Origin: an uncultured Actinomycetes bacterium
Lineage (GTDB): Bacteria > Actinomycetota > UBA4738 > HRBIN12
NCBI GenBank assembly: GCA_963797635.1
Contig: CAWCPZ010000003.1
Span: forward strand, 141,346 to 205,345
DNA length: 64,000 bases
Reading direction: 5' to 3'
Part shown: positions 1 to 64,000 of the stretch, in pieces
Position numbering within the stretch: position 1 is the stretch's first letter
Layout: every line of letters begins with the position of its first letter
Made by a program: the position numbers and the translations under genes
The notes under the pieces: model-generated
What the model was told of the DNA's origin: nothing
Seen by the model: only the letters and a program-made list of their open reading frames with translations
Databases searched by the model: none

Positions 1-143
1 AGGCCTTCGAGTTCGTTGTCGGACAGGGTCGAGTCGTAGAGCCGTGGGCCGAGCACCTCCACCAGGCGCTCTTGCACCTTGACCCGGACCTCTGACATCC
101 GGTCCTTCTGCTGGCTCTTGGCCAACCTGTCTGCGAGGGACAT
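1..143 (-). CDS. cpaF: CpaF/TadA pilus assembly ATPase, N-terminal fragment (runs off the window)
   Basis: Manual translation MSLADRLAKSQQKDRMSEVRVKVQERLVEVLGPRLYDSTLSD resembles actinobacterial CpaF N-termini. AAGGAGG RBS upstream; lies directly downstream of cpaE. Confidence 0.75.
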   Translation of the reverse strand, partial: MSLADRLAKSQQKDRMSEVRVKVQERLVEVLGPRLYDSTLSDNELEG

Positions 144-170
144 CTGGGGAGCCTCCTTGGGTCTCGTGTG

Positions 171-1389
171 CTAGCTCTTCGCGAACAGACGCTTCTTCTT
201 CTTGGATCGGCCGTCGGGCTCGAGGCCATCTCGTCGCCGGGCGTGCCGGCGAGGAAACGACCCGCGAGCTGACGCACCGCCACCGCCACCTCGGACGAGG
301 GCTCGTCGAGCACGACCGGACGGCCCTTGTTCAACGAGGTCGGCACGAGCCGGCTGGACGGGATCATGGCGTCGACCTGGATCTTCATGACCCGCTCGAC
401 GTCGCTGGCGTCCAGGCCGACCTTGGAGTCGGCGCGGTTCAGCACGACGCGGAACCGCTCGCGCGGCAACCCGATCGTCATCAAGGTGTCGAGGGCCTTG
501 CCCAGGTGCTTGACGCCGACCACGTCGAGGCCGGTGACCAGGCAGATGATGTCGCTGAGGTCGAAGCACACGAGCGCGGAGTCCGAATAGTCGACCGACG
601 CGTCGACCACCACGTGCGGGAAGTCGTTGCGGATCGCGCGGAGGAACTTGCCGATCGACTCTCCGGCGGGCGCCTCGGCCGCCGGGTCGATCGGGGCGCC
701 GAACGCCCACAGGTGGTCGCCCACCTGCTGACCCACGCTGCGGACCTGTTCGTGGGTCGCACCCTCGCCCAGGGCCATGAGGTCGGGGATGCCCGTGGCC
801 GGCTCGGTGCCGAAGTAGGTGAAGACGTCACCCATGTCGAAGTCGAGGTCGACCACGGCCGTGTCCTGACCGGTGATGCTCCGCGATGGCGCAGGCCAGG
901 TTCGTCGTGAGGAAGGTCTTGCCGGCCCCGCCCTTGGACGAGAACACCGACATGATCCGGCCCTTCTGGGACTGGAACCCTTCCGACCGGCGCGACGCTG
1001 ACCGAGCGCAGGTTCGAGGCCCACACGATGGCGCGTTCGACGGCGTCGCGGAGCTCCTCGTTGCCCTGGGTCATGTCCACGACGTCACGGATGCCGGCCC
1101 GCATCGCGGCGGGCAGCAGGCCGTTCCACGTGTGGTCCCGGACCAGCACGATCGCCGTGCCCGGTGCCTGACGGCCCACGAACTCGGCGAGCCCGAGGGC
1201 GTCGGGCTCCTTGACCTCGGGCGACAGCACCAGGACCTCGATCGGGTTGAAGGCGTGGATCAGGAGCTCTTCGGCCGCGGTGGCGGACTGAACCCAGCCC
1301 ACCTCCTCGGGCTCGATCTCCAGCGCACGCGCCAGCTGCTGGCGGAACGACTGAGGGGTACCGACGGCGACGACACTCGGCTCATTCAT
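171..1389 (-). CDS. cpaE: CpaE/TadZ-like protein (receiver-like domain + MinD/ParA-type ATPase), frameshifted
   Basis: Receiver-like N-terminus (LLPAAMRAGIRDVV). After frameshifts (~970, ~880, ~320): deviant Walker A SSKGGAGKT, VDLDFDMGDV, VVLNRADS. Ends KKKKRLFAKS*. Confidence 0.85.
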
Positions 1390-2181
1390 GACTTCTGTCC
1401 CAACACGCGATCGAGGGGGATCACCGAGAAGGGAAGGGGGTGTCCCGCTTCCTCATCCGGTGGGAGCAGGCCGATCCAGATCCGGCCGGTCTCCTGGGCA
1501 TAGACGAGGTTCTGTGCATCCTGCGGCGTGAGGTCGAGGGTCAGGGTGACCGGCTCGTTCGCCGACTGGCTGCTGCCTTCGGCGGTCACGGGGTTGACGA
1601 CCTCCAGGACCCGAACCGCCGGGATCAAGGTGGTGGTGAGGGTCGGGAGCGTGGCGGTCTGCACGTTGGTGGGCGCCTTCGCGATCTGCTGCTGCGGCGT
1701 GCCGCCCGGCAGGAACTCCGGAGACTCGAACGTGGCGTAGACCACGATGGACGAGCCGCGCGTGATCGAGCCGTTCACGGCGGCCTGGTCGTCGACCCGG
1801 ATGGACACCGCGACGTTGCCGTCGCTGATGCCGAGGGAGCCGCCCTGCGGGCGCCTCGCCGCTGGAGAGCCGTCCGACCGGGATCTGCTCGTTCGCCAGG
1901 ATCGGCGCCGTGCTCGTGAGCCCTCGGAGCTGCGAGGGGTCGCTGACGGCGCCGTCGACGACCGCGTCGCTGGGCACCCGGAGCGTGGTGAACGCGCCCT
2001 GGTCGATCAGCGGGTTCAGGTTCGTGTTGGCGGGGATGTCCTGCGAGGCCACGACGACCTCACTCAAGGATCCGCCCGTGACGGCGTCTTCCTTGACCCC
2101 GTTCGTGTACAGGATCACCGCTGCGGACGCCACGATGGCGAGGACCACAGCGATGGCGACCACCAGACCGCGTGACCTCAT
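1386..2181 (-). CDS. cpaB: Flp pilus assembly protein CpaB/RcpC (SAF domain), frameshift ~1850
   Basis: N-terminal TM, SAF motif VVVASQDIPANT, C-terminal VTLTLDLTPQDAQNLVYAQETGRIWIGL. ATGA overlap with cpaE. Confidence 0.88.
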
Positions 2182-2206
2182 CGCCCTTCGCTCCTTTCCA
2201 TGATCT

Positions 2207-3621
2207 TCAGCTCTCCTCGGGGCAGGTACCGAGCTCGAGATCGCACAAGGCGAACGCGCTCACCCCGAAGTCCTCGCCCTCGCCGATGGTTCCACCGGTG
2301 GTCGAGAATCCTCGCCATTCCGTCACCAGACAGATCGCGTTGGGGTCGCTCGGGTGGATCCCGCACGCCCCCGCTGTTCCGTTCATCGACCAGCCGTACG
2401 TAATCTTGAGGTTGGTCGCCGCGGCGGTTCGCCACGTGATCGTTCGTGCGGTGGCGTCGTACCAATAGGCGCACGTCGCCGACAGGTCTCCGGGCGCGCA
2501 CTGCGTGTACTCGGCGCCCTTCTTCGGGAGTGATGTGCACCGACGATGCCGCCACCGAATCCGGCGTGCCGGTCGGGCACCCGCCACCCGTGCCGTAGGA
2601 GGACGACAGGTTCCAGGTCTGGCCCGTGGTGAACGCGCTGATCGTCGGCGTGCAGGTGCCGCTGACGCTCCGGCCGATCCGATGGCGGCCGGGTCGTTGC
2701 CCTTGTAGACCTCGGAGATCAGCAGCTTGGTGAACCCGATGATGTCGTACTTGTCGGGCGTGGACGGGCACGGCGAGACGTTGCCGCTCTTGTCCAGCTG
2801 GCCGTCGCAGTCGTTGACCGGGAAGAGCTTCGTCGTGCCGATCTCGGTCGTGGAGCGTGCTCCAGTTCGACGTGGAGTGGCCGGTGTCGTTGCAGACGTA
2901 GGTGGGCTCGCTCCCCGGAGGGGTTCCGTTGAGGGTCAGCGGATGTCGGGATAGCCGTTGACGATCCAGTCCCGCCGATCCGAGGACCCGGCGTTGTGGC
3001 AGTTGGTGCCGGCGTCGACGTCCCACTGGCTGAGGTTCATGAACCCCCAGTTGGCGGCGCCGAGGCTCGAATCGCCGTTGTTGTACCAGAAGGCGCAGGT
3101 GTCACCGATCTCGATCCCGTCGGGGATCTTGCAGACGCCCTGGAGGTAGCCGGAGTCCAGCACGATCGGCACGGCGTACCCCCCGGCGGCGGGTCCCCAC
3201 GCGGCGGTCGCCGCCGTGCGTCACCGACCCGTGGTCGCCGAACCCGAAGATCCCGGCGAAGAACAGGCTCTGGGGGTGGGAGTACTCGACGGTGACGTGC
3301 CCACGGCCGGTGTCGCAGCCGACGATCTCGGTGATGCCGCCGTTCTCGGCCAGGAGGCCGTCGACGTTGGCCGAGGCGTAGATGTCGGCGCGGCTCTCGG
3401 GCGCGAAGGAGTCGCCGGTGTCGGCGCACGACTGGGCGGCGGCCAGGGCGGCCGCATCGGATGCGTTCACCATGGCGCGTCGCTTGAGGAGCAGGCCGCC
3501 CACATCGACCGTGAGCACGAGCATGCCCATGATGGCGATCAGGGCCAGCACGGTGATCACGACGACCGCGCCCGACTCCTCGTTCGCGCGGGTCCGTGCA
3601 GAGCGCCGACCTAGCGATCAG
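2207..3621 (-). CDS. TadG-like minor pilin/adhesin with Cys-rich C-terminal region, several frameshifts
   Basis: EESGAVVVITVLALIAIMGMLVLTVDVGGLL..NASDAAALAAAQ is the Tad/TadG N-terminus. Later NWGFMNL and YDIIGF motifs. Start approximate. Confidence 0.8.
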
Positions 3622-4074
3622 ACCGGCTCGCACCGGAACGTCCCTTCGATCTGCGGGTTCAAGGTGAACGAGGGCAGCAAGGGGATGTCGATCGAGAAGA
3701 TCTGCTGGATACCGGCCGGCAAGCTCGCGGGATCGATCGACACCGTGACCGACTGGTCGACGGCGGTGGCGTCCCCCGGGTCGGGGCACCCGCCGACGGG
3801 CGTGATCGTGAGACCGGTGTAGCCGGCGGGGAGCGCGCCGGCCGAGGCGCCGACCACGGCGTCGCGGATCTGGGTCTCGTCGCCGCCGACGGCGGCGACG
3901 CGGGCGCCCTCTCGAGCCGACGGCGCGCAGGCTCTGGAGCTGCCAGAAGGCGAGGCCGTACTCCATCATGCCGAAGATCAACATGGCCAGCAGGCCGACG
4001 ATCAACGCGAATTCCACCGCCGCCGCGCCGTCTTCCCGCTGGGCATGACGGCGTAGGTTCGAAGGTCTCTCCAT
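3618..4074 (-). CDS. tadE: TadE family pseudopilin, frameshift ~3915
   Basis: EDGAAAVEFALIVGLLAMLIFGMMEYG prepilin motif; C-terminal half in ORF 3618..3857. Confidence 0.88.
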
Positions 4075-4138
4075 CTTCGTGATACCTCGCTCGCTCGTGC
4101 GCCGGTCCCTCACTCCCTCGGCATGGATCCGGGAGAGT

Positions 4139-4161
4139 GAGCGGCCGGCGTACAGCCGCTC
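4139..4161 (-). terminator. Stem-loop downstream of flp (attenuator or mRNA stabiliser)
   Basis: GAGCGGC..GCCGCTC inverted repeat between the flp stop and tadE. Confidence 0.35.
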
Positions 4162-4180
4162 GTGCTGTAACGTTGCGGCC

Positions 4181-4397
4181 TTAGCTGCAGTCGGCTGGGT
4201 CGCCGACGCAGTCGCCGACCGAGCTGGAACTGCTCGCTGGAGCTCGTGCCGATGAAGGCAACTGCCGCGATGATGACCACCGCGATCAGGGCAACCATCA
4301 GCGCGTACTCCACCGCGGTCGCGCCACCTTCCTCAGCGGCCCGAGCCTTGAGCCCGTCCCACCAAGAGGTCGCGCTCGTGTAGAGACGCAGGAACAT
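4181..4397 (-). CDS. flp: Flp/Fap type IVb major pilin (one-base insertion near 4226)
   Basis: EEGGATAVEYALMVALIAVVIIAAVAFIG Flp motif. Removing one C gives ..SEQFSSVGDCVGDPADCS* with TAA at 4181-4183. RBS upstream. Confidence 0.92.
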
Positions 4398-4533
4398 GTG
4401 CTACACCCCCTTCCTCCGAAAGATCCGTCCTTGCTGGGAGGGTTTTCGACCTCTCAGCTGTGAAGCTTGAGTGCGGACACCACGGTAGATTCCGCGGTCT
4501 GACCAGGGAATTCCGTGTTTCCCGGAGGGTGGC

Positions 4534-4549
4534 TACGTAGTCCTACGTA
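4534..4549. promoter_or_regulatory. Perfect 7-2-7 inverted repeat TACGTAG-TC-CTACGTA, candidate NarL/LuxR-family site
   Basis: Seen directly in the divergent flp / glycosyltransferase intergenic region. Confidence 0.5.
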
Positions 4550-4565
4550 CGCACGTGCGTGGACT

Positions 4566-4592
4566 CCAGCGCCCGGGTTCGCCGGCCGATGG
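4566..4592 (+). promoter_or_regulatory. sigma28/WhiG-like promoter CCAG-N15-GCCGATGG
   Basis: GCCGAT box ends 9 nt before the ATG at 4602. Same architecture as four other sites in the window. Confidence 0.45.
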
Positions 4593-4601
4593 AATCGGGA
4601 G

Positions 4602-6128
4602 ATGGCCCACGCCCTGCGACCCGCCCCGACCCGGCACCGGACCCGGGTCACGAGCACCACGACGACCCGTCCTCGGCGGTGGCCGTCCCCGTGGCCCACG
4701 CTCGACCACGTCTGGGCGGCGCTCCCCGTCGTCATCCCGGTCGTGGTCTCCCTCGCGACCCGCATGGTGGCGATCGACCTCGCCTACCACGTACGCGCCG
4801 GCGAGCAGGTCCTGCGCGGGCGGGATCCCGAGGGCGACACGTGTACGTTCACGAGTGGCCGGAGCGGCCTGGCTGGACCAGCAGTGGCGTGCTCAGGCGC
4901 TGCTGGCATCGGCCCATCGCGTCGGAGGGTTCGCGCGATCGCCGCTGCTCCGAGCTGGGCTGATCGGGCTGACGTTCGCCCTGGTCTACCTGTCGTGCCG
5001 GGCCGAAGGGAGCGAGCCCGCGAGACCTCCTCGTTGCTGTCGCTCGGAGGGTTCGTCGTGTGCCTGCAGGCCCTGGCGATGCGACCGCAGCTCTTCGCGT
5101 TGCTTCCTGTTCGCCGCATCTTGTGGATCCTGGCGGCCCGCCACGCGCATCCCGGGCGGTGTGGGCCCTGCCGGTGCGGAGCGGTCGTGTGGGCCAACGT
5201 GCACGGAAGCTTCTTGCTCGCTCCCCTCTGCTGGTGCGGCCTGGCGCTGGTCGAAGACGTGATCGGAGGACTCCGGGATGGCGAAGGATGGCCCGGTCTC
5301 GCCGTGGGCTGACCGCGATCGCGACCTTGGTCAACCCCTTCGGCGTCGGCGTCTGGGGCTACGTCGTGGAGACCTGCGCACGAACCCGTCATCCGCGACA
5401 CGATCACCGAGTGGGCTCCGATGTCGGTCTCGACGTTCTCGGGGATCGCGTTCTTCCTCACGGCAGCCCTGATCGCGGATGGCTGGCTCGGCGCGAGCGC
5501 GTCCGTCCCGTGGGCCGCGTTGCTCTGGCTCGGAACCTTCTTCGCGCTCGCCTTGCCGGCCCGACGCGGCGTGATCTGGTGGGCGCTCGTGGCGCCGGTG
5601 GTGGTGGCCGGCCTCCTTGACCTTCGAAGCGCACCACGGACGATGCCCACCGGTTCGCGTTGGATGAACATGACGGTCATCGCGCTCCTCGGGGCGACGG
5701 TGCTTGCCTTCCTGCCGTGGTCGAGAGGCTTGCGTTCCACGGACCTGCTCGCAGAGGCGCCGGTGGGACTCACCGCGGCCGCCCGGGAGCAGCTGCCACC
5801 TGGGGCGAACGTGCTCACACCTCAGGCCTGGGGATCGTGGTTCGAGTTCGATGCCCCCGAGCAGCAGGTCTTCCTCGATGCACGGGTCGAGCTGCAGCCG
5901 CAAGCGGCCTGGGACGACTACAACGCGGTCCGAACCGCCCGAGGCGATTGGGGCGCCATCCTCGATCGATGGTCCGTCGATGCGGTCGTGGTGGATGCCC
6001 GCCCCGGCTGGGAGGAGCTGGAAGGTGCGCTGGCCGGGTCATCCGAGTGGTGTCTGGCCACGAGGGACGTGGCGGGGAGCCTGTTCATCCGAGACGACGC
6101 CGTCGACGGTCGCTGCATCGCATCATGA
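4602..6128 (+). CDS. Multi-TM membrane protein, putative GT-C-fold glycosyltransferase, several frameshifts
   Basis: Motifs DLAYHVRAG..D..TFT..WLDQQW, RPQLF, WANVHGSF, LVNPFG, ITEW and a soluble C-terminal domain VFLDARVEL..WDDY..ILDRWSVDAVV. Confidence 0.65.
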
Positions 6129-7385
6129 GTGGCACGGGCAGGTTCCGCCGGGGATCATCGTTGGCCCTCGCGGCCATGATGGGTCTCACGACGCTGACCA
6201 TGGTCCTCGGGGCTGGGCTCAAGTCCCCGTGCGCCGACCGATCGTGGGTCGAAGAACGACGCGGGGCCAGCGGCCAGTGCTACTCCGACATCGCCGATCT
6301 CCTTCGGACCGAGCAATTGGCCGACGGCCGCCTGCCGTATCTCGAACGATGTGACGCGGCGGCGAAGCCATGCGACGAGTATCCGCTCGTCTCGATGTAC
6401 GTGATGCGCTTGACCGCTTCATGGCCGGGAGGCGGCGACCCGTACACGACCTTCTTCTGGGTCAACGTGATACTGCTGCTGGCCTGCGCCCTCGTGATCA
6501 CGTGGTGCCTCGAACGGCTCGGCGCGGCGACCGCGTTGTTCGCGGCCGCTCCCACGCTGCTGATCTACGGGACGATGAACTGGGATCTCGTGCCGGTGGC
6601 GTTCGCAACGGTGGCGACGTTCGCATTCCTCCGGCGGCGCGAGGTCGCGAGCGGCATCCTTCTGGGCATCGGAGCGGCCGCCAAGCTCTACCCGGCGCTG
6701 TTGGTGTTGCCGTTCGCCGCCGATCGCTGGCGGACCGACGAACGCGGCCGAGGGGTGAAGCTGGTGCTCGCTGCCGGCCATCTCCTGGCTCGCCCTCAAC
6801 CTTCCGTTCGCCCTCGCGGCCCCGGAGGGCTGGTTCCATTTCGTCCGGTACCACTCGGAGCGACCGGCGGAGTACGACTCGCTCTGGCGGGTGGCGTGTG
6901 AGAACGGCCTGTGTCTGTCGACCGGCGCCATCAACGTCGCCTCGCTCATCCTGTTCGCGGTCGGGAGCGCGTTCGTGTGGCGCCTCAAGGAACGACGGGA
7001 CCCGGAGGTCCAGGCGTGGACATTCGGATTCGTCCTGGTCGCGATGTTCCTGTTGACGAACAAGGTGTGGTCGCCGCAGTACGCGTTGTGGCTGCTCCCG
7101 TGGTTCGCATTGGTGGCACCCTCGTTCAAGCCGTACCTCGCGTTCCAAGCGGCCGAGGTGCTGGTGTTCGTCGCGAGGTTCTCGTTCTTCCAGCATCTGG
7201 AAGGAGACGGCGGCCTGCCGTACGCAGCGCTTGAGATCGCGGTCGCTGCCCGAGCGTTGGCGCTGGTCTGGTGCCTCGCGGCGTGGGTGCGAGCTGACTA
7301 CTCCGTGGCGCCGACGGTGACGAGGCCGGACTGGGCCGCCAAGCGGATCGCCGCCAAGCGACTGCCGACCCCCAACTTGCCGTAG
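6125..7385 (+). CDS. Glycosyltransferase family 87 (DUF2029-like, polyprenol-phosphate-sugar dependent), frameshift ~6780
   Basis: KSPC..CYSDI..L..LPY..EYP, NWDL, GAAAKLYP, NKVWSPQYALWLLP motifs. ATGA overlap with the upstream gene. Confidence 0.85.
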
Positions 7386-8002
7386 ATCCGCGCGAGGTGG
7401 GTGGTGACGGTGCGCTCCCGCACGCCGAGCCGGGTCGCGATCTCGCGCGCGGTCAAGCCCTCGGCGGCCACGCTGAGGACCTCACGTTCGCGCTCGGTGA
7501 GCTTGATGTCGAAGTCGCGGCGACGCTGGAGGCCCTCGGCGATCTGGCCCACCGAACCCTGGGTCGGAGACGCCAGCACCATCTCGCGATCGGCCGCTCG
7601 CCGCAGGCCCTGCAGGAACTCGACGGGGTCGATGTTCTTGTCCACGAACCCGTCGGCGCCCATGAACAACACCCGGGAGATCGTCGTGGGGTCGGCGTTG
7701 GCGCCGCACCCCAGGATCGCATGGCTGGGGAACCGTTCCCGCATCGTGCGGATCAACCAGAACGCGTCCTGCTCGCCCCCGAGGCCGAGCCCCACCACGA
7801 TCACGACGCGCGAGCGCCGCACCCGGCTGACGATCTCGATGGCCTCGGCGGCGGTGCCGGCTTCGGCCAGCACCTCCATGTCGGGACGGTCGTCGATCAG
7901 CAGGGCGATGCCGGCACGCACGACCGGCAGCGGATCGACGAGCACGACGCCGAGTCGGCGGCGGGCCCGTGCCGCGGTGGGTTCGGGACTCGTTCGGTTC
8001 AC
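7298..8002 (-). CDS. NarL/LuxR-family response regulator, atypical (no phospho-acceptor Asp)
   Basis: HTH LTEREREVL..GLTAREIA..TVTTHLARIYGKLGV. Receiver reads VVIVVGLGL where D is expected. Confidence 0.9.
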   Translation of the reverse strand: MNRTSPEPTAARARRRLGVVLVDPLPVVRAGIALLIDDRPDMEVLAEAGTAAEAIEIVSRVRRSRVVIVVGLGLGGEQDAFWLIRTMRERFPSHAILGCGANADPTTISRVLFMGADGFVDKNIDPVEFLQGLRRAADREMVLASPTQGSVGQIAEGLQRRRDFDIKLTEREREVLSVAAEGLTAREIATRLGVRERTVTTHLARIYGKLGVGSRLAAIRLAAQSGLVTVGATE

Positions 8003-8009
8003 GATGAGG

Positions 8010-8037
8010 CTATCGGCAGGTTGAGGCGAGGTCGTGA
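8010..8037 (-). promoter_or_regulatory. sigma28/WhiG-like promoter TCAC-N16-GCCGATAG (leaderless)
   Basis: -10 box ends 7 nt before the GTG start at 8002; no RBS. Confidence 0.6.
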
Positions 8038-8063
8038 GCGCCTTCTGGCGCGTGCCCGACCGC

Positions 8064-8753
8064 TCAGAGCTCGATCAAGCCGAGCTGGGCGGCGCGTGAA
8101 ACGGCCTGCACCCGCGTGCGGACGCCCAGCTTGCGGTAGAGCTTGGCGACGTGCGTCTCCACCGTGCGTGGCGAGATGCCGAGGCGCGTGCCCACCTGCT
8201 GCATCGTGAACCCGTCGCTCACCATCACCAGGATCTCCTGCTCCCGAGGCGTGAGCGATGCCTCCATCTCGGAGCCTTCGCGGGCCTTCCTGGCGAAGCT
8301 GCCCAGGGCCATGACGGCAGCCTGCTCCAGATCGGGGTCGATCAGGCGCTCGCCGTCGGCGATCCGTCGCACGCAGTCGCCCACCGCGCGCAGTCCGTCG
8401 GCCTTGCCGAGGTAGCCGCGCACGCCGAGCTTCAGCGCGTCGAGCACGGAGGCGCCGTCGGTGCGATCGGTCAGCACGAGCACGCCCGCGGCGACGCCTT
8501 CTTCACGGATCGCGCGGAGCGCCTCGAGGCCGTCGCCGTCGTCGAGTTCGACGTCCAGGACGATCACGTCGGGATGCTCACGGCGGCAGGCCTCGAGCAA
8601 CCCATCGGCGTCGGTGACCTCCGCGACGATCTCGAGACCGCCTTCGGTCATGCACGAACGCCGCACGACCTCGCGGATCACCGGATGCGCCCCGGCGATG
8701 ACGACGCGCGCCGCTGCCGCCTCGTGGTTCGCTCGTGCTCCGTGGCCGGCCAT
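8064..8753 (-). CDS. NarL/LuxR-family response regulator, atypical (acidic metal-binding pair missing)
   Basis: VVIAGAHP in place of VVIADDHP; VIVLD, VLT and GYLGK retained. LuxR HTH LTPREQEIL..TVETHVAKLYRKLGV. Confidence 0.9.
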   Translation of the reverse strand: MAGHGARANHEAAAARVVIAGAHPVIREVVRRSCMTEGGLEIVAEVTDADGLLEACRREHPDVIVLDVELDDGDGLEALRAIREEGVAAGVLVLTDRTDGASVLDALKLGVRGYLGKADGLRAVGDCVRRIADGERLIDPDLEQAAVMALGSFARKAREGSEMEASLTPREQEILVMVSDGFTMQQVGTRLGISPRTVETHVAKLYRKLGVRTRVQAVSRAAQLGLIEL

Positions 8754-8776
8754 CGGACGAAGGCTACCCCGGCCAC

Positions 8777-9433
8777 CTAGGCGGTGCGGGTCGCCGACCC
8801 CAGGCCGTTGCGCCAAGCGAGCCGCACGGCCTCGACCTTCGAGTGCACGCCGAGCTTGGCCAAGATGTTCTTCACGTGGCTCTGCACCGTGAGCGGGCTG
8901 ATCCCCAGCTCGCGCGCGATCTCGGGAGTGGACCGACCGTCGGCGAGCGCTCTCAGGATCTGACGCTCACGTCCGGTGAGCGACGTCCACCCGTCGGCGT
9001 GGTCGCGGTTGCCCATCAGGCGGTCGACCAGCCGGGGAAGGTCGGCGGCCGGCAGGACGAGTTCGCCGGCGACGGCGCGACGGAAGACGTCGATCAGGGA
9101 GCGGTCACGCACCGTGGGCAACACCCCACAGGCTCCTGCCGCCAGCGCCGTGGCCGCGGTCTCGGGTCCGTCCTGGGTGCTGGCCGCCAGGACGCGGATC
9201 CGCCCCGAGCCGTCCCGGATCGAGCCCACGACCTCGGCGCCCCGGCCGTCTTCGCGGTCGAGGTCGACCAGCACGAGGTCGGCGAGGCCCTCTTCCAACG
9301 CCGCGAGGGCCTCGGGGGCGTCGGGCACCGGACCCAGGACATGGATGGGCCCGCGTCGGGGCAGCGCAAGGATCAGTCCCTGCGCGAGCCCCGGGCTCTC
9401 GTCCACCACCAAGACCCGGATGTCCTCGCTCAT
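8777..9433 (-). CDS. NarL/LuxR-family response regulator, atypical (conserved Lys missing)
   Basis: MSEDIRVLVVDES, LVLVD retained; GACGVLPT in place of GA.GYLLK. HTH LTGRERQIL..TVQSHVKNILAKLGV. Confidence 0.9.
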   Translation of the reverse strand: MSEDIRVLVVDESPGLAQGLILALPRRGPIHVLGPVPDAPEALAALEEGLADLVLVDLDREDGRGAEVVGSIRDGSGRIRVLAASTQDGPETAATALAAGACGVLPTVRDRSLIDVFRRAVAGELVLPAADLPRLVDRLMGNRDHADGWTSLTGRERQILRALADGRSTPEIARELGISPLTVQSHVKNILAKLGVHSKVEAVRLAWRNGLGSATRTA

Positions 9434-9441
9434 CTCCGCAC

Positions 9442-9469
9442 CCATCGGCATCGTTGGTGGGTGGCCTGA
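9442..9469 (-). promoter_or_regulatory. sigma28/WhiG-like promoter TCAG-N16-GCCGATGG (leaderless)
   Basis: -10 box ends 8 nt before the ATG at 9433. Confidence 0.55.
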
Positions 9470-9511
9470 AGCAGCCGAGTGCATCTGGGCAGGACGCGAG
9501 ACACTGGAGGC

Positions 9512-11597
9512 ATGAGCGATCGCCCGGCGAACCGGCTCGCGGACCAGACCAGCCCCTACCTCCTGCAGCACGCGCACAACCCGGTGGACTGGTACCCGTG
9601 GGGACCGGACGCGCTGAACGCGGCACGCGAACGCGACGTGCCGATCTTCCTGTCGATCGGCTACGCGGCCTGCCACTGGTGTCACGTGATGGAGCGCGAG
9701 TCGTTCGAGGACGAAGCGACCGCGGCGTTGATGAACACATCCTTCGTCTCGATCAAGGTGGACCGGGAGGAGCGACCCGACCTGGACGGCATCTACATGG
9801 ATGCGGTGCAGGCGATGACGGGTCACGGCGGCTGGCCCATGTCGGCGTTCCTCACGCCCGACGGACGGCCGTTCTACGCGGGCACGTACTACCCACCGGA
9901 GCCGCGTCCCGGGATGCCGTCGTTCCGCCAGGTGCTGACGGGGATCGCCGAAGCATGGGATGAGCGTCGCGACGAGATCGTGGCCCAGGCCGGCAAGGTG
10001 ACGGAGTCGATCGCCAGCGTGGGGTCGCTGGAAGGATCGAACGATCCCTTGACCGGGGAGGTCGCCCGGGAGGCCATGCAGGCCCTGCGGCCCTCGTTCG
10101 ACGGCCGCTGGGGCGGGTTCGGCGGCGCACCGAAGTTCCCGCAGCCGATGACGCTGGAATTCTGCCTGCGGCAGTCGCTGCGCGGCGTGCCCGACGCGCT
10201 GGAGATGGTGGTGATCTCGCTCGACCGGATGGCGGAGGGCGGGATCTACGACCATGTGGGCGGGGGGTTCGCCCGGTACTCCACCGACGGTGCGTGGCAC
10301 GTTCCCCACTTCGAGAAGATGCTCTACGACAACGCCCAGCTCGTGCAGCTGTACACGCGGACCTGGCAGGTCACCGGCGAGGATCGCTACCGCCGCGTGG
10401 CGACCGAGACGGTCGAGTACCTGCTGCGGGAGATGCAGCATCCCGAGGGCGGGTTCTTCTCCTCCCAGGACGCCGACTCCGAAGGCGTCGAGGGCAGGTT
10501 CTTCACGTGGACCTGGGACGAGTTGGTCGACCTGGTCGGCGAGCCGGTGGCGGCGTGCTTCGGCGCCACGGTCGAGGGCAACTGGGCCGGCGAGGAGGGG
10601 CGCACGAACGTGCTGTGGCGTCCGATCGCGATCTCGGCGGTGGCGCGCGAGCACGGACTCGATCCCACGGACCTCGAGGCGATGGTGGAGGACGCGCGCA
10701 CCGTCCTGTTCGAGGCACGGGACGCACGCGTCCACCCCGGCACCGACGACAAGGTGCTCACGGCATGGAACGCGATGGCGATCCGAGCGCTGGCCGAAGC
10801 AGGCCGCGCCTTCGACGAACCCCGCTACATCGAGGCGGCGACGCGCTGCGCGTCGTTCGTGCATGACGCACCTGCGTGACCAGGGCGGACGGCTCCTTCG
10901 CTCGTGGCGGAACGGGGTGGCCGGAGGTCCCGCCTTCTGCGAGGACCATGCGCAGTTCGCGTCGGCGTGCCTCACCCTCTACGAGACCACGCACGACCTC
11001 GCATGGTTCACCGCCGCGCGCGAGACGGCCGATGCGATGCTGCGGCTGTTCGCCGACACGGAACGCGGCGGCTTCTTCGTGACCGGGTCGGACGCCGACC
11101 CGTTGGTGGTTCGTCCCAAGGACCTGCAGGACAACGCGGTGCCCAGCGGCAACTCGGTGGCGGCCGAGGTGCTGCTGCGCCTGTCGCACCTCACCGGTGA
11201 GGTGTCCTACGAGGAGGCGGGCGCGTCGGCGCTCCGCCTGGTGCGCGACGTGATGGGCAGGGTGCCGACAGGGTTCGGCCACGCGTTGTGCGCGCTGGAC
11301 CTGGTCCTCGGGCCCGTCCACGAGGTGGCGATCGTGGGACCGATCGATGCGGCGGCGACGCGCGCGTTGACGCGCGAGGTCACGGTGCGCCGGTATCTGC
11401 CGAACGCGGTGCTCGCGGTGGCCGGACCGGAGGACGACGGCGCGCGCGAAGCGGTCGCGCTGCTCACCGACCGCGAGCCTCGCGACGGTCAGCCGACGGC
11501 GTACGTGTGCGAGCACTTCACCTGCAAGCTGCCCGTCACCGCGCCCGAAGACCTGGCCGCCCAGCTCACGCCCGCCGGTTCCGACGGTCTCGGGTAG
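9512..11597 (+). CDS. YyaL/SPATA20-like thioredoxin-domain protein (DUF255 + alpha/alpha barrel), frameshift ~10865
   Basis: [71 protein letters not shown]. Confidence 0.93.
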
Positions 11598-11741
11598 GGT
11601 CAAAGGATGTTGAAGGCTGCATCATGTTGAAGGCTGCATCATGTTGAAGGCTGATCATCCGCGCCCGGAGACCTGGCGGCCAGCTCACGGGGGCCGGTTC
11701 CGACGGTCGCGGGTAGGGTCAAAGGATGTGGAAGGCTGCAT
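11539..11741 (+). repeat. ~84-bp imperfect direct repeat (11539-11622 / 11659-11741) with a 17-bp tandem repeat ATGTTGAAGGCTGCATC x~3 (11607-11656)
   Basis: Read directly from the sequence; the first copy covers the 3' end of the yyaL-like gene. Confidence 0.9.
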
Positions 11742-11785
11742 AGGCTGGGCTCCGACCATGCCTGGGTACGATGGGGAGATGAGAT

Positions 11786-12244
11786 GTGAAGCCTGGAGAT
11801 CCCGCACCCGCGTTCACCCTGAAGGATCAAGCGGGCAACGACGTGTCGCTCTCCGACTTCGCCGGCCGCACGCTCCTCGTCTACTTCTATCCGGCGGCCG
11901 ACACGCCGGGGTGCACCACCCAGTCGTGCGCGGTCCGTGATGCCCGCGAGGACCTCACCTCGCTCGGGGTCGACGTCGTGGGCATCTCCCCGGACGAACC
12001 GGGACCGCAGGCCGCGTTCGACGAGAAGTTCGGCCTCGGGTTCCCGCTCCTGAGCGACCCCGATCACGCGGTGGCCGACGCGTGGGGCACGTGGGGTGAG
12101 AAGTCGATGTACGGCAAGACGTACATGGGCATCATCCGGTCCTCCTTCCTGGTCGACGGCGACGGGAACATCCGGGACGCCTGGTACAAGGTCTCGCCCA
12201 AGGACACCGTGCCGAACGCGATGAAGGCGCTGCAGCAGGCCTGA
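11786..12244 (+). CDS. bcp: Thioredoxin-dependent thiol peroxidase Bcp/PrxQ
   Basis: YFYPAADTPGCTTQSC peroxidatic motif; GEKSMYGKTYMGIIRSSF. Confidence 0.95.
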   Translation: MKPGDPAPAFTLKDQAGNDVSLSDFAGRTLLVYFYPAADTPGCTTQSCAVRDAREDLTSLGVDVVGISPDEPGPQAAFDEKFGLGFPLLSDPDHAVADAWGTWGEKSMYGKTYMGIIRSSFLVDGDGNIRDAWYKVSPKDTVPNAMKALQQA

Positions 12245-12254
12245 TCCGACGCGC

Positions 12255-12302
12255 TTGACGAGGTGCTGGGTAAGCTGTAACTTACCGTAAGTGATGGCTT
12301 AC
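12255..12302 (+). promoter_or_regulatory. sigmaA-type promoter TTGACG-N17-TAACTT overlapped by two tandem GTAAG-N6-CTTAC operators
   Basis: Palindromes at 12270-12285 and 12287-12302 cover the -10 box and the start codon of the ArsR gene. Confidence 0.75.
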
Positions 12303-12638
12303 CCACTTGCCGCCGACCTCGCCCTGGACGCGCTCGGAGATCCCACCCGGCGCCGCGTGATGGAGCTGCTCCGCACCGGGCCACGCGCGGTGGGCGACCT
12401 CGCGGCCGAACTCCCGGTGAGCCGGCCGGCCGTGTCCCAGCACCTTCGCGTGCTGAAGGGCGCGGGACTCGTCACCAGCCGGCCGCACGGCACCCGGCAC
12501 CTCTACTCGATCGACGACGAGGGCCTGGTCGCCATCCGCACCTACCTGGAAACGTTCTGGGACGACGCCCTCGCCGCCTTCAAGGACGCGGCCGAAGGGT
12601 CCCCCGCCACACCATCTGAGGGAGGAGAGCACCCGTGA
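12291..12638 (+). CDS. ArsR/SmtB family transcriptional regulator
   Basis: ALGDPTRRRVMELL..VSRPAVSQHLRVLKGAGLV. Confidence 0.92.
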   Translation: MMAYPLAADLALDALGDPTRRRVMELLRTGPRAVGDLAAELPVSRPAVSQHLRVLKGAGLVTSRPHGTRHLYSIDDEGLVAIRTYLETFWDDALAAFKDAAEGSPATPSEGGEHP

Positions 12639-13102
12639 TCGACCCCATCCGCCGCACCATCACGGTCACCTGCGACCCGGCCACGGCCTTCCGCGTGTTC
12701 ACCGACGAGATGGCCACGTGGTGGCCGCTCGACACCTTCTCCCGATCGGCCGATGAAGGCGGCGCCCCCGTGGCCTCCATGGTGTTCGACCACGAGGGGG
12801 GCGGCACGATCTGGGAGGTGCGCGCCGACGGTGGGCGGGCATCGTGGGGCCAGATCCTCGCCTGGGAACCACCTACCCGGCTGGTCATGGCGTGGAAACC
12901 GCACGACCGCCCCGTCGGACCCACCGAGGTCGAGGTGACGTTCACGGCGCTCGAGGAGGGCGGGACACGGGTCGACCTCGAACACCGAGGCTGGGAACGC
13001 CTCGGCGACCTCGCGCTCGAGGGCCGCGAGAACTATGCGAGCGGGTGGCCGATGGTCTTCGATCAGCGATTCGCCAACGCCGCGAACGGGGTGGCCGCCT
13101 GA
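12635..13102 (+). CDS. SRPBCC/AHSA1-like domain protein
   Basis: AFRVFT..WWP, WEPPTRLVMAW, TEVEVTF..GTRVDLEHRGWE; typical partner of an ArsR gene. Confidence 0.88.
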   Translation: MIDPIRRTITVTCDPATAFRVFTDEMATWWPLDTFSRSADEGGAPVASMVFDHEGGGTIWEVRADGGRASWGQILAWEPPTRLVMAWKPHDRPVGPTEVEVTFTALEEGGTRVDLEHRGWERLGDLALEGRENYASGWPMVFDQRFANAANGVAA

Positions 13103-13177
13103 GGGGCACGCCCACGCAGATCCGCTCGATCCGCGCCCGGTAGACTGGCCGCTTCCCGACCTCCAGGAGGCTGGCCC

Positions 13178-13687
13178 ATGCCCAACGCCACCATCGTCAC
13201 GAACCAGGGTTCGTTCACCGTCACCCTGATGCCCGAGCACGCCCCGAAGACCGTGCAGAACTTCGTCGATCTCGCCACCGGCGGACGTGAGTGGACCGAC
13301 CCGCGGGACGGCCAGACCAAGTCCGATGCCTTGTATCCGGGCACCGTGTTCCACCGGGTGATCGACGGGTTCATGGTGCAGGGCGGCGACCCCACGGGCA
13401 CGGGCATGGGCGGTCCCGGCTACACGTTCGAGGACGAATGCCCGCCCGACGGTCCCACGTTCAACCAGGTGGGTCGGCTCGCGATGGCCAACGCCGGACC
13501 CGGCACGAACGGTTCGCAGTTCTTCGTGACCGTGGCCGAGACGCCGTGGTTGAACGGGCGACACACGATCTTCGGGCAGGTCACCGAGGGCTACGACGTG
13601 GTGGAAGCGATGTCGAAGGTGGCCACCAGCGGCCAGGACAAGCCCGCCGACGAGATCGTGATCGAGCGCATCGACATCGCCGAGTGA
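13178..13687 (+). CDS. ppiA: Cyclophilin-type peptidyl-prolyl cis-trans isomerase
   Basis: APKTVQNFV, FHRVIDGFMVQGGDPTGTG, LAMANAGPGTNGSQFF. Confidence 0.95.
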   Translation: MPNATIVTNQGSFTVTLMPEHAPKTVQNFVDLATGGREWTDPRDGQTKSDALYPGTVFHRVIDGFMVQGGDPTGTGMGGPGYTFEDECPPDGPTFNQVGRLAMANAGPGTNGSQFFVTVAETPWLNGRHTIFGQVTEGYDVVEAMSKVATSGQDKPADEIVIERIDIAE

Positions 13688-14316
13688 CCGCCGTCCTCTG
13701 TTACGGGGACTCCAACACCTGGGGCTACGCCGCCTCGACCCAGCAGCGCCTGGGCCGATGGGAGCGGTGGCCCGGCGTCGTGCAACGCGCGCTCGGTGAG
13801 GACGTCCACGTGATCGAGGAGGCCCTCAACGGCCGCACGACGGCGTTCGAGGTGCCGTTCGATCCGGGGCGCAACGGGCTGGCGTACCTGCCGATCGCGC
13901 TGGAGAGCCACGCGCCCCTCGACGTCGTGGTGATCGCGCTGGGCGTGAACGACCTGTTCGTGCCGGGGGCGCTCTCGGTGCACCATGCGGCGCGAGGCGC
14001 GATCACCCTGGCCGAGGTGGTGGCGACGAGCGGCACCGGGCCCGGCGGCGAGGCGCCCGAGGTGCTGCTGCTGGTGCCGCCCCCGCTCGCTGCCCTCGGG
14101 GTGTGGGACGCCGAGAGCCCGCACGCGGAGCTGGAGTCCCGCGGGTTCGCCGACGCCTACCGCCTCGTGGCCGAAGACGCCCAGGTGCCGCTGCTCGACC
14201 TCGGGGCGTTCGTGACCTCGAGCCCGGTGGACGGCGTGCACTTCGAGGCCGAGGACCACCGCGTGATGGGCGAGGCGATCGCGGCGGCGCTGCGCGACCT
14301 GATGGAGCTGCGCTAG
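13684..14316 (+). CDS. SGNH/GDSL hydrolase (arylesterase-like)
   Basis: LCYGDSNTWG, EEALNGRTT, LGVND, DGVH; GTGA overlap with ppiA. Confidence 0.9.
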   Translation: MTAVLCYGDSNTWGYAASTQQRLGRWERWPGVVQRALGEDVHVIEEALNGRTTAFEVPFDPGRNGLAYLPIALESHAPLDVVVIALGVNDLFVPGALSVHHAARGAITLAEVVATSGTGPGGEAPEVLLLVPPPLAALGVWDAESPHAELESRGFADAYRLVAEDAQVPLLDLGAFVTSSPVDGVHFEAEDHRVMGEAIAAALRDLMELR

Positions 14317-14351
14317 CGCGCCGTCGTCGTTGGCCCGCGTCACGCGGCGAG

Positions 14352-14870
14352 TCACGCCGGCGGGTCGAGCCGGTACACGAGGTGTCCCCAGCCGGCGCGG
14401 ATCGTCCCGCGCCAGATCTCGAACCCCAGCTTCTCGGCCACCCGCCACGAGCCGATGTTCTCGGGGCGGATCAACGAGATGAGGAACGCCGGCTGCAGTT
14501 CGGCGAACGCCCAGTCGCGGCAGGCGGCACCGGCCTCGGTGGCGAACCCCCGCCCCTGCCGGTCGCGGCGGATGTGCCAGCCCAGCTCCAGCAGCGACTC
14601 GCCGTCGACGTCCTGGAACGAGGGCCCGCAGTCGCCGATCACCTCGCCGGTCGCGCGTTCCTCCACCGCGAGGAGCCCGGTGCCGTCCGCCACGTACCGC
14701 TCGAGCTGGCGGTCGATCCATCGGGCGGTGGCCGCGCGGTCGAACGGCGCCGGGTACCACCGCATCGACACGGGGTCACCCAGGACCGCCTGCAGGGCAT
14801 CGAGGTCGGAGCCGTCGGCCGCGTACGGGCGCAGGCGCAGACGCTCGGTCTCCAGGGTGGGCGGACTCAT
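14352..14870 (-). CDS. GNAT N-acetyltransferase (RimJ/RimL type)
   Basis: LETERLRLRP, ELGWHI..QGRGFATEA, ENIGSWRVAEKLGF. Confidence 0.9.
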   Translation of the reverse strand: MSPPTLETERLRLRPYAADGSDLDALQAVLGDPVSMRWYPAPFDRAATARWIDRQLERYVADGTGLLAVEERATGEVIGDCGPSFQDVDGESLLELGWHIRRDRQGRGFATEAGAACRDWAFAELQPAFLISLIRPENIGSWRVAEKLGFEIWRGTIRAGWGHLVYRLDPPA

Positions 14871-14974
14871 CCGACGGACGAGTCTAGATGCCGTGGTCAC
14901 GGCTCGCGGTTACCGCTCCCCCGGCGGTTCGGTCCATACTGCGGGCTCTCCACGCGCACGGAAGGATCCTCCTC

Positions 14975-15961
14975 ATGAGCGAACGACCGAACATCCTGGT
15001 GACCCGGCCGATCATGGACGGGGCGACGGCGACCCTGCGCGAACGCGCCGACGTCACGATCCACGAGAACGAGTTCGGCATCCCGCGGGACGAGCTCCTC
15101 GAGGTGATCGCCGGCCGCGACGCCATCATCACGATGCTCACCGAGCAGGTCGACGCCGAGTTCCTGGCCGCGGCCGGGCCGAACCTGACGATCGTCGCCA
15201 ACCACGCCGTGGGCTTCGACAACATCGACGTTGCCGCGTGCACCGCCGCCGGCGTGCTGGCCACCAACACGCCCGACGTGCTCACCGAGACCACCGCCGA
15301 CACCGCGTTCGCGCTGCTGATGGCGGCCGCGCGGCGCCTGGGCGAAGGGGAACGCTTCCTGCGCGCGGAGCGGCCCTGGATCTGGGGTCCGCTGATGATG
15401 CTGGGCCAGGACGTGCACCACAAGACGATCGGCATCGTGGGGTTCGGCCGGATCGGGCAGGCGGTGGCCCGGCGCGCGAAGGGCTTCGGGATGGACGTGA
15501 TCTACGCCGACGCGTTCCAGCTCCCCGCCGACGTCGAAGCCGAGACCGGCGCCCGGCGCGTGGAGCTCGAGGCGCTCCTGGAGCAGGCGGACTTCGTCTC
15601 GATCCACACGAACCTCACGGAGGAGACGCGGCATCTGTTCGACGCCGAAGCGTTCAAGCGCATGAAGCCGACCGCCGTGTTGGTCAACACCTCTCGCGGG
15701 CCTGTCGTCAACGAATCGGCGCTCGCCGATGCCCTGGAGTCCGGCGAGATCTTCGGCGCGGGGCTCGACGTGTTCGAGCGTGAGCCCCAGGTCGAACCCC
15801 GTCTGCTGGCGCTGGAGAACGTCGTGGTGATCCCGCACCTGGGCAGTGCCACGGTGGACACCCGGGATGCCATGGGCGCGCTGGCGGTGCAGAACGTGTT
15901 CGCGGCGCTGGACGGCACGCGGCCGCCTACACTGCTGAATCCCGACGCGTTCAAGGAGTGA
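14975..15961 (+). CDS. D-glycerate dehydrogenase / hydroxypyruvate-glyoxylate reductase (GyaR/GhrB type)
   Basis: NHAVGFDNID, NTPDVLTETTAD, GIVGFGRIG, NTSRGPVV, GLDVFEREP, PHLGSAT. Confidence 0.9.
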   Translation: MSERPNILVTRPIMDGATATLRERADVTIHENEFGIPRDELLEVIAGRDAIITMLTEQVDAEFLAAAGPNLTIVANHAVGFDNIDVAACTAAGVLATNTPDVLTETTADTAFALLMAAARRLGEGERFLRAERPWIWGPLMMLGQDVHHKTIGIVGFGRIGQAVARRAKGFGMDVIYADAFQLPADVEAETGARRVELEALLEQADFVSIHTNLTEETRHLFDAEAFKRMKPTAVLVNTSRGPVVNESALADALESGEIFGAGLDVFEREPQVEPRLLALENVVVIPHLGSATVDTRDAMGALAVQNVFAALDGTRPPTLLNPDAFKE

Positions 15962-15968
15962 CGACGGC

Positions 15969-18571
15969 GTGACCGCCCGCGCGGCCGCTTCGACGGGCCG
16001 CCGAGAGCGGCCCGCCTCCCCTGAGCTCCGGCGTGACGTTCGCCTGCTCACGACGATGCTCGGCGACGCGATCGCCGAGAGCGGCGGCCCCGCGCTGCTC
16101 GCCGAGGTGGAGGCGCTCCGCCTCGCGACGATCGCGTTCCGGGGCACGCCCACGGCGGCCCGCCGGGCCACGATCGTCTCCCTCGTGGATCAGCTCGATG
16201 TGTCACGCGCCGAAGACGTGATCCGCGCGTTCACCTGCTACTTCCAGCTGGTGAACCTGGCCGAGGAGCGCCAGCGTCTGCGCGTCCTGGCGCGTCGCGC
16301 CCGTTCGGGCAAGCCGGTGAAGGACTCGATCGACGCCCTGGACGTGGATGCGTCCGCGTTCGAGGATCTGCGCATCACGCCGGTGCTGACCGCCCACCCC
16401 ACCGAGGCCAAGCGTCGCGCCGTGGTCGAGCACCTGTGGCGGATCGGCGCCCTGCTCGAACAGCTCGAGGACCTGCCCACGGGAGCCGCCGATGAGCAGG
16501 AGGTCCATCGCCGGCTGCGCGAGGAGATCGCCGGGCTGTGGCGTACGGAGCCGATCCGCCGGCATCGTCCCGAACCGCTCGATGAGGTGCGCGCGACGCT
16601 CGCCCTGTTCGACCAGACGATCTTCGTGACCCTGCCGGCGATCTATCGCGCGGTGGACCGCACCCTCGACCCCGAACGCTGTGGAGCGCGGCCGCCCTCG
16701 TTCGCGCCGTTCCTCCGATGGGGCACCTGGGTGGGGGGCGATCGTGACGGCAACCCCGCCGTCACCGCCGAGGTCACGCGGGCGGCGATGGCGATCCAGA
16801 CCGACCATGCGCTCCGGGGGATGGAGGCGGCCGCTCGGCGGATCGCCCGGACCCTGTCGGTGTCCGAGCGCGACGTGCCGCCGAGCCGCGCACTGCGCCG
16901 GGCGTTGGATCGGGACGCCGGCGAGCTTCCCGAGGTCGCCACCGAACTCGGACGGACGCTGTCCGACGCACCCCACCGACGGAAGCTGGGCCTGGCGGCC
17001 CATCGGCTCGCGGCGACCCGGCTGGGCATCCGCGGGGCCTACGCCGGCCCGTCCGAGTTCCTCACGGACATCGAGACGCTGCAACGCTCCCTCGAGGCCG
17101 GTGGCGCTCCGAGGCTGGCGTGGGGCGAGCTGCAACACCTGCGGTGGCAGGTGGAGACGTTCGGGTTCCATCTGGCGTCGATGGAGGTGCGGCAGCATTC
17201 GAGCGTGCTGGCGACCGCCCGCGAGGAGGTCGCCGGTGCGCGGTCATCCCGGCCCTCCCCGCAGACGCGCGAGGTGCTTGGCGACCTTCCGGGCGATCGC
17301 GGACATCCAGCAGCGCCTGGGACCGGAGGCGTGCGAGCGCGTCGTGGTGAGCTTCACGAAGTCGGCGGCGGACCTGGCCGGAGTGCTGGAGCTCGCGCGC
17401 GTCGCGGTGCCGGAGGGGCCCCCCGATGTCGTGCCCGTGCCGCTGCTCGAGTCGCGCCACGAACTCGCGAACGCCACCACGATCCTGGACGAGTGGACCG
17501 CGATGCGCGAGACCAGGGCGCTGCTTCGCCGCCGCGGCAACGAGCTCGAGGTGATGGTGGGCTACTCCGATTCCGCGAAGGAGGTCGGCATGCTCGCCGC
17601 CAACCTCGAGCTGTACGCGGCGCAGCGGTCGATGGCGGCGTGGGCGCGCGAGCACGGACTGCGGCTCACGATCTTCCACGGCCGCGGCGGCGCCTTGGGC
17701 CGCGGCGGCGGACCGGCGAGCCAGGCGATCACCGCCGAGCCACCGGGTTCGATGGACGGCCGGTTCAAGGTGACCGAGCAGGGCGAGGTGGCGTTCGCCC
17801 GCTACGGGAACCCCGCGCTGGCGCGGCGGCACCTGGAACAGCTCACGAACGCCGTGGTGCGCGCGAGCCGAGGAACCCACCGGCGCCCACGATCCCGCCG
17901 ACGGGTTCGCCGAGGAGATCGCCGTGCTGTCGGCGGCCTCGCGCGAGCGGTACGAGTCGCTCGTGCACGCCGACGGGTTCGTCGAGTTCTTCCGGCGCGT
18001 CACCCCGATCGCGCAGATCGGCACGCTGCCGATCGCGTCGCGGCCCGTCTCGCGAGGCCTGGACGCCGGCGCCGTGCTCGAGGACCTGCGCGCGATCCCA
18101 TGGGTCTTCGCCTGGGGTCAGAGCCGCGTGAACCTCACCGGGTGGTACGGGCTCGGCGCCGGACTCGCGGCGGTGGCCGGCCGGCGCGGCGGGCTCGGGC
18201 GCCTCCGCGCGATGGCGCGTGCGTGGCCCTTCTTCGCCACGCTGCTCGAGAACGCCGAGCTCTCGCTCGCGAAGGCCGACCCGGCGATCGCGGATCTCTA
18301 CCTGGCCCGCGGCGACCGCCCCGACCTCAGCGCCACGATCCGCGAGGAGATGCAGCGGACCACCGAGCTCGTCCTGTCCGTGACCGGGCACGACCACGTG
18401 CTGGACGCCAAACCCGACCTGCAGCGCGCCATCGAGTTCCGGAATCCGTACGTCGACGCCCTGTCGTTCCTGCAGGTGCGGTTCCTGGGCGAACGGCCCG
18501 GCGTGCGCACGGAGCGCCTGGTCCAGGCCACGATCAGCGGGGTCGCGGCCGGCCTGCAGAACACCGGCTGA
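15969..18571 (+). CDS. ppc: Phosphoenolpyruvate carboxylase, frameshifts ~17280 and ~17880
   Basis: VLTAHPTE, WVGGDRDGNP, MVGYSDSAKE, FHGRGGALGRGGGP, TEQGE, LRAIPWVFAW, C-terminal GLQNTG. Confidence 0.95.
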
Positions 18572-18710
18572 ACGGCGGGTCCCTGACCGGCGGTGAGGCG
18601 GCCGGGCTATCGCCGGATCCGGCACCTATGCCATACTCCGGTCTTCCTTTGAACGCCCGTTCAAACTTCGGGCTCTGCCGTTCGCGGGGCCTCGTGAGGG
18701 AGGGACAGAC

Positions 18711-19856
18711 ATGAGCGAGACGCTCGTCACCAGCATCCCGGCGCTGCAGCCGGGCGAACGGCTCCTGTGCGGCCCCGGGCCGTCCAACGTGAACCCCAAG
18801 GTGCTCGAAGCGATGGGCAACCCGATGAACGGGCACCTCGACCCCGACTTCTGGGACATCCTGGTCGACCTCACCGCCGGGCTCCAGGCGCTCTGGCAGC
18901 GGGCCGACGGACTGTCGCTGTGCTTCAGCGCCTCCGGGACCTCCGGCATGGAAGCCGGCCTCGCGAACCTCACCGAACCCGGCGAGAAGGTCATCGTGAT
19001 CCACGCCGGGTTCTTCGGGGCCAGGATCGCCGAGATGGCCAAGCGCGCCGGCACCGAGCTCGTCGAACTCACCGCGCCGCTCGGCCAGATCGTGCCGCTG
19101 GATCAGGTCGAGGAGGCCCTGCGCGCCAACCCCGACACGAGGCTGGTGGCGGTGGTGCACGCCGAGACCTCGACCGGTGTTCGGTACCCGGTTGCGGAGC
19201 TGGGTTCGCTCATGCGGGAAGCGGCGCCCGATGCGCTGCTGATGGTCGACGCCGTGACCTCGCTGGGCGGCGAGCAGGTCTCCCCCACCGAGTGGAACAT
19301 CGACTACGCCTACTCGTGCTCGCAGAAGTCGCTGGGCTGCCCACCCGGGCTGAGCCCGTTCACGGTGTCGCCGCGTGCGCTCGAACGGGCCCGCAACCGC
19401 AAGGCGCCCGTCTCGTTCAGCTTCGACATCGACCTGCTGGAGAAGTACTGGGTCGAGCGCCCGATGACCTACCACCACACGATGCCGATCCTGCAGTACT
19501 ACGCGCTGTACGAGGGCATCCGGCTCGCCCTCGAGGAGGGCCTGCAGAACCGGTGGGCTCGCCACGAGGACGCCGGCCGCTACTTCCAGCAGCAGATGCG
19601 CGACCGTGGTTACACGTTCCTGTCCGATCCGGACCATCAGCTGTGGGAATTGAGCGCGATCGACGTGCCCGAGGGCGTGGACGGCAAGGACATCCAGTCG
19701 ACGATCCTGCGCACGTTCAACATCGAGGTGGGCGGCGGCCTCGGCCCCACCGCGCCCCCGATCTGGCGGGTGGGCCTGATGGGCGTGAACGCCAACCGTG
19801 AGACCGCCGACCGGGTGCTGGCGGCCTTCGACGAGGTCCTGCCCCGCTCAGCGTAG
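18711..19856 (+). CDS. Serine/alanine-glyoxylate aminotransferase (class V PLP)
   Basis: LLCGPGPSN, SGTSGMEA, VHAETSTG, VDAVTSLGG, SQK (PLP Lys), YHHT, WRVGLMG. Confidence 0.9.
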   Translation: MSETLVTSIPALQPGERLLCGPGPSNVNPKVLEAMGNPMNGHLDPDFWDILVDLTAGLQALWQRADGLSLCFSASGTSGMEAGLANLTEPGEKVIVIHAGFFGARIAEMAKRAGTELVELTAPLGQIVPLDQVEEALRANPDTRLVAVVHAETSTGVRYPVAELGSLMREAAPDALLMVDAVTSLGGEQVSPTEWNIDYAYSCSQKSLGCPPGLSPFTVSPRALERARNRKAPVSFSFDIDLLEKYWVERPMTYHHTMPILQYYALYEGIRLALEEGLQNRWARHEDAGRYFQQQMRDRGYTFLSDPDHQLWELSAIDVPEGVDGKDIQSTILRTFNIEVGGGLGPTAPPIWRVGLMGVNANRETADRVLAAFDEVLPRSA

Positions 19857-19864
19857 GTGCCCTC

Positions 19865-20836
19865 ATGACACGCAAGGACCGGCTCCACCGAAGCGAACTC
19901 GCCGTTCCCGGCACGAACGTGCGCGCCATGGAGAAGGCCGCCACGCTCGATGCCGACGTCGTGTTCCTCGACCTCGAGGACGCCGTGGCGCCCGACGACA
20001 AGGAAGCGGCGCGCGGCAACATCATCGAGGCGCTCGGCGTCAACGACTGGTCGCGAACGGCCGTCAGCGTGCGCATCAACGGGCTCGACACCCACTGGTG
20101 CTACCGCGACGTCGTCGACGTCGTGGAGGCGCGCGGCCAGGTGCTCGACACCGTGCTGGTGCCCAAGGTGGGCTCGCCCTCCGACGTCGAGTTCGTGGCG
20201 ACGCTGCTGGACCAGATCGAGCAACGCAACGGCTGGGAGCCCGGCCGCATCGGCATCCACATCCTGATCGAGACCGCCGCGGGGATGGCCAACGTCGAGG
20301 CGATCAGCCGGGCTCGGCCCGACCGGCTCGAGGCCATGGTGTTCGGCGTCGCCGACTACGCGGCTTCGGTCCGTGCGCGCACGACGAACATCGGCGGGGC
20401 CAACCCCGGCTACTCCGTGCTCACCGATCCGTTGCCGCAGACGGGCGCGCGCGAGATCCACTGGGGCGACCAGTGGCACTTCGGGATCAGCCGCATGGTG
20501 GCGGCGTGCCGCGCCGAAGGCCTGCGCCCGATCGACGGTCCGTTCGGCGACTTCAACGACCCGGACGGGTACCGCAGCGCGGCGAGGCGCGCCGCGGCGC
20601 TGGGCTGCGAGGGCAAATGGGCGATCCACCCGTCGCAGGTCGAGTTGGCGAACGAGGTCTTCTCCCCTGGCGAGGACGAGGTCGACCGCGCGCGCCGGAT
20701 CCTCCAGGCCATGGAGGACGCAGCGAAGGAGGGCAAGGGCGCCGTCTCGCTCGACGGACGGCTGATCGACGCCGCCTCGATCCGGATGGCGGAGAACCTG
20801 ATCCGCCAGGTGGAGCAGATCACCAGCAGGTCGTGA
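19865..20836 (+). CDS. mcl: L-malyl-CoA lyase (HpcH/CitE family)
   Basis: RLHRSELAVPG, FGVADYAAS.RAR...IGG.N..YSVLTD, GLRPIDGPFGDF.DPDGY, EGKWAIHPSQ, GAVSLDGRLID.ASIRMAE. From memory, these stretches closely follow methylotroph MclA. Confidence 0.88.
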   Translation: MTRKDRLHRSELAVPGTNVRAMEKAATLDADVVFLDLEDAVAPDDKEAARGNIIEALGVNDWSRTAVSVRINGLDTHWCYRDVVDVVEARGQVLDTVLVPKVGSPSDVEFVATLLDQIEQRNGWEPGRIGIHILIETAAGMANVEAISRARPDRLEAMVFGVADYAASVRARTTNIGGANPGYSVLTDPLPQTGAREIHWGDQWHFGISRMVAACRAEGLRPIDGPFGDFNDPDGYRSAARRAAALGCEGKWAIHPSQVELANEVFSPGEDEVDRARRILQAMEDAAKEGKGAVSLDGRLIDAASIRMAENLIRQVEQITSRS

Positions 20837-20904
20837 ACGACCGGCACGACCGCATCCGGTCGCGCCTGAAGGAAGCCCGCAGCCGGGCGCCGAAGGAGCA
20901 GCAG

Positions 20905-22080
20905 ATGGATATCCACGAGTACCAGGCCAAGCAGCTGCTTCGCAGCTACCGGGTGACCACGCCTCGAGGCGAGGTGGTCTACACGTCGAAGGCGGCCGCT
21001 CGCGTCGCCGAGGAGCTCGGCGGCCAGCGATGGGTGGTGAAGGCCCAGATCCATGCGGGTGGGCGCGGCAAGGCCGGTGGCGTGAAGCTGGGCAACTCCC
21101 CCGACAAGATCGCCGAGATCGCCGATCAGATGCTGGGCTCCACGTTGGTCACCGCACAGACCGGTCCCGAGGGCCAGCGGGTCAGCCGCGTGCTGGTCGA
21201 ACGTGCCTCGCGGATCGAGCGGGAGTTCTACCTCTCGCTGGTGGTGGACCGTGATTCGCAGCGGATCGTGGTGATCGCCAGCGCTGAGGGCGGCGTCGAC
21301 ATCGAGGAGGTCGCCGCGTCCGACCCCGGCGCGATCCACACCGAGTACGTGGACCCCGGGGTCGGATTGCTGGACTTCCAGTGCCGCAAGGTGGCGACCG
21401 CGATCGGGCTGGGCAACCGCACCGCCTCGTTCACGCGGCTGCTCAAGCGCATGTACCGGCTCTTCCGCGACCTGGACTGCCTGATGCTCGAGGTGAACCC
21501 CTTCATCGAGACCGAGGACGGCGACCTGGTCGCCCTGGACGCGAAGATGAGCTTCGACGACAACGCGTTGTTCCGCCAGGGCGACGTGGTGGAGCTGCGC
21601 GACTTCGAGGAGGAAGACCCCAAGGAGGTCGAGGCCACCGGCCACGGGCTCAACTACATCGCGCTCGACGGCTCGGTGGGCTGCATCGTGAACGGCGCCG
21701 GCCTGGCGATGGGGACGATGGACGCGATCGTGCACCACGGCGGGCGCCCGGCGAACTTCCTCGACGTAGGGGGCGGTGCCAGTCCCGAGAAGATCGCGAA
21801 CGCCTTCCGGATCGTGCTGCAGGACCCGAACGTGCAGGCGATCCTGGTGAACATCTTCGCGGGCATCAACCGGTGCGATTGGATCGCGCAGGGCGTGGTG
21901 CAGGCGACGCGCGATCAGGCGATCGGCGTCCCGGTGATCGTCCGGTTGGCCGGCACCAACGTGGAGGAAGGCCGGAAGATCCTGGACGAGAGTGGCCTGG
22001 CCCTGATCCAGGCCGACGACCTCGACGACGCCGCGGCCAAGGCCGTGCACGCGGTGAGCGAGCAAGGGGTGCCGGCATGA
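20905..22080 (+). CDS. mtkA: Malate-CoA ligase (malate thiokinase) beta subunit
   Basis: MDIHEYQAK, KAQIHAGGRGKAGG, and the Mtk-type NIFAGINRCDWIA (SucC has NIFGGI.RCD). Adjacent to mcl. Confidence 0.85.
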   Translation: MDIHEYQAKQLLRSYRVTTPRGEVVYTSKAAARVAEELGGQRWVVKAQIHAGGRGKAGGVKLGNSPDKIAEIADQMLGSTLVTAQTGPEGQRVSRVLVERASRIEREFYLSLVVDRDSQRIVVIASAEGGVDIEEVAASDPGAIHTEYVDPGVGLLDFQCRKVATAIGLGNRTASFTRLLKRMYRLFRDLDCLMLEVNPFIETEDGDLVALDAKMSFDDNALFRQGDVVELRDFEEEDPKEVEATGHGLNYIALDGSVGCIVNGAGLAMGTMDAIVHHGGRPANFLDVGGGASPEKIANAFRIVLQDPNVQAILVNIFAGINRCDWIAQGVVQATRDQAIGVPVIVRLAGTNVEEGRKILDESGLALIQADDLDDAAAKAVHAVSEQGVPA

Positions 22081-22976
22081 GCGTGTTCGTGGACAAGGAC
22101 TCGAAGGTCATCATCCAGGGCTTCACCGGACAGCACGCCACGTTCCACGCCGAAGAGGCGATGTCGTTCGGGACGAAGGTCGTGGGAGGCGTCACCCCCG
22201 GCAAGGGGGGGACCACCCACCTGGGGTTGCCGGTGTTCAACAGCGTGGCCGAGGCGGTCGAGGAGACCGGCGCCGATGTGTCGGGCATCTTCGTGCCGCC
22301 GGCGCTCGCGACGGACTCCCTGCTGGAAGCGGCCGAGGCCGGCGTGGGGGTGGCGGTGATCATCGCCGACGGGGTCCCCGTCCAGGACATGGTCCGCACC
22401 AAGCGCTACCTCGCGGGGCGTTCGACGCGCATCATCGGACCCAACTCCCCCGGCATCATCACGCCTGGCGCGTGCAAGGTGGGCATCATGCCGAGCCACA
22501 TCTACCTGCCGGGGCGCGTGGGCGTGGTGTCGCGAAGCGGCACGCTCAACTACGAGGCCGTCTCGCAGATGACCGCCCGCGGCCTGGGGCAATCGACCTG
22601 CGTGGGCATCGGCGGCGACCCCGTGAACGGCACCGACTTCAAGACCGTCCTGCAGGCCTTCGAGAACGACGACGAGACCGACGTGGTCGTGATGATCGGC
22701 GAGATCGGCGGGCAGCAGGAGGTCGAGGCGGCCGCGTGGGCGGCGCAGTACATGTCGAAGCCGCTCGTGGCCTTCATCGCCGGAGTCTCGGCGCCGCGCG
22801 GCCGGCGCATGGGACACGCGGGCGCGGTGATCGCGGGCGAGTCCGACACCGCGAACGCGAAGCTGGACGCGATCGAGGGCCACGGCCACCGGGTGGTGCG
22901 CAACCCGGCCGACATCGGCGAGACCGTGTTCCGCGCCGTCAAGGAGGCCGGCGACCGGGTGGGCGCCGCGTCGTAG
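22077..22976 (+). CDS. mtkB: Malate-CoA ligase alpha subunit (SucD family)
   Basis: QGFTG, GGVTPGKGG, SRSGTLNYEA, GIGGDP, RMGHAGA phospho-His. ATGA overlap with mtkA. Confidence 0.85.
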   Translation: MSVFVDKDSKVIIQGFTGQHATFHAEEAMSFGTKVVGGVTPGKGGTTHLGLPVFNSVAEAVEETGADVSGIFVPPALATDSLLEAAEAGVGVAVIIADGVPVQDMVRTKRYLAGRSTRIIGPNSPGIITPGACKVGIMPSHIYLPGRVGVVSRSGTLNYEAVSQMTARGLGQSTCVGIGGDPVNGTDFKTVLQAFENDDETDVVVMIGEIGGQQEVEAAAWAAQYMSKPLVAFIAGVSAPRGRRMGHAGAVIAGESDTANAKLDAIEGHGHRVVRNPADIGETVFRAVKEAGDRVGAAS

Positions 22977-23095
22977 CGGCTCAGGCTCGAGCAGCGCCCG
23001 CTCCACCATCACGCGATCCGATGCTCGCGGAGCGCGCAACGGCGGGCGCATCCGAAGCATCGAACGGTCGACGCTCACGGAAAGGGGCGAAGACC

Positions 23096-23922
23096 ATGGC
23101 CGCACGACTCACCGTCGATCCCACCGTTGGCCCGCCCGACGCTGCGCGACCGGTTCGAACGCGACGGGTTCGTCCGGATCACGGGCGCGCTCACGGACGC
23201 CGAGGTGACACGGTACCGGCGTGCCGTGGATCGGGTGGCGGCCGAACACGGCTCCGAGGGCACGATGCTGCATCGGTTGGCGTTCCTCGGCGACGATCCG
23301 TCATTCGTCAAGCTGCTTGACCATCGTGCCACGTTGCCGTTGGTGCGGCAGGTGCTGGGCGACAACATCCACTGCTACCACTGCCACCTGGACGTCCACC
23401 CTGGTGCCGAGACGCCCCGGGATGTGTGGCTGTGGCATCAGGACGGCGGCGTGGTGAACCGGGACCTGGAGACCTCACCCCGGCCGCGGCTGTCGGTCAA
23501 GGTGGCGTTCTTCCTGTCCGACGTGTCGATCCCGGGCCGCGGAAACCTGGTGGTACTCCCCGGCTCACAACGGACCGACCGGATGGAGCCACCCGCCGAC
23601 AGATCGAACGACCTGCCGGGCGCTCAGCCGATCCTGGCGGCGGCGGGCGACGCCGTGATGTTCGATCGCCGCCTCTGGCACATGCGCAGCCCCAACACGA
23701 GCGACGTCACCCGGAGGGTGCTGTTCCTGGCGTACACCTACCGGTGGATCCGGCCGCGCGACGACATGCCGATACCCACGGACGGTGGTGGCGGCGGCAA
23801 CGACCGTCCAGCGGCAGCTCCTGGGGATCCCCGACGCCGCCGTCGACCACTGGTCCCTGGGCGAGCCGCCCGCGCTCGCCGATCGGCCTCACGCCACTCC
23901 TTCGTCGGGACCGGCGCGGTAG
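23096..23922 (+). CDS. Phytanoyl-CoA dioxygenase (PhyH) family Fe(II)/2-oxoglutarate oxygenase, frameshifts near both ends
   Basis: FERDGFV, WHQD (HxD), LPGS, AGDAVMFDRRLWH..SPN.S...RR. Confidence 0.85.
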
Positions 23923-25007
23923 CGGATGCCGCTCGGCCGGTGCCACGTGACGTCGCCGTCGTCGGTGCGCGCGATCGACCATCCGTGCTCGTGCACCAGC
24001 TTGTGATGGAACGAGCAGACGAGGATGAGGTTGTCGAGATCGGTGGTGCCGCCGCGCGACCACCATTCGATGTGATGGGCCTGCGTGAACCGCCGGGCGT
24101 CGCACCCGGGGAACCGGCAGGCGTCGTCGCGATGCCGGAGCTGGCGCATCATCCAGGCCGACGGTTCGCGGGCGAGTCGACCGACCCCCGCCACCGTGCC
24201 GTCGGGTCGTTCGAGCACCATCTGGACGCGCGCGTTGCACAGCAGCCGCTGCGCCGTGGAGCCGCCGATCACCGGCCCGTCCTCGATCAAGGCGTTGGCG
24301 TCGACACCCTCGAGCACGTCGATGTCGGCATGGACCACGATCGTGGCTCGGTCCTGATCCTCGTCACCGGCGAGGCGGGCGGAGCACAGCGCGACGAGCG
24401 CGTCGGCCCGGCGGCTGCCCACGAACCGGTCGGACTCCTCCCCGGGCATGACGGGGATCTGGTCGCCGAGCCGATCGAGCGCCTTCGCCACCACGGCCCC
24501 CTGCGCCGACGGGAGTTCGCCGTCGATCACGAACCGCTGGCCCTCGTCGGCGACCTTCCACTGCAACCAGCGTGTGCGTTCGGCTTCGGCGGCCTGCTCG
24601 TCGCGATGCGCCACCTGCAGGTCGCCCGCTCGCCTGATCGCGCCCGAGGAGACCCCTTGGGCCCAACGCACGAGCGCGTCTTCATCGTCGAAGGAGGCGA
24701 ACCGGGTGAGCTCGACGACCTTGTCGATGCCGAGATCGCCACGCGCGAGCGCGTGAGCGGTGGCGGGCAACGTGGGGAGCGCCCGGCCGGCGCCGAGCAG
24801 CCGGTCGGCCTTCCAGCGGGAGACGTCCAGCGCCATCGACGTCCACTGAGCCATGTCGTGGGCGCCGTCTTCGACCCAGGCCTGCCGGGTCTCGAGCTGG
24901 GCGAGGACCTCCAGCAGTTCGCGCTGACGTTCGGCGATCTCGCGGTGCAGGGTCTGGACGCGGCCGATGAGGTCCTGCGTGTCGGTGAGCAGTGGATCCA
25001 CGTGCAT
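23889..25007 (-). CDS. DUF222 + HNH endonuclease (REP13E12-like protein)
   Basis: RRADALV, RLLC, RDDACRFPGC..AHHIEWW..GGTTDLDNLILVCSFHH..VH. Confidence 0.92.
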   Translation of the reverse strand: MHVDPLLTDTQDLIGRVQTLHREIAERQRELLEVLAQLETRQAWVEDGAHDMAQWTSMALDVSRWKADRLLGAGRALPTLPATAHALARGDLGIDKVVELTRFASFDDEDALVRWAQGVSSGAIRRAGDLQVAHRDEQAAEAERTRWLQWKVADEGQRFVIDGELPSAQGAVVAKALDRLGDQIPVMPGEESDRFVGSRRADALVALCSARLAGDEDQDRATIVVHADIDVLEGVDANALIEDGPVIGGSTAQRLLCNARVQMVLERPDGTVAGVGRLAREPSAWMMRQLRHRDDACRFPGCDARRFTQAHHIEWWSRGGTTDLDNLILVCSFHHKLVHEHGWSIARTDDGDVTWHRPSGIRYRAGPDEGVA

Positions 25008-25043
25008 CCGTTCCGGGGGAGGACGGGTGGTGGACGACGCTGC

Positions 25044-25073
25044 ATGCTACTCGAACATACGTTCGGATGTCAA
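25044..25073 (-). promoter_or_regulatory. Promoter TTGACA-N18-TAGCAT with a LexA SOS box CGAAC-ATAC-GTTCG (25052-25065) in the spacer
   Basis: Matches the actinobacterial/firmicute SOS box CGAAC-N4-GTTCG. Confidence 0.85.
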
Positions 25074-25108
25074 GCCCCACGGCGCCGGACAGGTAACGTG
25101 GCTCTCCC

Positions 25109-26234
25109 ATGGCGACACCGGCGACCTCGATCGAGGTGCAGGGGCGGGAGATCCGCGTCACGAACCCCGACAAGGTGTACTTCCCCGACGCCGAGGGCGG
25201 CCCGATCACGAAGCTCGAGGTGGTGGAGTACTGGGCCGCGGTGGCCGAAGCCGCGCTTCACGGCTGCCGTGACCGCCCGGAGATCCTGCACCGCTTCCCC
25301 GCGGGGGTGGCCGACGACGGCGAGGGCTCCTTCTATCAGAAGCGCATCCCCAAGGGGTCGCCCGAGTGGGTGCAGACCGCCACCGTGATGTTCCCGAGCG
25401 GACGCACCGCCGCGATGCCGGTGATGGCCGACGAAGCGGCGCTGGTCTGGGCCGCGACGCTGGGCTGCCTGGAATGCAATCCCTGGCCGGTACGTGCCGA
25501 CGACGTCGCTCACCCCGATGAGTTACGGGTGGACCTCGACCCCACGCCCGGTGTGCCGTGGGACGACGTGCGGAGGGTGGCGCTGATGTCGCGCGACGTC
25601 CTGGCCGAACACGGACTCACCGGGTTCCCGAAGACCAGCGGCAAACGGGGCCTGCACATCAACGCCCGGGTGGAGCGAGGGAACGGCTTCACGGCGACGC
25701 GGCGCGCGGCGCTGGCCTTCGCGCGCGAGGTGGAGCGGCGCATGCCGGGCATCGCCACCACCGCGTGGTGGAAGGAAGAACGTCAGGGCGTGTTCCTCGA
25801 CTACAACCAGAACGCGCGCGACCGCACCGTGGCGAGTGCGTATTCGGTCCGGCCCATGCCCGACGCTCGCGTGTCGACACCGCTGGCTTGGGACGAGGTG
25901 GCCGACGTCGATCCCTCGCGCTTCACGGTGCGGACCGTGCCCGGCCGGTTGCGCGAGATCGGCGATCCGGGTGCCGGGATCGATCGAGCACGTGGGCAGC
26001 CTCGACGCATTGCTGGCGCTCGCAGAGCAGGACGCCGCCGGCGGCCTGGGCGATGCGCCGTGGCCACCGCATTTCCCGAAGGGCGACGACGAACCGGTGC
26101 GGGTGAACCCCTCCCGCGCGAAGAAGATCGCCGAATGGGAGGAGATGAAGCGCCAAGGTCTGGGCGGCGATCGAGGCCAGGGAAGCCAGGGCCGTGGCCA
26201 GGGCCGTCGCCGGAAAGAGCCGGGTTCGGCCTAG
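25109..26234 (+). CDS. Stand-alone LigD-type polymerase (primase-polymerase, Prim-PolC-like), frameshift ~25990
   Basis: TNPDKVYFP, FYQKR, PDELRVDLDP, PKTSGKRGLH, FLDYNQNARDRTVASAYSVR, WPPHFPK. Confidence 0.92.
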
Positions 26235-27313
26235 CCGTCCGTCGGTTCGGGCCACGCGGGCGGTTCGGCCCCCGGGATCTGGTCGAAGGTGCAGCTCGCG
26301 GGCTCGCGGTCGTCGCGCCAGCGGACGAAGCTCGCGGCGTGGCGGAACCGCCCGTACTGCACCCGGTCGATCGTGACCTCGCAGACCAGCACCGGTTGCA
26401 GGGTGATCCACGCGGTGTCCTTGCCGGCGCTCCACCGGCTCTGCCCGCCCGGCGCGCGACCACCCTCGAAGCTGTCGCCGCCTTCGAGCGGTCGCAACTG
26501 TTCGAGGATGTCCCGTCGCTCCTTCGCCTTGAACGAGGACGTGTGCCCGACGTAGTGCAGCGTGCCGTCGCCGTCGTACAGGCCGAGCAACAGCGCGCCG
26601 ATCCCGTCGCCGGTCTTCGACAGGCGGTAGCCGCCCACGACGCAGTCGAGCGTGGAGCGATGCTTCACCTTGATCCAACCGCGCTCGCCCGACAGGTACG
26701 GCTGCTCGGCACGTTTGGCGATGATGCCGTCCTGGCCGATGCCCGCGTCGTCGGCGAACCAGCCGCGCGCCACCTCCGGATCGTCGGTCCAGGGAGCGGC
26801 CAACACCGTGGGCCCGGTGGGCACGTCGTCCAGGGAACCGGGCGCGGCCTCCCATCCCATCGCCGAGGCCAGCGTCGCGAGTCGCTCGCGCCGTTCGGCG
26901 AGCGGGACCTCGGCGAGCCCTTCGTCCCCGAGCCACAGCAGGTCGAACACGATCAAGGTGGCGGGGATCTCGCCGGCGAGCTTGCGCACCCGCGACTCGG
27001 CAGGGTGCAGCCGCAGCTGCAGTTCGTCGAAGTCCATCCGGCCCGGCGCCACCCGCACGATCTCGGCGTCGGCCACGAACGGTCCGTGGCTCGCATCGCG
27101 TTCCAGCAGCTCGAGCAACTCCGGGAAGTACCGTCCCAGGGGTCTGCCGTCGCGGCTCGCGAGGCGCGCGGTGCCGTCGGTGTCGATCGCGACGATCGTC
27201 CGGAACCCGTCCCACTTGGGCTCGTAGGTCCAGCCATCACCGATGGGCATGTCCGGTTGGACCTTGGCGAGCATCGGCGCCGGAAGATCGCCGGCGATCG
27301 TGCGCTTCGGCAT
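26231..27313 (-). CDS. ligC: ATP-dependent DNA ligase LigC
   Basis: PMLAK, YEPKWDGFR, RLHPAESRV, WIKVKH, LLLGLYD, PGGQSRWS, RFRH. Confidence 0.92.
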   Translation of the reverse strand: MPKRTIAGDLPAPMLAKVQPDMPIGDGWTYEPKWDGFRTIVAIDTDGTARLASRDGRPLGRYFPELLELLERDASHGPFVADAEIVRVAPGRMDFDELQLRLHPAESRVRKLAGEIPATLIVFDLLWLGDEGLAEVPLAERRERLATLASAMGWEAAPGSLDDVPTGPTVLAAPWTDDPEVARGWFADDAGIGQDGIIAKRAEQPYLSGERGWIKVKHRSTLDCVVGGYRLSKTGDGIGALLLGLYDGDGTLHYVGHTSSFKAKERRDILEQLRPLEGGDSFEGGRAPGGQSRWSAGKDTAWITLQPVLVCEVTIDRVQYGRFRHAASFVRWRDDREPASCTFDQIPGAEPPAWPEPTDG

Positions 27314-27534
27314 GGGCCGACCCTATCGCGCGCCGGACCACGACCTCATGCGGGCAGCCGCGCCGAGCCCAGGGTTGCCCCCACGCGCACCACGCCGGTC
27401 GTCTTCGCGCACGAGATGGCGCCCATGTCACCATCCGGTGACGATTGGCGATCATGCGGCCAGTGGGGGATGCGTGCGACGGCGGAACGTGCAACGGTGG
27501 GAGCGCTCCACCCCCGCGAACGAAGGAGCTCCCC

Positions 27535-27825
27535 GTGTCGGTACGTCATGCAGAGCAGACCGTGATCATCGACGAAGGAACCGACGACGCCTTCGCGCTC
27601 GCCCAGCGGGTCCTCGATGAGATCGGCACCGTCTCGCATGTCGACCTGGAGGGCCGCTTCCTCCAAGGCACCACGCGCTCCGGGTTCCAGCGGGTCCGGG
27701 TGGGGATCACCGCCCGGCCGACGAGCCGCGGCACCGCGCTGGTGGTGGAGGCGTCCTCGCACGGCACCCGCAGTCAGGCCCGCAAGGGCGTCAGCCGGGT
27801 GGTCGGCGCGCTCGGCGTCGTCTGA
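27535..27825 (+). CDS. Small hypothetical protein (~96 aa)
   Basis: AAGGAG RBS before the GTG at 27535; high GC at third codon positions. Confidence 0.65.
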   Translation: MSVRHAEQTVIIDEGTDDAFALAQRVLDEIGTVSHVDLEGRFLQGTTRSGFQRVRVGITARPTSRGTALVVEASSHGTRSQARKGVSRVVGALGVV

Positions 27826-27830
27826 GTCCG

Positions 27831-29663
27831 CTAGTCCTTCGCCGGCTTGGCGCGACGCCCGGCCTTCACGCGCCCCTGCTGGTCGAGCAACACCTTGCGC
27901 AGCCGCACGTGGTTCGGGGTGACCTCGACGCATTCGTCCTCGCGGATGAACTCCAGCGCCTGCTCCAATGACAGCTGCAGCTTCGGGATCAGACGGACGA
28001 GCTCTTCGGCGTTGGCCTTGCGCATGTTCGTGAGGTGCTTCTCCTTCGTGGGGTTCACGTCCATGTCGTCGGCCCGCGCGTTCTCGCCGATGATCATGCC
28101 TTCGTACACGTCCTCGCCCGGTCCCACGAACATCGCGCCGCGCTCCTGCAGGTTCAGCAGGGCGAACTGCGTGGTGACGCCCGTTCGGTCGGCGATGAGG
28201 GAGCCGCTGGGACGCGTGCGGAGTTCGCCGTGCCAGGGCTCGTAGCCCTCGAACACGTGGTGGAGCTGGCCGGTCCCGCGGGTCTCGGTCATGAACTCGG
28301 TGCGGAACCCGATCAGCCCACGGGCCGGCACCAGGTACTCCATGCGGATCCAGCCGGTGCCGTGGTTCACCATCTGTTCCATGCGCCCCTTGCGCAGCGC
28401 GAGCAGCTGGCTGATCACCCCCAGGTAGTCCTCGGGCGCGTCGATCGCGACCCGCTCCATCGGCTCCTGCAGCTGGCCGTTCACCGTGCGCGTCACGACC
28501 TGCGGCTTGCCCACCGTGAGCTCGAAGCCTTCGCGCCGCATCATCTCCACCAGGACCGCCAACTGGAGTTCGCCGCGGCCCTGCACCTCCCACATCTCGG
28601 GTCGTTCGGTCTCGAGCACGCGGATCGACACGTTGCCGACCAGTTCCTGGTCGAGGCGTCCCTTGAGGAGGCGGGCCGTCATCTTGTCGCCGTCGGTGCC
28701 CGACAGCGGCGAGGTGTTGATGCCGATCGTCATCGACAGGCTGGGCTCGTCGACGCTGGTGACCGGCAGCGGCCGAGGATCGGCGGGATCGGCCAGCGTC
28801 TCTCCGATCGTGATCTCCGCGATCCCCGCGACGGCGATGATCTCCCCGGGACCGGCCTCCTCAGCGTCGACGCGATCGAGGGCATCGGTGACGTAGAGCT
28901 CACCGATCTTGGCCTGCTCGATCGTGCCGTCGGCGCGGCACCACGCCACCGCTTGGCCGCGCGTGATCGATCCGTTGCGGACGCGGCACATGGCCAGGCG
29001 ACCGACGTAGGGCGAGGCGTCGAGGTTCGTGACGAGCGCTTGGAGCGGGTGGCCCTCCTCGTACTCGGGCGCGGGGATGTAGGTGAGCAGGGTCTCGAAC
29101 AGCGGCTTGAGGTCGGCCGCGAGCGTCTCCGGGTCCTCCCCCGCCTGGCCGGACCGGGCGTTCGCGTACAGGATCGGGAAATCGATCTGGTGCTCGTCGG
29201 CGTCCAGGTCCAGGAACAGCTCCTCCACCTCATGCACCACTTCACCCACGCGGGCGTCCGGGCGGTCGACCTTGTTCACCACCAGGATCACCGGCAGGCG
29301 CGACTCCAACGCTTTCCGGAGCACGAAGCGGGTCTGAGGCAGGGGACCTTCGCTCGCGTCGACCAACAGCAGGACCCCGTCCACCATCGTGAGCGCGCGC
29401 TCCACCTCACCGCCGAAGTCGGCGTGACCGGGCGTGTCGACGATGTTGATCTTGATGTCGCCGTAGCGCACCGCCGTGTTCTTGGCCAGGATCGTGATGC
29501 CCTTCTCGCGCTCCAGGTCCATGGAGTCCATGACGCGCTCGTTCACGTCCTGGTTCTCGCGGAAGGCGCCGGACTGCCAGAGCATGGCGTCGACGAGCGT
29601 GGTCTTTCCGTGGTCGACGTGGGCCACGATGGCCACGTTGCGGATGTCGTTGCGGGTGGGCAT
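27831..29663 (-). CDS. typA: Translational GTPase TypA/BipA
   Basis: [48 protein letters not shown]. Confidence 0.97.
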
Positions 29664-29844
29664 GGCGTTCGTCACTCCGGGATCGAGGGAGGGAAGGGAT
29701 CGGGCGCGCGGATCGCGCGGCCTGCTCCGAGTCTACCCGCGGGCCTGACCCCGGGACATCGCGCAACCCCCCGCCCGCGCACGCCGGACGTGTCAGGGGT
29801 GTAGAAACAGCCCACAGCGACCTGCCGACGAGAAAGGTTCGACC

Positions 29845-31114
29845 ATGGCGCATCCGAAAGACCGCCCCCGACCCATCGACCGGCGAGCGTTCCTGCAGCG
29901 GGCAGCCGCTGCCGGTATCGCGTTGCCGAGCATGGCCGCGATCCTGGCCGCGTGCGGGGACTCCGGCTCGAGCGGAGGGGATGCCAGCGCCTCGGCGGCG
30001 CTCCAGCTGGCGCGGCCCGACAACCCCGTCACCCTGCCGATCAGCGCCGACAACCCGGCGATCGCCGACGGACTCGATCCGGAGTCGGGGCCGCTGAAGA
30101 TCTTCGGCTACAACGACTACATCTGGAAGAAGGTCCTCAACGGGTTCGGCGAACAGTACGGCGTCGACGTGGAGTACACGGTGTTCGACACGCCCGACGA
30201 GATGGTGTCGAAGATGCAGTCCAACGGCGCCGACTTCGACGCGGTCGTGACCGTGACGCTCGAGAACATCGGCAAGCTCGCGCAGGGCGAACCTGATCCA
30301 GCCGCTCAACAAGACCTACCTCACCACCGCCACCGACCAGCTGTCGCCGGGGATCCCGGACTTCTACGACGTGGGCCGCCAGTACTCGATGCCCTACGTG
30401 ATCTTCACCACCGGGATCGCGTGGCGCAACGACGAGGTCAGCGAGGACATCGCGGCGCTCGACAACCCGTGGGACGTGTTCTGGGACCCGAAGTACAAGG
30501 GCCAGGCCCACCTGTTGAACGGCTCGCGCGACACCTTGGCGGTGGGGCTGTTGCGCAAGGGCTACGACCCGAACGAGAGCGACCAGACGATCCTGGACGA
30601 GGTCAAGCAGGACCTGCTGGCCGGCGCCGACGAGATGGGCTGGAAGTACGACCACGTCGACTACACCGAGCTCAGCACGAACCTGTGGCAGGTGCACAAC
30701 ACGTGGTCGGGGCAGATGGCCTATTACCAGTACTACCTGCCCAAGGGCCTGGACATCACGGCGCTCAGCTACGCGTGGCCACCGCAGGGCCAGGGAGGAC
30801 AGAAGGGCCTGATCTCCCACGACCTGTTCGCGATCCCGAAGGGCGCCGCGAGCCCGGTGCTGGCCCACGCGCTGATCGACTACCTGTACGACCCCAAGAA
30901 CGCCATCGCCAACTACTCCTACGAGGGCTACCAGCCCACGGTGAAGTCGTTCAACGAGGACGTCGCGGTCTCCGACGGCTTCCTGCCCGAGAGCCTCACC
31001 TACACGATCGTCACCGAGGACATGGTGCCGATGGGCGTGTCGGAGCTGGAGCTGGAGCCCGCGATCAACCAGCTCTACCAGCAGATCTACCAAGAAGTGA
31101 CGGGTGGCGCGTAA
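29845..31114 (+). CDS. Spermidine/putrescine-type ABC substrate-binding lipoprotein with Tat signal, frameshift ~30290
   Basis: DRRAFLQ..LAAC; YNDYI, YSMPY..TGIAWR, WSG, LAHALIDYL. Confidence 0.85.
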
Positions 31115-32027
31115 GGACGACCGGCCCGGGGGGGTCTGGTACCCCCGCTGGTTCTGGCCGTCGTTCGCGGCACCGGCCACGATCTGGCTCCTGCTGTTCT
31201 TCGTCCTGCCGTTCTACGTGGTGCTCTCGGTGGCGTTCGGGCGCCTCGACCCGATCTTCCTGACGGCCGAACCGGTCTACAACCCGGTCCAGTGGGACAC
31301 CACGCCGTTCCGCGGGGTGGTGACCAGGCTGTTCACCGCCGGCTCCATCGAGCAGGAGACCTTGGTCCGAACGCTGGTCTACGTGGGCATCGCGACCGCG
31401 GCATGCCTGCTGATCGGCTACCCCGTCGCCTACTTCGTGGCGCGGCACGCCAAGCGCACGAAGACCTGGCTGCTGGTGGCGTTCATCGCGCCGTTCTGGA
31501 TCAGCTACATGATGCGGATGTTCGCCTGGGTGAACCTGCTCCAGGAGGACGGCTACGTGAACCGGTTCCTGGAGGCGATCGGGGTGATCGACCATCCCGA
31601 ACAGTGGCTGAGCGGGAGAGCCTCCACCGTGGTGTTCGGGCTGATCTACGGCTACATCCCGTTCATGATCCTGCCGTTGTTCGGCACGCTCGATCGCATG
31701 GACCGCTCGATGATCGAAGCGGCGCGCGACCTGGGCGCCGGCCAGGTCAAGACGTTCTTCCGCGTCACGTTGCCGCTGTCGAAACAGGGCATCCTGGCCG
31801 GCTGCATCATCGTGGCGTTGCCGATGTTCGGCGACTACTTCACCCAGACCTTGCTCTCCAGCACGCGCAACACGGCGATGTTCGGCAACCTCATCGTCAG
31901 TTCGATCCAGAGCTCGCTGGTGAACACGGGCGCCGCGTTGGTGGTGGTCATGGTCGTGCTGCTGATCGTGCCGATGCTCTACTACCTGCGCAGCACGAAC
32001 GTCGCGAGGGAGCTGGCGGAACGATGA
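31104..32027 (+). CDS. ABC transporter permease (PotB type)
   Basis: GYPVAY, PFWISYMMRMFAW, EAARDLGA (EAA loop). Confidence 0.92.
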   Translation: MARKDDRPGGVWYPRWFWPSFAAPATIWLLLFFVLPFYVVLSVAFGRLDPIFLTAEPVYNPVQWDTTPFRGVVTRLFTAGSIEQETLVRTLVYVGIATAACLLIGYPVAYFVARHAKRTKTWLLVAFIAPFWISYMMRMFAWVNLLQEDGYVNRFLEAIGVIDHPEQWLSGRASTVVFGLIYGYIPFMILPLFGTLDRMDRSMIEAARDLGAGQVKTFFRVTLPLSKQGILAGCIIVALPMFGDYFTQTLLSSTRNTAMFGNLIVSSIQSSLVNTGAALVVVMVVLLIVPMLYYLRSTNVARELAER

Positions 32028-32935
32028 GCGGCCCGCTCTCGGTGCAGGCACCTCCGGCGAGCCGTCGATTGACGTCGTGGATCGCCAACCCGTGGGCCCA
32101 GGCCCGGTTCCTGTGGGTGGCGGTGTTCGGCTACCTCGCGTGGTCGCTCGTGCCCGTCTTCATCGCCGTGGCCTACTCGTTCAACGCGGGGAAGGCGCAG
32201 ACCACCTGGCAGGGGTTCTCGGCGACGCGCTGGTTCATCACCGACGTCAACTCCGTGTGGCAGGACGAGACCTTGCGCTCGGCGCTGTTCCAGAGCCTGA
32301 AGCTGTCGGCGCTCACGGTGGTGATCGCGGTGCCGCTGGGCGTGGCCTTCGCCATCGCGCTCGACCGGTGGCGCGGTCGCGGTGCGGGCACGAGCGACTT
32401 CGTGATGCTGTTCTCGTTCATCACGCCGGAGATCGCGATCGGCGTGGGCCTGTTCCTGATGATGACCAAGCTGGTCGAGCAGATCGGCCTGGGGTTCACG
32501 GCGCAGGTCCTGGGGCTGTCGATGTACGAGCTCGCCTTCACCGTGATCATCGTGCGGGCACGGTTGCTGTCGGTGGGCAAGCACTACGAGGAAGCGGCCA
32601 TGGACCTCGGCGCCTCGCCCACCAACGCGATCCGGCGGGTGCTCCTGCCGCTGCTCTCGCCCGCGATCTTCGCGAGCGTCGCCATCGTGTTCGCCTCGGC
32701 CATCGACAACTTCGTGATCTCCCAGCGCCTGTGCGCCGACGCCTCGTGCCAGACGATCCCGATCGTGATCTATTCGTCGGCGCGCCGGTCCCCGTTGCCG
32801 TCGTTGAACGCCCTCGCCACGATCGTGCTCGTGCTCTCGACGGTGTTGATCGGGGCCGCCGTGGTCGGCTACCGCGCGATGACGAGGGGCGAGCGCGCCG
32901 CCGACGAAGCGCCCGTGCTAGCGTCCGGCGGATGA
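32024..32935 (+). CDS. ABC transporter permease (PotC type)
   Basis: YSFN, GFSATRWF, TPEI, EEAAMDLGA, LNALAT. Confidence 0.92.
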   Translation: MSGPLSVQAPPASRRLTSWIANPWAQARFLWVAVFGYLAWSLVPVFIAVAYSFNAGKAQTTWQGFSATRWFITDVNSVWQDETLRSALFQSLKLSALTVVIAVPLGVAFAIALDRWRGRGAGTSDFVMLFSFITPEIAIGVGLFLMMTKLVEQIGLGFTAQVLGLSMYELAFTVIIVRARLLSVGKHYEEAAMDLGASPTNAIRRVLLPLLSPAIFASVAIVFASAIDNFVISQRLCADASCQTIPIVIYSSARRSPLPSLNALATIVLVLSTVLIGAAVVGYRAMTRGERAADEAPVLASGG

Positions 32936-33766
32936 GCGAAGGGCGTGTCCGCGACCTCCTGCGGGCGGGGGGCGACGGCAACGCCATCCTGCCGGGCATC
33001 GACCCGCGCGACACGCCCGGCGTCGACGATCGCGCAGACGGCCGAGGCGGCGGTCCCCGAGCTCGCCGATCGCCTCGACCACCTCCAGGAACGGCTCTGG
33101 GTGGAGGGGAAGCGCTCGCTCCTGGTGGTGCTGCAGGGCATGGACACCAGCGGCAAGGGCGGCACGGTCCGTCACGTGTTCTCATCGATGAACCCGGCCG
33201 GCGTGGACGTCGCCTCGTTCAAGAAGCCCACCGACGAAGAACTCCAACACGATTTCCTCTGGCGGATCGAGCGCAGGCTCCCCGCTGCGGGCCAGGTGAT
33301 GGTGTTCGACCGGTCCCACTACGAGGACGTGCTGATCGTGCGGGTGCGATCCCTCGTGCCCGAAGCGGTCTGGCGGCCGCGCTACCGCGAGATCGTCGAG
33401 TTCGAAGAACGGGTGGCGGCCGCCGGCACCACGATCGTGAAGTGCATGCTGCACATCTCCTACGACGAGCAACGGGAGCGACTGCTGGCACGCCTCGACG
33501 ACCCCGAGAAGCACTGGAAGTTCCACGAGGGCGACCTCGAGGAACGACGGCGCTGGCAGGACTACCAGGCGGCCTACGAGGAGGCGATCCGCGAGTGCTC
33601 GACCGAGGCGGCGCCGTGGTTCGTCGTGCCCTCGGACCGCAAGTGGTACCGGAACTGGGCCGTCTCCTCGCTCCTGGTCGAGACCCTCGAGGACATGGAT
33701 CCGCAGCTGCCCCGTCCCGACCTCGACGTCGATGCCCTGAAGGCGCGACTGCAACCGCCCAACTGA
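32932..33766 (+). CDS. ppk2: Polyphosphate kinase 2 (class III-like), frameshift near the 5' end
   Basis: LQGMDTSGKGG, FKKPT.EE..HDFLWR, FDRSHYEDVL, PWFVVPSDRKWYRN. Confidence 0.93.
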
Positions 33767-33919
33767 GCCGGCCGTTGCACCGAAGGGCCTAGGGCATGCG
33801 TCGCACGCCATGGTGTTCCTGCGTCTGCCGAGGATTCATCCCTTCGGAGTAGGACACCGACCCCCTGCGTTCCCTATCCTGGGGACACCCCGTATCCCCC
33901 GAGCGAAGGAACCCCCCGA

Positions 33920-36900
33920 ATGCGTCGTACCACCACCCTGGTCATCGCGCTGTCGATGGCCGTCTCCGGACTGAGTCTGCTGCCCGCCGCGCCGGCCGTC
34001 GCCGCGGGCGCCCTCAGCACCGCGCAGCCCACGTTGGTCTCCGCCGATCCGGCCGACTGGACGCCCAACATCCAGGACGGGCAGGTCAACGCGATCGTCC
34101 AGGTGGGCAACCAGGTGATCGTCGGCGGTCAGTTCCTGCAAGCCAAGAACATCAGCGGCAACCTGCTCGACGTCTCGAGCATCCTGGCGTTCAACGCCAC
34201 CACCGGGACGATCAACAAGAACTTCATGCCCACGTTCGACGGCGAGATCCTCGCCCTGGGGACCGATGGCACCAGCGTCTACGTCGGAGGCCGTTTCGCC
34301 ACCGTGAACGGGCAGACCGGATACAAGCGCCTGGTGAAGCTGGATCCGGCCAACGGACAGATCGTGACGCCGTTCAAGGCGAAGATCGGCGCCGGCGAGG
34401 CCGTGCACGACATGTCGTTCGCCAACGGCAAGCTCTACATCGGCGGGGCGTTCTCGGCCGTCCAGGGCGTCGCCCGCGAGAAGTTCGCGGCGCTGAACCC
34501 GGTGAGCGGCGCCCTCGACCCCACCGTCGACGTGGCGTTCACGGGCAAGCACAACGGCGGCACCGGCCGCATCCGCAAGTTCGACATCACGCCCGACGGC
34601 ACCAAGATGGTGGCGGTCGGCAACTTCACCCTGGTCGACGGCCAGGATCGTGACCAGGCCGCCATGGTCGACCTGACCACGGACACGGTCGCCAACTGGC
34701 AGACCAACCGCTTCAAGTCGGCCTGCTCCTCCTTCTTCGACACCTACACCAACGACGTCGACATCGCCCCCGACGGCTCCTACTTCGTGATCGGCACCAC
34801 CGGCGCCTTCATGGGCGGCGCGAACGCCGGGGTGCTGTGCGACACGACGTCGCGCTGGGAGATCAACGCCACCGGCACGGCCCTGCAGCCCACGTGGGTC
34901 GACTACACCGGTGGGGACACCACCTTCAGCGTGACCGCCACCAACACGGCGGTCTACGTCGGCGGTCACCAGCGCTGGTGGAACAACCCGTACTCGGCCG
35001 AACGGCGACGCCGCGGGCCAAGGCGCGATCGACCGCATGGGCATCGCCTCGCTCGATCCGCTGAACGGCCTGCCCTTCAGCTGGAACCCGATCCGCGACC
35101 CCCGTGGCCTGGGCGTCCAGATGATGCTCGCCACCCCCGCGGGCCTGTGGGTGGGCTCCGACACCTCGGGCATCGGCGGCGAGTACCACGGCAAGATCGC
35201 CTTCATGCCGCTGGCGGGCGGCGCTTCGGTGCCGGCCCCGTACGTGGCGACGCTGCCCAACGACCTCTACACCGTGCCGCAGAGCGGCTGCCTGAGCCAG
35301 GACCCCTCCGTCCTGTACCGCGTGAACGCCGGCGGCTCCCTGGTGCCGAGCGGCAACTGCCAGATCGACTGGGCGGTGGACACCGCCGCGGCCCCGAGCC
35401 TGCTGCACAACACGGGCGCGAGCGCGGTGACCGGCGGCACGCCGACCCTCAACGGCACCGTGCCGGCGGGCACGCCGATCGGCATCTTCTCGGCTGCCCG
35501 TGAGGATCCGAGCGGTGGCAACGAGATGCAGTGGAACTTCAACGTGCCCGCGGGCAAGCAGGTCAAGGTGCGGATGTACTTCGCGAACTTCGCGGGCAAC
35601 CTGAAGTCGACCGGGCAAGCGCGTGTTCAACGTGTCGATCGACGGGGCGACCGTGCTGCCGAACTTCGACATCAGCGCCTCGATCGGCTTCCAGGTCGGG
35701 GGGATGCGCGAGTTCACGGTGACGAGCGACGGGCAGGTCAACGTGCTCTTCTCCCACCTCGTGAACAACCCCATCGTGAGCGCGATCGAGGTCATCGACC
35801 CGAGCATCGCGCCCGGCGGCGGTGGCGGCGGCCTCGAATACCTGGCGCGCCGCTCCTTCGACGGCTCGGCGACGGGGACGGCGACGACGCTGTCCACGCC
35901 CGGCACCGACTGGTCGCACGCCCGTGGGGCGTTCGTCACCAACGGCAAGCTCTACGGCGGCTGGGACAACGGACTCTTCTACTCCCGTCCGTTCGACGGC
36001 ACCACGGTGGGCGCGCCCACCCAGGTGGACCTGCACGGACTCACCACGTCGAACTTCCCGGTCGCCAACATCACGGGCATGTTCTTCACGAACGGCCGCA
36101 TCTACTACACGCTGGCCAACGACGCCCGGATGTACATGAAGTACTTCACGCCCGAAGACGACGCCGTGGGCACGCAGACCTTCACGGTCAGCGGCGCCAC
36201 CGACGGACTCAACTGGAGCGCCGTGAGCGGCATGACGTTCGCCCAGGGCAAGATCTACTTCGGGCGCACGAACGGCAACCTCTCCCGCATGAACTTCGCC
36301 AACGGCGTCCCCACCCCGGGCACCGAGGCGCTGATCAGCGGCCCGGCCACCGGCGACGGCAAGACGTGGACCTCGCGCGGGATGTTCATCTACGGCCAGG
36401 CCGTGGACGGGTTCGCCCCGACGGTTCCCGGCAAGGCGTCGGGCGTGAGCAACAGCACCAGCTCGATCGACCTGACGTGGGCGGCGTCCACCGACAACGT
36501 CAGCACGACCCTGGACTACCACGTGTTCCGCGACGGGATCGACATCGCCACCGTGCCGAGCGCCTCCACCACCACGGTGTCCTACACCGACGCCGGGCTG
36601 GTCGGAGGATCGCAGCACACGTACCGCATCGCCGCGGTCGATGCCGCCACCAACGCGAGCGGTCAGTCGCCCGACTCCGATCCGATCACCGTGCAGACGC
36701 CCGACCTGACACCGCCCACGGTGCCGGGGGCGCCGACGGCCACGGCCAACGGCAAGACCAAGGTGGACCTCGTGTGGCCCGCGACCACGGACGATCGTCC
36801 GGGCCAGGTCACGTACCGGATCTACCGCGACGGATCCCAGGTCGGCAGCGTGACGAGCGGCTCGAACACCACCGTGTCCTTCACCGACACGGGCCTGAGC

Positions 36901-37545
36901 CCGGCGACGAGCTACACCTACACCGTGGACGCGGTCGACGTGGCCAACAACCCGAGCGCCCAGAGCGAGGCGTCCAACACGGTGACGACCGCCGGCGTGA
37001 TCTTCGCCGACGGCTTCGACGGCGGGAACTTCACGAACTGGACGTCGAACACCCGGGTCAGCATCGACGGGACCAAGGGCGCCACCGCGACGCCGAGCGC
37101 GCTCGCCAGCCCCACGTCGCAGAGCGCCTTCCTGGTCAAGGACCTGCCGGCGGAGTTCGGGTCGATCTGCATGAGCACGGCCGTGAACCTCACCACGCAG
37201 AACGGCACCGCGCTGGACCTGTTCCGCCTGCGCACCGGCGCGAACGGCGGGATCAACAAGGTGTTCCTGAACACCAGCGGTCAGCTCGTGGTGAAGTCCG
37301 ACGTCACGAACAACACGAAGAACTCCGGCGTGGCCCTGCCCGCGGGATGGAACACCGTCGAGCTGTGCACGACGGTCGGGACGACCGGCACGGCCGACCT
37401 GTATCTCAACGGCACGAAGATCGTGAACGGGTGGGTCCAGGACACGGGCACGACGCCGGTGGCCAAGATCAACCTCGGCGAGAGCGCCAACCGGACGTTC
37501 ACGGTCAACTTCGACGACGTGGTGGTCGACGCCTTCCCAGGCTGA
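33920..37545 (+). CDS. Large secreted protein (~1200 aa): beta-propeller + malectin-like + 2x fibronectin III + C-terminal beta-sandwich, frameshifts ~35000 and ~35610
   Basis: Signal peptide; repeated YVGG.F blades; LYRVNAGG..VRMYFAN..FNVSIDG..NFDI (malectin); LTWAASTDN..YHVFRDG..YTDAGL FN3 repeats; IFADGFDGG. Confidence 0.8.
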
Positions 37546-37582
37546 TCGAGCACCGCAACGATCTCCCTGCTCGGGGAGGGGC

Positions 37583-37610
37583 TCACGGGGGCGCGGCCGC
37601 GCCCCCGTGA
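37583..37610. terminator. Perfect 28-bp palindrome between convergent genes, probable bidirectional terminator
   Basis: TCACGGGGGCGCGG|CCGCGCCCCCGTGA. Confidence 0.7.
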
Positions 37611-37646
37611 TCCATATCTGGGCTCGACCACCGCCGCCCGGCGGGC

Positions 37647-38643
37647 TCAGTCCTGACGCGACCGCCAGGCCTCGAGCAGCTCACGCTCGCGGTCCGCCGG
37701 GAGGCCACACGCGTTCGCGGCGTCCGGGTCTCGCCGGCGTTCTTCATCCCAGGCCAAGGGTGTCGCGCACGGTGTCGGCGACCGGCCGCGTCTCGAGTCC
37801 GGCCGCCACCGCGGCCCGCGAGTCGTACCGGTGGGCGCCCGCATCCTCGGGTTCCCAGATCGGGAGCTGGGTGTGCCGGTCGTCGCCGAGCTGGCCGAGG
37901 AGCCAGTCGGCGTCGACCCACTCGATCTGCGTGTCGGCGCCGGACGCGGTCTTCGCCGCCTCGAGGACCTCGCCGATCGTCGTCGTCCCCGCCGGATGCA
38001 CGACGTTGAACGTGCCGCCGGTGCGCGTGTCGGCCAGGTGCAGCACGAACGCCGCGAGGTCACGCGCATCGACGAACTGGATCGGCTCGTCCGCGGGGCC
38101 GGGCGCCAGCATGATCCCGCCTTCGGATGCGCGACGCAGCCAGGAGGTGAACCGATCCGTGGGGTCGAACGGGCCGACGATGTAGCCCGGTCGGATCACC
38201 GCGCCACGGTCCCCGAAGCCCTCGCGCACGACCTCCTCGCATGCCGCCTTGAGCGGGCCGTAGGACTCCCAGGTGATCTCCTCGGAGTCGGGCCAGGGCG
38301 GCTGGTGCGTGGGCGAATCCTCCGTGGCGCCCGGCGGCAGCCCTTCGAGATGGGCCGAGATCGAGGAGATGTAGCCGTACCAGGCGCTGTCGGCCAACAG
38401 CTCGGTGGAGGCCCGGACGGCCCGGGGCACGTATCCGCAGGTGTCCACGACGGCATCGAAGGTCCGGCCCCGGAGGGCATCGACCCCTTCGTCGCGATCC
38501 CCGTGCACGTGCTCAGCCTCCGGATGGACGTCATCCGTTCCCGAGCCGCGATGGAAGATCGTCACCTCGTCCCCTCGTTCCAGCGCCATGCCGGTCAGCG
38601 CCCGGCCCGAGAACTGCGTTCCCCCGATCACCAGCAGCTTCAT
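37647..38643 (-). CDS. NAD-dependent epimerase/dehydratase (atypical SDR), frameshift ~37755
   Basis: MKLLVIGGTQFSG, DTCGYVP, YGPLK, RPGYIVGPFDPTDRF, QFVDARDLA. Confidence 0.88.
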
Positions 38644-38730
38644 CCCGCCCCCTTTCCCGCGCACTCTACGTGGACGTTGGAGATCAGGTATCGACGGTCG
38701 GCGCGGGTGAGCCGTCTGAGGCCGCTCGGG

Positions 38731-39768
38731 CTAGGCGCCCCGCCGGTCGGTCGAGGCCCGCGCCATGATCGTGGTCTCCACGAAGACCGGGGCCACCGGC
38801 GGTGGCAGGCCCGCGAGCAGGTCGGCCAGCACGCCCGCCGCCGCCGCGCCGAGCTCACGTGGGTGCAGTTCGAGCGTCGTGAGCGACGGTGACGCGACCT
38901 CGGCGCGGCCCCGATCGCTGATCGAGCTCACCAGGAGATCGTCGGGGACACGGATCCCGCGTTCGGCGCACGCCCGGAGCACGGCCAACGCCATGACCTC
39001 GTCGAGGCAGTGCACGGCATCGGGCAGATCGGCACGGTCGAGCGCCAGCGCCACCTCGCGCTGGATCGAGGCCTCGATGTCGGTCCAATCCATCGCTTCG
39101 ATCAGATGCAGCCACGGTTCCTGGGTGGCGGCCATGCACCACGCGCGATAGGCCTCGACGCTGTCCTGCGCGTAGGACTCCCGGCCCCCCGCGCCCATCA
39201 CACCCACCCGTTGGGCACCCCGCTGGCGGAGATGCGCCAGCACGGCGTGCGTCCCCTCCACGAAGTCGTTGTCGACGTAATCGGTCCACGCCAGGCCGGG
39301 GTCGGGCTCGGTGATCCGGCCGATCGTGACGACCGGGACCCTGGCACGGGCGAGTTCGTGCATCGCCGGATCGCCGGGCGAAGGGTCGACGACGATCGCG
39401 CCGTCCAACGGGAGCCGCTGCCAGATGACGCCGCCCCCCGAGGGCACGATCACCAGGGCGAGTTCGCGTCGGGTGGAGGCACCGGCGGCGCCCTCGATCA
39501 CGGCGGCGTTGTGCGCGAACTCGGCCACCGGGGTACGGACGCCCGTCGGCACCGATACCGTCAGCGCCACCAGCCCGGTGCGTCCCGACGCGAGGTGGCG
39601 GCCCCTCGGATCCGGGCGGTAGCCGAGTTGGTCGGCGACCTCGCGCACGCGCCTGCGCGTTCCTTCGGACACCCCCGACTTGTCGTTCAAGGCGTGCGAC
39701 ACGGTGGTGATCGACACCCCCGCGGCTCTGGCGACGTCGCGGATCCCGACGGAACGGCCTCCAGGCAT
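38731..39768 (-). CDS. LacI family transcriptional regulator
   Basis: IRDVARAAGVSITTVSHALN, LGYRP, VDND, IRVPDDL, PSLTT. Confidence 0.93.
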   Translation of the reverse strand: MPGGRSVGIRDVARAAGVSITTVSHALNDKSGVSEGTRRRVREVADQLGYRPDPRGRHLASGRTGLVALTVSVPTGVRTPVAEFAHNAAVIEGAAGASTRRELALVIVPSGGGVIWQRLPLDGAIVVDPSPGDPAMHELARARVPVVTIGRITEPDPGLAWTDYVDNDFVEGTHAVLAHLRQRGAQRVGVMGAGGRESYAQDSVEAYRAWCMAATQEPWLHLIEAMDWTDIEASIQREVALALDRADLPDAVHCLDEVMALAVLRACAERGIRVPDDLLVSSISDRGRAEVASPSLTTLELHPRELGAAAAGVLADLLAGLPPPVAPVFVETTIMARASTDRRGA

Positions 39769-39786
39769 TTCCTGATGATAGAACCC

Positions 39787-40812
39787 CTACGCGGCGGTGC
39801 CCTCCAGATCCGGGGTGTAGCGACCGTCGCGGGCGAGGCCGTTCATGCGCGCCCGGTGCGCCAGTGCCGCCTGGGCCGCTCCGACGTTGGCGTCCTCGCC
39901 GCCCCAGGCCCGCAGCGAGGGGGCCTGCAACGCGCGGCCGTAGCTGAAGGACAGCGCCTGCGCCGTGGCCTCGAGACCCCCTTGATGGTGCATCTCCTGG
40001 AGACGGCTCGTGGCCTGTTCATCGCTCATGCCGCCCGACAGGAACACCACCCCGGGGACCTCGGCGGGCACGTGCGCCGCCAACGTGCGGATCGTCGCGG
40101 CCGCGATCGTGGCGTCATCGTCCTGGATCGCGCTCCCCGCGCCCGGCACGACCATGTTCACCTTCAACAGGGTGCCCGCGAGATCGACGCGGTGATGCGC
40201 CATCTGGGCGTACAGCGCGTCGAGGGTGTCGGCGGTGGCCGCTTCGCACGCGGCGAGATCGTGGTCGCCGTCCATGAGGATCTCGGGCTCGACGATCGGC
40301 ACGATCCCGGCCTCCTGGCAGAGGGCGGCGTAGCGGGCCATCGCATGGCCGTTCGCGATGCGGGCGAACGCCGTGGGCAGCCCGTCGCCGATGATGATCG
40401 TGGCGCGCCATTTCGCGAAGCGCGCGCCCAGGCCGTGATACTCGGCGAGGCGCTCCCGCAACCCGTCGAGGCCCTCGGTGATCGTTTCGCCGGGGAAGGC
40501 CGCGAGCGGCTTGGCGCCGGTGTCCACCTTGATCCCGGGGATCACCCCCGACCGTTCCAGCACCGTCACGAACGGCGTGCCGTCCTCGTCGGCCTGGCGG
40601 ATCGTCTCGTCGAACAGGATCACGCCGCTGATGTGCTCCCCCAATCCCGGCGTCGTGAACAGCAGCTGGCGGTAGCGCCGGCGTGTCTCTTCGGTGGAGG
40701 CGACCCCGATCGAGTCGAACCGTTTGCCGATCGTGCCGGTGGATTCGTCGGCGGCCAAGATCCCTTTCGCGGGTGCCACCAGGGCGCGGGCCGTCTCCTG
40801 CAGAGCGCTCAT
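39787..40812 (-). CDS. Class I fructose-bisphosphate aldolase (animal/plant-type family)
   Basis: KGILAADESTGT, GIKVD, FAKWR, VPIVEPE, LLKVNMV (Schiff-base Lys), FLSGG, SFSYGRALQ. Confidence 0.93.
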   Translation of the reverse strand: MSALQETARALVAPAKGILAADESTGTIGKRFDSIGVASTEETRRRYRQLLFTTPGLGEHISGVILFDETIRQADEDGTPFVTVLERSGVIPGIKVDTGAKPLAAFPGETITEGLDGLRERLAEYHGLGARFAKWRATIIIGDGLPTAFARIANGHAMARYAALCQEAGIVPIVEPEILMDGDHDLAACEAATADTLDALYAQMAHHRVDLAGTLLKVNMVVPGAGSAIQDDDATIAAATIRTLAAHVPAEVPGVVFLSGGMSDEQATSRLQEMHHQGGLEATAQALSFSYGRALQAPSLRAWGGEDANVGAAQAALAHRARMNGLARDGRYTPDLEGTAA

Positions 40813-40904
40813 GTTCCCTCCTGTCGGCCCACGGTTCGGGCCTGCGGAACCTCAGCCTAGCGGGCCGGTCCACGAGGCCGTGAGGCGCCCGTAGACTCGC
40901 AGTC

Positions 40905-43900
40905 GTGATCACCTGTCCCCGCTGCGGTGAGCAGAACCCGGCCCACGCCCGGTTCTGCCTGCACTGCGGAGCACCGCTGTCGGCGCCCGCGGGTCAGGAA
41001 CGCCGGCTGGTCACCGTGGTCTTCTGCGACCTCGTCGGGTTCACACGGCGATCCGACCGGGCCGACCCCGAAGACGTGCACGCCACGCTCCGTGCCTTCC
41101 ACGCCCCGATCAAGCGGGTGGTGGAGCACTACGACGGCACCGTCGACAAGTTCATCGGCGACGCGGTCATGGCCGTGTTCGGCGCGCCGATCGCCCACGA
41201 GGACGATCCGCTGCGAGCGGTGCTGGCCGCCCGCGCGATCCAGGAGGCCATCGAGGACCAACGGACCGATCGCGGGGACGAACCGCTCGCGGTCCGTATC
41301 GGTATCGACACCGGGGAAGCCGTCGTGGCCTACGGCGTGGGTCCCCAGATCGGCGAGAGCATCGCCGGTGACGTCGTGCACACGGCCGCGCTGCTCCAAT
41401 CGGTGGCGCCGCCGGGCGGGACGGTCGTGGGCGAGGCGACGCATCGGGCCACGCGCCATGTCGTGCGTTACGAGCAGCTCCCCTCGGTGGAGGGCCCTGG
41501 CGGCCGAGGCTCGATCGAGGCCTGGCGTCCGATCGAAGCCCAGGCCAGGACCGGGCAGGAACCCCATGGTCGCGACACCCCGTTCGTGGGTCGATATGAC
41601 GAGTCGGCCACGCTGCGCCAGCTGTTCCGCCGGGTCCGCACGGCGGCCAGGTCGCCCGATCACGTCGACGGCGCCCTGCAGCTCGTGACCGTGGTGGGCG
41701 AGCCGGGCATCGGCAAGTCTCGGCTGATCGGCAACTTCGCCGACCACGTCGACGAGCTGTCCGATCTGGTCCGGTGGCGGCAGGGCCGATGCCTGCCCTA
41801 CGGCGAAGGCGTGAGCTTCTGGGCACTGTCCGAAGCCGTCAAAGCCGAGGCCGGCATCATGGACGACGACGACCCGGTCGAAGCCCGCGCCGCCCTGGAC
41901 GCCGCCATCGACGCCGCCGTCCCCGACGAACAGGAGCGCGGGTGGTTGCGGCCTCGGCTCGCCGCGCTCCTGGGGCTGGGCGAAGGCGACGACGATGCGC
42001 CGCGCGACGAGCGCTTCCGGGCGTGGGCCCGCTATCCTGGAGGCCCTCGCCCAGCGCGGCCCGTTCGTCCTGGTGATCGAGGACCTGCACTGGGCCGACG
42101 ACGCGATGCTGGAGTTCATCGAGTACCTGGCGCGACAGGACCGCGACTCCCCCATGTTCATCCTGTGCGCCACGCGGCCCGAGCTGCTCGACCGACGTCC
42201 CGACTGGGGAGCATCGGTGCCCGGCTGCACCACGATCCTGCTGCCTCCCCTGTCGGAGGGCGAGACCGCCAGCTTGATCGCGGCGCTGCTCGAACGCGCC
42301 GTGCTGCCCGCCGAGACCCAGGCCAGCTTGATCGAACGGAGCGGTGGCAACCCCCTGTACGCCGAGGAATTCGTGCAGATGCTGACCGACCGCGGCCTGC
42401 TCGCCGCGGACGGGACGCTGACCGAGACCGCGCAGGGCGCGATCCCGGTGCCCGATTCGCTGCAGGCGGTGATCGGCGCGCGCCTCGACGCCCTGCCGCT
42501 CGACCTCCGATCGCTGATGCACGATGCGGCCGTGGTCGGCAAGGTGTTCTGGTCGGGCGCCGTCGCACGGATCAGCGGACGCGAGGAGGACGAGGTCCGT
42601 CGGTTGCTCGAGCACGCCGTCCGGCGGCAGTTGATCCGGCCCGCGCGCACGTCGAGCCTCCGGGGCCAGGCCGAGAACGTGTTCTGGCACCTGTTGGTGC
42701 GCGACGTCGCCTACGGACAGATCCCGCGGACATCACGTGCCACGAAGCATCTGGCGTGCGCGCGCTGGCTCACCGAGGTGGTGGGAGAGCGGGCGCCCGA
42801 CTTCGCCGAGGAGATCGCCTTCCACTACGGCGAGGTGCTCGACCCACGCGGCGTCCCGCTGCCCGCCGATGCCGATGACGCCGGACGCATCCGCAGCGAG
42901 GCCGCCACCGCGTTCATGCTGGCGGGCGAACGCGCGCTCCGGCTCGACGCCCGCCGGGCCGACGAAGCCCTGCACCGCGCACTGACCCTGATGGACGCCC
43001 GCCATCCCGGTCTGGGCCGGGCCTCGCTCGATGCGGCGCGAGCGGCCGGACTGCTCGGCCACGTCGAGGAAGCCGAACAGCTCTACCTGTCGGCGGTCGT
43101 GGCCACCCGCACCGCCGGCGACCGGCGTGCCTTGGGCGAGGCCCTCGGGCTGCTCTCCCGCCACCACTCGAAGTGGGGCGATCCCGAGCGCGGCCGCCAC
43201 GAGCTGGCCGAGGCGATCGAGATCCTCGAGGCCGAGGGCCCCAGTCCCGAGCTCGCCCGCACCTACAACCGCCGGGCCAACGAAGCGCTCCTGCTCGACG
43301 AGTACGACTCGTGCATCACGTTCGCCGAGAACGCGTTGGCGCTCGCACGGGACCTGGACATGCCCGGCGAGATCGTCCGCGCGCTCCAGGCCCGCGGGCG
43401 CGGCTCGCTGCGAGCTGGGTGACGACGCCGGACTCGACGACATGCGCGAGGCGATCCGCCTGGGCCTGGAACTGGGCCTGCTGGAAGAGACGATCGTCAG
43501 CGTGGGCAACCTCGCCTACCAGCTGTGGTTCCGCGAAGGTCCCGCGATCGCGTACGAGACCTGGCGCAGCATGGAGGAGCTCGCGTCCGCGCGCGGGTAC
43601 GCCTCACACGTGCAGATGGCGAGGATGGGCCAGCTGGAGACCCTGTTCGACCTCGGGGACTGGGATCAGGTGCTCGCGATCGCCGAGGAGATGGGCACGT
43701 GGGATCTGCCGCAGGAGCGGCGATCGGTGATCGGCGTGTACGCGCAGATGTTCGAGGCGTGGATCCACCTCCGGCGGGGGCAGCTCGCCGGCCTCACCGC
43801 CGCGGCCGAGACGATCGCCGAGGGGGCGCGTCGCGTCGCCTACACCGAGTACGTCACGCCCGCGCTGGTGCTCCTCGCCGAGGCCCGGCGCGCCGAGGGG

Positions 43901-44350
43901 GACCTGCAGGGCGCGCAGGATGCCCTGGACGAGTTCGCGACCCTCACGGCCGAGGTCCCGAACTACCGGGCGTTCATGCTGCCGGTGGCGGTGCGCGCGT
44001 TCCTCGCCATGGGCAAGCTCGAGAAGGCGCTGGCGCTCCAGCCCTTCCAAGCGGACGTGCGCACTGAGCGGCACGCCCTCTCCTTCCTGACCGCTCAGGC
44101 CGCGATCGCCGCGGCCCGCGGCGAACTCGACGTCGCCGCGCGGATGTTCGCCGAGGCCGCCGCGCGATGGGAGCGGTACGGCTTCGCGCTCGAAGCGGGG
44201 CAGACGCTGCTCGACCTTGCGCAGTGCCAGCAGGCGCTGGGACGCCACGACGAAGCGGAGGCGACCGCGGCGCACGGCCGGGACGTGTTGGCGCCGATGG
44301 GCATGCCCGCCACGTCGCCGCCGTCGAACGAACTCCCCAGGTCGGGCTAA
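40905..44350 (+). CDS. Zinc-ribbon + class III adenylate/guanylate cyclase + AAA ATPase + TPR protein, frameshifts ~42030 and ~43400
   Basis: CPRC..FCLHCG, VFCDLVGFT, DKFIGDAVM, GEPGIGKSRL, IEDLHWAD, GGNPLYAEE, ARLDAL. Confidence 0.92.
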
Positions 44351-44375
44351 GGACACCGGGGTAGCCCGCCGATAC
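44348..44375 (+). promoter_or_regulatory. sigma28/WhiG-like promoter TAAG-N16-GCCGATAC (leaderless)
   Basis: Near-consensus match; -10 box ends 7 nt before the ATG at 44383; no RBS. Confidence 0.65.
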
Positions 44376-44382
44376 GGCGGGT

Positions 44383-45249
44383 ATGCGGCACGATCGACTT
44401 CGCGCCTCGTGGATCGCCACCGCCGTCGCGGCCGTGCTGGCGCTCGGCGCACCGGTGGTCACCACCGTGGTCGAGCACGACCGTGCTCCCGTCGTGCATC
44501 GTGCCCTCACCGGCGCCCACGCCGCCCACCATCCGTTCACCGACCGAGCCCCCGTCCCCACGCTCAGTGCGCGGGTGATGGTCGCCGCCGCGGCCGACGT
44601 TCGGGCACCCAGGTCGAAGCCGAAGCGGACGCACGAACGGCCGGTCTCCCACCTGCTGGTGCGGGTCCCGAACGCGATGACCGTGCGCGCCCGCCCCGAT
44701 GCCGATGCGGCCGCCGTGGGCACCATGCCCTCGGGCTCGAAGTACTACGGCGTCCCGATCACGGCCTGGGTCGCGGAGACCGCCAAGGACGGCCGGTGGG
44801 GACGCGTCGAGATCCCCTACGTCTGGCCGCGGCGCGACGGCTGGATCCCGCTGCGCGGCCTCGCGCACGACCACACGTTCGTCGAGGTGCACGTCGACCT
44901 GTCACGGCACTGGGTGAGCGTCTCGAAGTTCGGCCACGTGCTGTTCGGGTTGCGAGCGGCGACCGGCGCGGCCGCGAGTCCCACCCCCGAAGGGGAGTAC
45001 TTCGTGACCGATCGCATCCCCTTCCCGGCGGGCGGTTCGCTCGGATCGTTCGCGTTCGGGATCTCCGGGATCCAGCCGCGCCTGCCCGCCGGCTGGAGCG
45101 GCGGCAACCAGCTCGCGATCCACGGCACCAACGACCCGTCTTCGATCGGCACGAGCGCCAGCGCCGGATGCGTCCGCGTGAGCGAACGAGGCCTGGACCG
45201 CCTGATGCCGCTGCTGCGACTGGGAACGCCGGTCATCGTCGAACGCTGA
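44383..45249 (+). CDS. Secreted L,D-transpeptidase (YkuD family) with SH3b-like domain
   Basis: Signal peptide, DGWIP, TG....PTPEG.Y, AIHGT..SIG.SASAGCVR. Confidence 0.9.
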   Translation: MRHDRLRASWIATAVAAVLALGAPVVTTVVEHDRAPVVHRALTGAHAAHHPFTDRAPVPTLSARVMVAAAADVRAPRSKPKRTHERPVSHLLVRVPNAMTVRARPDADAAAVGTMPSGSKYYGVPITAWVAETAKDGRWGRVEIPYVWPRRDGWIPLRGLAHDHTFVEVHVDLSRHWVSVSKFGHVLFGLRAATGAAASPTPEGEYFVTDRIPFPAGGSLGSFAFGISGIQPRLPAGWSGGNQLAIHGTNDPSSIGTSASAGCVRVSERGLDRLMPLLRLGTPVIVER

Positions 45250-45267
45250 CGCGGAACGACCGTGCCG

Positions 45268-45795
45268 TCAGCGGCCGTGCCGCTCCACGAACGCTTCCAG
45301 GTCCTTCAGGTGCGCCTCGGCATGACGGAACGGCCCCGCGGGCCCGCCCAGCAGACCGCCCAGACGTTCGCCCACGGACTTCCTGCCTCGCCTGGTGCCG
45401 GGCTTGCGCCACCGCTGATCGGTCATGGCCTCGAGCCGCACGATCAGGGTGCGGTGGGTGGCCTCGGCGTGACGCCGCATCTCCGGGCCCGAGCGCGAGG
45501 CCTTGCGCTCGACCGCCTGGCGGTTGACGGTGGCGGTGGACTCGGAGCGGAAGACCTTGTCGATCTCGGGGCCGTGGCCGGCCTCCCATGCATCGAGGGC
45601 CTCGAGCGAGTACTCCTCCCAGCTCTCGAGGTGACCGACCAGGTCCTTCGGCGACCACTCCCCGCCCCCCAGCCCGCCCGTGATGAACGCGCGCTTGGGC
45701 AGACGGTCCAGCAGCTGCCCCACCTCGTCGTGGCCCTGCTGCAGGAGGCGGATCGCCGCCTTGCGGGTGGGCCCCTTGTCGCGCTTGGTCACCAC
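45268..45795 (-). CDS. DinB-superfamily four-helix bundle protein
   Basis: WSPKDLVGHLESWE and C-terminal RHAEAH; GTG start overlaps the SIS gene stop. Confidence 0.75.
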   Translation of the reverse strand: MVTKRDKGPTRKAAIRLLQQGHDEVGQLLDRLPKRAFITGGLGGGEWSPKDLVGHLESWEEYSLEALDAWEAGHGPEIDKVFRSESTATVNRQAVERKASRSGPEMRRHAEATHRTLIVRLEAMTDQRWRKPGTRRGRKSVGERLGGLLGGPAGPFRHAEAHLKDLEAFVERHGR

Positions 45796-46788
45796 GTTCG
45801 TCCCTCGTTCCACCAGGTCGCCGCCACCAGCTCCGCCACCAGGACCTCGGTGAGCAGCGCCACGTCGGCGTCGTCGTCATGAACGTATCGAACGGCGGCG
45901 ACAGCGCCTTCCACGTCGGCTCCCACGGCCACCACCGTCGACCCTCGCTGCGCGACCCAATCCATGATCTGCGCGTCGAACCGGGAGCCCGCGAACAGCA
46001 GCGCCCGGTAGTCGAGCGGCTTCGTGAGATAGACGTCGACATGCAGCCAGTCGCCGGACTCGCACGCGTCGGCGGTGCGCCGCGGGCCCTCACGGAACAT
46101 CAGCGCCGACTGCTCCGCCGAGGACAGGCGCTCGGCCGGCGCGATCGCGAACGTGGCAGGACCCTCACCGAGGATCCCGGCCACGGTGGGCAGCCAGGCG
46201 TCGCGACGCTCGAGCAGATCCTCGGTGGCCTCGGCCGCGCGCCGGATCGTGGCGACCATCCGATCGTCGGCCTCCCGTCCGGCGGTGGTGGCGTCCAGCA
46301 TCAGCAACAGCGCCAGCGTGTGCTGGAAGGTTCGGCACGCCACCCCGCCGGCTTCCTCGCCGGCGAGCAACGGGACGACCACGTCGGCCGCCTTCGCGAT
46401 CGCCGAGTCCACATGGTTGGTCAACGCGATCGCCGGCCGGCCGACGCATCGCTCCATCGCCTCGATCGTCTCCGGCGTGGCGCCGCTCGCCGAGATGCCC
46501 ACCGTGGTGAGATGCGGCTGCACCGACATCATCGCCCCGGTGGTGATCGCCGACGGTGGCAGCGGGTCGGCGGACGCGTACTCGGCGGTCACCGGAAGGC
46601 GGTGGGCTCGGAGGCGGCGGGCGACCGTGGACGCGGCGAAGCGCGACGACCCCATCCCGAGCAGGAGCACCGGCGGCTGGAGCGTCACCTGCTCCCTCCA
46701 CGGGTTCCCGTGCGCGAGCGCGTCTGCCAGCGCCCGGAGCGCAGGCGGGCTTGGCCTCCAGGTCGGCGAGGAACAGCGTGGCGTCCAT
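45789..46788 (-). CDS. Double-SIS-domain sugar-phosphate isomerase/deaminase (GlmS C-terminal-like, no glutaminase domain), frameshift ~46745
   Basis: MDATLFLADLEAKPA, LGMGSS, ISASGATPET, ALTN, EQSALMFREGPR, GDWLHVDVY. Confidence 0.85.
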
Positions 46789-46806
46789 GGCATCGGTCCT
46801 TCGTCG

Positions 46807-48109
46807 CTAGGGGAACATCGAACGCATCGCGAGGTCGGGGACGCTCACCCACGACGGGAGGTAGCGGACGGCGTAGGCGAACTCATGGCACTCCTGCGCC
46901 ACCTCCAGCGGGAACAGCAACCGGGGGTCGTACAAGGACCGTTGCCGCCAGGCATCCAGCGCTTCGAGGTAGGCCCTGAGCAGGTCCTCACGCGACCGCG
47001 CGATCCAACGTTCGATCGCCTCGAGGGAGCCGGCGTCGCGACGCTGGGCGATGCGTCCCAGATGGTCGATCGACCGCAGCAGGGCGGCGACGTCGCGAAC
47101 CGGCGTGTCGAGCGCCACCCGGTCATCCGCCGGCGCGAGCGGGTTCCCGTCGAAATCGGCCACCGCCATGCCGCCGGACCATCGGAGGAACTGCCCGACG
47201 TGCAGGTCGCCGTGGATCCGCATCGTCGACACCGCCTCCACCTGGTCGAACACCTCGAACGCCGATCGGGCACGGCCCTGGCGCGCACGGAGCCGCTCGC
47301 CGGCTTCGCCGTCGGTGAGCGCGACGGCCTCGTCGAGCCAGCGCTCGGCTCGGCGACGCCATCCGGCGATGACGGTCCGGTCGGCCATCCGTACCGGCGA
47401 CGGGAGCGTCCGCGACGGCGTGGCGAGGGCGGCGTGGAGGTCTCCCGCGAGCCGGCCCAGCGTCGGCGCGGGTGCGAACGCCTCGTCGTCCCCGGCGTCA
47501 CCTCGGAGCCAGGCCAGCACCAGCTCCAGGTACCACTCCCAGCCGTCCGTGGCCTCCGGCAGGAACGCCGCCGCGGTCGCCACCAGGACCGGTCCGCCGT
47601 CGTCGCCACGCCAGGTCACCGACCCGAACGGGGTCGGGATCGACGCGAACCCCACCGCGGCGAGATGCACCGGCAGGTCCAGGCCCGGTTGCGGACCGGG
47701 ATCGACCCGCGGGTAGAGCTTCAGGACCGTTCGCTCCCCCACCACGACGGACTCGTTCGACTGGTCGACGTCGATCGCGCGTTCGCCGGCGGCCTCGGGC
47801 ACCGCCCCGATGGGCTCGAACGAGAACCGGCCCTCGGTGCCTCCGACGGCGAGCCGCCGCACCAACTGCTCGAACATCCCGTCGCCGGGCTCGGCGCGGC
47901 GGATCGGCTCCACCGGCTCGCACCACCAGCGGAGCCACGACGTATCCGTTGCCCTCGGCGAACATCGCGAGCACCAGATCCTCGCGCAGGACCAGCGCGT
48001 CGCGGACGGCGACCGGCGCGGGCGGCGACGGGTCCAGGCGGCGACCGGGCACCAGCGTCTGGGCCTCGACATCGGCCAAGCGGGAGAGCAGGTCCTCGCC
48101 CTCGTTCAC
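46807..48109 (-). CDS. Maltokinase-like (APH-fold) sugar kinase, probably the actinobacterial glucosamine-kinase type, frameshift ~47920
   Basis: ERAIDVDQSNESVVVG, DGWEW, IHGDLHVGQ, DFDGNP, RDVA.LLRS, QECHEFAYA. Confidence 0.75.
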
Positions 48110-48604
48110 GGGAGTGGCCGCACCATCAGGACCGGCGTATCGCCGTCGTCGCCCCAGTAGCCGGCGAAATCCCGGGCCTCGACGAACCCGGCCGACCGGT
48201 AGAACGCCCGCGTGGCGTCGTAGCCATCCTCGATGTCATCGGGGCCGTCGCTCGAGGAGACCGTGAGCGCGATCAGCAGGCGCCGGCCCTCGGCGTGCAT
48301 CCTGTGTCGCGAGTTCCTCGACGAGCCTCGTGCCCACCCCGCGGCCACGCCGATCGGCGTGGACGGCCAGCCAGGTGATCTCCGCCGACCCGTCGAAGCG
48401 GCGCGCGAACGTGCAGAAGCCCACGACGGCGTCCTCCTGTTCGGCCACCAACCCGGGTTCGCTCCGCACCGCGACGGCGCAGTCCGCGCGTCCCTGCTCC
48501 AGACCGAAGTGGTAGGGCAGGCTCAGGACGATGGCGTCGCACGCATCGGCGTCACCGGGCGCGAGGTCGCGGATCAGCCAGGCCTCAGCGTGTGATCGGC
48601 TCAT
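48106..48604 (-). CDS. GNAT acetyltransferase, frameshift ~48305
   Basis: SLPYHFG, AEITWLAV..RRGRGVG, Y.ATRAFYRSAGF. Confidence 0.85.
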
Positions 48605-48617
48605 CGTGTGACATCGC

Positions 48618-49919
48618 TCACCGCGTGACCGGCTCGCCGGTCACCGCCACGCGCTCGATCAGGTCGGCGCCGTTGACCCGCCCGGGGTCGGCCCGGATCA
48701 CCTCGGCGTTGCGTGCCATCGTGGCGTGCAGCGCGTCGTCACCGAGCAACCGGTTCACCGCGGCCACCAGTTCCTCGTCGGTCCAGTCGTAGGTGGCGAG
48801 CCGCTCCCCGAAGCCGGTCTCCCGCAGGCGTTGGGCGTTGTCGTACTGGTCCCAGAACAGCGGCAGCCCGATCATCGGCAACCCGAAGTGGAACCCCTCG
48901 CACACCGTGTTGTTGCCGCCATGGGTGATCAACAGATCGCACTGCGGCAGGATCGAGGGCTGCGGCAGGAACTGGTCGCCGTACATGTTCGGGCCCAGCG
49001 ACATCTGGTCCTTCAGCGGGCCCATCGACACGATCGTGCGGTGCTCCGTCGTGGCCATCGCATCGATCAGGCGCTGCATCAGCCCGACGTCCATGCACCC
49101 GAGCGAGCCCAGTGACAGGTAGACGACCTTGCCGTGGCCCGGCACCATCGCGTCGACATCGAACGGCTCCTCGGTCGTGCGCACCGTCGAGTTCAGCCGG
49201 TGCCAGGTGGGATCGAGCGGGACCGACCGGGGATAGTCGGCCGCCTCGGGGAACAGGTAGAGGTTGCACCAGGGGGAGTTCGTGTTGAACTCATCGATGG
49301 GACACGGCGCCACACCCACCGAGGCGCGGAAGTCGTTGTGCTCGGCCAGCAGCGACTCGTGTTGGCGGTGGTACTCGTCCTTGAACGCCTGCCACTCGCT
49401 CCGATCGTCGATCGGCAGCCCGCTCAGCACGGGCGGCAGGTCGGCATCACGCATCTCCAAGGGGTTGGCCGAGACGAACCGTACCCACGGCGCGCCCGCC
49501 AGTTCGACCGAGGGATAGCCGGTGACGTTGTCCGTGCACACCACGTCGGGCCGGATGTCGTCCCAGATCTCCATGATCCGACCGTGCGAGTACTGCTCGC
49601 CGGCCACCAACGCCTCCCAGATCGGCTTCGTCACCGTCTCGATCTGCTCGATCGTGGGCTTGCGGAACTCCGGCGCGGTCACCCGGATGAACTCGGCCCA
49701 GGGGTCGGCCGTGGGGTCGGCGTTCTCCTCCGGCGGCGCCATCCGCATCATGCGTTCTTCGAACCCGCGCTTGACCAGCTCGCCCTCGAACGATTCGTCC
49801 ACGACGAACACGATCCGGTGGCCGCGTTCGGCCAGCACGTTGGCGATCGCGACGCAGTTGTTGGTGGGGCCCCAGGCGCCGGGTTCGGGGAAGAAGGCGA
49901 TGGTCTTGGGATCGCTCAT
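48618..49919 (-). CDS. GT1 family NDP-glycosyltransferase (MGT/UGT-like)
   Basis: VYLSLGSLG, FLPQPSILPQCDLLITHGGNNTVCE, LPLFWDQYDNAQR (PSPG-like box). Confidence 0.9.
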   Translation of the reverse strand: MSDPKTIAFFPEPGAWGPTNNCVAIANVLAERGHRIVFVVDESFEGELVKRGFEERMMRMAPPEENADPTADPWAEFIRVTAPEFRKPTIEQIETVTKPIWEALVAGEQYSHGRIMEIWDDIRPDVVCTDNVTGYPSVELAGAPWVRFVSANPLEMRDADLPPVLSGLPIDDRSEWQAFKDEYHRQHESLLAEHNDFRASVGVAPCPIDEFNTNSPWCNLYLFPEAADYPRSVPLDPTWHRLNSTVRTTEEPFDVDAMVPGHGKVVYLSLGSLGCMDVGLMQRLIDAMATTEHRTIVSMGPLKDQMSLGPNMYGDQFLPQPSILPQCDLLITHGGNNTVCEGFHFGLPMIGLPLFWDQYDNAQRLRETGFGERLATYDWTDEELVAAVNRLLGDDALHATMARNAEVIRADPGRVNGADLIERVAVTGEPVTR

Positions 49920-50014
49920 GCCGGGTGGCTCCTCTCGTTCGTCGAGGCCGATGCGCGCCATGCGCCGGGACTATGCCACAGGCGGTGTGAGGGCGCTGCG
50001 GGTCGCGGCCGCGC

Positions 50015-51343
50015 TCAAGCTCCGGCGAGGATCTGCGCGGCGGCGCGTCGTCCGCTCTCCACCGCGCCTTCGACGTAGCCGCACACGGTGGCGACGTGTT
50101 CGCCTGCCAGGCGCACGCGGCCGTGCACCGCTCGCAGCGCACGCCAGTAGGCCGTGACCTGGCCCGGGTTCCACACCGAGAACGACCCGCCGATGTAGGG
50201 CTCCAGGCACCACGCCTGCGAGGATCCGTCGCCCAGGCCCGGCGCCATGGACGGCACCATGGCCGCGACCTCGCGTCGGACCTCCGCCACGCGATCCTGT
50301 TCGCCCGGGGCTCTGCGGACGAGCTCGCGGGCCGCTTCGCCGCCGACGTACGCGTCGAGCACCGCCGATCCCCCGGGTTGGTCCTCGGTGGCGTCGTAGA
50401 GCCGCTGCAGGGACCGATGCGACACCGCCCACACGAACGGCGGCCTCGACGAGGCGCGCACGAAGGTCTTCACCACGGCCCCCAGTCCGACCTCGGCGAT
50501 CCCCCGTCCGAACGCGCCGTCGAACGCCGGCGTCACCTCGACGTCACGCAGCGACGGGAGCGGGCAGGCCAGCACCGCCTGTGCCGCCTCCACGGTGCCG
50601 GCGGAGGTGATGACGCGCACCGAACGATCGTCCTGCTCCAACCGCACCAGCGGTTGATCGGTCCGCAGGACCTCACCGAGGTCGCCGGCGATCGCCTCCA
50701 CCAGTCGCGACAAGCCACCCTCGACCCGCTGGGAGCGGACCTCGGCCACCCGGGCCTCGTCGGCGAGCGCCACGGCGTGTTGCTGCGCGATGAACAACAC
50801 GGAGGCCTCGTCGGGCCGGCACGTGTATTCGAACGCCATCTCCCGATCGAGCAGGAACCGCGCGGTCTCCCCGAGGTCGGCCTCGTCGAACAGGTCGGCG
50901 ATCGAGCGGGCGTCCACCGCGGCGGCCTCGGGGTGGGCCGCCGGATCCGCCGGGTCGGCGATGCCCGCCGCCACCGTGTCGATCAGCTCGTCGAACCGGG
51001 CGAGTTCGGCCGTCACCCGGTCGTCGGCCGCCCATGCGTCGACCGCTGGATGCAGACCGCCCTCGTCCTCGACCCAGCCGGCCTCCCTCGCCCACCAGGG
51101 CGCCCCGTCGCCGATCGTCTTCAGGCCGAAGCGGGCCAGGAGGGCATGCACCTGGTCGTGCGAGGTGTCGATCCACTCGCCACCGGCCTCGACCCACCGC
51201 CCATCGGGGAAGGTCAGGGTGCGGACCCGGCCGCCGGGGCGGGAGGAGGCCTCGACCAGGACGACGTCGGCCCCGGCGTCACGGAGGTCGAGCGCGCACG
51301 AGAGGCCCGCCATGCCCGCGCCCACGATCACCACATCCGCCAT
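50015..51343 (-). CDS. Flavin monoamine oxidase family protein
   Basis: DVVIVGAGMAGL, EA..RPGGR, EAGGEWID, AGEH..GYVEGAVESGRRAA. Confidence 0.9.
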   Translation of the reverse strand: MADVVIVGAGMAGLSCALDLRDAGADVVLVEASSRPGGRVRTLTFPDGRWVEAGGEWIDTSHDQVHALLARFGLKTIGDGAPWWAREAGWVEDEGGLHPAVDAWAADDRVTAELARFDELIDTVAAGIADPADPAAHPEAAAVDARSIADLFDEADLGETARFLLDREMAFEYTCRPDEASVLFIAQQHAVALADEARVAEVRSQRVEGGLSRLVEAIAGDLGEVLRTDQPLVRLEQDDRSVRVITSAGTVEAAQAVLACPLPSLRDVEVTPAFDGAFGRGIAEVGLGAVVKTFVRASSRPPFVWAVSHRSLQRLYDATEDQPGGSAVLDAYVGGEAARELVRRAPGEQDRVAEVRREVAAMVPSMAPGLGDGSSQAWCLEPYIGGSFSVWNPGQVTAYWRALRAVHGRVRLAGEHVATVCGYVEGAVESGRRAAAQILAGA

Positions 51344-51455
51344 GTCGGCGCACTGTATCGGAGCCGCAGCCTCGAACGACGTCCTCACGCACCGCCTCGC
51401 GAACCCGTACCATGGGCGGGTCGTTGCCCACCCCCCGTCCCACCAGGAGGCTCCG

Positions 51456-53038
51456 TTGCCCGCATCCGTTCGTGCCCTGACGCATCGCCGTGGTCCGTTG
51501 GCTCTGGCGGTGGTCCTGGCGATCATGGCGATGTCCGTCACCCTTCCCCATGCGGGCGCCCAGACCGCGGCCACCGCGGTGGTGGAGCCCGCCACCCCCG
51601 ATCTGATCGCGTCGGCCGTCGACCGCGGCGAGATCACCGAGGCGCAGGGCGCGCTGTTCCTGTCCTACGCCTTCACCGCGCCCGACCAGGTTCCCGAGGC
51701 CTACCGGAGCAGCACGCCGTGGAGCGGCACCCTCCCGCTGTTGGAGCTCAAGCGCACGCTGAAGCGACTGGGTGCGGTGCCGGCCGCGGCCGAGGCCCGT
51801 TCCGTGCTTGCGCGCCACGTCATTCGATTGCTCCAGCTTCCACGCGAGCAGGCCCAACACGAAGTCCACCGCACACTTCTACCTGCAGTACAAGAACTCC
51901 TCGCTCAAGGGCCTCACGGTGAAGCCAGTACGGTTCGGCGCTCGAGACCACGTGGAACACGGAGATCGGCGACTTCGGCTGGGCCCGCCCCCCGAAGGAC
52001 CCGGTGTCGAACCCGCCGGGCGGACGCTACCCGGTGCGCATCGAGAGCCTGGGCTCGGGCTTGTACGGCTTCGTCACGGGCACCCACTACGCCGCGCACA
52101 AGAACAACCCCGCCACCCCCTGGAACGACCGGGACGCGATCGCCTCGTGCATGGTGCTGAACCAGAACTTCGGCCCCTTCCCGGGCACCCCCACGGATGC
52201 GATGCGGGCCACCGTGGCGCATGAGTTCAACCACTCGATCCAGTTCGGCTACGGAGCGCTCACCGGCTTCGGCAGCGTCGACTCGGTCTTCGTCGAAGGC
52301 GGCGCCACCTGGATGGAGGACGAGGTCTTCGACACCTCCAACGACAACTACAACTACCTGTGGCCCAGCTTCACGACGCCGATGGGCAAGTACGCCAAGT
52401 CCCCCTACCCGTACTGGATCGTGTTCCGCGCCATGACCGAACCGTTCGGCACCGGCAACGCGAACGGCGGGGAGCACGATCTTCCAGACGTTCTGGGAGG
52501 AGCTCTCCAAGGGCGACTCGACGAACCTGCAGGCGATGAACAAGGGCTTCGCAGACGAAGGGTTCCTCCCTCGCTGAGGCCTACCACGACGCCTCGATCG
52601 CGCTGCGCTTCCTGCGGAACTGCTCGAGCACCGCCGAGCCCGTACTGCCTGGAGGAAGGCCCCGCCTACGCCGCGACCTTCGCCGGCCCGAACGACGACC
52701 TGTTCAACCTCGGCGCCTCCGACAGCGACACCGGCCGTCAGATCGCCAACGACTTCGCCCTCAACTGGGTGGGCCTGCCGACCGTGAGCGGTCTCGACCT
52801 GTCGGTGACCCACCAGGGCGGCACGGGCCTCCTCGAGGTCAGCATCGCCTGCCGAACCGGCAACGCGGTGACGGTCACGTCCGTGGGTCGCGCCACCCCC
52901 GCCGATCCGGTCGCGTCGGTGACCGGCTACGACGGGTCGGGCTGCGACGAGGTCTCCGCGGTCATCTCGAACGTGAAGATGACGTCGGCCTCACCGTCGT
53001 CGGTGACCAAGACCACCTACGACATCGAGACCAGCTGA
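51456..53038 (+). CDS. Secreted zinc metallopeptidase (HExxH), several frameshifts
   Basis: AGGAGG RBS + TTG start, signal peptide, TVAHEFNHSIQFGY, EGGATWMED. Confidence 0.8.
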
Positions 53039-53053
53039 GGCGATCCGCTCGGC

Positions 53054-54004
53054 TCAGGCCTGTCCGAGGGGATCGTTGGACAGATCGCCGCGGACGGGCC
53101 CGAGCGGTTCGCCGAGCCTGGCGGCGACGCGATCCAGCCGCTCGAGGTGCGTGTAGATGTCCTCGCGCTTCTGCTTCGCCTCGTCGCTGAGCCCCTCGAT
53201 GTCGGCGAGCCGCCAGTGGTTGTCCAGCACCGGTCGCAACACCTGGTCGAGGTGGATGCGCAGGTTGTAGATGCCGGCCTGAGCCATGGCCTTGGCCTTC
53301 TCGCGGAACCCGGGGATCCCCGCCCCCGGCATCGCGAAGTTCGTGATCTGACGGTGCATCGCCTCGACCATGGCCGAGGGGTTCATCTGGATCGCCTGCA
53401 CGGCCATGTCCCGGTAGAAGACGTAGTGCAGGTTCTCGTCGGTGGCCACCCGTGAGCACAGCTTCTCCGCCGTCTCGTCGTCGGTGATGGCACCGGTGTT
53501 GCGGTGGGAGATGCGGGTCGCCAGCTCCTGCAGCGTGGTGAACACCACGCCGTCGAGCGGCCCTTGCTCGGCGAACTCCGGGTACCACCCGCGCAGCGCC
53601 TGATCCATGCGCCCCTGTTCGAGCGCCTTGGGATCGCATCCGCGCGTCACGGTGAGGTAGTCGCGGATCACGATCGCGTGACGACCTTCCTCCGCGGTCC
53701 AGCGGCGGACCCACTCGCCCCACGCCTCTTCCTCGCCGAAGGTCCGCCACAACGCCAGGTGGTAGTAGGGCAGGTTGTCCTCGGTGAGCAGGTTGATCTC
53801 CAACGCCGTCTGCGCGATGTCGGGCAGCCGCGAGTCCTCGGGGCGCCATGGCTCCTTCACGAAGTTCCGCCCCTCTTCGTACGGGACGTAGTCGTGCGGG
53901 AACCATTCGTTGGCGGCACCGACATGCCGATCGAGGGACTTCTCGACCAACGGCATGAGCTCGTGGAGCACGACTTCGTCAGATACGGGGCGGGATTTCG
54001 TCAT
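53054..54004 (-). CDS. Soluble acyl-ACP desaturase (DesA1-like di-iron)
   Basis: WFPHDYVPY, NLLTEDNLPYY, WTAEEGRH, QELATRISH, DENLHYVFYR. Confidence 0.93.
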   Translation of the reverse strand: MTKSRPVSDEVVLHELMPLVEKSLDRHVGAANEWFPHDYVPYEEGRNFVKEPWRPEDSRLPDIAQTALEINLLTEDNLPYYHLALWRTFGEEEAWGEWVRRWTAEEGRHAIVIRDYLTVTRGCDPKALEQGRMDQALRGWYPEFAEQGPLDGVVFTTLQELATRISHRNTGAITDDETAEKLCSRVATDENLHYVFYRDMAVQAIQMNPSAMVEAMHRQITNFAMPGAGIPGFREKAKAMAQAGIYNLRIHLDQVLRPVLDNHWRLADIEGLSDEAKQKREDIYTHLERLDRVAARLGEPLGPVRGDLSNDPLGQA

Positions 54005-54181
54005 GTGCAGATCTCCTCGGTGTGTCCGACCCAAGGTCGGTCCGGTTGCACAGGTTCTGCACCGGAACCTCTGCACGTCCTCTGGCAGGCTTGCGGTCCG
54101 GCCAAATGGGCCAGGCTGCGCCCCTTCCAGGGTACCTCGCCTGAGACCGGTACGCCGCAGGTGTGCACACGACGGCGCGAG

Positions 54182-54207
54182 CCATCCAGGACCGGGCAGC
54201 GTGCGAA
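54182..54207 (+). promoter_or_regulatory. SigK-like ECF promoter CCATCC-N15-GCGAA
   Basis: Resembles the mycobacterial SigK motif (CCATCC..CGAA, recalled) and precedes homologues of SigK-regulon genes. Confidence 0.55.
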
Positions 54208-54233
54208 CAGGTGGGGATGGGAGCGAACCGAAC

Positions 54234-55541
54234 GTGAAGATCGCGGTGGTCGGCAGCGGCGTCTCGGGCCTCGGGGCCGCGTGGGCGCTCTCGCGCACGC
54301 ACGATGTCACCGTGTTCGAGGCCGGCACGTCGCTGGGCGGTCACGCCAACACGGCGATGGTCACCGACGGCGGACGGGCGATCCCGGTGGACACCGGGTT
54401 CATCGTCTACAACGAGCGGAACTACCCGCATCTCGTCCGCCTGTTCCGCGCCCTGGGGGTTCGAACCGAGGCCAGCGACATGTCCTTCTCGGTGTCGGTC
54501 GATCGCGGGGCCTTCGAGTACCAGGCGCGCGCCACCGGCCTGCTGGCGCAGCCGTCGAACCTCCTGCGGCCCTCCTATCTGCGCATGGCCGCCGAGATCG
54601 TCCGCTTCACGCGCGAGGCGAAGGCGCTCGCGGGTTCCGGCGCTGCCGGCTCGACCGCCGAGTTCCTCGAGCGAGGCGGGTACTCCCGCGCGTTCCGCGA
54701 TGACTTCCTCCTGCCGATGGTGGCGTGCATCTGGTCCTCACGGCTCGACCAGATGCTGTCCTATCCCGCCGCCACGATGGCCGCGTTCCTCGACAACCAC
54801 GGATTGCTCGATCTGCGCGACCGGCCCCAGTGGCGCACGGTCGCCGGTGGCAGCCGCGAGTACGTCCGGCGCATCGAGGCCGGCCTGGCCGACGTGCGGC
54901 TCCGCACCCCCGTGGCATCGGTGCTGCGGATCCCCGACGGGGTGATCGTGCGCACGGCCGGCGCCGGCGAGCGGTTCGATCACGTGGTGATGGCCACCCA
55001 CGCCGACACCACGCTCCAGCTGCTCGGCGCCGACGCCTCGGCCGATGAGCGGAGCGTGCTGAGCACCTTCCGCTACCAGGAGAACCGTGCCGTCCTGCAC
55101 CGTGACCCCTCGCTGATGCCCGTGCGCCGCCGGGCGTGGTCCAGCTGGAACTACCTGGCGCAGGGTCGTCGCACGCCCGATGCCGAGCGCCGTGTGTCGC
55201 TCACCTACTGGATGAACCGGCTCCAGAACCTGCGGACCGACCGCCCGGTGCTGGTGACCCTGAACCCGACCCACGAGCCGAGGGACGCCGTGGCCGAGAC
55301 CGTCTACCACCACCCGCAGTACGACGGCGACGCGGTCGAGGCGCAGCGGCGGATCCCCGCGCTCCAGGGCGTGGACCGAACGTGGTTCGCCGGCAGCTAC
55401 ACGGGGTTCGGCTTCCACGAGGACGGGCTCCGTTCGGGGCTGCGTGTGGCGGCCGCGCTGGGCTCACCCGCACCGTGGTGGCGAGACGAGATCGAGCACA
55501 GCACCCATGACGAGCGACAGCCCGTCACGATCGGAGGCTGA
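54234..55541 (+). CDS. FAD-dependent oxidoreductase (COG2907; Rv0449c/UfaD-like)
   Basis: KIAVVGSGVSGL, GGHANT, VDTGFIVYNERNYP, SDMSFS, WSSWNY, TYWMNRLQ, GFHEDG. Confidence 0.9.
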   Translation: MKIAVVGSGVSGLGAAWALSRTHDVTVFEAGTSLGGHANTAMVTDGGRAIPVDTGFIVYNERNYPHLVRLFRALGVRTEASDMSFSVSVDRGAFEYQARATGLLAQPSNLLRPSYLRMAAEIVRFTREAKALAGSGAAGSTAEFLERGGYSRAFRDDFLLPMVACIWSSRLDQMLSYPAATMAAFLDNHGLLDLRDRPQWRTVAGGSREYVRRIEAGLADVRLRTPVASVLRIPDGVIVRTAGAGERFDHVVMATHADTTLQLLGADASADERSVLSTFRYQENRAVLHRDPSLMPVRRRAWSSWNYLAQGRRTPDAERRVSLTYWMNRLQNLRTDRPVLVTLNPTHEPRDAVAETVYHHPQYDGDAVEAQRRIPALQGVDRTWFAGSYTGFGFHEDGLRSGLRVAAALGSPAPWWRDEIEHSTHDERQPVTIGG

Positions 55542-55548
55542 GCCGGCG

Positions 55549-56457
55549 ATGGGTGCGGCCGTCGATCCCGGGACCGAGCGAGGCGGCGGCTTCCGGTTGC
55601 CCCTCGGCGGCGCCTCCGGGCTCTATCGCGGCCGGGTGATGCATCAGCGATCCTTCCCCCGAAGCCATCGCCTGTCCTACGGCGTCTGGTACCTGCTCGC
55701 CGACCTCGACGAGCTGCCCCGCCTCGACCGCACGACCCCCGGCTTCACCTACAACCGTCCCGGCCCGGTCAGCTTCTGGGACCGCGACCACGGATCGCGC
55801 GACGGCGCTCCGTTGCGTCCGTGGATCGAAGGGCGCCTGGCGGAGGCCGGCGTCGACCTCGAGGGTGGACCGATCCGCGTGCTGTCGTTCCCACGCGTGT
55901 TCGGCTACGGCTTCAACCCGATCTGCGTCTGGTGGTGCCACGGTCCGGCCGGCGACCTGCGCGCGATCCTCTACGAGGTCTCGAACACGTTCGGCGAGTG
56001 GCACGACTACCTGGTGCCGGTCCGGCCCGAGGACGTGATCGCGAACGGGCGGGGCGCTTCGGTGCGCACGGTGTTCGCGAAGGAGCTCTACGTCTCGCCG
56101 TTCATCGACATGGAGGCCACCTACGACTTCACCACGCGCGAACCCGACGACCGGGTCTCGGTGGTGGTGCGCGAATCCACGCCGGGCGGCCGGGTCCTGA
56201 TCGCCACGCTGGGCGCGCGCCGGCTTCCCCTCACGGGGCGCACGCTCCTCACGACGCTCCTGCGGTTCCCGCTGGTCACCCTGAAGGTGATCGGCGGGAT
56301 CCATTGGGAGGCGTGGAAGCTCTGGCGCAAGGGCGCTCCGTTCCGACGTCGCGGCCTGCCGCCTGCCGCCCCGGTGTCGATCGTCGGTCCGCGTGCTCCG
56401 GAGGTGACCGAAGGGGCTACCGCGCAAGTCCTCTCCAGGGGTAGGGTTCGGACATGA
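55549..56457 (+). CDS. DUF1365 protein (Rv0448c/UfaO-like)
   Basis: G.VMHQR, PRVFGYGFNPI, EVSNTFGEWH, YVSPF, IHWEAWKLW.KG. Confidence 0.9.
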   Translation: MGAAVDPGTERGGGFRLPLGGASGLYRGRVMHQRSFPRSHRLSYGVWYLLADLDELPRLDRTTPGFTYNRPGPVSFWDRDHGSRDGAPLRPWIEGRLAEAGVDLEGGPIRVLSFPRVFGYGFNPICVWWCHGPAGDLRAILYEVSNTFGEWHDYLVPVRPEDVIANGRGASVRTVFAKELYVSPFIDMEATYDFTTREPDDRVSVVVRESTPGGRVLIATLGARRLPLTGRTLLTTLLRFPLVTLKVIGGIHWEAWKLWRKGAPFRRRGLPPAAPVSIVGPRAPEVTEGATAQVLSRGRVRT

Positions 56458-57653
56458 GCGGCACGCTGGGCGGCGCCCTCGAGCGCCGGTTGCTCTCCAT
56501 CGTCGGCGGCACGATCCGGGTCGGCCGGCTCACCGTGAGCCTGCCCGACGGCACGGAGCGGGAGTTCCGCGGCCGCTTCGACGGGCCCGAGGCCCACGTC
56601 GATCTCCACGACTGGCGCCTGCTTCGACGGCTCACGTCCACCGGGGCGATCGGACTGGCCGACGGCTACGTCGCGGGCGAGTACGACTCCCCCGACCTGT
56701 CCGCCTTCCTGGAACTCGCGGCCTGGCACCTGGAACCCGCCTACCGCTACGAGGTGCCGGGGTGGCTCTACGCCGTCGGACGAACCGCGTGGAAGCTGCT
56801 CGGTGCATCGGCGAAACCGCGTGGCCCGCTGCAGGACATCGTGCAGCACTACGACCTGGGCAACGACTTCTACGAGGCCTGGCTCGACGAGACGATGACC
56901 TACAGCTCGGCCGTCTTCGCCGACGAGCGCATGACCCTGGCCGAGGCGCAGGCCGAGAAGTACCGGCGGCTCGCCGCCGCGACGGGGATCGGGCCCGGGG
57001 ACCACGTGCTCGAGATCGGGTCGGGCTGGGGTGGGTTCGCCGCGGTGCTGGCCGACGAGATCGGCTGCCACGTCACCACGATCACCGTCTCCAAGCAGCA
57101 GCATGACCACGTCGAGAAGCTGATCGCCGATCGCGGGCTCGCCGATCGCGTGCAGGCCCAGCTCCGGGACTTCCGGGACGTGCGCGGCGACTACGACCAC
57201 ATCGTCTCGGTGGAGATGATGGAGTCGATCCCCGCATCGTTGTGGTCACCCTTCTTCGGACAGCTCCGGTCGCTCACGAAACCGGGAGGCACGATCGGCC
57301 TGCAGCTGATCGAGGTGGCCGAGCATCACTGGTCGATCTCGGACACGAACCTCGACTTCGTGCGCCGCTACATCTTCCCCGGCGGCCAGGTGCCGTCCGA
57401 ACCGGTGCTGCGCGACCTCGCTTCGGCGTTCGGTCTGCGCTGGCGGGCGAACCGGGAGTACGGCCAGGACTACGCGCGCACCCTCCGCGCCTGGCTCGCC
57501 GGTTTCGACGCCGCCTGGCCCTCGATCCGAGGGATGAGCGCCGGCTTCGACGACCGGTTCCGGAGGATGTGGCGCTACTACCTCGCGTATTGCGGCGCAG
57601 GGTTCGCGGTGGGCCGGGTCGACGTCAGCCAGATCGTGCTCGAACGCCCCTAG
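56454..57653 (+). CDS. SAM-dependent fatty-acyl methyltransferase (cyclopropane synthase family; UfaA1/UfaM-like)
   Basis: HYDLGNDFY.AWLD.TMTYSSA, LEIGSGWGG, YIFPGG, RMWRYYLAYC. Confidence 0.92.
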   Translation: MSGTLGGALERRLLSIVGGTIRVGRLTVSLPDGTEREFRGRFDGPEAHVDLHDWRLLRRLTSTGAIGLADGYVAGEYDSPDLSAFLELAAWHLEPAYRYEVPGWLYAVGRTAWKLLGASAKPRGPLQDIVQHYDLGNDFYEAWLDETMTYSSAVFADERMTLAEAQAEKYRRLAAATGIGPGDHVLEIGSGWGGFAAVLADEIGCHVTTITVSKQQHDHVEKLIADRGLADRVQAQLRDFRDVRGDYDHIVSVEMMESIPASLWSPFFGQLRSLTKPGGTIGLQLIEVAEHHWSISDTNLDFVRRYIFPGGQVPSEPVLRDLASAFGLRWRANREYGQDYARTLRAWLAGFDAAWPSIRGMSAGFDDRFRRMWRYYLAYCGAGFAVGRVDVSQIVLERP

Positions 57654-57704
57654 CCCGAACGGACGCACCCGGACGGCCGAACGGCAGTAGTCACCCCTGG
57701 GGGG

Positions 57705-57733
57705 TCAAGTTGGACCACCCCTGCGACCGATAG
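57705..57733 (+). promoter_or_regulatory. sigma28/WhiG-like promoter TCAAG-N16-ACCGATAG (leaderless)
   Basis: -10 box ends 8 nt before the ATG at 57742. Confidence 0.5.
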
Positions 57734-57741
57734 AACCCTCC

Positions 57742-59335
57742 ATGAGGGGGACATCCGCACCACCTGCTGGTCTGGCTGCGGGTCTGGCGACCACGACCTA
57801 TCCACGCCGTACGTTCGTGCGCACCGCCGGGATCACGGCCGCGCTCGCGAGCACCGGCATCGCCGCCGACCTGTTCCGGGCGATACCCGCCTCGGCCGGC
57901 GGCACCGTTTCGTTCGTACCGACCGATCCGGATCTGCACCTGCTGCGCCGGGCGACCTACGGCATCACGCCGAACCTGCAGAAGGACATCAGGCGCCTGG
58001 GACGCAACCGGTGGCTGGAACAGCAGCTCGATCCGACCTCGATCAACGACGCCTTCGTCGAGGACTACATCCACGACCGCATGCCCAACCTGAACATGGG
58101 GCTGCAGGAAGCCTGGGACACCCTGGGCGGGTCGTGGGACCTGATGGTGGACCTGGGCAAGGCCGCGATCCTTCGCGCGGGATGGAGCAAGCGCCAGCTG
58201 TACGAGGTGATGGTCGACTTCTGGTCCAACCACCTCAACATCACGAACCCGCACGAGTCCTGCTGGTGGTCGCGCCACGACTACGACCGCAAGGTGATCC
58301 GCAAGCACACGTTCGGCAAGTTCTCGAACATGCTCCGCGACTCCGCCCTGCACCCGGCGATGATGATGTACCTCAACAACGCCGAGTCGACCAAGGACAA
58401 CCCGAACGAGAACTACGGCCGGGAGATCCTGGAGCTGCACTCGGTGGGCGTCGACGGCGGCTACGACGAAGACGACATGCGCCAGTCGACGTTGGTGCTG
58501 ACGGGCTACGGCATCGACTGGGACACCGGGTTGTACGAGTACCACGACTGGGCGCACTACACCGGTCCGGTCAGCGTGATGGGCTGGTCGCACGCGAACG
58601 CCAGTGAGAAGAAGGGCTACGACGTCGCCCTGAAGTACATCGACTACCTGGCCCACCATCCGTCGACGGCCACGCGGATCGCCACGAAGCTCTGCCAACG
58701 CTTCGTCTCCGATGTGCCACCCCCCGCCCTGGTGGACGCCCTGGCGGAGACCTACCTCGACCACGACACCGCGATCGTCCCGGTGCTGCGGAAGCTCTTC
58801 GGTTCGTCGGCCTTCAAGAACTCGGTCGGAGAGAAGGTCCGCCGTCCCTTCCAGGACGTCATGGCCACGGTCCGCGTGCTCGGCATCAAGACCGAGGCGA
58901 GCGGGACCGACGGGCTGCAGGCGATGTACTGGATGCTCGACGGGCTCGGCGACCTGCCGATGGGATGGATCCCACCGAACGGCTACCCCGACTACGCCGA
59001 CGCCTGGCGCTCGGCCGGGATCACGCTGGGCCGATGGAACATGCATCGGCAGCGCCGCCGGGGGCGGCTGGCCCTTCAGCGAGCTGCGGGTCCCCGACAT
59101 GAAGACCTTCCTCTTCGGTTCGAAGCTCCCGAAGACCTACGGCGCCCTCGTCGACGTGATGGCGAAGACGCTGCTGTTCCGGAAGCTCGCACCCGCCCAC
59201 CGCGCTGCGGTCCTCGCGTTCGTCGAGAAGGCGGACACCGACACCGTCAACGCGAACGATTCCTTCCTGCAGGACTGGCGCTTCCCCTATCTGGTGGCGC
59301 TGATCCTCGACACCCCCTACCACGGGATCCGGTGA
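57742..59335 (+). CDS. DUF1800 family protein with Tat-like signal, frameshift ~59050
   Basis: RRTFVR, HLLRRATYG, FWSNH, PAMMMYLNN, PNENYGREILELHSVG, PPNGYP. Confidence 0.92.
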
Positions 59336-59339
59336 TCAC

Positions 59340-60638
59340 ATGACGACGCTCGACGCCACACCAGCCACGAAGCCGTGCGGCTGCCCGGAACTCCCCGAGA
59401 TCTCCCGCCGATCGTTCATCAAGCGGGCGGGTGCTGCCGGCGTCGTCGCCGGCCTGGCCACCGAAGGGATGTTCACGCGTCTCGCCTTCGCGGGTGGCGC
59501 GTACTCGGGTGACGTGCTCATCGTGCTGTCGATGCGGGGCGGCATGGACAGCCTGCAGGCCTTCGTGCCGACCGGCGATCCCGACTACGAGGCCTGGCGC
59601 CCCAACATCAAGATCCCCCAGGGACAGCTCCTGCCCATGGGCGGCATCTTCGGGATGCACCCGTCGCTGGGTTCCCTCAAGCCCTTCTACGACGCCGGTG
59701 ACTTCGGCGTCGTGCAGGCGGTCGGCATGGCCGAGCCCAACCGCTCGCACTTCTCGGCGATGGAGGAGATGGAGCGGGCGGCGCCCGGCTCGTCGCTGAG
59801 GACGGGGTGGCTCGACCGCGTCCTCGGCCTGCGTCCCGACGGCGAGCCGTTCCAGGCCACGCAACTCGGCTCGAACACCGCGGCGAGCGCCTTCCTGGGA
59901 CCGGCGCCGGAGCTCGCGATGTGGTCGATCGACTCGTTCAACCTGGACGGCGCGTGGAACGACACGGAGCTGAACCGCTGGGACACGGCGTTGCGAGCCG
60001 TGAACGAGGGGGCGCCGGGCGTGATCGAGGCGCCGGCGTCGACGGCGTTGAGCGCATTGTCGACCGCCGAGACCCTGGGCGATGCCGACGACTACCTGCC
60101 GGCCAACGGTGCCGTCTATCCCGACGCCGGCCTCGCCGACGCGCTCCGTGACGTCGCGCGCCTGATCAAGGGGAACGTGGGCCTGCAGGTCGCCGCGATC
60201 GACTACGGCGACTGGGACATGCATGCCGACCAGGGATCGGTGGACACCGGGTGGATGCACGATCACCTCGGAGAGCTCTCGGATTCCCTCGCCGCCTTCG
60301 CGACCGACCTCGGCCCGTTGATGGGCGGCGTGACCCTGGTCTCGCTCACCGAGTTCGGCCGCACGGTCCGCGAGAACGGATCGGGCGGCACCGACCACGG
60401 CTACGGCCACGCGGTGATGATGCTGGGCGGAGGCGTCAAGGGCGGTGAGGTCCATGGTCCGTGGCCGGGCCTGGCCGACGACGACCTGGTCGACGGCGAC
60501 CTCGCGGCCACCACCGACTACCGGAACCTGCTGGCGGAGGTCCTGGAGAAGCGCTGTGGTGCGAACGCTTCCGACATCAACGGGATCTTCCCCGGCATCA
60601 CGAACGACCGACCCGACGTGGTCGACACCCTGACCTGA
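59340..60638 (+). CDS. DUF1501 family Tat-exported protein
   Basis: SRRSFIK, RGGMDSL, NRSHF, GWLDR, WDMH, EFGRT..ENG.GGTDHG, TTDYR. Confidence 0.92.
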   Translation: MTTLDATPATKPCGCPELPEISRRSFIKRAGAAGVVAGLATEGMFTRLAFAGGAYSGDVLIVLSMRGGMDSLQAFVPTGDPDYEAWRPNIKIPQGQLLPMGGIFGMHPSLGSLKPFYDAGDFGVVQAVGMAEPNRSHFSAMEEMERAAPGSSLRTGWLDRVLGLRPDGEPFQATQLGSNTAASAFLGPAPELAMWSIDSFNLDGAWNDTELNRWDTALRAVNEGAPGVIEAPASTALSALSTAETLGDADDYLPANGAVYPDAGLADALRDVARLIKGNVGLQVAAIDYGDWDMHADQGSVDTGWMHDHLGELSDSLAAFATDLGPLMGGVTLVSLTEFGRTVRENGSGGTDHGYGHAVMMLGGGVKGGEVHGPWPGLADDDLVDGDLAATTDYRNLLAEVLEKRCGANASDINGIFPGITNDRPDVVDTLT

Positions 60639-60732
60639 GTTCCCCTCCCGAGCATCTCCCGTTGACCGCGGGGCGCCGGTCCGCCATTGTTGCGGCGTCC
60701 TCCGCGAGGGCGGAGGAGGAGAGGGAGGCACC

Positions 60733-61125
60733 ATGTCGAGCAACCGCAGCAGCGGGGCCGTCGGGCTCACGTACTTCGCCGCGTTCATGTTGATCATGAT
60801 CGGCTTCTTCCACGCGATCGCAGGGCTCTCGGGCATCCTGAAGGACGAGTTCTACGTCAAGACCCCGAACTACCTCATCAACCTCGACGCATCCGGGTGG
60901 GGCTGGATCCATCTGATCGTCGGCATCATCATCCTGCTCGCCGGATTCGGGCTCTTCACCGGCGCGGTGTGGGCACGCACCGTGGCGGTGATCATCGCCC
61001 TGATCAGCGCCATCGCGAACTTCGTGTTCATCCCGGTGTACCCGTTCTGGGCGATCACGGTCATCGTCATCGATGTCCTCGTGATCTGGGCGCTGACGGC
61101 GCACGGACGGGACGTGGTCGAGTAG
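60733..61125 (+). CDS. Four-TM small membrane protein
   Basis: WGWIHL, WAR, F.FIP.YPFW; RBS GGAGG. Confidence 0.8.
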   Translation: MSSNRSSGAVGLTYFAAFMLIMIGFFHAIAGLSGILKDEFYVKTPNYLINLDASGWGWIHLIVGIIILLAGFGLFTGAVWARTVAVIIALISAIANFVFIPVYPFWAITVIVIDVLVIWALTAHGRDVVE

Positions 61126-61157
61126 ACCCGGACGGCACCAGGAGGTTCGAAGGATCC

Positions 61158-62573
61158 ATGACCACTCGCAGAGCGGAACCCGCCTCACCCAGTGAACGGC
61201 GGGCACGGGGGAAGGAAGCCCGCGCGCAGACGCCTCGATCCAGCCACGAAGGCTGGACGGCGTCGGCCGAGCGTCCTGACCCCGTGGCTCTGCTCGAGCA
61301 GCAGAACACCACCCGCGAGCCGGACCTGGTGCCGGTTCGTCACGGCCGGATGATGGTCTCGCCGTTCACGTTCTACCGGGGCGCGGCCAAGATCATGGCC
61401 GCCGACCTCGCGGGGACCCCCACCGCCGGGCTCGACGTCCAGCTGTGCGGTGACGCGCACCTGTCGAACTTCGGCGTGTTCGCGTCGCCGGAGCGCACGC
61501 TGTTGTTCGACCTGAACGACTTCGACGAGACGTTGCCGGGCCCGTTCGAGTACGACGTCAAGCGCATGGCGGCCAGCTTCGTGATCGGCGGGCGGAACAA
61601 CGGCTTCTCGGCGGCCGACGCACGTTCGGCAGCCGGCGCCAGCGTTGCCGCCTACCGGAAGGCGATGGCCGAGTTCGCCGAGATGGGGACGATGGACGTC
61701 TGGTACGCGCGCCTCCCGGCCGACCAGATCCTGTCGGCCGTGGGAGCCAACGCCAAGACGAAGCAGGAACGCAAGTTGGTGACGCAAGCCGGCAAGGCCC
61801 TGGCGAAGGCGAAGACACGCGACAGCTTGCAGGCCTTATCGAAACTCTCCGAGGAGGTCGACGGGCAGCGCCGCATCATCAGCGATCCGCCGGTGCTCAT
61901 CCCCGAGCGCGAACTCGGTCAGGCCTACGGCCTCTCACCCGAGGAGATGGGGAAGGTGGTTCGCGCACAGTTCCGCGCCTACCGTTCGACGCTCCCCGAC
62001 GACCGCCGCAAGCTCCTGGAACGCTTCCACCTGGTCGACATGGCGCGCAAGGTCGTGGGCGTGGGCAGCGTGGGCACCCGGGCATTCATCGCGTTGATGG
62101 ACGGCCGCGACGGCCAGGATCCCCTGTTCCTCCAGGTGAAGGAAGCCACCGCCTCGGTGCTCGAAGACCATCTGCCGGCGAGCAAGTACAAGCAACCGGG
62201 CGAACGCGTGGTGCAGGGTCAGCGGCTGATGCAGGCCGCGAGCGACATCTTCCTGGGTTGGGCGCGCGGCGCCGAGGCGAACCGGTACTTCTACTGGCGC
62301 CAGCTCCGTGACATGAAGGGCTCCGCGGTGGTCGAGTCCATGTCCCCCGTTGCCCTCTCGTTCTACGCGGAGCTGTGCGGATGGACCCTGGCCCGGGCCC
62401 ACGCCCGATCCGGCGACCCCGTGGCGATCGCCGCCTACCTGGGCGGCAGCGACCGTTTCGACCGCGCGATGGAGGATTTCTCCGAGCGCTACGCCGATCA
62501 GAACGAGCTGGACTACGCGGCATTCATCAAGGCCGTCGCCGATGACCGGATCGCCGCGACCGAAGGCGTCTGA
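61158..62573 (+). CDS. DUF2252 family kinase-like protein
   Basis: RHGRMMVSPFTFYRG, CGDAHLSNFG, DLNDFDE, KVVGVGSVGTR, LQVKEA, RQLRDMK, LARAHARSGD. Confidence 0.93.
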   Translation: MTTRRAEPASPSERRARGKEARAQTPRSSHEGWTASAERPDPVALLEQQNTTREPDLVPVRHGRMMVSPFTFYRGAAKIMAADLAGTPTAGLDVQLCGDAHLSNFGVFASPERTLLFDLNDFDETLPGPFEYDVKRMAASFVIGGRNNGFSAADARSAAGASVAAYRKAMAEFAEMGTMDVWYARLPADQILSAVGANAKTKQERKLVTQAGKALAKAKTRDSLQALSKLSEEVDGQRRIISDPPVLIPERELGQAYGLSPEEMGKVVRAQFRAYRSTLPDDRRKLLERFHLVDMARKVVGVGSVGTRAFIALMDGRDGQDPLFLQVKEATASVLEDHLPASKYKQPGERVVQGQRLMQAASDIFLGWARGAEANRYFYWRQLRDMKGSAVVESMSPVALSFYAELCGWTLARAHARSGDPVAIAAYLGGSDRFDRAMEDFSERYADQNELDYAAFIKAVADDRIAATEGV

Positions 62574-62628
62574 CCCGGCCTCCGATCAGGTCGGCCCGTG
62601 CTGATCGATCGCGTGGCAGACTGACCTC

Positions 62629-62907
62629 GTGGACGACGAAGCACTCCTCGCCCGAGCCGAAGCGGCCCTGACCGAGATCAAGATCGGTCAGGGACTCTCC
62701 GAACACCACGCCGCGGTGCTCGCCGCCTTGCGCATCCGGTTGAAGGGCAGCGAGGGGAAGTCGCTGGAGGAGATGCTCGAGGCGGCCGACGATCCGGGAC
62801 CGGACATCCTCGCGGAGAAGCTGGCGGAAGCCCAGCGGGCGTCCAAGCCCACGCTGGACGACCTGTTCGCCAAGGACCCCAAGCCGAAACCCGACTGGCC
62901 TTCCTGA
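62629..62907 (+). CDS. Hypothetical protein (92 aa)
   Basis: Natural-looking ORF with high GC at third positions filling the gap between genes. Confidence 0.6.
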   Translation: MDDEALLARAEAALTEIKIGQGLSEHHAAVLAALRIRLKGSEGKSLEEMLEAADDPGPDILAEKLAEAQRASKPTLDDLFAKDPKPKPDWPS

Positions 62908-63012
62908 TCCAAGCCTGTCCCTCAGGCACTCCGTGCATGGTTTTCGAATCCTTGCGCATGGGTACCGGCGATTCGAACGCTCCCCGAGGGGCCCCGAAAC
63001 AGGGAGGTGGGC

Positions 63013-64000
63013 ATGCTTCGACGCATGCGTTGGTTGCCGGCAGCGATCCTGCTGGCGTCACTGTCCGTACCGGTAGCGGCCGCGAGTGCCGCGCCGGGCG
63101 ACGCTCGCGCGGTCGTCACGGCTGCACGAACGTTGCCACCCGACTACAAGCTGCCATCGCTCGCGACGCGAGACGCGCGGGCGCTTGCCGCTCAGGAGCG
63201 GGCGAGCGCAGGCGAACGATCGACCGTCGGAGACGAGAAGCTCTGGCTCGCTCTCGATGACGCCACCGGCGAGCTGTACGTCAAGGAATACACCCTGCGG
63301 GGCGTCGGCGAACACGCCGAGGTGTGGGTCGCGAGCGACCAGGACGACGTCTCGACCGAACACGAGGTTCCCGGCGGGAGATTGTCGCAACGGGATCCGC
63401 ACGAGGATCACGAACGCCCAGGTGCAGTACCTGATCGGCCAGTTCGACGGGAACATCTACCCGAAGGAGGCGCAGGTCTTCAGCACGCCTCCGGACCGCA
63501 ACGGCCAGGCCGCGCCGCTCACCGAGATCCTCGATCTGCCCGCCAACTACTACCGCGGCGATGGAGACGACATCGCCGTCCTGATCGACAACGTGCGTGA
63601 CGCGAACTTCTACGACACCGACAACCAGTCGAACCTGACCTACATCGCCGGATTCTTCTCGAGCGGCTTCAACGAGCTGCTCAACCGCAACGTCATGACG
63701 ATCGACTCGTTCGACTGGCTGCACCGCACCGGCGCGAACCCGCCCCACGAGCCGACCGACGATCCGTGCACCAGCGCACCGGCGCGGCCGTCCCTGTACG
63801 AAGGGGTGTTCGCCCACGAGTACCAGCACCTGCTGGAGTACTACGAGGACCCGGGCGAGACGATCTGGATGAACGAGGGACTGGCCGACTGGGCGCAGAC
63901 CCTCACGAACTACGTCGACCCCAGCGTCCCCATCGACCAGCTCGGCTACGACAGTCACATCCAGTGCTTCCTGGGATATCTGGGTATCCAGACCCCGTTC
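63013..64000 (+). CDS. Secreted zinc metallopeptidase (M30/M6-like), partial, frameshift ~63360
   Basis: Signal peptide; after the frameshift YIAGFFS, GVFAHEYQHLL, WMNEGLAD. Confidence 0.8.

Follow-up and report, generated by a model that had tools for sequence, protein, structure and literature searches.

Here we describe a putative regulon of the genome's single sigma-28-family factor, a WhiG homologue, in an uncultured actinobacterium (2.995 Mb, 69% GC, 92.7% complete). Five bipartite motifs in the window, the whole 64,000-nucleotide stretch of DNA that was analysed, are predicted to be promoters read by RNA polymerase carrying this factor, a reading to which we give a probability of roughly 0.87. 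The genome carries roughly 30 such predicted promoters, with pilus, cell-wall, c-di-GMP and regulator genes downstream, and more than half of them are placed so that the mRNA would start at the start codon. Overall, the reading of a WhiG-type regulon is supported by the motif and its statistics, by its conservation in relatives, by the sigma factor gene and by the functions of the target genes.

Five sites and the genes behind them

A preliminary description of the window reported five bipartite motifs 7-9 nt ahead of ATG or GTG codons. All five were located as claimed, and the start of the gene behind site 1, previously 4603, is corrected to the ATG at 4602. The sites and genes are as follows.

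Site 1, + strand: TCCAG 4565-4569 (CCAG 4566-4569), N15, -10 element GCCGATGG 4585-4592, 9 nt, then ATG 4602
Site 2, - strand: TCAC(G) 8037-8034, N16, GCCGATAG 8017-8010, 7 nt, then GTG 8002
Site 3, - strand: TCAG(G) 9469-9466, N16, GCCGATGG 9449-9442, 8 nt, then ATG 9433
Site 4, + strand: TAAG(G) 44348-44351, N16, GCCGATAC 44368-44375, 7 nt, then ATG 44383
Site 5, + strand: TCAAG 57705-57709 (CAAG 57706-57709), N16, ACCGATAG 57726-57733, 8 nt, then ATG 57742
4602-6128, + strand: polytopic membrane protein gene (site 1), about 500 aa in relatives, possibly GT-C-like
7298-8002, - strand: response regulator R1 (site 2), Pfam GerE 63.2 bits, Response_reg 34.1 bits
8064-8753, - strand: response regulator R2, Pfam REC and GerE
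8777-9433, - strand: response regulator R3 (site 3), Pfam REC and GerE/LuxR HTH
44383-45249, + strand: L,D-transpeptidase gene (site 4), Pfam YkuD 56.3 bits
57742-59343, + strand: DUF1800 gene (site 5), Pfam 361.7 bits
59340-60638, + strand: DUF1501 gene, Pfam 93.9 bits, its start overlapping the stop of the DUF1800 gene

Scored with a refined matrix (TCAAG-N15/16-GCCGAT[A/G]), the sites rank as site 5 (20.5), site 2 (20.4), site 3 (18.9), site 4 (15.9) and site 1 (13.5, of which the weak -35 part contributes 2.3). Score alone does not set sites 1 and 4 apart from background; conservation in relatives supports both.

Pfam bore out the earlier labels of the L,D-transpeptidase and of the two regulators starting at 8002 and 9433. 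R3 and R2 are separated by a gap of 23 nt and therefore probably form a two-gene operon (8064-9433, - strand). When the three neighbouring paralogues are aligned, R1 has Gly in the phospho-acceptor Asp column, while the conserved Lys column is missing from R3 and the N-terminal acidic pair from R2; the Gly of R1 makes the proposed parallel to whiI reasonable. Four metatranscriptome runs hold parts of 4000-10000 as contigs, and one contig (7876-8065) bridges the site 2 promoter, which counts against the WhiG reading, with read-through or DNA as possible sources.

Other labels fared less well. The assembled site 1 gene carries frame changes and an in-frame stop (5310-5312) that disrupt it, and tblastn with intact orthologues (491-507 aa) covered 4695-6116, with residues ~65-132 in a second frame. 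Its designation as a GT-C gene keeps protein-atlas leads (0.92-0.93), the only form in which GT-C families appeared, but a Pfam search of the window gene and two intact orthologues of about 500 aa gave no match; a weak GT87 match sits in another frame, in the ORF 5660-6901. Pilus glycosylation, as had been proposed, is speculation for a disrupted gene that has no family assignment and lies merely beside a Tad pilus cluster. A separate conserved element, TACGTA-N4-TACGTA, also adjoins site 1. For the DUF1800/DUF1501 pair, described as Tat-exported, both families were confirmed by Pfam, but the TAT_signal match on the DUF1501 protein is weak and falls under the cut-off (19.1 vs 22.7 bits).

Spacing, genomic placement and conservation

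The 8-mer RCCGATRS by itself is only mildly over-represented in the window (45 copies vs 28.2 +/- 5.7 in shuffles, with 45 reached in 1/100), and most of the 1861 genomic copies of GCCGATG fall in coding sequence, with no clear positional peak. The two half-sites taken together are spacer-specific. Genome-wide, 23 copies of T[CA]AN-N16-NCCGA and 11 of the spacer-17 form end 7-10 nt ahead of 5'-edge start codons, vs 8, 7, 9, 4 and 7 (for 16) and 6, 3, 2, 3 and 5 (for 17) with same-phase control spacers (Poisson P = 1.4e-6 and 1.9e-3, respectively); the 16 other spacers tested next to start codons gave 2-9 matches each. In non-coding DNA, TCAAG-GCCGA occurs 13 times at N15 and 8 times at N16, other spacers giving 0-9 (mean about 2.6). 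Counting against the motif, non-coding counts are also high, unexplainedly, at N10 (T[AC]AA, 19) and N9 (TCAAG, 9).

Matches to the refined matrix avoid coding sequence: 29/32 of those scoring at least 18 are non-coding, vs 19.7% of the genome. The non-coding fraction is 11/11 at scores of at least 22, 9/9 at 20-22, 9/12 at 18-20, 10/24 at 16-18, 36/96 at 14-16 and 39/206 at 12-14. The matrix was trained on sites next to start codons, making it partly circular that 16 of the 29 end 7-11 nt ahead of one. Matches outside the seed set are also mostly intergenic, 12 having leaders of at least 33 nt, 3 being coding and 1 more coding on inspection. Genes were called with a home-made caller covering 81.6% of the genome, and at least one top match counted as non-coding (C11:353350) actually lies inside an rpe-like gene. 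Together, the spacer-specific excess near starts (23 vs 4-9) and the non-coding enrichment bear out the positional enrichment anticipated in the preliminary description.

Footprints in relatives preserve the half-sites and their spacing while the spacer sequence drifts. Upstream of the R1 orthologue, CTCA[CGT][CGT]-N16-GCCGAT[AG]G is present in 19/19 same-genus genomes. In 7 of them it abuts the start codon, and in the other 12, which have GGAGG ahead of the start, it lies 32-81 nt upstream of that codon. Such a shifting distance is read as promoter behaviour and not as that of a translation signal. At the DUF1800 gene, TCAAG-N16 (17 in G014)-[GA]CCGATA followed by ATG/GTG-AGGGG was found in 15/15 same-genus loci. 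The -10 element lies at most 13 nt from the ATG of the L,D-transpeptidase gene in 15/18 same-genus loci, with TAAGG, TCAAG, TCAGG or TTCAG as -35 variants. Site 1 is matched by TCCAG/TTCAG-N14-15-[GC]CCGAT, with ATG/GTG 7-9 nt later, in 7/8 same-genus loci, and the layout of site 3, with the ATG 8-9 nt downstream, recurs in the loci reaching the R3 gene (G014, G002, G010, G003 and G007). Beyond the window, the motif is kept in 14/15 genomes at a GGDEF-EAL gene; at a type IV pilin-like gene it is kept in 11/11, of which 5 represent 4 other families. The best matrix score in the ~3-5 kb flanks of orthologue loci is usually 7-15.

The sigma factor and competing readings

The preliminary description called for a sigma-28-family gene, and one is present. 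Of 12 genomic matches to the FliA/WhiG-family model TIGR02479, one exceeds the curated cut-off (267.9 vs 189.6 bits). This gene (C11:516541-517215) has its nearest loci in Actinomycetota MAGs, and its product aligns over nearly full length with Streptomyces venezuelae WhiG (PDB 6pfj; 306.7 bits), the stretches aligned to sigma-2.4/3.0 and 4.2 being almost identical. The flagellar markers FlhA (FHIPEP) and flagellin (Flagellin_N) gave no match in the 92.7%-complete genome, which yielded neither flagellar nor chemotaxis genes. The c-di-GMP-contacting Gly61 position carries Ser and a search of the genome for an RsiG signature found none; the RsiG/c-di-GMP half of the WhiG analogy is therefore not supported here.

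In the proposed mechanism, sigma-4 would bind a -35 element of consensus TCAAG, tolerating TCAC, TCAG, TAAG and TCCAG, and sigma-2/3 would bind the extended -10 GCCGAT(A/G), the distance from the TCAA 4-mer to GCCGA being 16-17 bp. The textbook sigma-28 -35 is TAAA, and the departure of TCAAG from it counts against the assignment. In the Pseudomonas sigma-28 open complex the 8-mer spans -15 to -8, as in the Pa fliC promoter, (-15)GCCGATAA(-8) with (-36)TCTAAAG(-30) (PMC12784957). A 7-nt gap would therefore make the first base of the ATG or GTG the +1 position, and a gap of 8-10 nt would leave a leader of 1-3 nt. With +1 so placed, the targets would be expected to yield leaderless mRNAs, translated by actinobacterial ribosomes without a Shine-Dalgarno sequence.

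Since the genome has 27 Sigma70_r2 matches, among which a further group 3 or ECF factor could read a real promoter class in place of the WhiG homologue, another sigma factor is a formal possibility, and three more proteins reach 106-114 bits on the FliA/WhiG model, under the cut-off. We consider this unlikely: a T(A/C)AA-type -35 separated by N16 from GCCGATA constitutes the published WhiG2 consensus (bioRxiv 10.64898/2026.01.14.699351) and is also a sigma-28 hallmark (PMC12784957), the DNA-reading regions are nearly those of S. venezuelae WhiG and the target classes agree with known WhiG regulons. Housekeeping sigma-70/HrdB-type leaderless promoters would explain the motif differently, the TA of CCGATA starting a TANNNT hexamer, with GCCG and the "-35" there by chance. 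The genome is rich in such promoters (TANNNT ends 6-9 nt ahead of 386 predicted starts, and of at most 18 at other distances), a CCGATA subclass clearly belongs to them (CCGA-TAGGCT, -TAGACT and -TACACT, at 5-8 nt from the start) and site 2 contains TAGCCT. However, the would-be hexamers at sites 1-5 (TGGAAT, TAGCCT, TGGGTG, TACGGC and TAGAAC) leave a gap of just 4-6 nt to the start codon, and the final T is missing from most of them. Orthologues drop that T, whereas they retain GCCGAT(A/G) together with a -35 at 16-17 bp; upstream of R1 orthologues the invariant part is GCCGATAG and not TANNNT (hexamers TAGGGG, TAGAGG, TAGCTC and TAGGAC). As the enrichment also depends on a 16/17 spacer behind a TCA-type -35, this explanation appears quite improbable.

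It is more improbable still that the motif is a regulator's operator or a 5'-end RNA or translation element, as could be suggested by its conservation right at gene starts, by the several regulators among the targets and by the TACGTA repeat beside site 1. The half-sites are unrelated, forming neither palindrome nor repeat, they keep a promoter-like 16-17 bp spacing around a free spacer, and in 12 congeners the R1 motif stands 32-81 nt away from the start codon, where a separate GGAGG is present, so that the motif is not tied to translation initiation. Chance, in the form of five look-alike words beside start codons in a GC-rich window, could draw on the abundance of GCCGATG in coding DNA, a degenerate -35 picked after the fact and the background-level score of site 1, but it is contradicted by the spacer controls, the non-coding enrichment and conservation in up to 19 genomes, and we regard it as negligible.

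Relation to known regulons

The closest published parallel is the (RsiG)2-(c-di-GMP)2-WhiG regulon of Rubrobacter radiotolerans (-35 TAAA, -10 GCCGATAA; Schumacher et al. 2021, PMC8325347), with targets within a type IV pilus cluster and ahead of DGC/PDE genes. Like the present genome, this unicellular species is a non-flagellated actinobacterium with a WhiG-type sigma-28 and flagellar-type promoters, and its target classes recur here, as two GGDEF-EAL genes and a pilin-like gene separated from pilC by one of the promoters. The present genome differs in belonging to another, uncultured lineage, in its TCAAG consensus and many wall-remodelling targets, and in lacking a detected RsiG signature and Gly61; start sites were mapped in Rubrobacter, whereas ours are predicted from sequence. 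The word "leaderless" is absent from the main text of PMC8325347.

Denis et al. (bioRxiv 10.64898/2026.01.14.699351) predicted WhiG1/WhiG2 regulons across 673 reference genomes of Actinomycetota. Common to both studies are the register T(A/C)AA-N16-GCCGA, targets comprising response regulators (including WhiI/BldM-like ones), DGC/PDE enzymes and type IV pili, and WhiG without a flagellar cluster. Some -35 elements here are instead CTCA (R1), their WhiG1 query, and the present genome yielded no sign of RsiG, which typically co-occurs with WhiG2. Their main text does not use "uncultured", "metagenome", "Acidimicrobiia", "leaderless", "cell wall" or "peptidoglycan", although its supplementary tables may list related targets. 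The Streptomyces cascade from WhiG to whiI/whiH, as given by Denis et al., is matched by the similarity of the sigma factors and by NarL/LuxR-type response regulators with degenerate receiver pockets among the targets. It differs in that we have no evidence of sporulation or hyphae, and on the envelope side the present regulon extends much further.

In Bacillus, SigD controls autolysins, which the NlpC/P60 and M23 targets here would parallel. FliA/SigD promoters such as P. aeruginosa fliC (PMC12784957) share the -10 word GCCGATA and a TAAAG-like -35; unlike those systems, the present one comes without flagellar or chemotaxis genes, has a spacer 1-2 bp longer than TAAA-N15 and has more than half of its promoters abutting start codons.

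The predicted targets comprise the type IV pilin-like gene inside a PilB/PilT/PilC...PilD cluster, a Flp pilin, two PAS-GGDEF-EAL proteins, wall enzymes (GH114, M23, NlpC/P60 with SLH, and YkuD), a Wzz fragment, and a histidine kinase and response regulators, a list that fits the cell-surface programme first proposed. To call the regulon hidden overstates its novelty, WhiG regulons of such content being published for Rubrobacter and many Actinomycetota; it is a well-supported addition to a regulon type known from other actinobacteria. The WhiG-type factor would drive the pilin-like operon, the Flp pilin and the two c-di-GMP enzymes together with peptidoglycan and glycan remodelling enzymes, DUF1800/DUF1501 and signalling proteins, and R1, without its phospho-acceptor Asp, may carry the cascade a step further, in the manner of WhiI/BldM in Streptomyces, so that the regulon as a whole would serve surface, adhesion and wall-remodelling functions.

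Probable sigma-28-type promoters in the window and across the genome

Each of the five bipartite motifs that the preliminary description placed ahead of start codons is present in the sequence as claimed. All five combine a TAAA-like -35 element with a GCCGATAA-like -10 element (an 8-mer) at a fixed spacing of 15-17 bp, the arrangement that defines sigma-28 promoters, and we put the probability that they are promoters of this type at about 0.87. The sites are listed with their score under a refined -35/-10 matrix.

Bipartite motifs in the window
Site 1 (membrane-protein gene): -35 CCAG, N15, -10 GCCGATGG at 4585-4592, + strand; gap 9 nt; ATG at 4602; score 13.5
Site 2 (response regulator R1): -35 TCAC, N16, -10 GCCGATAG at 8017-8010, - strand; gap 7 nt; GTG at 8002; score 20.4
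Site 3 (response regulator R3): -35 TCAG, N16, -10 GCCGATGG at 9449-9442, - strand; gap 8 nt; ATG at 9433; score 18.9
Site 4 (YkuD gene): -35 TAAG, N16, -10 GCCGATAC at 44368-44375, + strand; gap 7 nt; ATG at 44383; score 15.9
Site 5 (DUF1800/DUF1501): -35 CAAG, N16, -10 ACCGATAG at 57726-57733, + strand; gap 8 nt; ATG at 57742; score 20.5

Pfam bears out most of the gene labels given earlier, returning two REC + LuxR response regulators behind sites 2 and 3, an L,D-transpeptidase with a YkuD domain behind site 4, and, behind site 5, DUF1800 with DUF1501 after it; it also places a further response regulator (R2) between the first two. The "GT-C" label of the site 1 gene is unconfirmed: no Pfam family is found in the gene or in two intact orthologues of about 500 aa, and GT-C families appear only as low-grade protein-atlas leads. 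The start of this gene at 4602 is in frame with the ORF at 4515-5312. When only the three neighbouring regulators are aligned, R1 has Gly in the column of the phospho-acceptor Asp and R3 is without the conserved Lys, so that both would fit the WhiI/BldM-like atypical class of NarL/LuxR-type regulators with an incomplete phosphorylation pocket.

The genome to which the window belongs comprises 2,995,007 bp in 13 contigs (69.3% GC, 92.68% complete). Genes were predicted with a simple home-made codon-usage caller (2814 genes, 81.6% of the genome), and distances of motifs were taken from those start codons that form the 5' edge of a coding ORF. The 8-mer is weak evidence by itself, with 45 occurrences in the window against 28 expected, and GCCGATG is a common coding word (1861 genomic copies) without a positional peak. 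By comparison NCCGATAN (383 copies) peaks 7-12 nt ahead of 5'-edge starts, with 9, 4, 7, 4, 8 and 3 occurrences at successive distances and mostly 0-3 elsewhere. Inspection divides these into ordinary TANNNT promoters with CCGA by chance in front, such as CCGA-TAGGCT, and a class in which GCCGATA stands 7-8 nt from the start, the final T is missing and TCAAG is often found upstream.

The untrained pattern T[CA]AN-N(sp)-NCCGA, where sp is the spacer, ends 7-10 nt before starts 23 times at a spacer of 16 and 11 times at 17, while 16 further spacers give 2-9 each. Controls in the same codon phase give 8, 7, 9, 4 and 7 for the former (Poisson P = 1.4e-6) and 6, 3, 2, 3 and 5 for the latter (P = 1.9e-3). 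The positional enrichment near starts anticipated in the preliminary description is thus present and specific to spacers 16 and 17. In non-coding DNA, TCAAG and GCCGA likewise pair 13 times at N15 and 8 times at N16, where other spacers average about 2.6. As separate observations on this DNA, T[AC]AA-N10-GCCGA occurs 19 times and TCAAG-N9-GCCGA 9 times in the non-coding part, counts on a par with those at the functional spacing and with no evident reason.

The matrix was derived from 34 seeds and then re-derived from 29 non-coding hits, giving the consensus gcTCAAG (-35) ... tGCCGAT(A/G)C (-10) with a spacer of 16 in 17 hits and of 17 in 12. Its TCAAG departs from TAAA at position 2 (C) and at position 5 (G). 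The share of matches lying in non-coding DNA rises with score.

Matrix matches in non-coding DNA, by score
22 or above: 11/11
20-22: 9/9
18-20: 9/12
16-18: 10/24
14-16: 36/96
12-14: 39/206, equal to the genomic non-coding share of 19.7%

At a score of at least 18, 29 of 32 matches are non-coding according to the gene caller, against 19.7% of the genome; the count is corrected to 28 of 32 because the match at C11:353350 sits inside an rpe-like gene missed by the caller. The first matrix is circular at T[CA]A and CCGA, both fixed in the seeds, and the start-adjacent hits are partly circular because the seeds were picked beside start codons; weight was therefore put on the untrained pattern, on conservation and on the non-seed matches, which are likewise mostly intergenic. 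A reversed-genome control for the first matrix, which yielded 4-7 times fewer matches than the real genome at every threshold, was replaced by the spacer controls and the coding or non-coding position of matches, because codon-driven words (GCC-GAT in genes) inflate it. Identical ORFs with identical matrix matches occur on C1:~20403-29123 and C4:~157844-166564, which represents a duplicated segment or assembly redundancy.

Conservation of the promoters in related genomes

Conservation is the strongest evidence that these sites are promoters. Orthologues were sought in 30 relatives, 18 of them of the same genus, and the upstream DNA was scanned; intergenic sites are kept in 7/8 to 19/19 congeners across six targets, the related genomes not being independent samples. 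Upstream of R1, CTCA[CGT][CGT]-N16-GCCGAT[AG]G is found in all 19 same-genus genomes, our own included, with scores of 13.8-20.4 and unrelated spacer sequences, and none of five R1 orthologues from other families scores above 9.9. This count is made without L161 (a contig-edge match), L166 and L173 (each the second part of a split gene) and L169-L171 (matches at paralogue level, of which one is in G023, a genome that contributes to no claim). Ahead of DUF1800, TCAAG-N16 (17 in G014)-[GA]CCGATA is kept in 15/15 same-genus loci, with ATG or GTG-AGGGG 8-10 nt on and flank maxima of 9.9-18.0 (second pieces L190-L193 omitted).

The YkuD promoter is kept in 15 of 18 same-genus loci; for the three exceptions the scan window was probably misplaced, because their protein matches set in only at residue 67-86. 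The site 1 gene is preceded by TCCAG/TTCAG-N14-15-[GC]CCGAT, 7-9 nt from ATG or GTG, in 7/8 same-genus loci, and the arrangement at site 3 is repeated in all five other loci that reach that gene. Two targets outside the window behave in the same way: 14 of 15 congeners carry the promoter ahead of a GAF-PAS-GGDEF-EAL gene, always adjoining ATG, and a pilin-like gene has it in all 11 genomes analysed, five of them from four other families, abutting ATG in three of those five. Both counts omit partial matches (L263-L265, L275-L280, L282-L284), paralogous or partial GGDEF-EAL matches (L251, L253-L260) and both G023 rows.

Near the regulator locus five congeners (L149/G010, L150/G018, L156/G006, L159/G011 and L163/G017) have another conserved sigma-28-like promoter, TCAAGctttcgcgc...G[CT]CGAAAA, followed by a leader of about 55 nt, a strong Shine-Dalgarno sequence (SD) and a gene starting MLR or MFL; it was not located in the window's own genome.

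Start-codon-adjacent promoters and predicted leaderless transcripts

Among the 28 true non-coding matches scoring at least 18, the 8-mer ends 7-11 nt ahead of the predicted start in 16, 33-60 nt ahead in eight (three at exactly 37, one set by hand at 33) and about 70-186 nt ahead in four. In the part of the report on the P. aeruginosa sigma-28 open complex available to us, the fliC promoter is given as (-15)GCCGATAA(-8) (PMC12784957); on that numbering a 7-nt gap would place +1 exactly where the start codon begins. At sites 1 and 3 a GGAG directly touches the ATG and cannot serve as a normally spaced SD. From this geometry, promoters adjoining start codons are likely to yield leaderless mRNAs.

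The same habit appears to be general in this organism. TANNNT ends 6, 7, 8 and 9 nt before 170, 95, 65 and 56 predicted starts (386 in total) and at most 18 at other distances, and an SD-like word precedes only 909 of 2813 predicted genes. The housekeeping-type TANNNT is often TAGNNT, as in TAGACT at the GreA gene (C4:60025-60573).

The R1 promoter differs in geometry among congeners (loci L145-L172): the 8-mer lies 6-7 nt from the start in seven genomes, and 32-81 nt upstream, with GGAGG before the start, in 12. The set would form a natural series in which to study how leaders arise or disappear.

Metatranscriptome data covering the window come from four runs of one study (6-17% of sampled words), with contigs 95-99% identical to it and a depth of 2-9 over 7216-9426. 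Contig ends fall at 7987 and 7994, near the start at 8002, yet another contig spans 7876-8065, and contigs cannot show starts. In one run (X1) the summed contig depth over 9427-9828 (+), in the region of a DUF255/thioredoxin-like gene at 9512-10879, is 114-428 against 2-9 over the neighbouring regulators; it comes largely from pieces of 38-46 nt and may reflect a conserved or highly expressed segment common to other organisms. In a literature search no title among those listed concerned a leaderless WhiG/sigma-28 regulon, which is not proof of absence.

WhiG, its predicted regulon and the possible c-di-GMP connection

As the preliminary description had supposed, the genome encodes a sigma factor of the sigma-28 family. 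The WhiG homologue at C11:516541-517215 scores 267.9 bits against TIGR02479 (cut-off 189.6) and is the only protein above the cut-off, the next scores being 114, 109 and 106. It matches S. venezuelae WhiG (PDB 6pfj) over nearly its full length with 306.7 bits, and the promoter-reading regions are near-identical. The nearest public WhiG loci belong to uncultured Actinomycetota MAGs, and more distant ones are labelled Acidimicrobiia. Neither FlhA (FHIPEP) nor a flagellin N-terminal domain was found in this 92.7% complete genome. No matrix match of at least 12 lies upstream of whiG that would indicate autoregulation, the one match at 2 kb (14.1) being coding.

The predicted targets span pili, c-di-GMP turnover, the envelope and regulation.

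Predicted targets
Pilus: Flp pilin; 622-aa protein with a GFTIVE prepilin N-terminus, between pilB/pilT/pilC and prepilin peptidase
c-di-GMP: two PAS-GGDEF-EAL proteins
Envelope: GH114, peptidase M23, NlpC/P60+SLH, C45/AAT-family protein, NAGPA phosphodiester glycosidase, YkuD
Wzz fragment (the assembly is possibly frame-disturbed in this gene)
DUF1800/DUF1501, DUF4446 and a weak DUF3137 match
HisKA kinase, AAA ATPase, aminotransferase, response regulators
Several proteins without a family assignment, and the two small zinc-ribbon proteins listed next
C11:633435-633611, - strand: CxxC...CxxC zinc-ribbon protein, 58 aa, score 25.4
C11:273929-274303, + strand: CxxC...CxxC zinc-ribbon protein, 124 aa, score 22.8

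Both zinc-ribbon genes are among the best-scoring targets. An anti-sigma role for such small proteins is pure speculation.

Pili also adjoin site 1. The left end of the window (1-4113, - strand) holds a Tad/Flp pilus cluster with TadE-like and SAF-domain CpaB-like proteins, which runs divergently to the site 1 gene; a CpaF-type ATPase (C3:140415-141242) lies immediately outside the window. Upstream of the Tad cluster, at about 4449 (- strand), a good -35 is paired with a poor -10 (score 14.4). In this assembly the site 1 membrane protein reaches its length of about 500 aa only through frame changes and past a stop at 5310-5312. The DNA of the gene is only about 80% identical to that of G002 and G014, with about 60 gaps, against 95-96% identity in the flanks, and it is followed by about 1.2 kb of extra sequence (region 4602-7385, + strand) with a weak GT87 match in an ORF at 5660-6901 in another frame. 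Either assembly errors or a surface-glycan locus that is hypervariable or decaying would explain this region. Directly upstream of the site 1 -35, the conserved element ACGTAGTCCTACGTACGC (4535-4552, + strand) pairs two TACGTA hexamers across a 4-nt gap. G000 (the window's own genome), G002, G014 and G015 share it, variants of it occur in G005, G012 and G001 and also in G020 from another family, and a related TACGTACGTAGC stands beside a sigma-28-type promoter at C9:164770. The element may serve as operator for an activator that offsets the weak TCCAG -35.

The set belongs to a known class, the WhiG/sigma-28 regulons of non-flagellated actinobacteria. The available part of Schumacher et al. 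(2021, PMC8325347) describes a search of R. radiotolerans for TAAA/GCCGATAA with 12 promoters confirmed by start-site mapping, among them promoters in the type IV pilus cluster and ahead of diguanylate cyclase and phosphodiesterase (DGC/PDE) genes. Denis et al. (2026, bioRxiv 10.64898/2026.01.14.699351), in the portion accessible, divide actinobacterial WhiG into two clades, the flagellum-linked WhiG1 with CTCA-N16-17-GCCGAACT and the RsiG-linked WhiG2 with T(A/C)AA-N16-GCCGATAA, and find the predicted regulons rich in response regulators (WhiI- and BldM-like ones included), DGC/PDE enzymes, type IV pili and others. The regulon described here closely matches what these portions report. It differs from them in its TCAAG -35 consensus, in the large share of start-codon-adjacent promoters, in a block of wall-remodelling enzymes, and in belonging to an uncultured lineage where the RsiG arm was not found.

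Regarding that arm, the analogy drawn in the preliminary description with c-di-GMP-controlled RsiG finds no support. The RsiG signature E(X)3S(X)2R(X)3Q(X)3D has no exact match in ORFs of at least 60 codons in this 92.7% complete genome, nor was it found up to 3 kb from whiG at any of 80 related loci. None of 55 one-mismatch matches is plausible, the best-looking one being GreA, and three small candidates had no RsiG match in PDB. In the accessible portion of Denis et al. (bioRxiv 10.64898/2026.01.14.699351), Lys57, Gly61 and Arg62 of S. venezuelae WhiG touch c-di-GMP, and Gly61 is singled out as intolerant of side chains, which would clash with the ligand. Aligned to 6pfj, our WhiG reads K-Y-V-A-S-R, retaining Lys and Arg and replacing Gly61 by Ser. 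Among related WhiG loci (L044-L123; segment found in 78 of 80) the position is Ser in 60 and Gly in 18, the latter being the most distant, Acidimicrobiia-labelled ones. Four of five RsiG-contacting sigma-4 residues (Thr235, Leu236, Tyr239, Glu240, Leu242) are identical, reading T, L, F, E, L with Phe for Tyr239. The lack of a signature and the Ser at position 61 are suggestive only that the RsiG arm may be missing here. With Ser fixed at the Gly61 position and no RsiG signature found in the genome, WhiG could be free of RsiG/c-di-GMP sequestration and controlled otherwise, perhaps by one of the small zinc-ribbon proteins among its targets, while still driving c-di-GMP enzymes, two kinds of pilus and wall hydrolases mostly via leaderless mRNAs; we consider this unlikely.

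The wider interpretation of a WhiG-controlled surface programme is supported overall, apart from its "pilus glycosylation" and RsiG details. It does not overturn current understanding, and offers a solid new example with no new principle: an alternative-sigma regulon of about 30 promoters, validated by comparative genomics, in a soil and rhizosphere actinobacterial lineage without a cultured member. Three points are worth pursuing, the high proportion of promoters beside start codons, the change of one promoter between leaderless and leadered forms among congeners, and the lineage-wide replacement of Gly61 by Ser in WhiG together with no detectable RsiG. The regulon extends the picture in which non-motile actinobacteria re-used the flagellar sigma for pili, c-di-GMP turnover and envelope remodelling, and, with many promoters adjoining start codons, transcription start sites and hence gene-start annotation become predictable from sequence alone in this group.

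What the first reader, a model, noticed from the sequence alone, without database searches (positions are those of the whole stretch)
7298..9433. Three tandem orphan NarL regulators, each broken at a different receiver position
Seen: no histidine kinase nearby. Regulator 7298-8002 lacks the phospho-Asp (VVIVVG) and the Thr/Ser, and has DP for DD. Regulator 8064-8753 lacks the acidic pair (IAGAHP) but keeps D, T and K. Regulator 8777-9433 keeps DE, D and S but lacks the Lys (GVLPT). All three HTHs look intact, and two genes have WhiG-like promoters. Known: Streptomyces BldM and WhiI are atypical NarL regulators that act without phosphorylation as homo- and heterodimers. Inference: a three-protein combinatorial dimer code downstream of a sigma28 factor, possibly controlling the adjacent Tad locus.
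Basis: partly seen in the sequence, partly recalled or inferred. Interest (0 to 1): 0.75.

Follow-up and report, generated by a model that had tools for sequence, protein, structure and literature searches.

The report
Three kinase-less regulators beside pilus genes
Three neighbouring response-regulator genes have each lost a different part of the phosphate-accepting site, and they most likely switch on adjacent Flp/Tad pilus genes without a sensor kinase, under a WhiG-type sigma factor.

Summary
Genes C (8777-9433), B (8064-8753) and A (7298-8002), all on the minus strand, encode receiver + GerE/LuxR-HTH proteins. No histidine kinase lies in the window.

- **Trio conservation:** all 22 genus relatives fetched carry C-B-A. 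The A-B pair is found in other families of the order.
- **Promoters:** [CT]TCA-N17-GCCGAT[AG]G precedes A in 23 of 23 genus genomes. TTCA-N16/17-GCCGATG precedes C in 15 of 15. The genome encodes a WhiG equivalog and no FlhA was found.
- **Target:** downstream on the same strand lies a complete flp-tadE-cpaB-tadZ-tadA-tadB-tadC locus. The flp upstream region holds a 7-2-7 palindrome, TACGTAG-GA-CTACGTA, that occurs once in the 3-Mb genome. It sits beside A/flp in 21 of 41 relatives. The same region has a relaxed WhiG-like motif.

Best reading: a phosphorylation-independent WhiG-to-regulators-to-Flp-pilus cascade. The heterodimer code remains untested; complex prediction gave only weak support, and the palindrome suggests a homodimer. 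This is a new variant of the BldM/WhiI theme. This scan found the same trio earlier in another genome (e1-1495927).

The parts
8777..9433 (-). Gene C: atypical NarL/GerE-type response regulator, 218 aa. Keeps D11-E12, D57 and S85 but has no pocket Lys (GVLPT).
   Evidence: Pfam; alignment to NarL and VraR; orthologue columns (no Lys in 21 of 21 rows); orthologues only in family f1.
9442..9470 (-). P_C: WhiG/sigma-28-type promoter motif TTCA-N17-GCCGATGG. It ends 8 nt before the C start codon, which implies a leaderless or very short leader.
   Evidence: Sequence. TTCA-N16/17-GCCGATG is present in 15 of 15 genus genomes that had at least 45 nt of upstream sequence. Consensus taken from preprint 10.64898/2026.01.14.699351.
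8064..8753 (-). Gene B: atypical NarL/GerE-type response regulator, 229 aa. The acidic pair is replaced by G21-A22; D67, T95 and K117 are kept. It starts 23 nt after the C stop and has no promoter motif of its own, so it is probably co-transcribed with C.
   Evidence: Pfam; alignment; columns; sequence. An RNA-library contig spans 8623-8797, which does not prove a single transcript.
8010..8038 (-). P_A: WhiG/sigma-28-type promoter motif CTCA-N17-GCCGATAG. It ends 7 nt before the GTG start of A.
   Evidence: [CT]TCA-N17-GCCGAT[AG]G is present in 23 of 23 genus genomes, with a spacer of 17 in every one.
7298..8002 (-). Gene A: pseudo-receiver NarL/GerE-type regulator, 234 aa. It has D23-P24, G71 at the phospho-acceptor position, C99 at the Thr/Ser position, and K122 kept. 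It is the most conserved of the three.
   Evidence: Pfam; alignment; columns; 76-100% identity across the genus and 51-67% in six genomes of other families; dN/dS is 0.145 for the receiver and 0.089 for the HTH.
4534..4549 (.). Candidate operator 1: perfect 7-2-7 inverted repeat TACGTAG-GA-CTACGTA in the flp upstream region.
   Evidence: It is the only TACGTA-N4-TACGTA in the 2,995,007-base genome. The exact pattern occurs in 21 of 41 relatives, once in 18 and twice in 3; the reversed-pattern control hits 2 of 41 genomes. One-mismatch variants occur in G006, G022, G026 and G035.
4506..4523 (-). Candidate operator 2: GGGAAAcacGGAATTCCC, a conserved GGAA-type repeat or palindrome.
   Evidence: Footprint alignment of 14 loci. 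Variants in other genera and families.
4443..4471 (-). Relaxed WhiG-like motif CTCA-N17-GTCGAAAA, 46 nt upstream of the flp ATG. It is a candidate flp promoter. A sigma-70-like -10 element, TACCGT at 4482-4487, is an alternative.
   Evidence: CTCA-N17/18-G[TC]CGA[AC]AA is present in 13 of 13 genus genomes of the alignment, at two different positions (10 genomes and 3 genomes). The relaxed motif occurs about once per 20.6 kb per strand in this genome.
4110..4397 (-). flp: Flp/Fap prepilin. Only the first 58 residues are conserved in relatives.
   Evidence: Pfam Flp_Fap 36.7 bits, cut-off 32.2; translation; relatives.
3037..4113 (-). TadE-like pseudopilin gene.
   Evidence: Pfam TadE 36.2 bits, cut-off 22.9.
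1453..2181 (-). CpaB/RcpC-like gene with a SAF domain.
   Evidence: Pfam SAF. The NCBIfam pilus_cpaB match is weak: 31.5 bits, below the cut-off of 71.
2..877 (-). MinD/ParA-type ATPase, a TadZ/CpaE-like candidate, running off the window. tadA, tadB and tadC follow just outside the window at C3:138277-141242.
   Evidence: NCBIfam MinD and CpaE_hom_Actino matches are weak and below their cut-offs. The conserved part is q50-341.

Best explanation
C, B and A are orphan, atypical (phosphorylation-independent) NarL/GerE-family transcription factors. Together they form the regulatory head of a Flp/Tad pilus locus in an uncultured soil or rhizosphere actinobacterial lineage.

Shown:
- All three keep an intact GerE HTH and a folded receiver.
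- Each has lost at least one residue essential for phosphotransfer or for the phospho-switch.
- No kinase is nearby.
- The genes are under purifying selection.
- Two transcription units (C-B, and A) carry conserved WhiG-type promoter motifs.
- The genome has one WhiG sigma factor, and no flagellar export gene was found.
- The regulators are syntenic with flp-tad across families.
- The flp upstream region holds a genome-unique 7-2-7 palindrome, a second conserved GGAA-repeat block and a relaxed WhiG-like motif.

Inferred:
- When WhiG is active it transcribes C-B and A, so the amount of regulator, not phosphorylation, is the signal.
- A, the most conserved protein and the one co-distributed with the palindrome, binds the 7-2-7 site as a dimer.
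- B and/or C bind the second block or modulate A.
- Together with WhiG holoenzyme they turn on flp-tad, giving a coherent feed-forward loop.
For: - **Domains and pocket residues:**
- **Trio conservation:** the order C-B-A is found in 22 of 22 genus relatives fetched. It is also found in 4 of 6 genomes from other genera of the family that were examined. One of the remaining two has the trio without Tad hits nearby, and the other has C-B only.
- **A-B pair:** A and B are adjacent in 5 of 6 other-family genomes that have A.
- **Selection:** median dN/dS is 0.145 and 0.089 for A (receiver, HTH), 0.41 and 0.155 for B, and 0.31 and 0.22 for C.
- **No kinase:**. In five other-family genomes a HisKA_3 hit lies on the A/B contig only in G036, about 6.4 kb away.
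- **Promoters:** 23 of 23 for A and 15 of 15 for C. They match the published WhiG consensus: -35 T(A/C)AA or CTCA, N16-17, -10 GCCGATAA or GCCGAACT (preprint 10.64898/2026.01.14.699351, section 8).
- **WhiG:** NF004935 scores 349.1 bits and 350.6 bits against a cut-off of 343. It is present in 38 of 41 relatives, 35 of them above the cut-off. No FHIPEP was found.
- **Synteny with flp/tad:**. The locus is completed by tadA, tadB and tadC just outside the window.
- **Operator:** one site in the genome. Among the relatives the exact site is in 21 of 29 genomes that have a full A orthologue and in 0 of 12 without one (kin are not independent).
- **Footprint alignment:**
- **flp WhiG-like motif:** 13 of 13.
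- **RNA:** short contigs from four rhizosphere metatranscriptome runs of one study cover parts of A, B, C and the flp leader at 95-100% identity. This is weak evidence, because contigs cannot show strand or start and DNA carry-over is possible.
- **Precedents:** WhiI is an orphan ARR lacking the Lys and one Asp and is transcribed from a WhiG promoter. BldM binds a 16-bp palindrome (PMC4125116, passages). WhiG targets type IV pilus genes in Rubrobacter (preprint introduction).
Against: - No binding, transcription start or phosphorylation data exist; all function is inferred.
- B keeps D, T and K, and C keeps DE, D and S in this genome, so residual phosphorylation is not formally excluded.
- In this genome about 2.9 kb of plus-strand genes separate A from flp.
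- In the other families examined, the B-A spacer shows no GCCGAT motif, and a pattern scan of the larger other-family loci found no WhiG-type motif next to A or B. The WhiG link is therefore shown only for the trio-bearing family: the window's genus plus four genomes of three other genera.
- GCCGATA alone is not enriched in the window: 3 found, 4.1 expected.
- The flp WhiG-like motif is relaxed (GTCGA), and an alternative sigma-70-like -10 exists.
- G036 has A-B with no Tad genes within the 15 kb examined.
- G178 has the trio with no Tad hit in 4.6 kb downstream.
- Which protein binds which site is a guess.
Confidence: 0.6

Rival explanations
1. One reading: the three proteins form a combinatorial code of homo- and heterodimers (up to six pairings), each pairing with its own DNA specificity, as BldM-WhiI do.
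For: - Three paralogues only 28-31% identical to one another are kept together.
- The residues at the start of the recognition helices differ (TT in A, ET in B, QS in C; sequences). Which positions contact bases is recalled from NarL, not tested.
- Two distinct conserved DNA blocks lie upstream of flp.
- Folding A+B gave 'weak support': score 0.35, best of 3 controls 0.00. That mark was reached by 58 of 80 solved complexes and 2 of 110 mismatched pairs. At 0.60 or under, however, it was reached by only 7 of those 80 and by both mismatches that passed. The runs agree in at least 95% of contacts, and the partner's pLDDT is at least 84. NarL-family dimers are solved, so this pass may reflect likeness only.
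- The BldM-WhiI precedent (PMC4125116).
Against: - Only one of the six pairings was folded.
- The controls were unrelated proteins, not other response regulators, so specificity is untested.
- The clearest operator is a perfect palindrome, the signature of a homodimer. BldM-WhiI heterodimer sites are non-palindromic.
- C exists in only one family while A, B, the palindrome and block 2 are older, so the system works without C elsewhere.
- G027 has A without an adjacent B.
Confidence: 0.2
2. B and/or C are still phosphorylated, by a distant orphan kinase or by acetyl phosphate. In that case the set is a branched two-component pathway rather than a kinase-free one.
For: - B keeps D67, T95 and K117, and C keeps D11-E12, D57 and S85.
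- The Asp is kept in 23 of 24 B rows and 18 of 21 C rows.
- B orthologues in G035 and G040 have a complete canonical pocket.
- The genome has 15 HisKA_3 matches elsewhere.
Against: - B lacks both Mg-binding acidic residues in all 19 rows from this genus, and its Thr/Ser position is Ala in 5 of 24 rows.
- C lacks the switch Lys in 21 of 21 rows, its acidic pair is variable, and its Asp is A, Q or E in 3 rows.
- Receiver dN/dS is relaxed, at 0.41 and 0.31, compared with the HTH.
- No kinase is linked in any of the loci examined.
- A has no Asp at all.
Confidence: 0.12
3. Only A is the pilus regulator. B and C are neighbours with other targets, or are decaying relics.
For: - A is by far the most conserved (mean column identity 78%, against 62% for B and 71% for C).
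- A lies next to the operator in relatives.
- A has its own promoter.
- G229 has C-B without A nearby.
- G027 has A without B.
Against: - B and C are intact in all 22 genus relatives, apart from one split B in G003.
- Their HTH dN/dS values are 0.155 and 0.22.
- C has its own conserved WhiG-type promoter.
- A-B adjacency is order-wide.
- A second conserved block beside the palindrome needs a reader.
Confidence: 0.2
4. The substitutions are assembly or read errors in a long-read metagenome-assembled genome.
For: This assembly does contain probable single-base frame breaks: PEP carboxylase is split, tadB is split, and there are frame changes across 5313-7385.
Against: The same residues recur in more than 20 independent assemblies. 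The defects are substitutions in open frames, not indels.
Confidence: 0.01

Closest known systems
BldM and WhiI of Streptomyces (orphan atypical NarL/FixJ response regulators)
   Same: Both are orphan. WhiI has a degenerate pocket, lacking the conserved Lys and one Asp of the pair, and C likewise lacks the Lys. whiI is transcribed from a single WhiG promoter, and A and C carry WhiG-type motifs. BldM binds a 16-bp palindrome (6-4-6), and the flp site is a 16-bp palindrome. The Streptomyces pair acts without phosphorylation (PMC4125116, passages read).
   Different: Here there are three genes in tandem rather than two unlinked ones. The likely target is a Flp/Tad pilus operon, not sporulation genes. 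No heterodimer is shown. Orthology is not supported: strong matches to B (45% identity or more) and to C (E<=1e-32) are confined to one family in a 201-genome phylum sample, apart from a single 40% hit to C. No BldM or WhiI sequence was available for direct alignment.
WhiG-RsiG control of type IV pilus genes in Rubrobacter radiotolerans, and predicted WhiG regulons across Actinomycetota (preprint 10.64898/2026.01.14.699351)
   Same: A non-flagellar WhiG-type sigma factor is linked to pilus genes in a non-sporulating actinobacterium. The preprint predicts response regulators and type IV pilus genes as frequent WhiG targets (abstract, section 8 and passages read).
   Different: Here the strongest WhiG motifs sit in front of the regulators, and flp has only a relaxed motif plus two operators. 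The pilus is a Tad/Flp (type IVc) system. The preprint names other families (Cellulomonadaceae, Rubrobacteraceae and others). Its supplementary tables could not be read, so I cannot say whether this lineage was covered. RsiG was not searched for here.
PprA-PprB of Pseudomonas aeruginosa
   Same: A response regulator that controls type IVb (Flp) pili. This comes from abstract starts in the search listing only. That it is encoded beside the tad locus is recalled.
   Different: PprB has a cognate kinase, PprA, and a working two-component logic. It is proteobacterial. Its family and operator were not compared here.
NarL of Escherichia coli
   Same: It is the best or near-best solved match of all three (E 8.5e-21, 4.9e-21 and 7.1e-23), with the same receiver + GerE architecture. 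The 7-2-7 inverted-heptamer geometry of the flp site is the arrangement I recall for high-affinity NarL sites; this is recall, not a test.
   Different: NarL has a complete pocket and cognate kinases. All three proteins score far below the NarL equivalog cut-off (87.5, 114 and 101.1 bits against 250).

Membership tests
NarL/FixJ (LuxR-type) response regulator architecture | N-terminal receiver domain (PF00072) plus C-terminal GerE/LuxR HTH (PF00196) | tested here: met
   All three proteins score above both curated cut-offs. A's receiver passes only just, at 34.1 against 30.2.
Canonical (phosphorylatable) response regulator | Phospho-acceptor Asp at the end of beta-3 | tested here: not met
   A has G71; across the alignment 23 of 24 rows have G and 1 has S. 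B (D67) and C (D57) keep the Asp.
Canonical (phosphorylatable) response regulator | Acidic pair that binds Mg2+ | tested here: not met
   B has G21-A22, and the pair is incomplete in all 19 rows from this genus. A has D-P. C has D-E here but the pair is variable in orthologues.
Canonical (phosphorylatable) response regulator | Conserved Thr/Ser and Lys of the switch | tested here: not met
   A has C99 at the Thr/Ser position. C has no Lys in 21 of 21 rows. B keeps T95 and K117 here, but the Thr/Ser position is Ala in 5 of 24 rows.
Canonical (phosphorylatable) response regulator | Cognate histidine kinase encoded beside it | tested here: not met
   No HisKA_3 on contig C3 and no HATPase_c in the window. 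None is adjacent in five other-family genomes.
Atypical response regulators (ARRs) | Receiver fold kept but essential pocket residues missing; orphan | tested here: met
   In the A+B fold the pLDDT was 83-84 for both chains.
ARRs: phosphorylation-independent activity | Activity does not need phosphorylation (shown for BldM by D54A) | not testable with these tools
   This needs biochemistry or genetics.
WhiI orthologue | Sequence orthology to Streptomyces WhiI | tested here: inconclusive
   No WhiI sequence could be obtained from any tool. C matches at E<=1e-32 only within family f1 (9 of 9) plus 1 of 191 other phylum genomes. No WhiI model appears in the top 25 NCBIfam hits.
WhiI orthologue | Lacks the Lys and one Asp of the pair; WhiG-dependent promoter | tested here: inconclusive
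   C lacks the Lys and has a conserved WhiG-type motif. In this genome it keeps both acidic residues. Promoter use is not tested.
BldM orthologue | Sequence orthology to BldM | tested here: inconclusive
   No BldM sequence was available. B matches at 45% identity or more only in family f1. An 8.5-Mb genome in the sample gave no hit at E<=1e-30.
WhiG (sigma-28) regulon member | Promoter with -35 T(A/C)AA or CTCA, a 16-17 nt spacer and -10 GCCGA(TAA/ACT), within 200 bp of the start codon | tested here: met
   P_A is CTCA-N17-GCCGATAG. P_C is TTCA-N17-GCCGATGG, whose -35 departs by one base from CTCA.; criteria.
WhiG (sigma-28) regulon member | Transcription depends on WhiG | not testable with these tools
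   The RNA contigs cannot show starts or strand.
Tad/Flp pilus locus | Flp prepilin, TadE-like pseudopilin, CpaB, TadZ/CpaE ATPase, TadA ATPase, TadB/TadC | tested here: met
   Flp_Fap and TadE score above their cut-offs, and SAF also matches. T2SSE is at C3:140415-141242 and T2SSF at 138277-139668. The CpaB and TadZ assignments rest on weak, below-cut-off NCBIfam matches. A prepilin peptidase was not sought.

The most novel reading that the evidence does not exclude
The locus is a kinase-free signalling module built from two-component parts. A WhiG sigma factor, possibly gated by c-di-GMP through RsiG, drives three pseudo-receiver NarL proteins. These act as a small set of homo- and heterodimers on two different operators and, with WhiG itself, form a feed-forward gate for Flp-pilus production. 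The strongly constrained pseudo-receiver of A (dN/dS 0.145 with no Asp) has been re-used as a sensor of a ligand or partner protein rather than of phosphate.
Probability: 0.15. Interest if true: 0.75.

Novelty: new variant of a known kind. Interest (0 to 1): 0.55.

Why it matters
- **A clean model system.** Tad/Flp pili drive adhesion and surface colonisation. How Gram-positive soil and rhizosphere actinobacteria switch them on is poorly known. This lineage is abundant in metagenomes: one search found 2,719 hits among the 8,000 scored candidates, and the best 120 are at least 74% identical. The module offers a compact, testable cascade of one sigma factor, three small regulators and what looks like a one-operator regulon.

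- **A snapshot of how receivers lose phosphorylation.** A has no Asp across the order. B is canonical in two families and has lost its acidic pair in another. C was added in one family without the Lys.

- **An extension of the WhiG-to-atypical-regulator logic.** The logic known from Streptomyces sporulation would extend to pili in unicellular, uncultured Actinomycetota.

Tried and rejected
- **Sigma-70 scan of 4000-10000:** 0 sites.
- **Rfam scan of the flp leader (4300-4800):** no match at E<=1. The hairpin-like GAAGGGGTCGAAAACCCCTTC seen in relatives is not kept as a stem in this genome.
- **GCCGATA count in the window:** 3 found, 4.1 expected. The motif alone is no evidence; only its conservation and position are.
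- **A genome-wide [CT]TCA-N16/17-GCCGAT[AG] scan:** 31 hits, mostly inside coding sequence, so no regulon was defined.
- **The idea that C co-varies with the GGAATTCC block:** rejected. Block-2 variants exist in families that lack C, and the exact octamer is missing in two genera that have C.
- **Naming by homologues:** the best 120 hits carry only generic names. The NCBIfam top-25 lists have no BldM or WhiI model.
- **The search of earlier findings by sequence:** nothing.
- **RNA cover:** stretches of 4000-7300 without contigs in the four runs are not evidence of silence. Contig depths cannot rank genes.
- **Not tried:** a phylum-wide search with A, a search for RsiG, structure prediction of single proteins, and a look at the second palindrome copies in G012, G016 and G021.

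Full report
**1. What is there**

The window is about 70% G+C. Genes were placed by third-position G+C. Three minus-strand genes lie head to tail:
- C: 8777-9433, 218 aa.
- B: 8064-8753, 229 aa.
- A: 7298-8002, 234 aa.

The long ORF that contains C (to 10975) is the antisense of a plus-strand DUF255 thioredoxin-like gene at 9479-10879. All three proteins match Pfam Response_reg and GerE above the curated cut-offs, with full-length GerE matches. NarL, VraR and DevR are their best solved relatives. All three score far below every NCBIfam equivalog cut-off. They are only 28-31% identical to one another, so they are not a recent tandem duplication.

**2. The pocket defects are real and conserved**

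- A has D23-P24, G71 in place of the phospho-Asp, C99 in place of Thr/Ser, and keeps K122.
- B has G21-A22 in place of the acidic pair and keeps D67, T95 and K117.
- C keeps D11-E12, D57 and S85 but has no Lys (GVLPT).

I aligned orthologues taken from relatives' genomes (alignments A1-A3; column counts).

| Protein | Rows | Acidic pair | Phospho-site | Thr/Ser | Lys |
|---|---|---|---|---|---|
| A | 24 | 2nd position P 19, A 3, S 1 | G 23, S 1 | C 21 | K 23 |
| B | 24 | incomplete in all 19 rows of this genus | D 23, H 1 | T 13, S 6, A 5 | K 21 |
| C | 21 | variable | D 18; A, Q, E 1 each | S 16, T 3 | none in any row |

- The B orthologues of G035 and G040, which belong to other families, have DD, D, T and K.
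- In C the preceding Pro (P106) is invariant.

Median pairwise dN/dS (Nei-Gojobori, 18 genomes, about 150 pairs each):

| Protein | Receiver | HTH |
|---|---|---|
| A | 0.145 | 0.089 |
| B | 0.41 | 0.155 |
| C | 0.31 | 0.22 |

All three are under purifying selection. A's Asp-less receiver is tightly constrained, and the receivers of B and C are relaxed.

**3. Orphan status**

- HisKA_3 has 15 matches in the 2,995,007-base genome (92.7% complete), none on contig C3.
- HATPase_c has 35 matches, none inside the window. The nearest is about 23 kb from A.
- In five genomes of other families a HisKA_3 hit shares the A/B contig only in G036, about 6.4 kb away.

**4. Distribution**

- A full A orthologue (76-100% identity) is in 22 of 24 genus relatives. 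It is split in two frames in G009 and G017. It is at 51-67% identity in 6 of 16 genomes of other families of the order.
- All 22 genus loci show the order C-B-A.
- A and B are adjacent in 5 of the 6 other-family genomes that have A.
- In a 201-genome sample of the phylum, C matches at E<=1e-32 in 9 of 9 other genomes of the family and in 1 of 191 outside it.
- B matches at 45% identity or more only within the family.
- So A-B is old, and C was added in one family.
- These tallies include unpublished genomes: G020, G029 and G037; G029, G041, G058, G087 and G182; G182. The single outside-family C-like hit is in G182.

**5. WhiG-type promoters**

- The B-A spacer varies freely between relatives except for [CT]TCA-N17-GCCGAT[AG]G. 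That motif is present in 23 of 23 genus genomes, always with a 17-nt spacer. In this genome it is CTCA-N17-GCCGATAG at 8010-8038, ending 7 nt before the GTG start.
- Upstream of C, TTCA-N16/17-GCCGATG is present in 15 of 15 genus genomes with enough sequence. It ends 6-9 nt before the start codon. Here it lies at 9442-9470.
- Both motifs also occur in G191, G054 and G204, which belong to two other genera of the family; G069, of a third genus, has only the A motif.
- B starts 23 nt after the C stop and has no such motif.
- The published consensus is -35 T(A/C)AA or CTCA, N16-17, -10 GCCGATAA or GCCGAACT (preprint 10.64898/2026.01.14.699351; abstract, section 8 and passages read).
- The genome has one WhiG (NF004935 equivalog, 349.1 bits and 350.6, cut-off 343). 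It lies between xerC and an M23 peptidase gene.
- No FHIPEP/FlhA was found.
- WhiG is present in 38 of 41 relatives.
- In the other families examined, the B-A spacer shows no GCCGAT motif, and a pattern scan of the larger other-family loci found no WhiG-type motif next to A or B.

**6. The target**

Downstream of A on the same strand lie:
- flp, 4110-4397 (Flp_Fap above its cut-off).
- A TadE-like gene, 3037-4113.
- An unassigned gene, 2178-3026.
- A SAF/CpaB-like gene, 1453-2181.
- After a short plus-strand gene, a MinD/ParA-type ATPase, 2 to about 877.
- Just outside the window, tadA, tadB (split) and tadC.

In G008, G019, G021 and G022, A stops about 230 nt before flp. In this genome and some others, plus-strand GT87-like genes (4515-7385) lie between them.

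The same order, A followed by flp and tad genes, holds in:
- 6 of 6 genus loci.
- G026, G035 and G040 of other families, but not G036.
- G191, G069 and G054 of other genera.

**7. cis elements of flp**

A footprint alignment of 14 loci shows four conserved blocks:
- (i) The perfect 7-2-7 inverted repeat TACGTAG-GA-CTACGTA (4534-4549).
- (ii) GGGAAAcacGGAATTCCC (4506-4523).
- (iii) A -10-like TACCGT (4482-4487).
- (iv) CTCA-N17-GTCGAAAA (4443-4471), which meets the preprint's relaxed WhiG criteria.

Block (iv) is present as CTCA-N17/18-G[TC]CGA[AC]AA in 13 of 13 genus genomes. It sits at two different positions, in 10 and in 3 genomes. The relaxed motif occurs about once per 20.6 kb per strand.

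Block (i) is the only TACGTA-N4-TACGTA in the whole genome. From base composition I estimate about 0.01 expected. The exact pattern occurs in 21 of 41 relatives, once in 18 and twice in 3, while the reversed control hits 2 genomes. In every genome with the pattern, one copy lies on the contig that carries A. It is present in 21 of 29 genomes that have a full A orthologue and in 0 of 12 without one (kin are not independent). One-mismatch variants occur in G006, G022, G026 and G035.

Block (ii) variants exist in families without C. My idea that C reads block (ii) was therefore dropped.

**8. Expression and pairing**

- Four rhizosphere metatranscriptome runs of one study hold short contigs at 95-100% identity over parts of A, B, C and the flp leader. 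Contigs cannot show strand, starts or level, and DNA carry-over is possible.
- Folding A with B, using my own alignments, gave weak support:
  - Score 0.35, best of three controls 0.00.
  - That mark was reached by 58 of 80 solved complexes and 2 of 110 mismatches.
  - At 0.60 or under it was reached by only 7 of those 80 and by both passing mismatches.
  - The runs agree in at least 95% of contacts, and the partner's pLDDT is at least 84.
- Related dimers are solved, so this shows likeness at most.

**9. Reading**

The best-supported mechanism is a phosphorylation-independent cascade:
- WhiG transcribes C-B and A.
- The regulators, with A on the palindrome, act on the flp-tad promoter together with WhiG.

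The domains, defects, conservation, motifs, synteny and the uniqueness of the site are shown. Binding, activation, and who binds what are inferred.

The system works like BldM/WhiI (PMC4125116, passages) and like WhiG-controlled pili in Rubrobacter (preprint introduction). Membership in the BldM or WhiI orthogroups could not be tested.

Full-text searches found no paper describing this trio.

This scan reported the same trio earlier in another genome (e1-1495927). My results agree with that report. What I derived here are the two conserved WhiG-type promoters, the genome-unique operator, the flp motif, the selection figures and the stepwise history of A, B and C.

Noticed in passing
window 14888-22976 (+): A cluster resembling serine-cycle and glyoxylate-assimilation genes in an actinobacterial genome. 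In order it holds a 2-hydroxyacid dehydrogenase, PEP carboxylase, a class-V aminotransferase, an HpcH/malyl-CoA-lyase-like aldolase, and two succinyl-CoA-ligase or malate-thiokinase-like subunits.
   Followed up: no
window 15969-18131 and 17924-18571 (+): PEP carboxylase is split over two overlapping frames (Pfam positions 1-427 and 692-919).
   Followed up: partly
window 4515-7385 (+): GT87-like membrane glycosyltransferase genes change frame twice (5313-6128, 5660-6901, 6759-7385) and overlap the 3' end of A by 88 nt. In some relatives (G008, G019, G021, G022) these genes are absent from between A and flp.
   Followed up: partly
window 4110-4223 (-): The last 37 residues of the flp ORF (after ...SSSEQFQ) are Arg- and Pro-rich and are not conserved in relatives. 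This may be a frame error or read-through at the 3' end of flp.
   Followed up: no
G000 C7:231654 (+), C10:611228 (+), C11:273890 (+): Further WhiG-type motifs in the genome. One precedes another NarL-type regulator with an intact DD (CTCA-N16-GCCGATA). One precedes a CheY-like receiver. One precedes a small Cys-rich protein.
   Followed up: no
G012 C8:959414, G016 C1:262577, G021 C1:1947791: Three relatives have a second TACGTA-N4-TACGTA copy elsewhere, each with a central (G/T)CGC (TACGTAGCGCTACGTA in two, TACGTATCGCTACGTA in one). This may mark a second target of the same regulator.
   Followed up: no
G000 C8:14200-16759 and C11:386635-390194: The genome has a second Tad-like ATPase/TadBC set and a PilB/PilT/PilC-type type IVa pilus cluster.
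   Followed up: no
window 23889-25007 (-): A DUF222 + HNH endonuclease gene, of a type I recall as common in actinobacterial genomes.
   Followed up: no
L034 (G003) 12120-12520; L037 (G040); L038 (G035): Some relatives carry two tandem flp genes after the palindrome.
   Followed up: no

What the first reader, a model, noticed from the sequence alone, without database searches (positions are those of the whole stretch)
14975..22976. Serine-cycle-like operon (hpr-ppc-sga-mcl-mtkA-mtkB) in an actinobacterium
Seen: six co-oriented, tightly spaced genes (gaps 7, 139, 8, 68 and -4 nt). They encode a hydroxypyruvate/glyoxylate reductase, PEP carboxylase, serine/alanine-glyoxylate aminotransferase, malyl-CoA lyase and both malate thiokinase subunits, with the Mtk signature NIFAGINRCDW. 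Known: this set is the core of the serine-cycle cluster of alphaproteobacterial methylotrophs (sga, hpr, mtkAB, ppc, mcl in Methylorubrum extorquens). Characterised actinobacterial methylotrophs mainly use the RuMP route. Inference: this organism may assimilate C1 units plus CO2 through a serine cycle, or run a natural malyl-CoA/glycerate-type carboxylation route. Glycerate kinase, SHMT, MDH, enolase and a C1-supply module are not in the window.
Basis: partly seen in the sequence, partly recalled or inferred. Interest (0 to 1): 0.9.

Follow-up and report, generated by a model that had tools for sequence, protein, structure and literature searches.

The report
Serine-cycle gene cluster in soil actinobacterium
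An uncultured soil actinobacterium carries a compact six-gene set for the serine cycle, a route for building biomass from one-carbon units that is otherwise known mainly from proteobacteria, and the rest of its genome holds most of the other steps that were looked for.

Summary
Window 14975-22976 (+) encodes a glyoxylate/hydroxypyruvate reductase, PEP carboxylase, a class V glyoxylate aminotransferase, malyl-CoA lyase and a two-subunit malate-thiokinase-like CoA ligase, with the stated gaps.

Contigs from three DNA metagenomes and one metatranscriptome lack both bases, and relatives have intact ppc. These are most likely assembly errors.

The ligase is a true Mtk-type paralogue:
- A canonical sucCD lies elsewhere, on contig C7.
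- MtkA is 44% identical to the genome's own SucC, against 56-64% to MtkA of proteobacteria and Gemmatimonadota.
- It groups with those MtkA proteins in the tree.

The genome also holds SHMT, a GlxK-type glycerate kinase, Mdh, isocitrate lyase, Ccr and Fhs. It has a cobalamin-dependent MttB/corrinoid/methyl-THF system with sarcosine oxidase. No PQQ or Fe alcohol dehydrogenase, Fae, RuMP synthase or malate synthase was found.

Best reading (0.6): a working serine cycle that assimilates THF-bound C1 units from methylated amines or formate. Main rival (0.22): C2/glyoxylate assimilation replacing the missing malate synthase.

Six literature searches found no such cluster reported in Actinomycetota. 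I file it as a new member of a known kind, interest about 0.6.

The parts
14975..15961 (+). hpr: D-2-hydroxyacid dehydrogenase of the glyoxylate/hydroxypyruvate reductase type (328 aa)
   Evidence: Best NCBIfam match is glyoxylate reductase NF009714, 357 bits, below its cut-off of 455. Best PDB matches are archaeal glyoxylate reductases (6bii, 323 bits). D-glycerate dehydrogenase 1gdh scores 211 bits. Homologues of 40-48% identity follow mtkB in Gemmatimonadota and alphaproteobacterial clusters.
15969..18571 (+). ppc: PEP carboxylase, read in three frames in this assembly (about 15969-17275, 17277-17867 and 17869-18571); ends in ...GLQNTG
   Evidence: It is the only PEPC match in the genome, and the profile is covered at positions 1-414, 457-663 and 665-898 in three frames. 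Single-base insertions at ~17276 and ~17868 separate it from L016-L019. L017 and L018 hold open frames of 876 and 877 codons, stop to stop. Metagenome and metatranscriptome contigs leave out one letter at 17276 and at 17868 or 17871.
18711..19856 (+). sga-like: class V (AGXT-type) glyoxylate aminotransferase (381 aa)
   Evidence: Best PDB match is alanine-glyoxylate aminotransferase 1vjo, 336 bits. The AGXT / serine-pyruvate aminotransferase entries (e.g. 1h0c) score about 248 bits, and the serine-glyoxylate aminotransferase entry 6pk1 only 127. No NCBIfam equivalog is reached; the best is BhcA at 190 bits against a cut-off of 650. Orthologues of at least 54% identity occur in 21 of 41 relatives. 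In most of them the place lies on the contig that holds the mtkA or ppc match, a few kb away.
19865..20836 (+). mcl: malyl-CoA/beta-methylmalyl-CoA lyase (323 aa)
   Evidence: Best PDB match is 5ugr, 'Malyl-CoA lyase/beta-methylmalyl-CoA lyase', 431 bits; 4l9y scores 311 bits. It is the only HpcH_HpaI family gene found in G000, G022, G008 and G004. It is 55-65% identical to the mcl next to mtkAB in other phyla.
20905..22080 (+). mtkA: malate thiokinase (malate-CoA ligase) beta-subunit-like (391 aa)
   Evidence: It scores 572 bits on NF010647, malate--CoA ligase beta (cut-off 604), against 548 bits on the SucC model. The genome's own SucC scores only 371 bits on the Mtk model. Identity to that SucC is 43.6%. 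It falls in the MtkA clade behind a branch with 100% SH-aLRT support. It carries the motif NIFAGINRCDW.
22077..22976 (+). mtkB: malate thiokinase alpha-subunit-like (299 aa); its start overlaps mtkA by 4 nt
   Evidence: It scores 425 bits on the SucD model NF004230. Identity to the genome's own SucD is 53.5% and to the MtkB next to MtkA in other phyla 49-65%. No Mtk-specific alpha-subunit model appeared among the hits.

Best explanation
The six genes form a serine-cycle module.

**Proposed cycle.**
1. Methylene-THF plus glycine gives serine (SHMT, encoded elsewhere).
2. The AGXT-type aminotransferase moves the amino group from serine to glyoxylate, directly or through a pyruvate/alanine shuttle. 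The products are hydroxypyruvate and glycine.
3. Hpr reduces hydroxypyruvate to glycerate.
4. A GlxK-type kinase (elsewhere) and glycolytic enzymes give PEP.
5. Ppc adds CO2 to give oxaloacetate, and Mdh (elsewhere) gives malate.
6. MtkAB activates malate to malyl-CoA at the cost of ATP.
7. Mcl splits malyl-CoA into acetyl-CoA and glyoxylate, which closes the cycle.
8. Glyoxylate lost to biosynthesis is regenerated from acetyl-CoA by isocitrate lyase (the icl+ variant). A Ccr-based route is an alternative.

**Likely C1 source.** The source is probably not methanol. It is more likely THF-bound methyl or methylene groups released from glycine-betaine-type compounds, dimethylglycine and sarcosine, and formate taken in through Fhs.

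**Shown and inferred.** Shown: gene identities, paralogy to sucCD, synteny, conservation, and the presence of partner genes. Inferred: substrate specificities, direction of flux, and the C1 source.
For: **1. Orthology and synteny.**
- MtkA is 56-64% identical to MtkA of Thiodiazotropha, Gemmatimonadota, Methyloversatilis, Methylibium, Aminobacter, Paracoccus methylarcula and Ruegeria.
- Of 68 non-actinobacterial loci, 52 hold mcl, 51 hpr, 34 an sga-like gene and 27 ppc beside mtkAB. All six genes are present in 14 of the 68, and in 8 of the 11 Gemmatimonadota loci.

**2. A dedicated paralogue.**
- A second, canonical sucCD lies on contig C7.
- In the tree, 78 MtkA rows separate from 9 actinobacterial SucC rows with 100% SH-aLRT support.

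**3. The cluster travels as an accessory unit.**
- The sga orthologue is found in 19 of 25 genomes of the genus.
- Six genomes have neither an sga orthologue nor a full-length Mtk-type match: G002, G005, G015, G018, G021 and G023.
- One of them, G021, is 94% complete in 2 contigs. It also has no ppc match and no HpcH_HpaI-family gene.

**4. The other steps that were searched for are present in G000.**
- SHMT and Mdh.
- Glycerate kinase, 404 bits against a cut-off of 168.
- ICL, 775 bits against a cut-off of 562.
- Ccr, 337 + 169 bits in two frames.
- Fhs.

**5. C1 supply.**
- There are 16 GCV_T-domain matches in 3.0 Mb.
- An island at C10:500000-519900 holds an MttB-family methyltransferase (743 bits) and a corrinoid protein whose best match is MtgC.
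- The same island holds a methyl-THF:corrinoid methyltransferase domain (345 bits, cut-off 259) fused to a RACo activase, an MTHFR-like gene, and SoxB, SoxD, SoxA and SoxG.
- In Ruegeria pomeroyi, growth on glycine betaine raises MtgBCD, MetF2, RamA and serine-cycle proteins (PMC12478193, passages read).

**6. No competing C1 route was found.** Hps gave 0 of 41 genomes and Fae gave no match in G000.

**7. Presence in RNA libraries.** Contigs of a rhizosphere metatranscriptome, 96-99% identical, lie on hpr, ppc, sga, mcl and mtkB. They include pieces spanning 15734-16276, 17051-18054 and 18080-18818.
Against: - No PQQ alcohol dehydrogenase reached the cut-off in 41 genomes (0 of 41). G000 has no Fe-ADH and no Fae. 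Classical methanol or H4MPT-linked methylotrophy therefore has no support.
- MtkA falls short of the curated Mtk cut-off (572 against 604 bits).
- The aminotransferase is not the Sga type found in the proteobacterial clusters. Identity to those is 24-36%, and it scores 127 bits to 6pk1 against 336 to 1vjo. Its use of serine is unproven.
- The C1-supply genes do not track the cluster. Fhs is in 24 of 24 other genus genomes. MttB is in 24 of 24. G021, which lacks the cluster, has 12 GCV_T matches. ICL and Ccr are also present in G021.
- Malate synthase was found in 0 of 5 genus genomes, and Mcl is the only CitE-like lyase. This equally fits a C2 role.
- Some relatives carry the cluster without ppc or hpr (L020, L022, L024, L025, L028). 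G001 (92% complete) has Mtk but no ppc match.
- Enolase, FolD/MtdA and formate dehydrogenase were not searched.
- RNA-library contigs may contain DNA, and no silent control stretch was laid.
Confidence: 0.6

Rival explanations
1. C2/glyoxylate assimilation module. Mcl condenses glyoxylate (from isocitrate lyase, a Ccr-based route or glycolate) with acetyl-CoA. MtkAB then runs backwards, malyl-CoA + ADP + Pi to malate + ATP. Together they replace the missing malate synthase. The aminotransferase and Hpr handle surplus glyoxylate, and Ppc is simply anaplerotic.
For: Malate synthase was found in 0 of 5 genus genomes, although ICL is present in 21 of 24 other genus genomes and in G000. Ccr is present in 34 of 41 genomes. 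The cluster's mcl is the only HpcH_HpaI-family gene in G000, G022, G008 and G004. From my own recall, Mcl serves both the serine cycle and the ethylmalonyl-CoA pathway in Methylorubrum, and SucCD-type ligases are reversible.
Against: G021 keeps ICL and Ccr without Mcl, Mtk or malate synthase, so those enzymes do not depend on the cluster. A C2 role does not explain why hpr, ppc and a glyoxylate aminotransferase are co-operonic. Nor does it explain why the same six-gene set recurs in clusters of genera that I recall as serine-cycle methylotrophs. From recall, organisms that use Mcl for C2 assimilation pair it with a thioesterase or CoA-transferase, not with Mtk.
Confidence: 0.22
2. A carbon-conserving malyl-CoA/glycerate-type or photorespiration-like route. 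C3 units would be turned into two acetyl-CoA through Ppc, Mdh, Mtk and Mcl. Glyoxylate would be recycled to glycerate through glycine and serine, without net C1 assimilation from an external substrate.
For: All enzymes of the Ppc-Mdh-Mtk-Mcl branch and of the glycine-serine-hydroxypyruvate-glycerate branch are encoded. GCV_T-family genes are many.
Against: I know of no natural precedent. No feature specific to this route distinguishes it from the serine cycle. I did not search for glyoxylate carboligase or tartronate-semialdehyde reductase. The abundance of THF-linked demethylases and Fhs points to an external C1 supply.
Confidence: 0.06
3. The cluster is decaying in this strain. ppc would be a pseudogene with two frameshifts, and the pathway would not operate.
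For: Two frame changes lie in the only ppc of the assembly.
Against: Contigs of all four runs laid leave out the extra letter at 17276. The depths showing the omission were X2 11.9 of 11.9, X3 21 of 21, X15 4.68 of 4.68 and X1 2.88 of 5.88. The same holds at 17868 or 17871. One X3 contig spans 17019-17357 with 2 other letters and 1 gap. L017 and L018 have intact ppc. Other conserved genes of G000 are split in the same way: fhs, ccr and a GcvT-like gene. All three ppc pieces keep third-position GC high enough to be called coding in their own frames.
Confidence: 0.04

Closest known systems
Serine-cycle gene clusters of proteobacterial methylotrophs (Methylorubrum extorquens as I recall it; seen here in Methyloversatilis L078/L093, Methylibium L056, Aminobacter L070/L077 and Paracoccus methylarcula L038)
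   Same: The enzyme set is the same: Hpr, Ppc, a glyoxylate aminotransferase, Mcl and MtkAB. MtkA is 56-60% and Mcl 60-65% identical, and the NIFAGINRCDW motif is shared. [quoted passage not shown]
   Different: The phylum is Actinomycetota. The aminotransferase is of the AGXT type, only 24-36% identical to theirs. Hpr is closer to archaeal glyoxylate reductases. No MOFRL-type glycerate 2-kinase was found in 41 genomes (0 of 41); a GlxK-type kinase is present instead. No adjacent mtdA, fch, glyA or regulator was seen, and no PQQ methanol dehydrogenase. MtkA scores below the curated model cut-off.
Gemmatimonadota sga-mcl-mtkA-mtkB-hpr-ppc clusters (L029, L031-L033, L050-L052, L088)
   Same: All six genes lie in one co-oriented cluster in 8 of 11 loci. 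The hpr is of the same subtype, 44-48% identical.
   Different: The gene order differs: here hpr-ppc comes first. MtkA is only 57-60% identical and branches apart. The sga is 29-36% identical.
Roseobacter (Ruegeria pomeroyi) serine cycle coupled to cobalamin-dependent glycine betaine demethylation, MtgBCD/MetF2/RamA
   Same: Ruegeria loci carry mtkA-mtkB-hpr-ppc with an mcl nearby. G000 has an MttB-family gene, a corrinoid protein whose best match is MtgC, a methyl-THF methyltransferase fused to a RACo activase, and an MTHFR-like gene directly downstream. This is the same logic as described in PMC12478193 (passages read).
   Different: The substrate of the actinobacterial MttB homologue is unknown. 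It scores 253 bits on the trimethylamine equivalog (cut-off 525), and the MtgC match is below its cut-off (208 against 370). The methyltransferase and the activase are fused here. Coupling to the cluster is inferred only.
Succinyl-CoA synthetase SucCD
   Same: The fold and the two-subunit architecture are shared. MtkA passes the SucC model cut-off (548 bits against 370) and MtkB the SucD cut-off (425 against 336). The best solved structure is the succinyl-CoA synthetase beta chain 1jkj_B, which I recall as E. coli's, at 404 bits.
   Different: It is a second copy beside the genome's canonical sucCD, with 43.6% and 53.5% identity to that copy's two subunits. It scores higher on the Mtk model, differs in the motif (A/N/W against G/T/L), always sits next to mcl, and forms a separate clade.
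sga-mcl-mtkAB clusters in a second actinobacterial family (f66: G284, G410 and the unpublished G366)
   Same: These clusters hold an AGXT-type aminotransferase (40-41% identity to the window's), Mcl (55-58%) and MtkAB (56-57%) in Actinomycetota, with the same motif.
   Different: Their MtkA passes the curated cut-off (637-664 bits) and branches inside the Gemmatimonadota/Pseudomonadota clade, apart from the window's lineage. No hpr or ppc lies within about 9 kb.

Membership tests
Malate--CoA ligase (malate thiokinase), beta subunit (NCBIfam NF010647) | Score at or above the curated cut-off of 604 bits | tested here: not met
   The score is 572.4 bits. None of the 41 relatives reaches the cut-off. 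Three genomes of another actinobacterial family do, at 637-664 bits.
Malate--CoA ligase (malate thiokinase), beta subunit (NCBIfam NF010647) | A paralogue distinct from the organism's canonical SucCD, grouping with MtkA rather than SucC | tested here: met
   A canonical sucCD lies on C7 and scores 371 bits on the Mtk model, against 573 for the window's gene. Identity between the two is 43.6%. The MtkA clade is separated with 100% SH-aLRT support. The outgroup consists only of actinobacterial SucC.
Malate--CoA ligase (malate thiokinase), beta subunit (NCBIfam NF010647) | Genomic linkage to malyl-CoA lyase | tested here: met
   mcl ends 68 nt upstream of mtkA. It is beside mtkAB in 12 of 12 actinobacterial loci and 52 of 68 other loci.
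Malate--CoA ligase (malate thiokinase), beta subunit (NCBIfam NF010647) | ATP-dependent formation of malyl-CoA from malate, preferred over succinate | not testable with these tools
   This needs an enzyme assay.
Malyl-CoA/beta-methylmalyl-CoA lyase (CitE-like, HpcH_HpaI fold) | Closest similarity to characterised malyl-CoA lyases rather than to citrate lyase beta or CitE | tested here: met
   It scores 431 bits to 5ugr and 311 bits to 4l9y, against 116 bits or less to citrate-lyase-like chains. No NCBIfam equivalog cut-off is reached. The only Mcl model among the hits is the haloarchaeal one, at 139 bits against a cut-off of 500.
Serine-glyoxylate aminotransferase (Sga of methylotrophs, SGAT of plants) | Orthology to the Sga/SGAT subtype | tested here: not met
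   It scores 127 bits to 6pk1, named serine--glyoxylate aminotransferase, against 336 bits to alanine-glyoxylate aminotransferase 1vjo and about 248 bits to AGXT / serine-pyruvate aminotransferase entries. Identity to the sga-like genes of proteobacterial and Gemmatimonadota clusters is 24-36%.
Serine-glyoxylate aminotransferase (Sga of methylotrophs, SGAT of plants) | Class V PLP aminotransferase that aminates glyoxylate with serine as the donor | not testable with these tools
   The class V family is clear. Depositors name the nearest relatives alanine-glyoxylate or serine-pyruvate aminotransferases. The donor specificity needs an assay.
Hydroxypyruvate/glyoxylate reductase (D-2-hydroxyacid dehydrogenase) | Membership of the GRHPR/GhrB-type subfamily | tested here: inconclusive
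   The best model is glyoxylate reductase NF009714, 357 bits against a cut-off of 455. GhrB scores 270 against 492. The top PDB matches are glyoxylate reductases, and the D-glycerate dehydrogenase 1gdh scores 211 bits. Substrate preference is unknown.
PEP carboxylase | Full-length PEPC in one open frame | tested here: not met
   In the window the gene runs in three frames that cover profile positions 1-414, 457-663 and 665-898. It is intact in L017 and L018 and in metagenome and metatranscriptome contigs that lack the two extra bases. Intact relatives score 719-785 bits, also under the cut-off of 815.
Serine cycle (whole pathway) | SHMT, glycerate kinase and malate dehydrogenase encoded | tested here: met
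   SHMT lies at C11:661880-663013. The GlxK-type kinase lies at C11:78531-79622, with 404 bits against a cut-off of 168. Mdh lies at C7:113290-113757. The MOFRL-type glycerate 2-kinase was found in 0 of 41 genomes.
Serine cycle (whole pathway) | Enolase, and FolD or MtdA/Fch | not tested
An FTCD_C protein next to fhs has FchA as its best match, at 160 bits against a cut-off of 275.
Serine cycle (whole pathway) | A glyoxylate regeneration route | tested here: met
   ICL scores 775 bits against a cut-off of 562. Ccr scores 337 + 169 bits in two frames against a cut-off of 379. The other ethylmalonyl-CoA pathway genes were not searched.
Serine cycle (whole pathway) | A C1-oxidising or C1-supplying module | tested here: inconclusive
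   Present: Fhs, 16 GCV_T matches, the MttB/corrinoid/methyl-THF methyltransferase-RACo set, and SoxBDAG. Not found: PQQ-ADH, Fe-ADH and Fae. Methylamine dehydrogenase, gmaS and formate dehydrogenase were not searched.
Serine cycle (whole pathway) | Growth on, or assimilation of, C1 compounds through the cycle | not testable with these tools
   The lineage is uncultured. This needs isotope labelling or cultivation.

The most novel reading that the evidence does not exclude
A whole family of uncultured soil and rhizosphere Actinomycetota runs a complete serine cycle of its own. Its Mtk lineage branches deeply, outside the Gemmatimonadota/Pseudomonadota radiation, so it was not recently borrowed from proteobacteria. 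The cycle uses an AGXT-type aminotransferase in place of Sga and is fed by cobalamin-dependent demethylation of quaternary and methylated amines, not by methanol oxidation. This would be the first serine-cycle C1 assimilation documented at gene level in the phylum. It would mean that methyl groups of plant osmolytes are retained as actinobacterial biomass in soil.
Probability: 0.4. Interest if true: 0.72.

Novelty: new member of a known kind. Interest (0 to 1): 0.6.

Why it matters
**Why a specialist would care.** From my own recall, characterised actinobacterial methylotrophs use the RuMP route. The papers I read treat the serine cycle mainly as a proteobacterial trait, with genomic predictions in a few other phyla such as Binatota.

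**How widespread it is.**
- The cluster is conserved in about three quarters of one soil genus (19 of 25 genomes).
- It is present in 7 of the 15 genera of the window's family that the phylum draw sampled.
- Close relatives are seen in RNA libraries from rhizosphere.

**What it would change.**
- If it works as proposed, one-carbon units from methylated amines and formate are built into actinobacterial biomass in soil instead of being respired.
- It offers a divergent set of Mtk and Mcl enzymes and an AGXT-type aminotransferase for engineered C1 pathways.
- It shows that Mtk entered, or persisted in, Actinomycetota at least twice.

**Testability.** The idea can be tested directly with isotope probing and enzyme assays.

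Tried and rejected
**ppc as a pseudogene.** I considered it and largely rejected it.

**Searches that gave nothing informative.**
- An RNA element or riboswitch in the window: Rfam at gathering thresholds gave 0 matches.
- Sigma-70-type promoters and intrinsic terminators in 14300-23400: 0 of each. This says little for a DNA of 70% G+C.
- The immediate flanks of the cluster hold unrelated genes. Upstream lies a GNAT gene on the minus strand. Downstream lie PhyH, DUF222-HNH and LigD genes.
- The flanks differ among relatives, and no conserved extra C1 gene or regulator appears.
- The neighbourhoods of ccr, glxK and icl in G000 hold no pathway partners.

**Families not found.**
- MOFRL glycerate 2-kinase: 0 of 41 genomes.
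- Fae: no match in G000.
- PQQ alcohol dehydrogenase family: no match over the cut-off in 41 genomes.
- Fe-ADH: none in G000, with one weak match in G022.
- Malate synthase: 0 of 5 genomes.
- RuMP hexulose-phosphate synthase: 0 of 41 genomes.
- In incomplete genomes these results mean 'not found', not 'absent'.

**A side route considered.** I considered glycine to glyoxylate to malate, that is, the aminotransferase running backwards to assimilate the glycine left by betaine breakdown. I set it aside. By my recall, AGXT-type reactions lie strongly towards glycine. This was not tested.

**Left unexamined.** Four intermediate Mtk-model scores (456-480 bits in f24, f51 and f63). E. coli, B. subtilis and Caulobacter ring at the same threshold, so these may be ordinary SucC.

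**Literature.** Six full-text searches found no report of an Mtk/Mcl serine-cycle cluster in Actinomycetota. For all papers I read passages only, in nine paper-reading runs. The papers were PMC13199381, PMC10875860, PMC8879981, PMC13688921, PMC6908837, PMC8262859, PMC11237726 and PMC12478193. Subscription journals and older enzymology of Gram-positive methylotrophs are not covered.

**Not run.**
- The search for homologous proteins, the search of protein representatives, the protein-atlas search, structure prediction and complex prediction.
- Searches for enolase, FolD/MtdA, formate dehydrogenase, gmaS and methylamine dehydrogenase.
- Searches for the remaining ethylmalonyl-CoA pathway genes, glyoxylate carboligase, CO dehydrogenase and hydrogenase.
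- A silent control stretch for the RNA run.

**Tree caveat.** The trees are quick IQ-TREE searches with SH-aLRT support only and an outgroup of actinobacterial SucC alone. The sister position of Thiodiazotropha involves long branches, and treekit flagged it.

**Unpublished genomes in the counts.**
- G020 counts as cluster-positive through its sga and ppc matches. It is also included.
- G029 and G037 count as cluster-negative and ccr-positive.
- G366 is one of the three f66 genomes, and its locus L120 was used.
- No conclusion depends on any one of these alone.

Full report
**What is in the window**

The window is G000:C3:141346-205345. The genome has 2.995 Mb in 13 contigs and about 69% G+C, and it is estimated 92.7% complete.

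- hpr 14975-15961
- ppc 15969-18571
- an aminotransferase 18711-19856
- mcl 19865-20836
- mtkA 20905-22080
- mtkB 22077-22976

The gaps are 7, 139, 8, 68 and -4 nt.

The flanks are unrelated. Upstream on the minus strand lies a GNAT acetyltransferase. Downstream lie a PhyH-family dioxygenase, a DUF222-HNH endonuclease, and LigD primase-polymerase and ligase genes. The six genes therefore stand as a discrete block. No Rfam family and no consensus promoter or terminator was found.

**The ppc frameshifts**

The PEPC profile is matched in three successive frames, at positions 1-414, 457-663 and 665-898. This is the only ppc in the genome.

Against four relatives (L016-L019), the window has one extra base at ~17276 and a net +1 change at ~17868. 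L017 and L018 carry open frames of 876 and 877 codons, stop to stop.

I laid Logan contigs of three DNA metagenomes (sediment, rhizosphere, soil; three studies) and one rhizosphere metatranscriptome on 14900-23100.
- At 17276, one letter is left out in contigs of all four runs. The depths showing the omission were X2 11.9 of 11.9, X3 21 of 21, X15 4.68 of 4.68 and X1 2.88 of 5.88.
- At 17868 or 17871, the same holds in all four runs.
- One X3 contig spans 17019-17357 with 2 other letters and that single gap.

Other conserved genes of G000 are split in the same way: fhs, ccr and a GcvT-like gene. Few-contig relatives show many such splits.

I conclude that the frameshifts are most likely assembly errors. 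At the least, the gene is intact in the population.

**Identity of the parts**

*MtkA.*
- It scores 572 bits on the malate--CoA ligase beta model, just under the curated cut-off of 604. It scores 548 bits on the SucC model.
- The genome has a second, canonical sucCD on contig C7. That copy scores only 371 bits on the Mtk model.
- MtkA is 43.6% identical to that SucC, and MtkB is 53.5% identical to that SucD.
- MtkA is 56-64% identical to MtkA of Thiodiazotropha, Gemmatimonadota, Methyloversatilis, Methylibium, Aminobacter, Paracoccus methylarcula, Ruegeria and others.
- In a tree of 87 rows, the 78 MtkA rows are separated from 9 actinobacterial SucC rows by a branch with 100% SH-aLRT support.
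The genome's own SucC reads NIFGGITRCDL.

*Mcl.* It is closest to the solved malyl-CoA/beta-methylmalyl-CoA lyases: 5ugr at 431 bits and 4l9y at 311 bits.

*Hpr.* It belongs to the glyoxylate/hydroxypyruvate reductase group but is under every equivalog cut-off.

*The aminotransferase.* It is class V, but of the AGXT (alanine-glyoxylate / serine-pyruvate) type: 1vjo at 336 bits against 127 bits for the serine-glyoxylate entry 6pk1. It is only 24-36% identical to the sga-like genes of the proteobacterial and Gemmatimonadota clusters. On my reading, this step is filled by a non-orthologous relative.

**Conservation**

Of 12 actinobacterial loci found with MtkA, all are MAGs titled uncultured Actinomycetes or Actinomycetota, plus one hot-spring MAG. 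Their gene content is as follows:

| Gene(s) | Loci holding it, of 12 |
|---|---|
| mcl and mtkAB | 12 |
| aminotransferase | 10 |
| hpr | 8 |
| ppc | 7 |
| all six genes | 6 |

Of 68 loci from other phyla, 52 hold mcl, 51 hpr, 34 an sga-like gene and 27 ppc. All six genes are present in 14 of the 68, and in 8 of the 11 Gemmatimonadota loci.

In 41 relatives, including G000:
- The aminotransferase orthologue (at least 54% identity) is in 21 genomes: 19 of 25 in the genus and 2 of 2 in one other genus of the order. In most of them it lies on the contig that holds the mtkA or ppc match, a few kb away.
- Six genus genomes have neither that orthologue nor a full-length Mtk-type match: G002, G005, G015, G018, G021 and G023.
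- G021, 94% complete in 2 contigs, also has no ppc match and no HpcH_HpaI-family gene.
- The cluster is therefore an accessory unit.

In an even draw of 401 Actinomycetota genomes:
- An Mtk-like match occurs in the window's family, in 10 of 22 genomes plus G000.
- It occurs in 7 of the 15 genera of that family that the draw sampled.
- It also occurs in three genomes of one other family, f66, where it passes the curated cut-off at 637-664 bits.
- Those three carry sga-mcl-mtkAB clusters without hpr or ppc nearby.
- Their MtkA branches inside the Gemmatimonadota/Pseudomonadota clade. The window's lineage (12 rows, 99% support) sits outside that clade, next to a long Thiodiazotropha branch.
- This points to two separate histories in the phylum. 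The deep position needs a better-rooted tree.

**Rest of the pathway in the genome**

| Component | Result |
|---|---|
| SHMT | one copy |
| Mdh | present |
| GlxK-type glycerate kinase | 404 bits, cut-off 168 |
| Isocitrate lyase | 775 bits, cut-off 562 |
| Ccr | 337 + 169 bits in two frames |
| Fhs | present |
| MOFRL glycerate kinase | 0 of 41 genomes |
| Malate synthase | 0 of 5 genus genomes |
| Any second CitE-like lyase | none |
| PQQ alcohol dehydrogenase | 0 of 41 over cut-off |
| Fe-ADH in G000 | none |
| Fae in G000 | none |
| RuMP synthase | 0 of 41 genomes |

The genome is unusually rich in THF-linked C1 enzymes, with 16 GCV_T-domain matches. An island at C10:500000-519900 holds the following:
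- an aldehyde dehydrogenase
- a corrinoid protein whose best match is MtgC
- a methyl-THF:corrinoid methyltransferase domain fused to a RACo-type activase
- an MttB-family methyltransferase (743 bits)
- an MTHFR-like gene
- SoxG, SoxA, SoxD and SoxB
- an IclR regulator

This mirrors the MtgBCD/MetF2/RamA system. In Ruegeria pomeroyi that system is raised together with serine-cycle proteins during growth on glycine betaine (PMC12478193, passages read).

These supply genes are traits of the whole genus. MttB is in 24 of 24 other genus genomes and Fhs in 24 of 24. They are also present in G021, which lacks the cluster. The cluster is therefore an add-on to an existing methyl-group catabolism.

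**Interpretation**

The best-supported reading (0.6) is a functional serine cycle of the icl+ kind. It would let these bacteria build THF-bound C1 units, and CO2 through Ppc, into biomass.

The main rival (0.22) is that Mcl plus a reversed Mtk stand in for the missing malate synthase in C2 or glyoxylate assimilation. The two roles could coexist.

Contigs 96-99% identical to hpr, ppc, sga, mcl and mtkB occur in a rhizosphere RNA library. This is a hint of expression, not proof.

**Novelty**

I rate the finding a new member of a known kind, with interest about 0.6.

Noticed in passing
G000:C10:500000-519900 (locus L118), outside the window: An island for cobalamin-dependent methyl transfer and sarcosine oxidation. 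It holds an MttB-family methyltransferase, an MtgC-like corrinoid protein, a Pterin_bind-Fer2-RACo fusion protein of 991 aa, an MTHFR-like gene, SoxG/A/D/B, an IclR regulator and a CysK-like gene. The fusion of the methyl-THF methyltransferase with the reductive activase is unusual.
   Followed up: partly
G000 and four genus relatives (G022, G008, G004, G021): Isocitrate lyase is present, but no malate synthase (PF01274) was found in any of the 5 genomes. G021 also lacks Mcl, so the fate of glyoxylate from ICL there is unexplained.
   Followed up: partly
G000:C11:112382-114044 (fhs); C7:156790-157972 (ccr); C10:504051-504889 (GcvT-like); window 17276 and 17868 (ppc): Several conserved genes of this assembly are split by single frame changes, while their orthologues in relatives are whole. 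The assembly seems to carry scattered one-base indel errors, so apparent pseudogenes in it should be checked against reads.
   Followed up: partly
window 23127-25388 (+): The PhyH-family dioxygenase ORF just downstream of mtkB has no stop until 25388. It runs on through the antisense of the DUF222-HNH gene, although its Pfam match ends near residue 198. In L016 the homologue is read in two frames. This may be another indel or a lost stop.
   Followed up: no
loci L129, L130, L120 (genomes G410, G284 and the unpublished G366): A second actinobacterial family (63-66% G+C, genomes of 1.6-2.7 Mb) carries sga-mcl-mtkAB clusters. Their MtkA passes the curated Mtk cut-off and branches with Gemmatimonadota and Pseudomonadota, apart from the window's lineage.
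   Followed up: partly
window 25109-27322: A LigD primase-polymerase gene (+) and an ATP-dependent DNA ligase gene (-) converge here. This looks like a split non-homologous end-joining repair pair.
   Followed up: no
window 1-6300: The third-position GC frame plot is fragmented here, with many short segments in changing frames and low-signal stretches. I did not examine the region. It may hold more indels, short genes or non-coding DNA.
   Followed up: no
G000:C11:110880-111913 (locus L117 14881-15914): A short formiminotransferase-domain ORF and an FTCD_C protein sit beside fhs and two GcvT-like genes. The FTCD_C protein's best match is methenyl-THF cyclohydrolase FchA, 160 bits against a cut-off of 275. 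It could be an Fch-like cyclohydrolase or a histidine-catabolic cyclodeaminase.
   Followed up: partly
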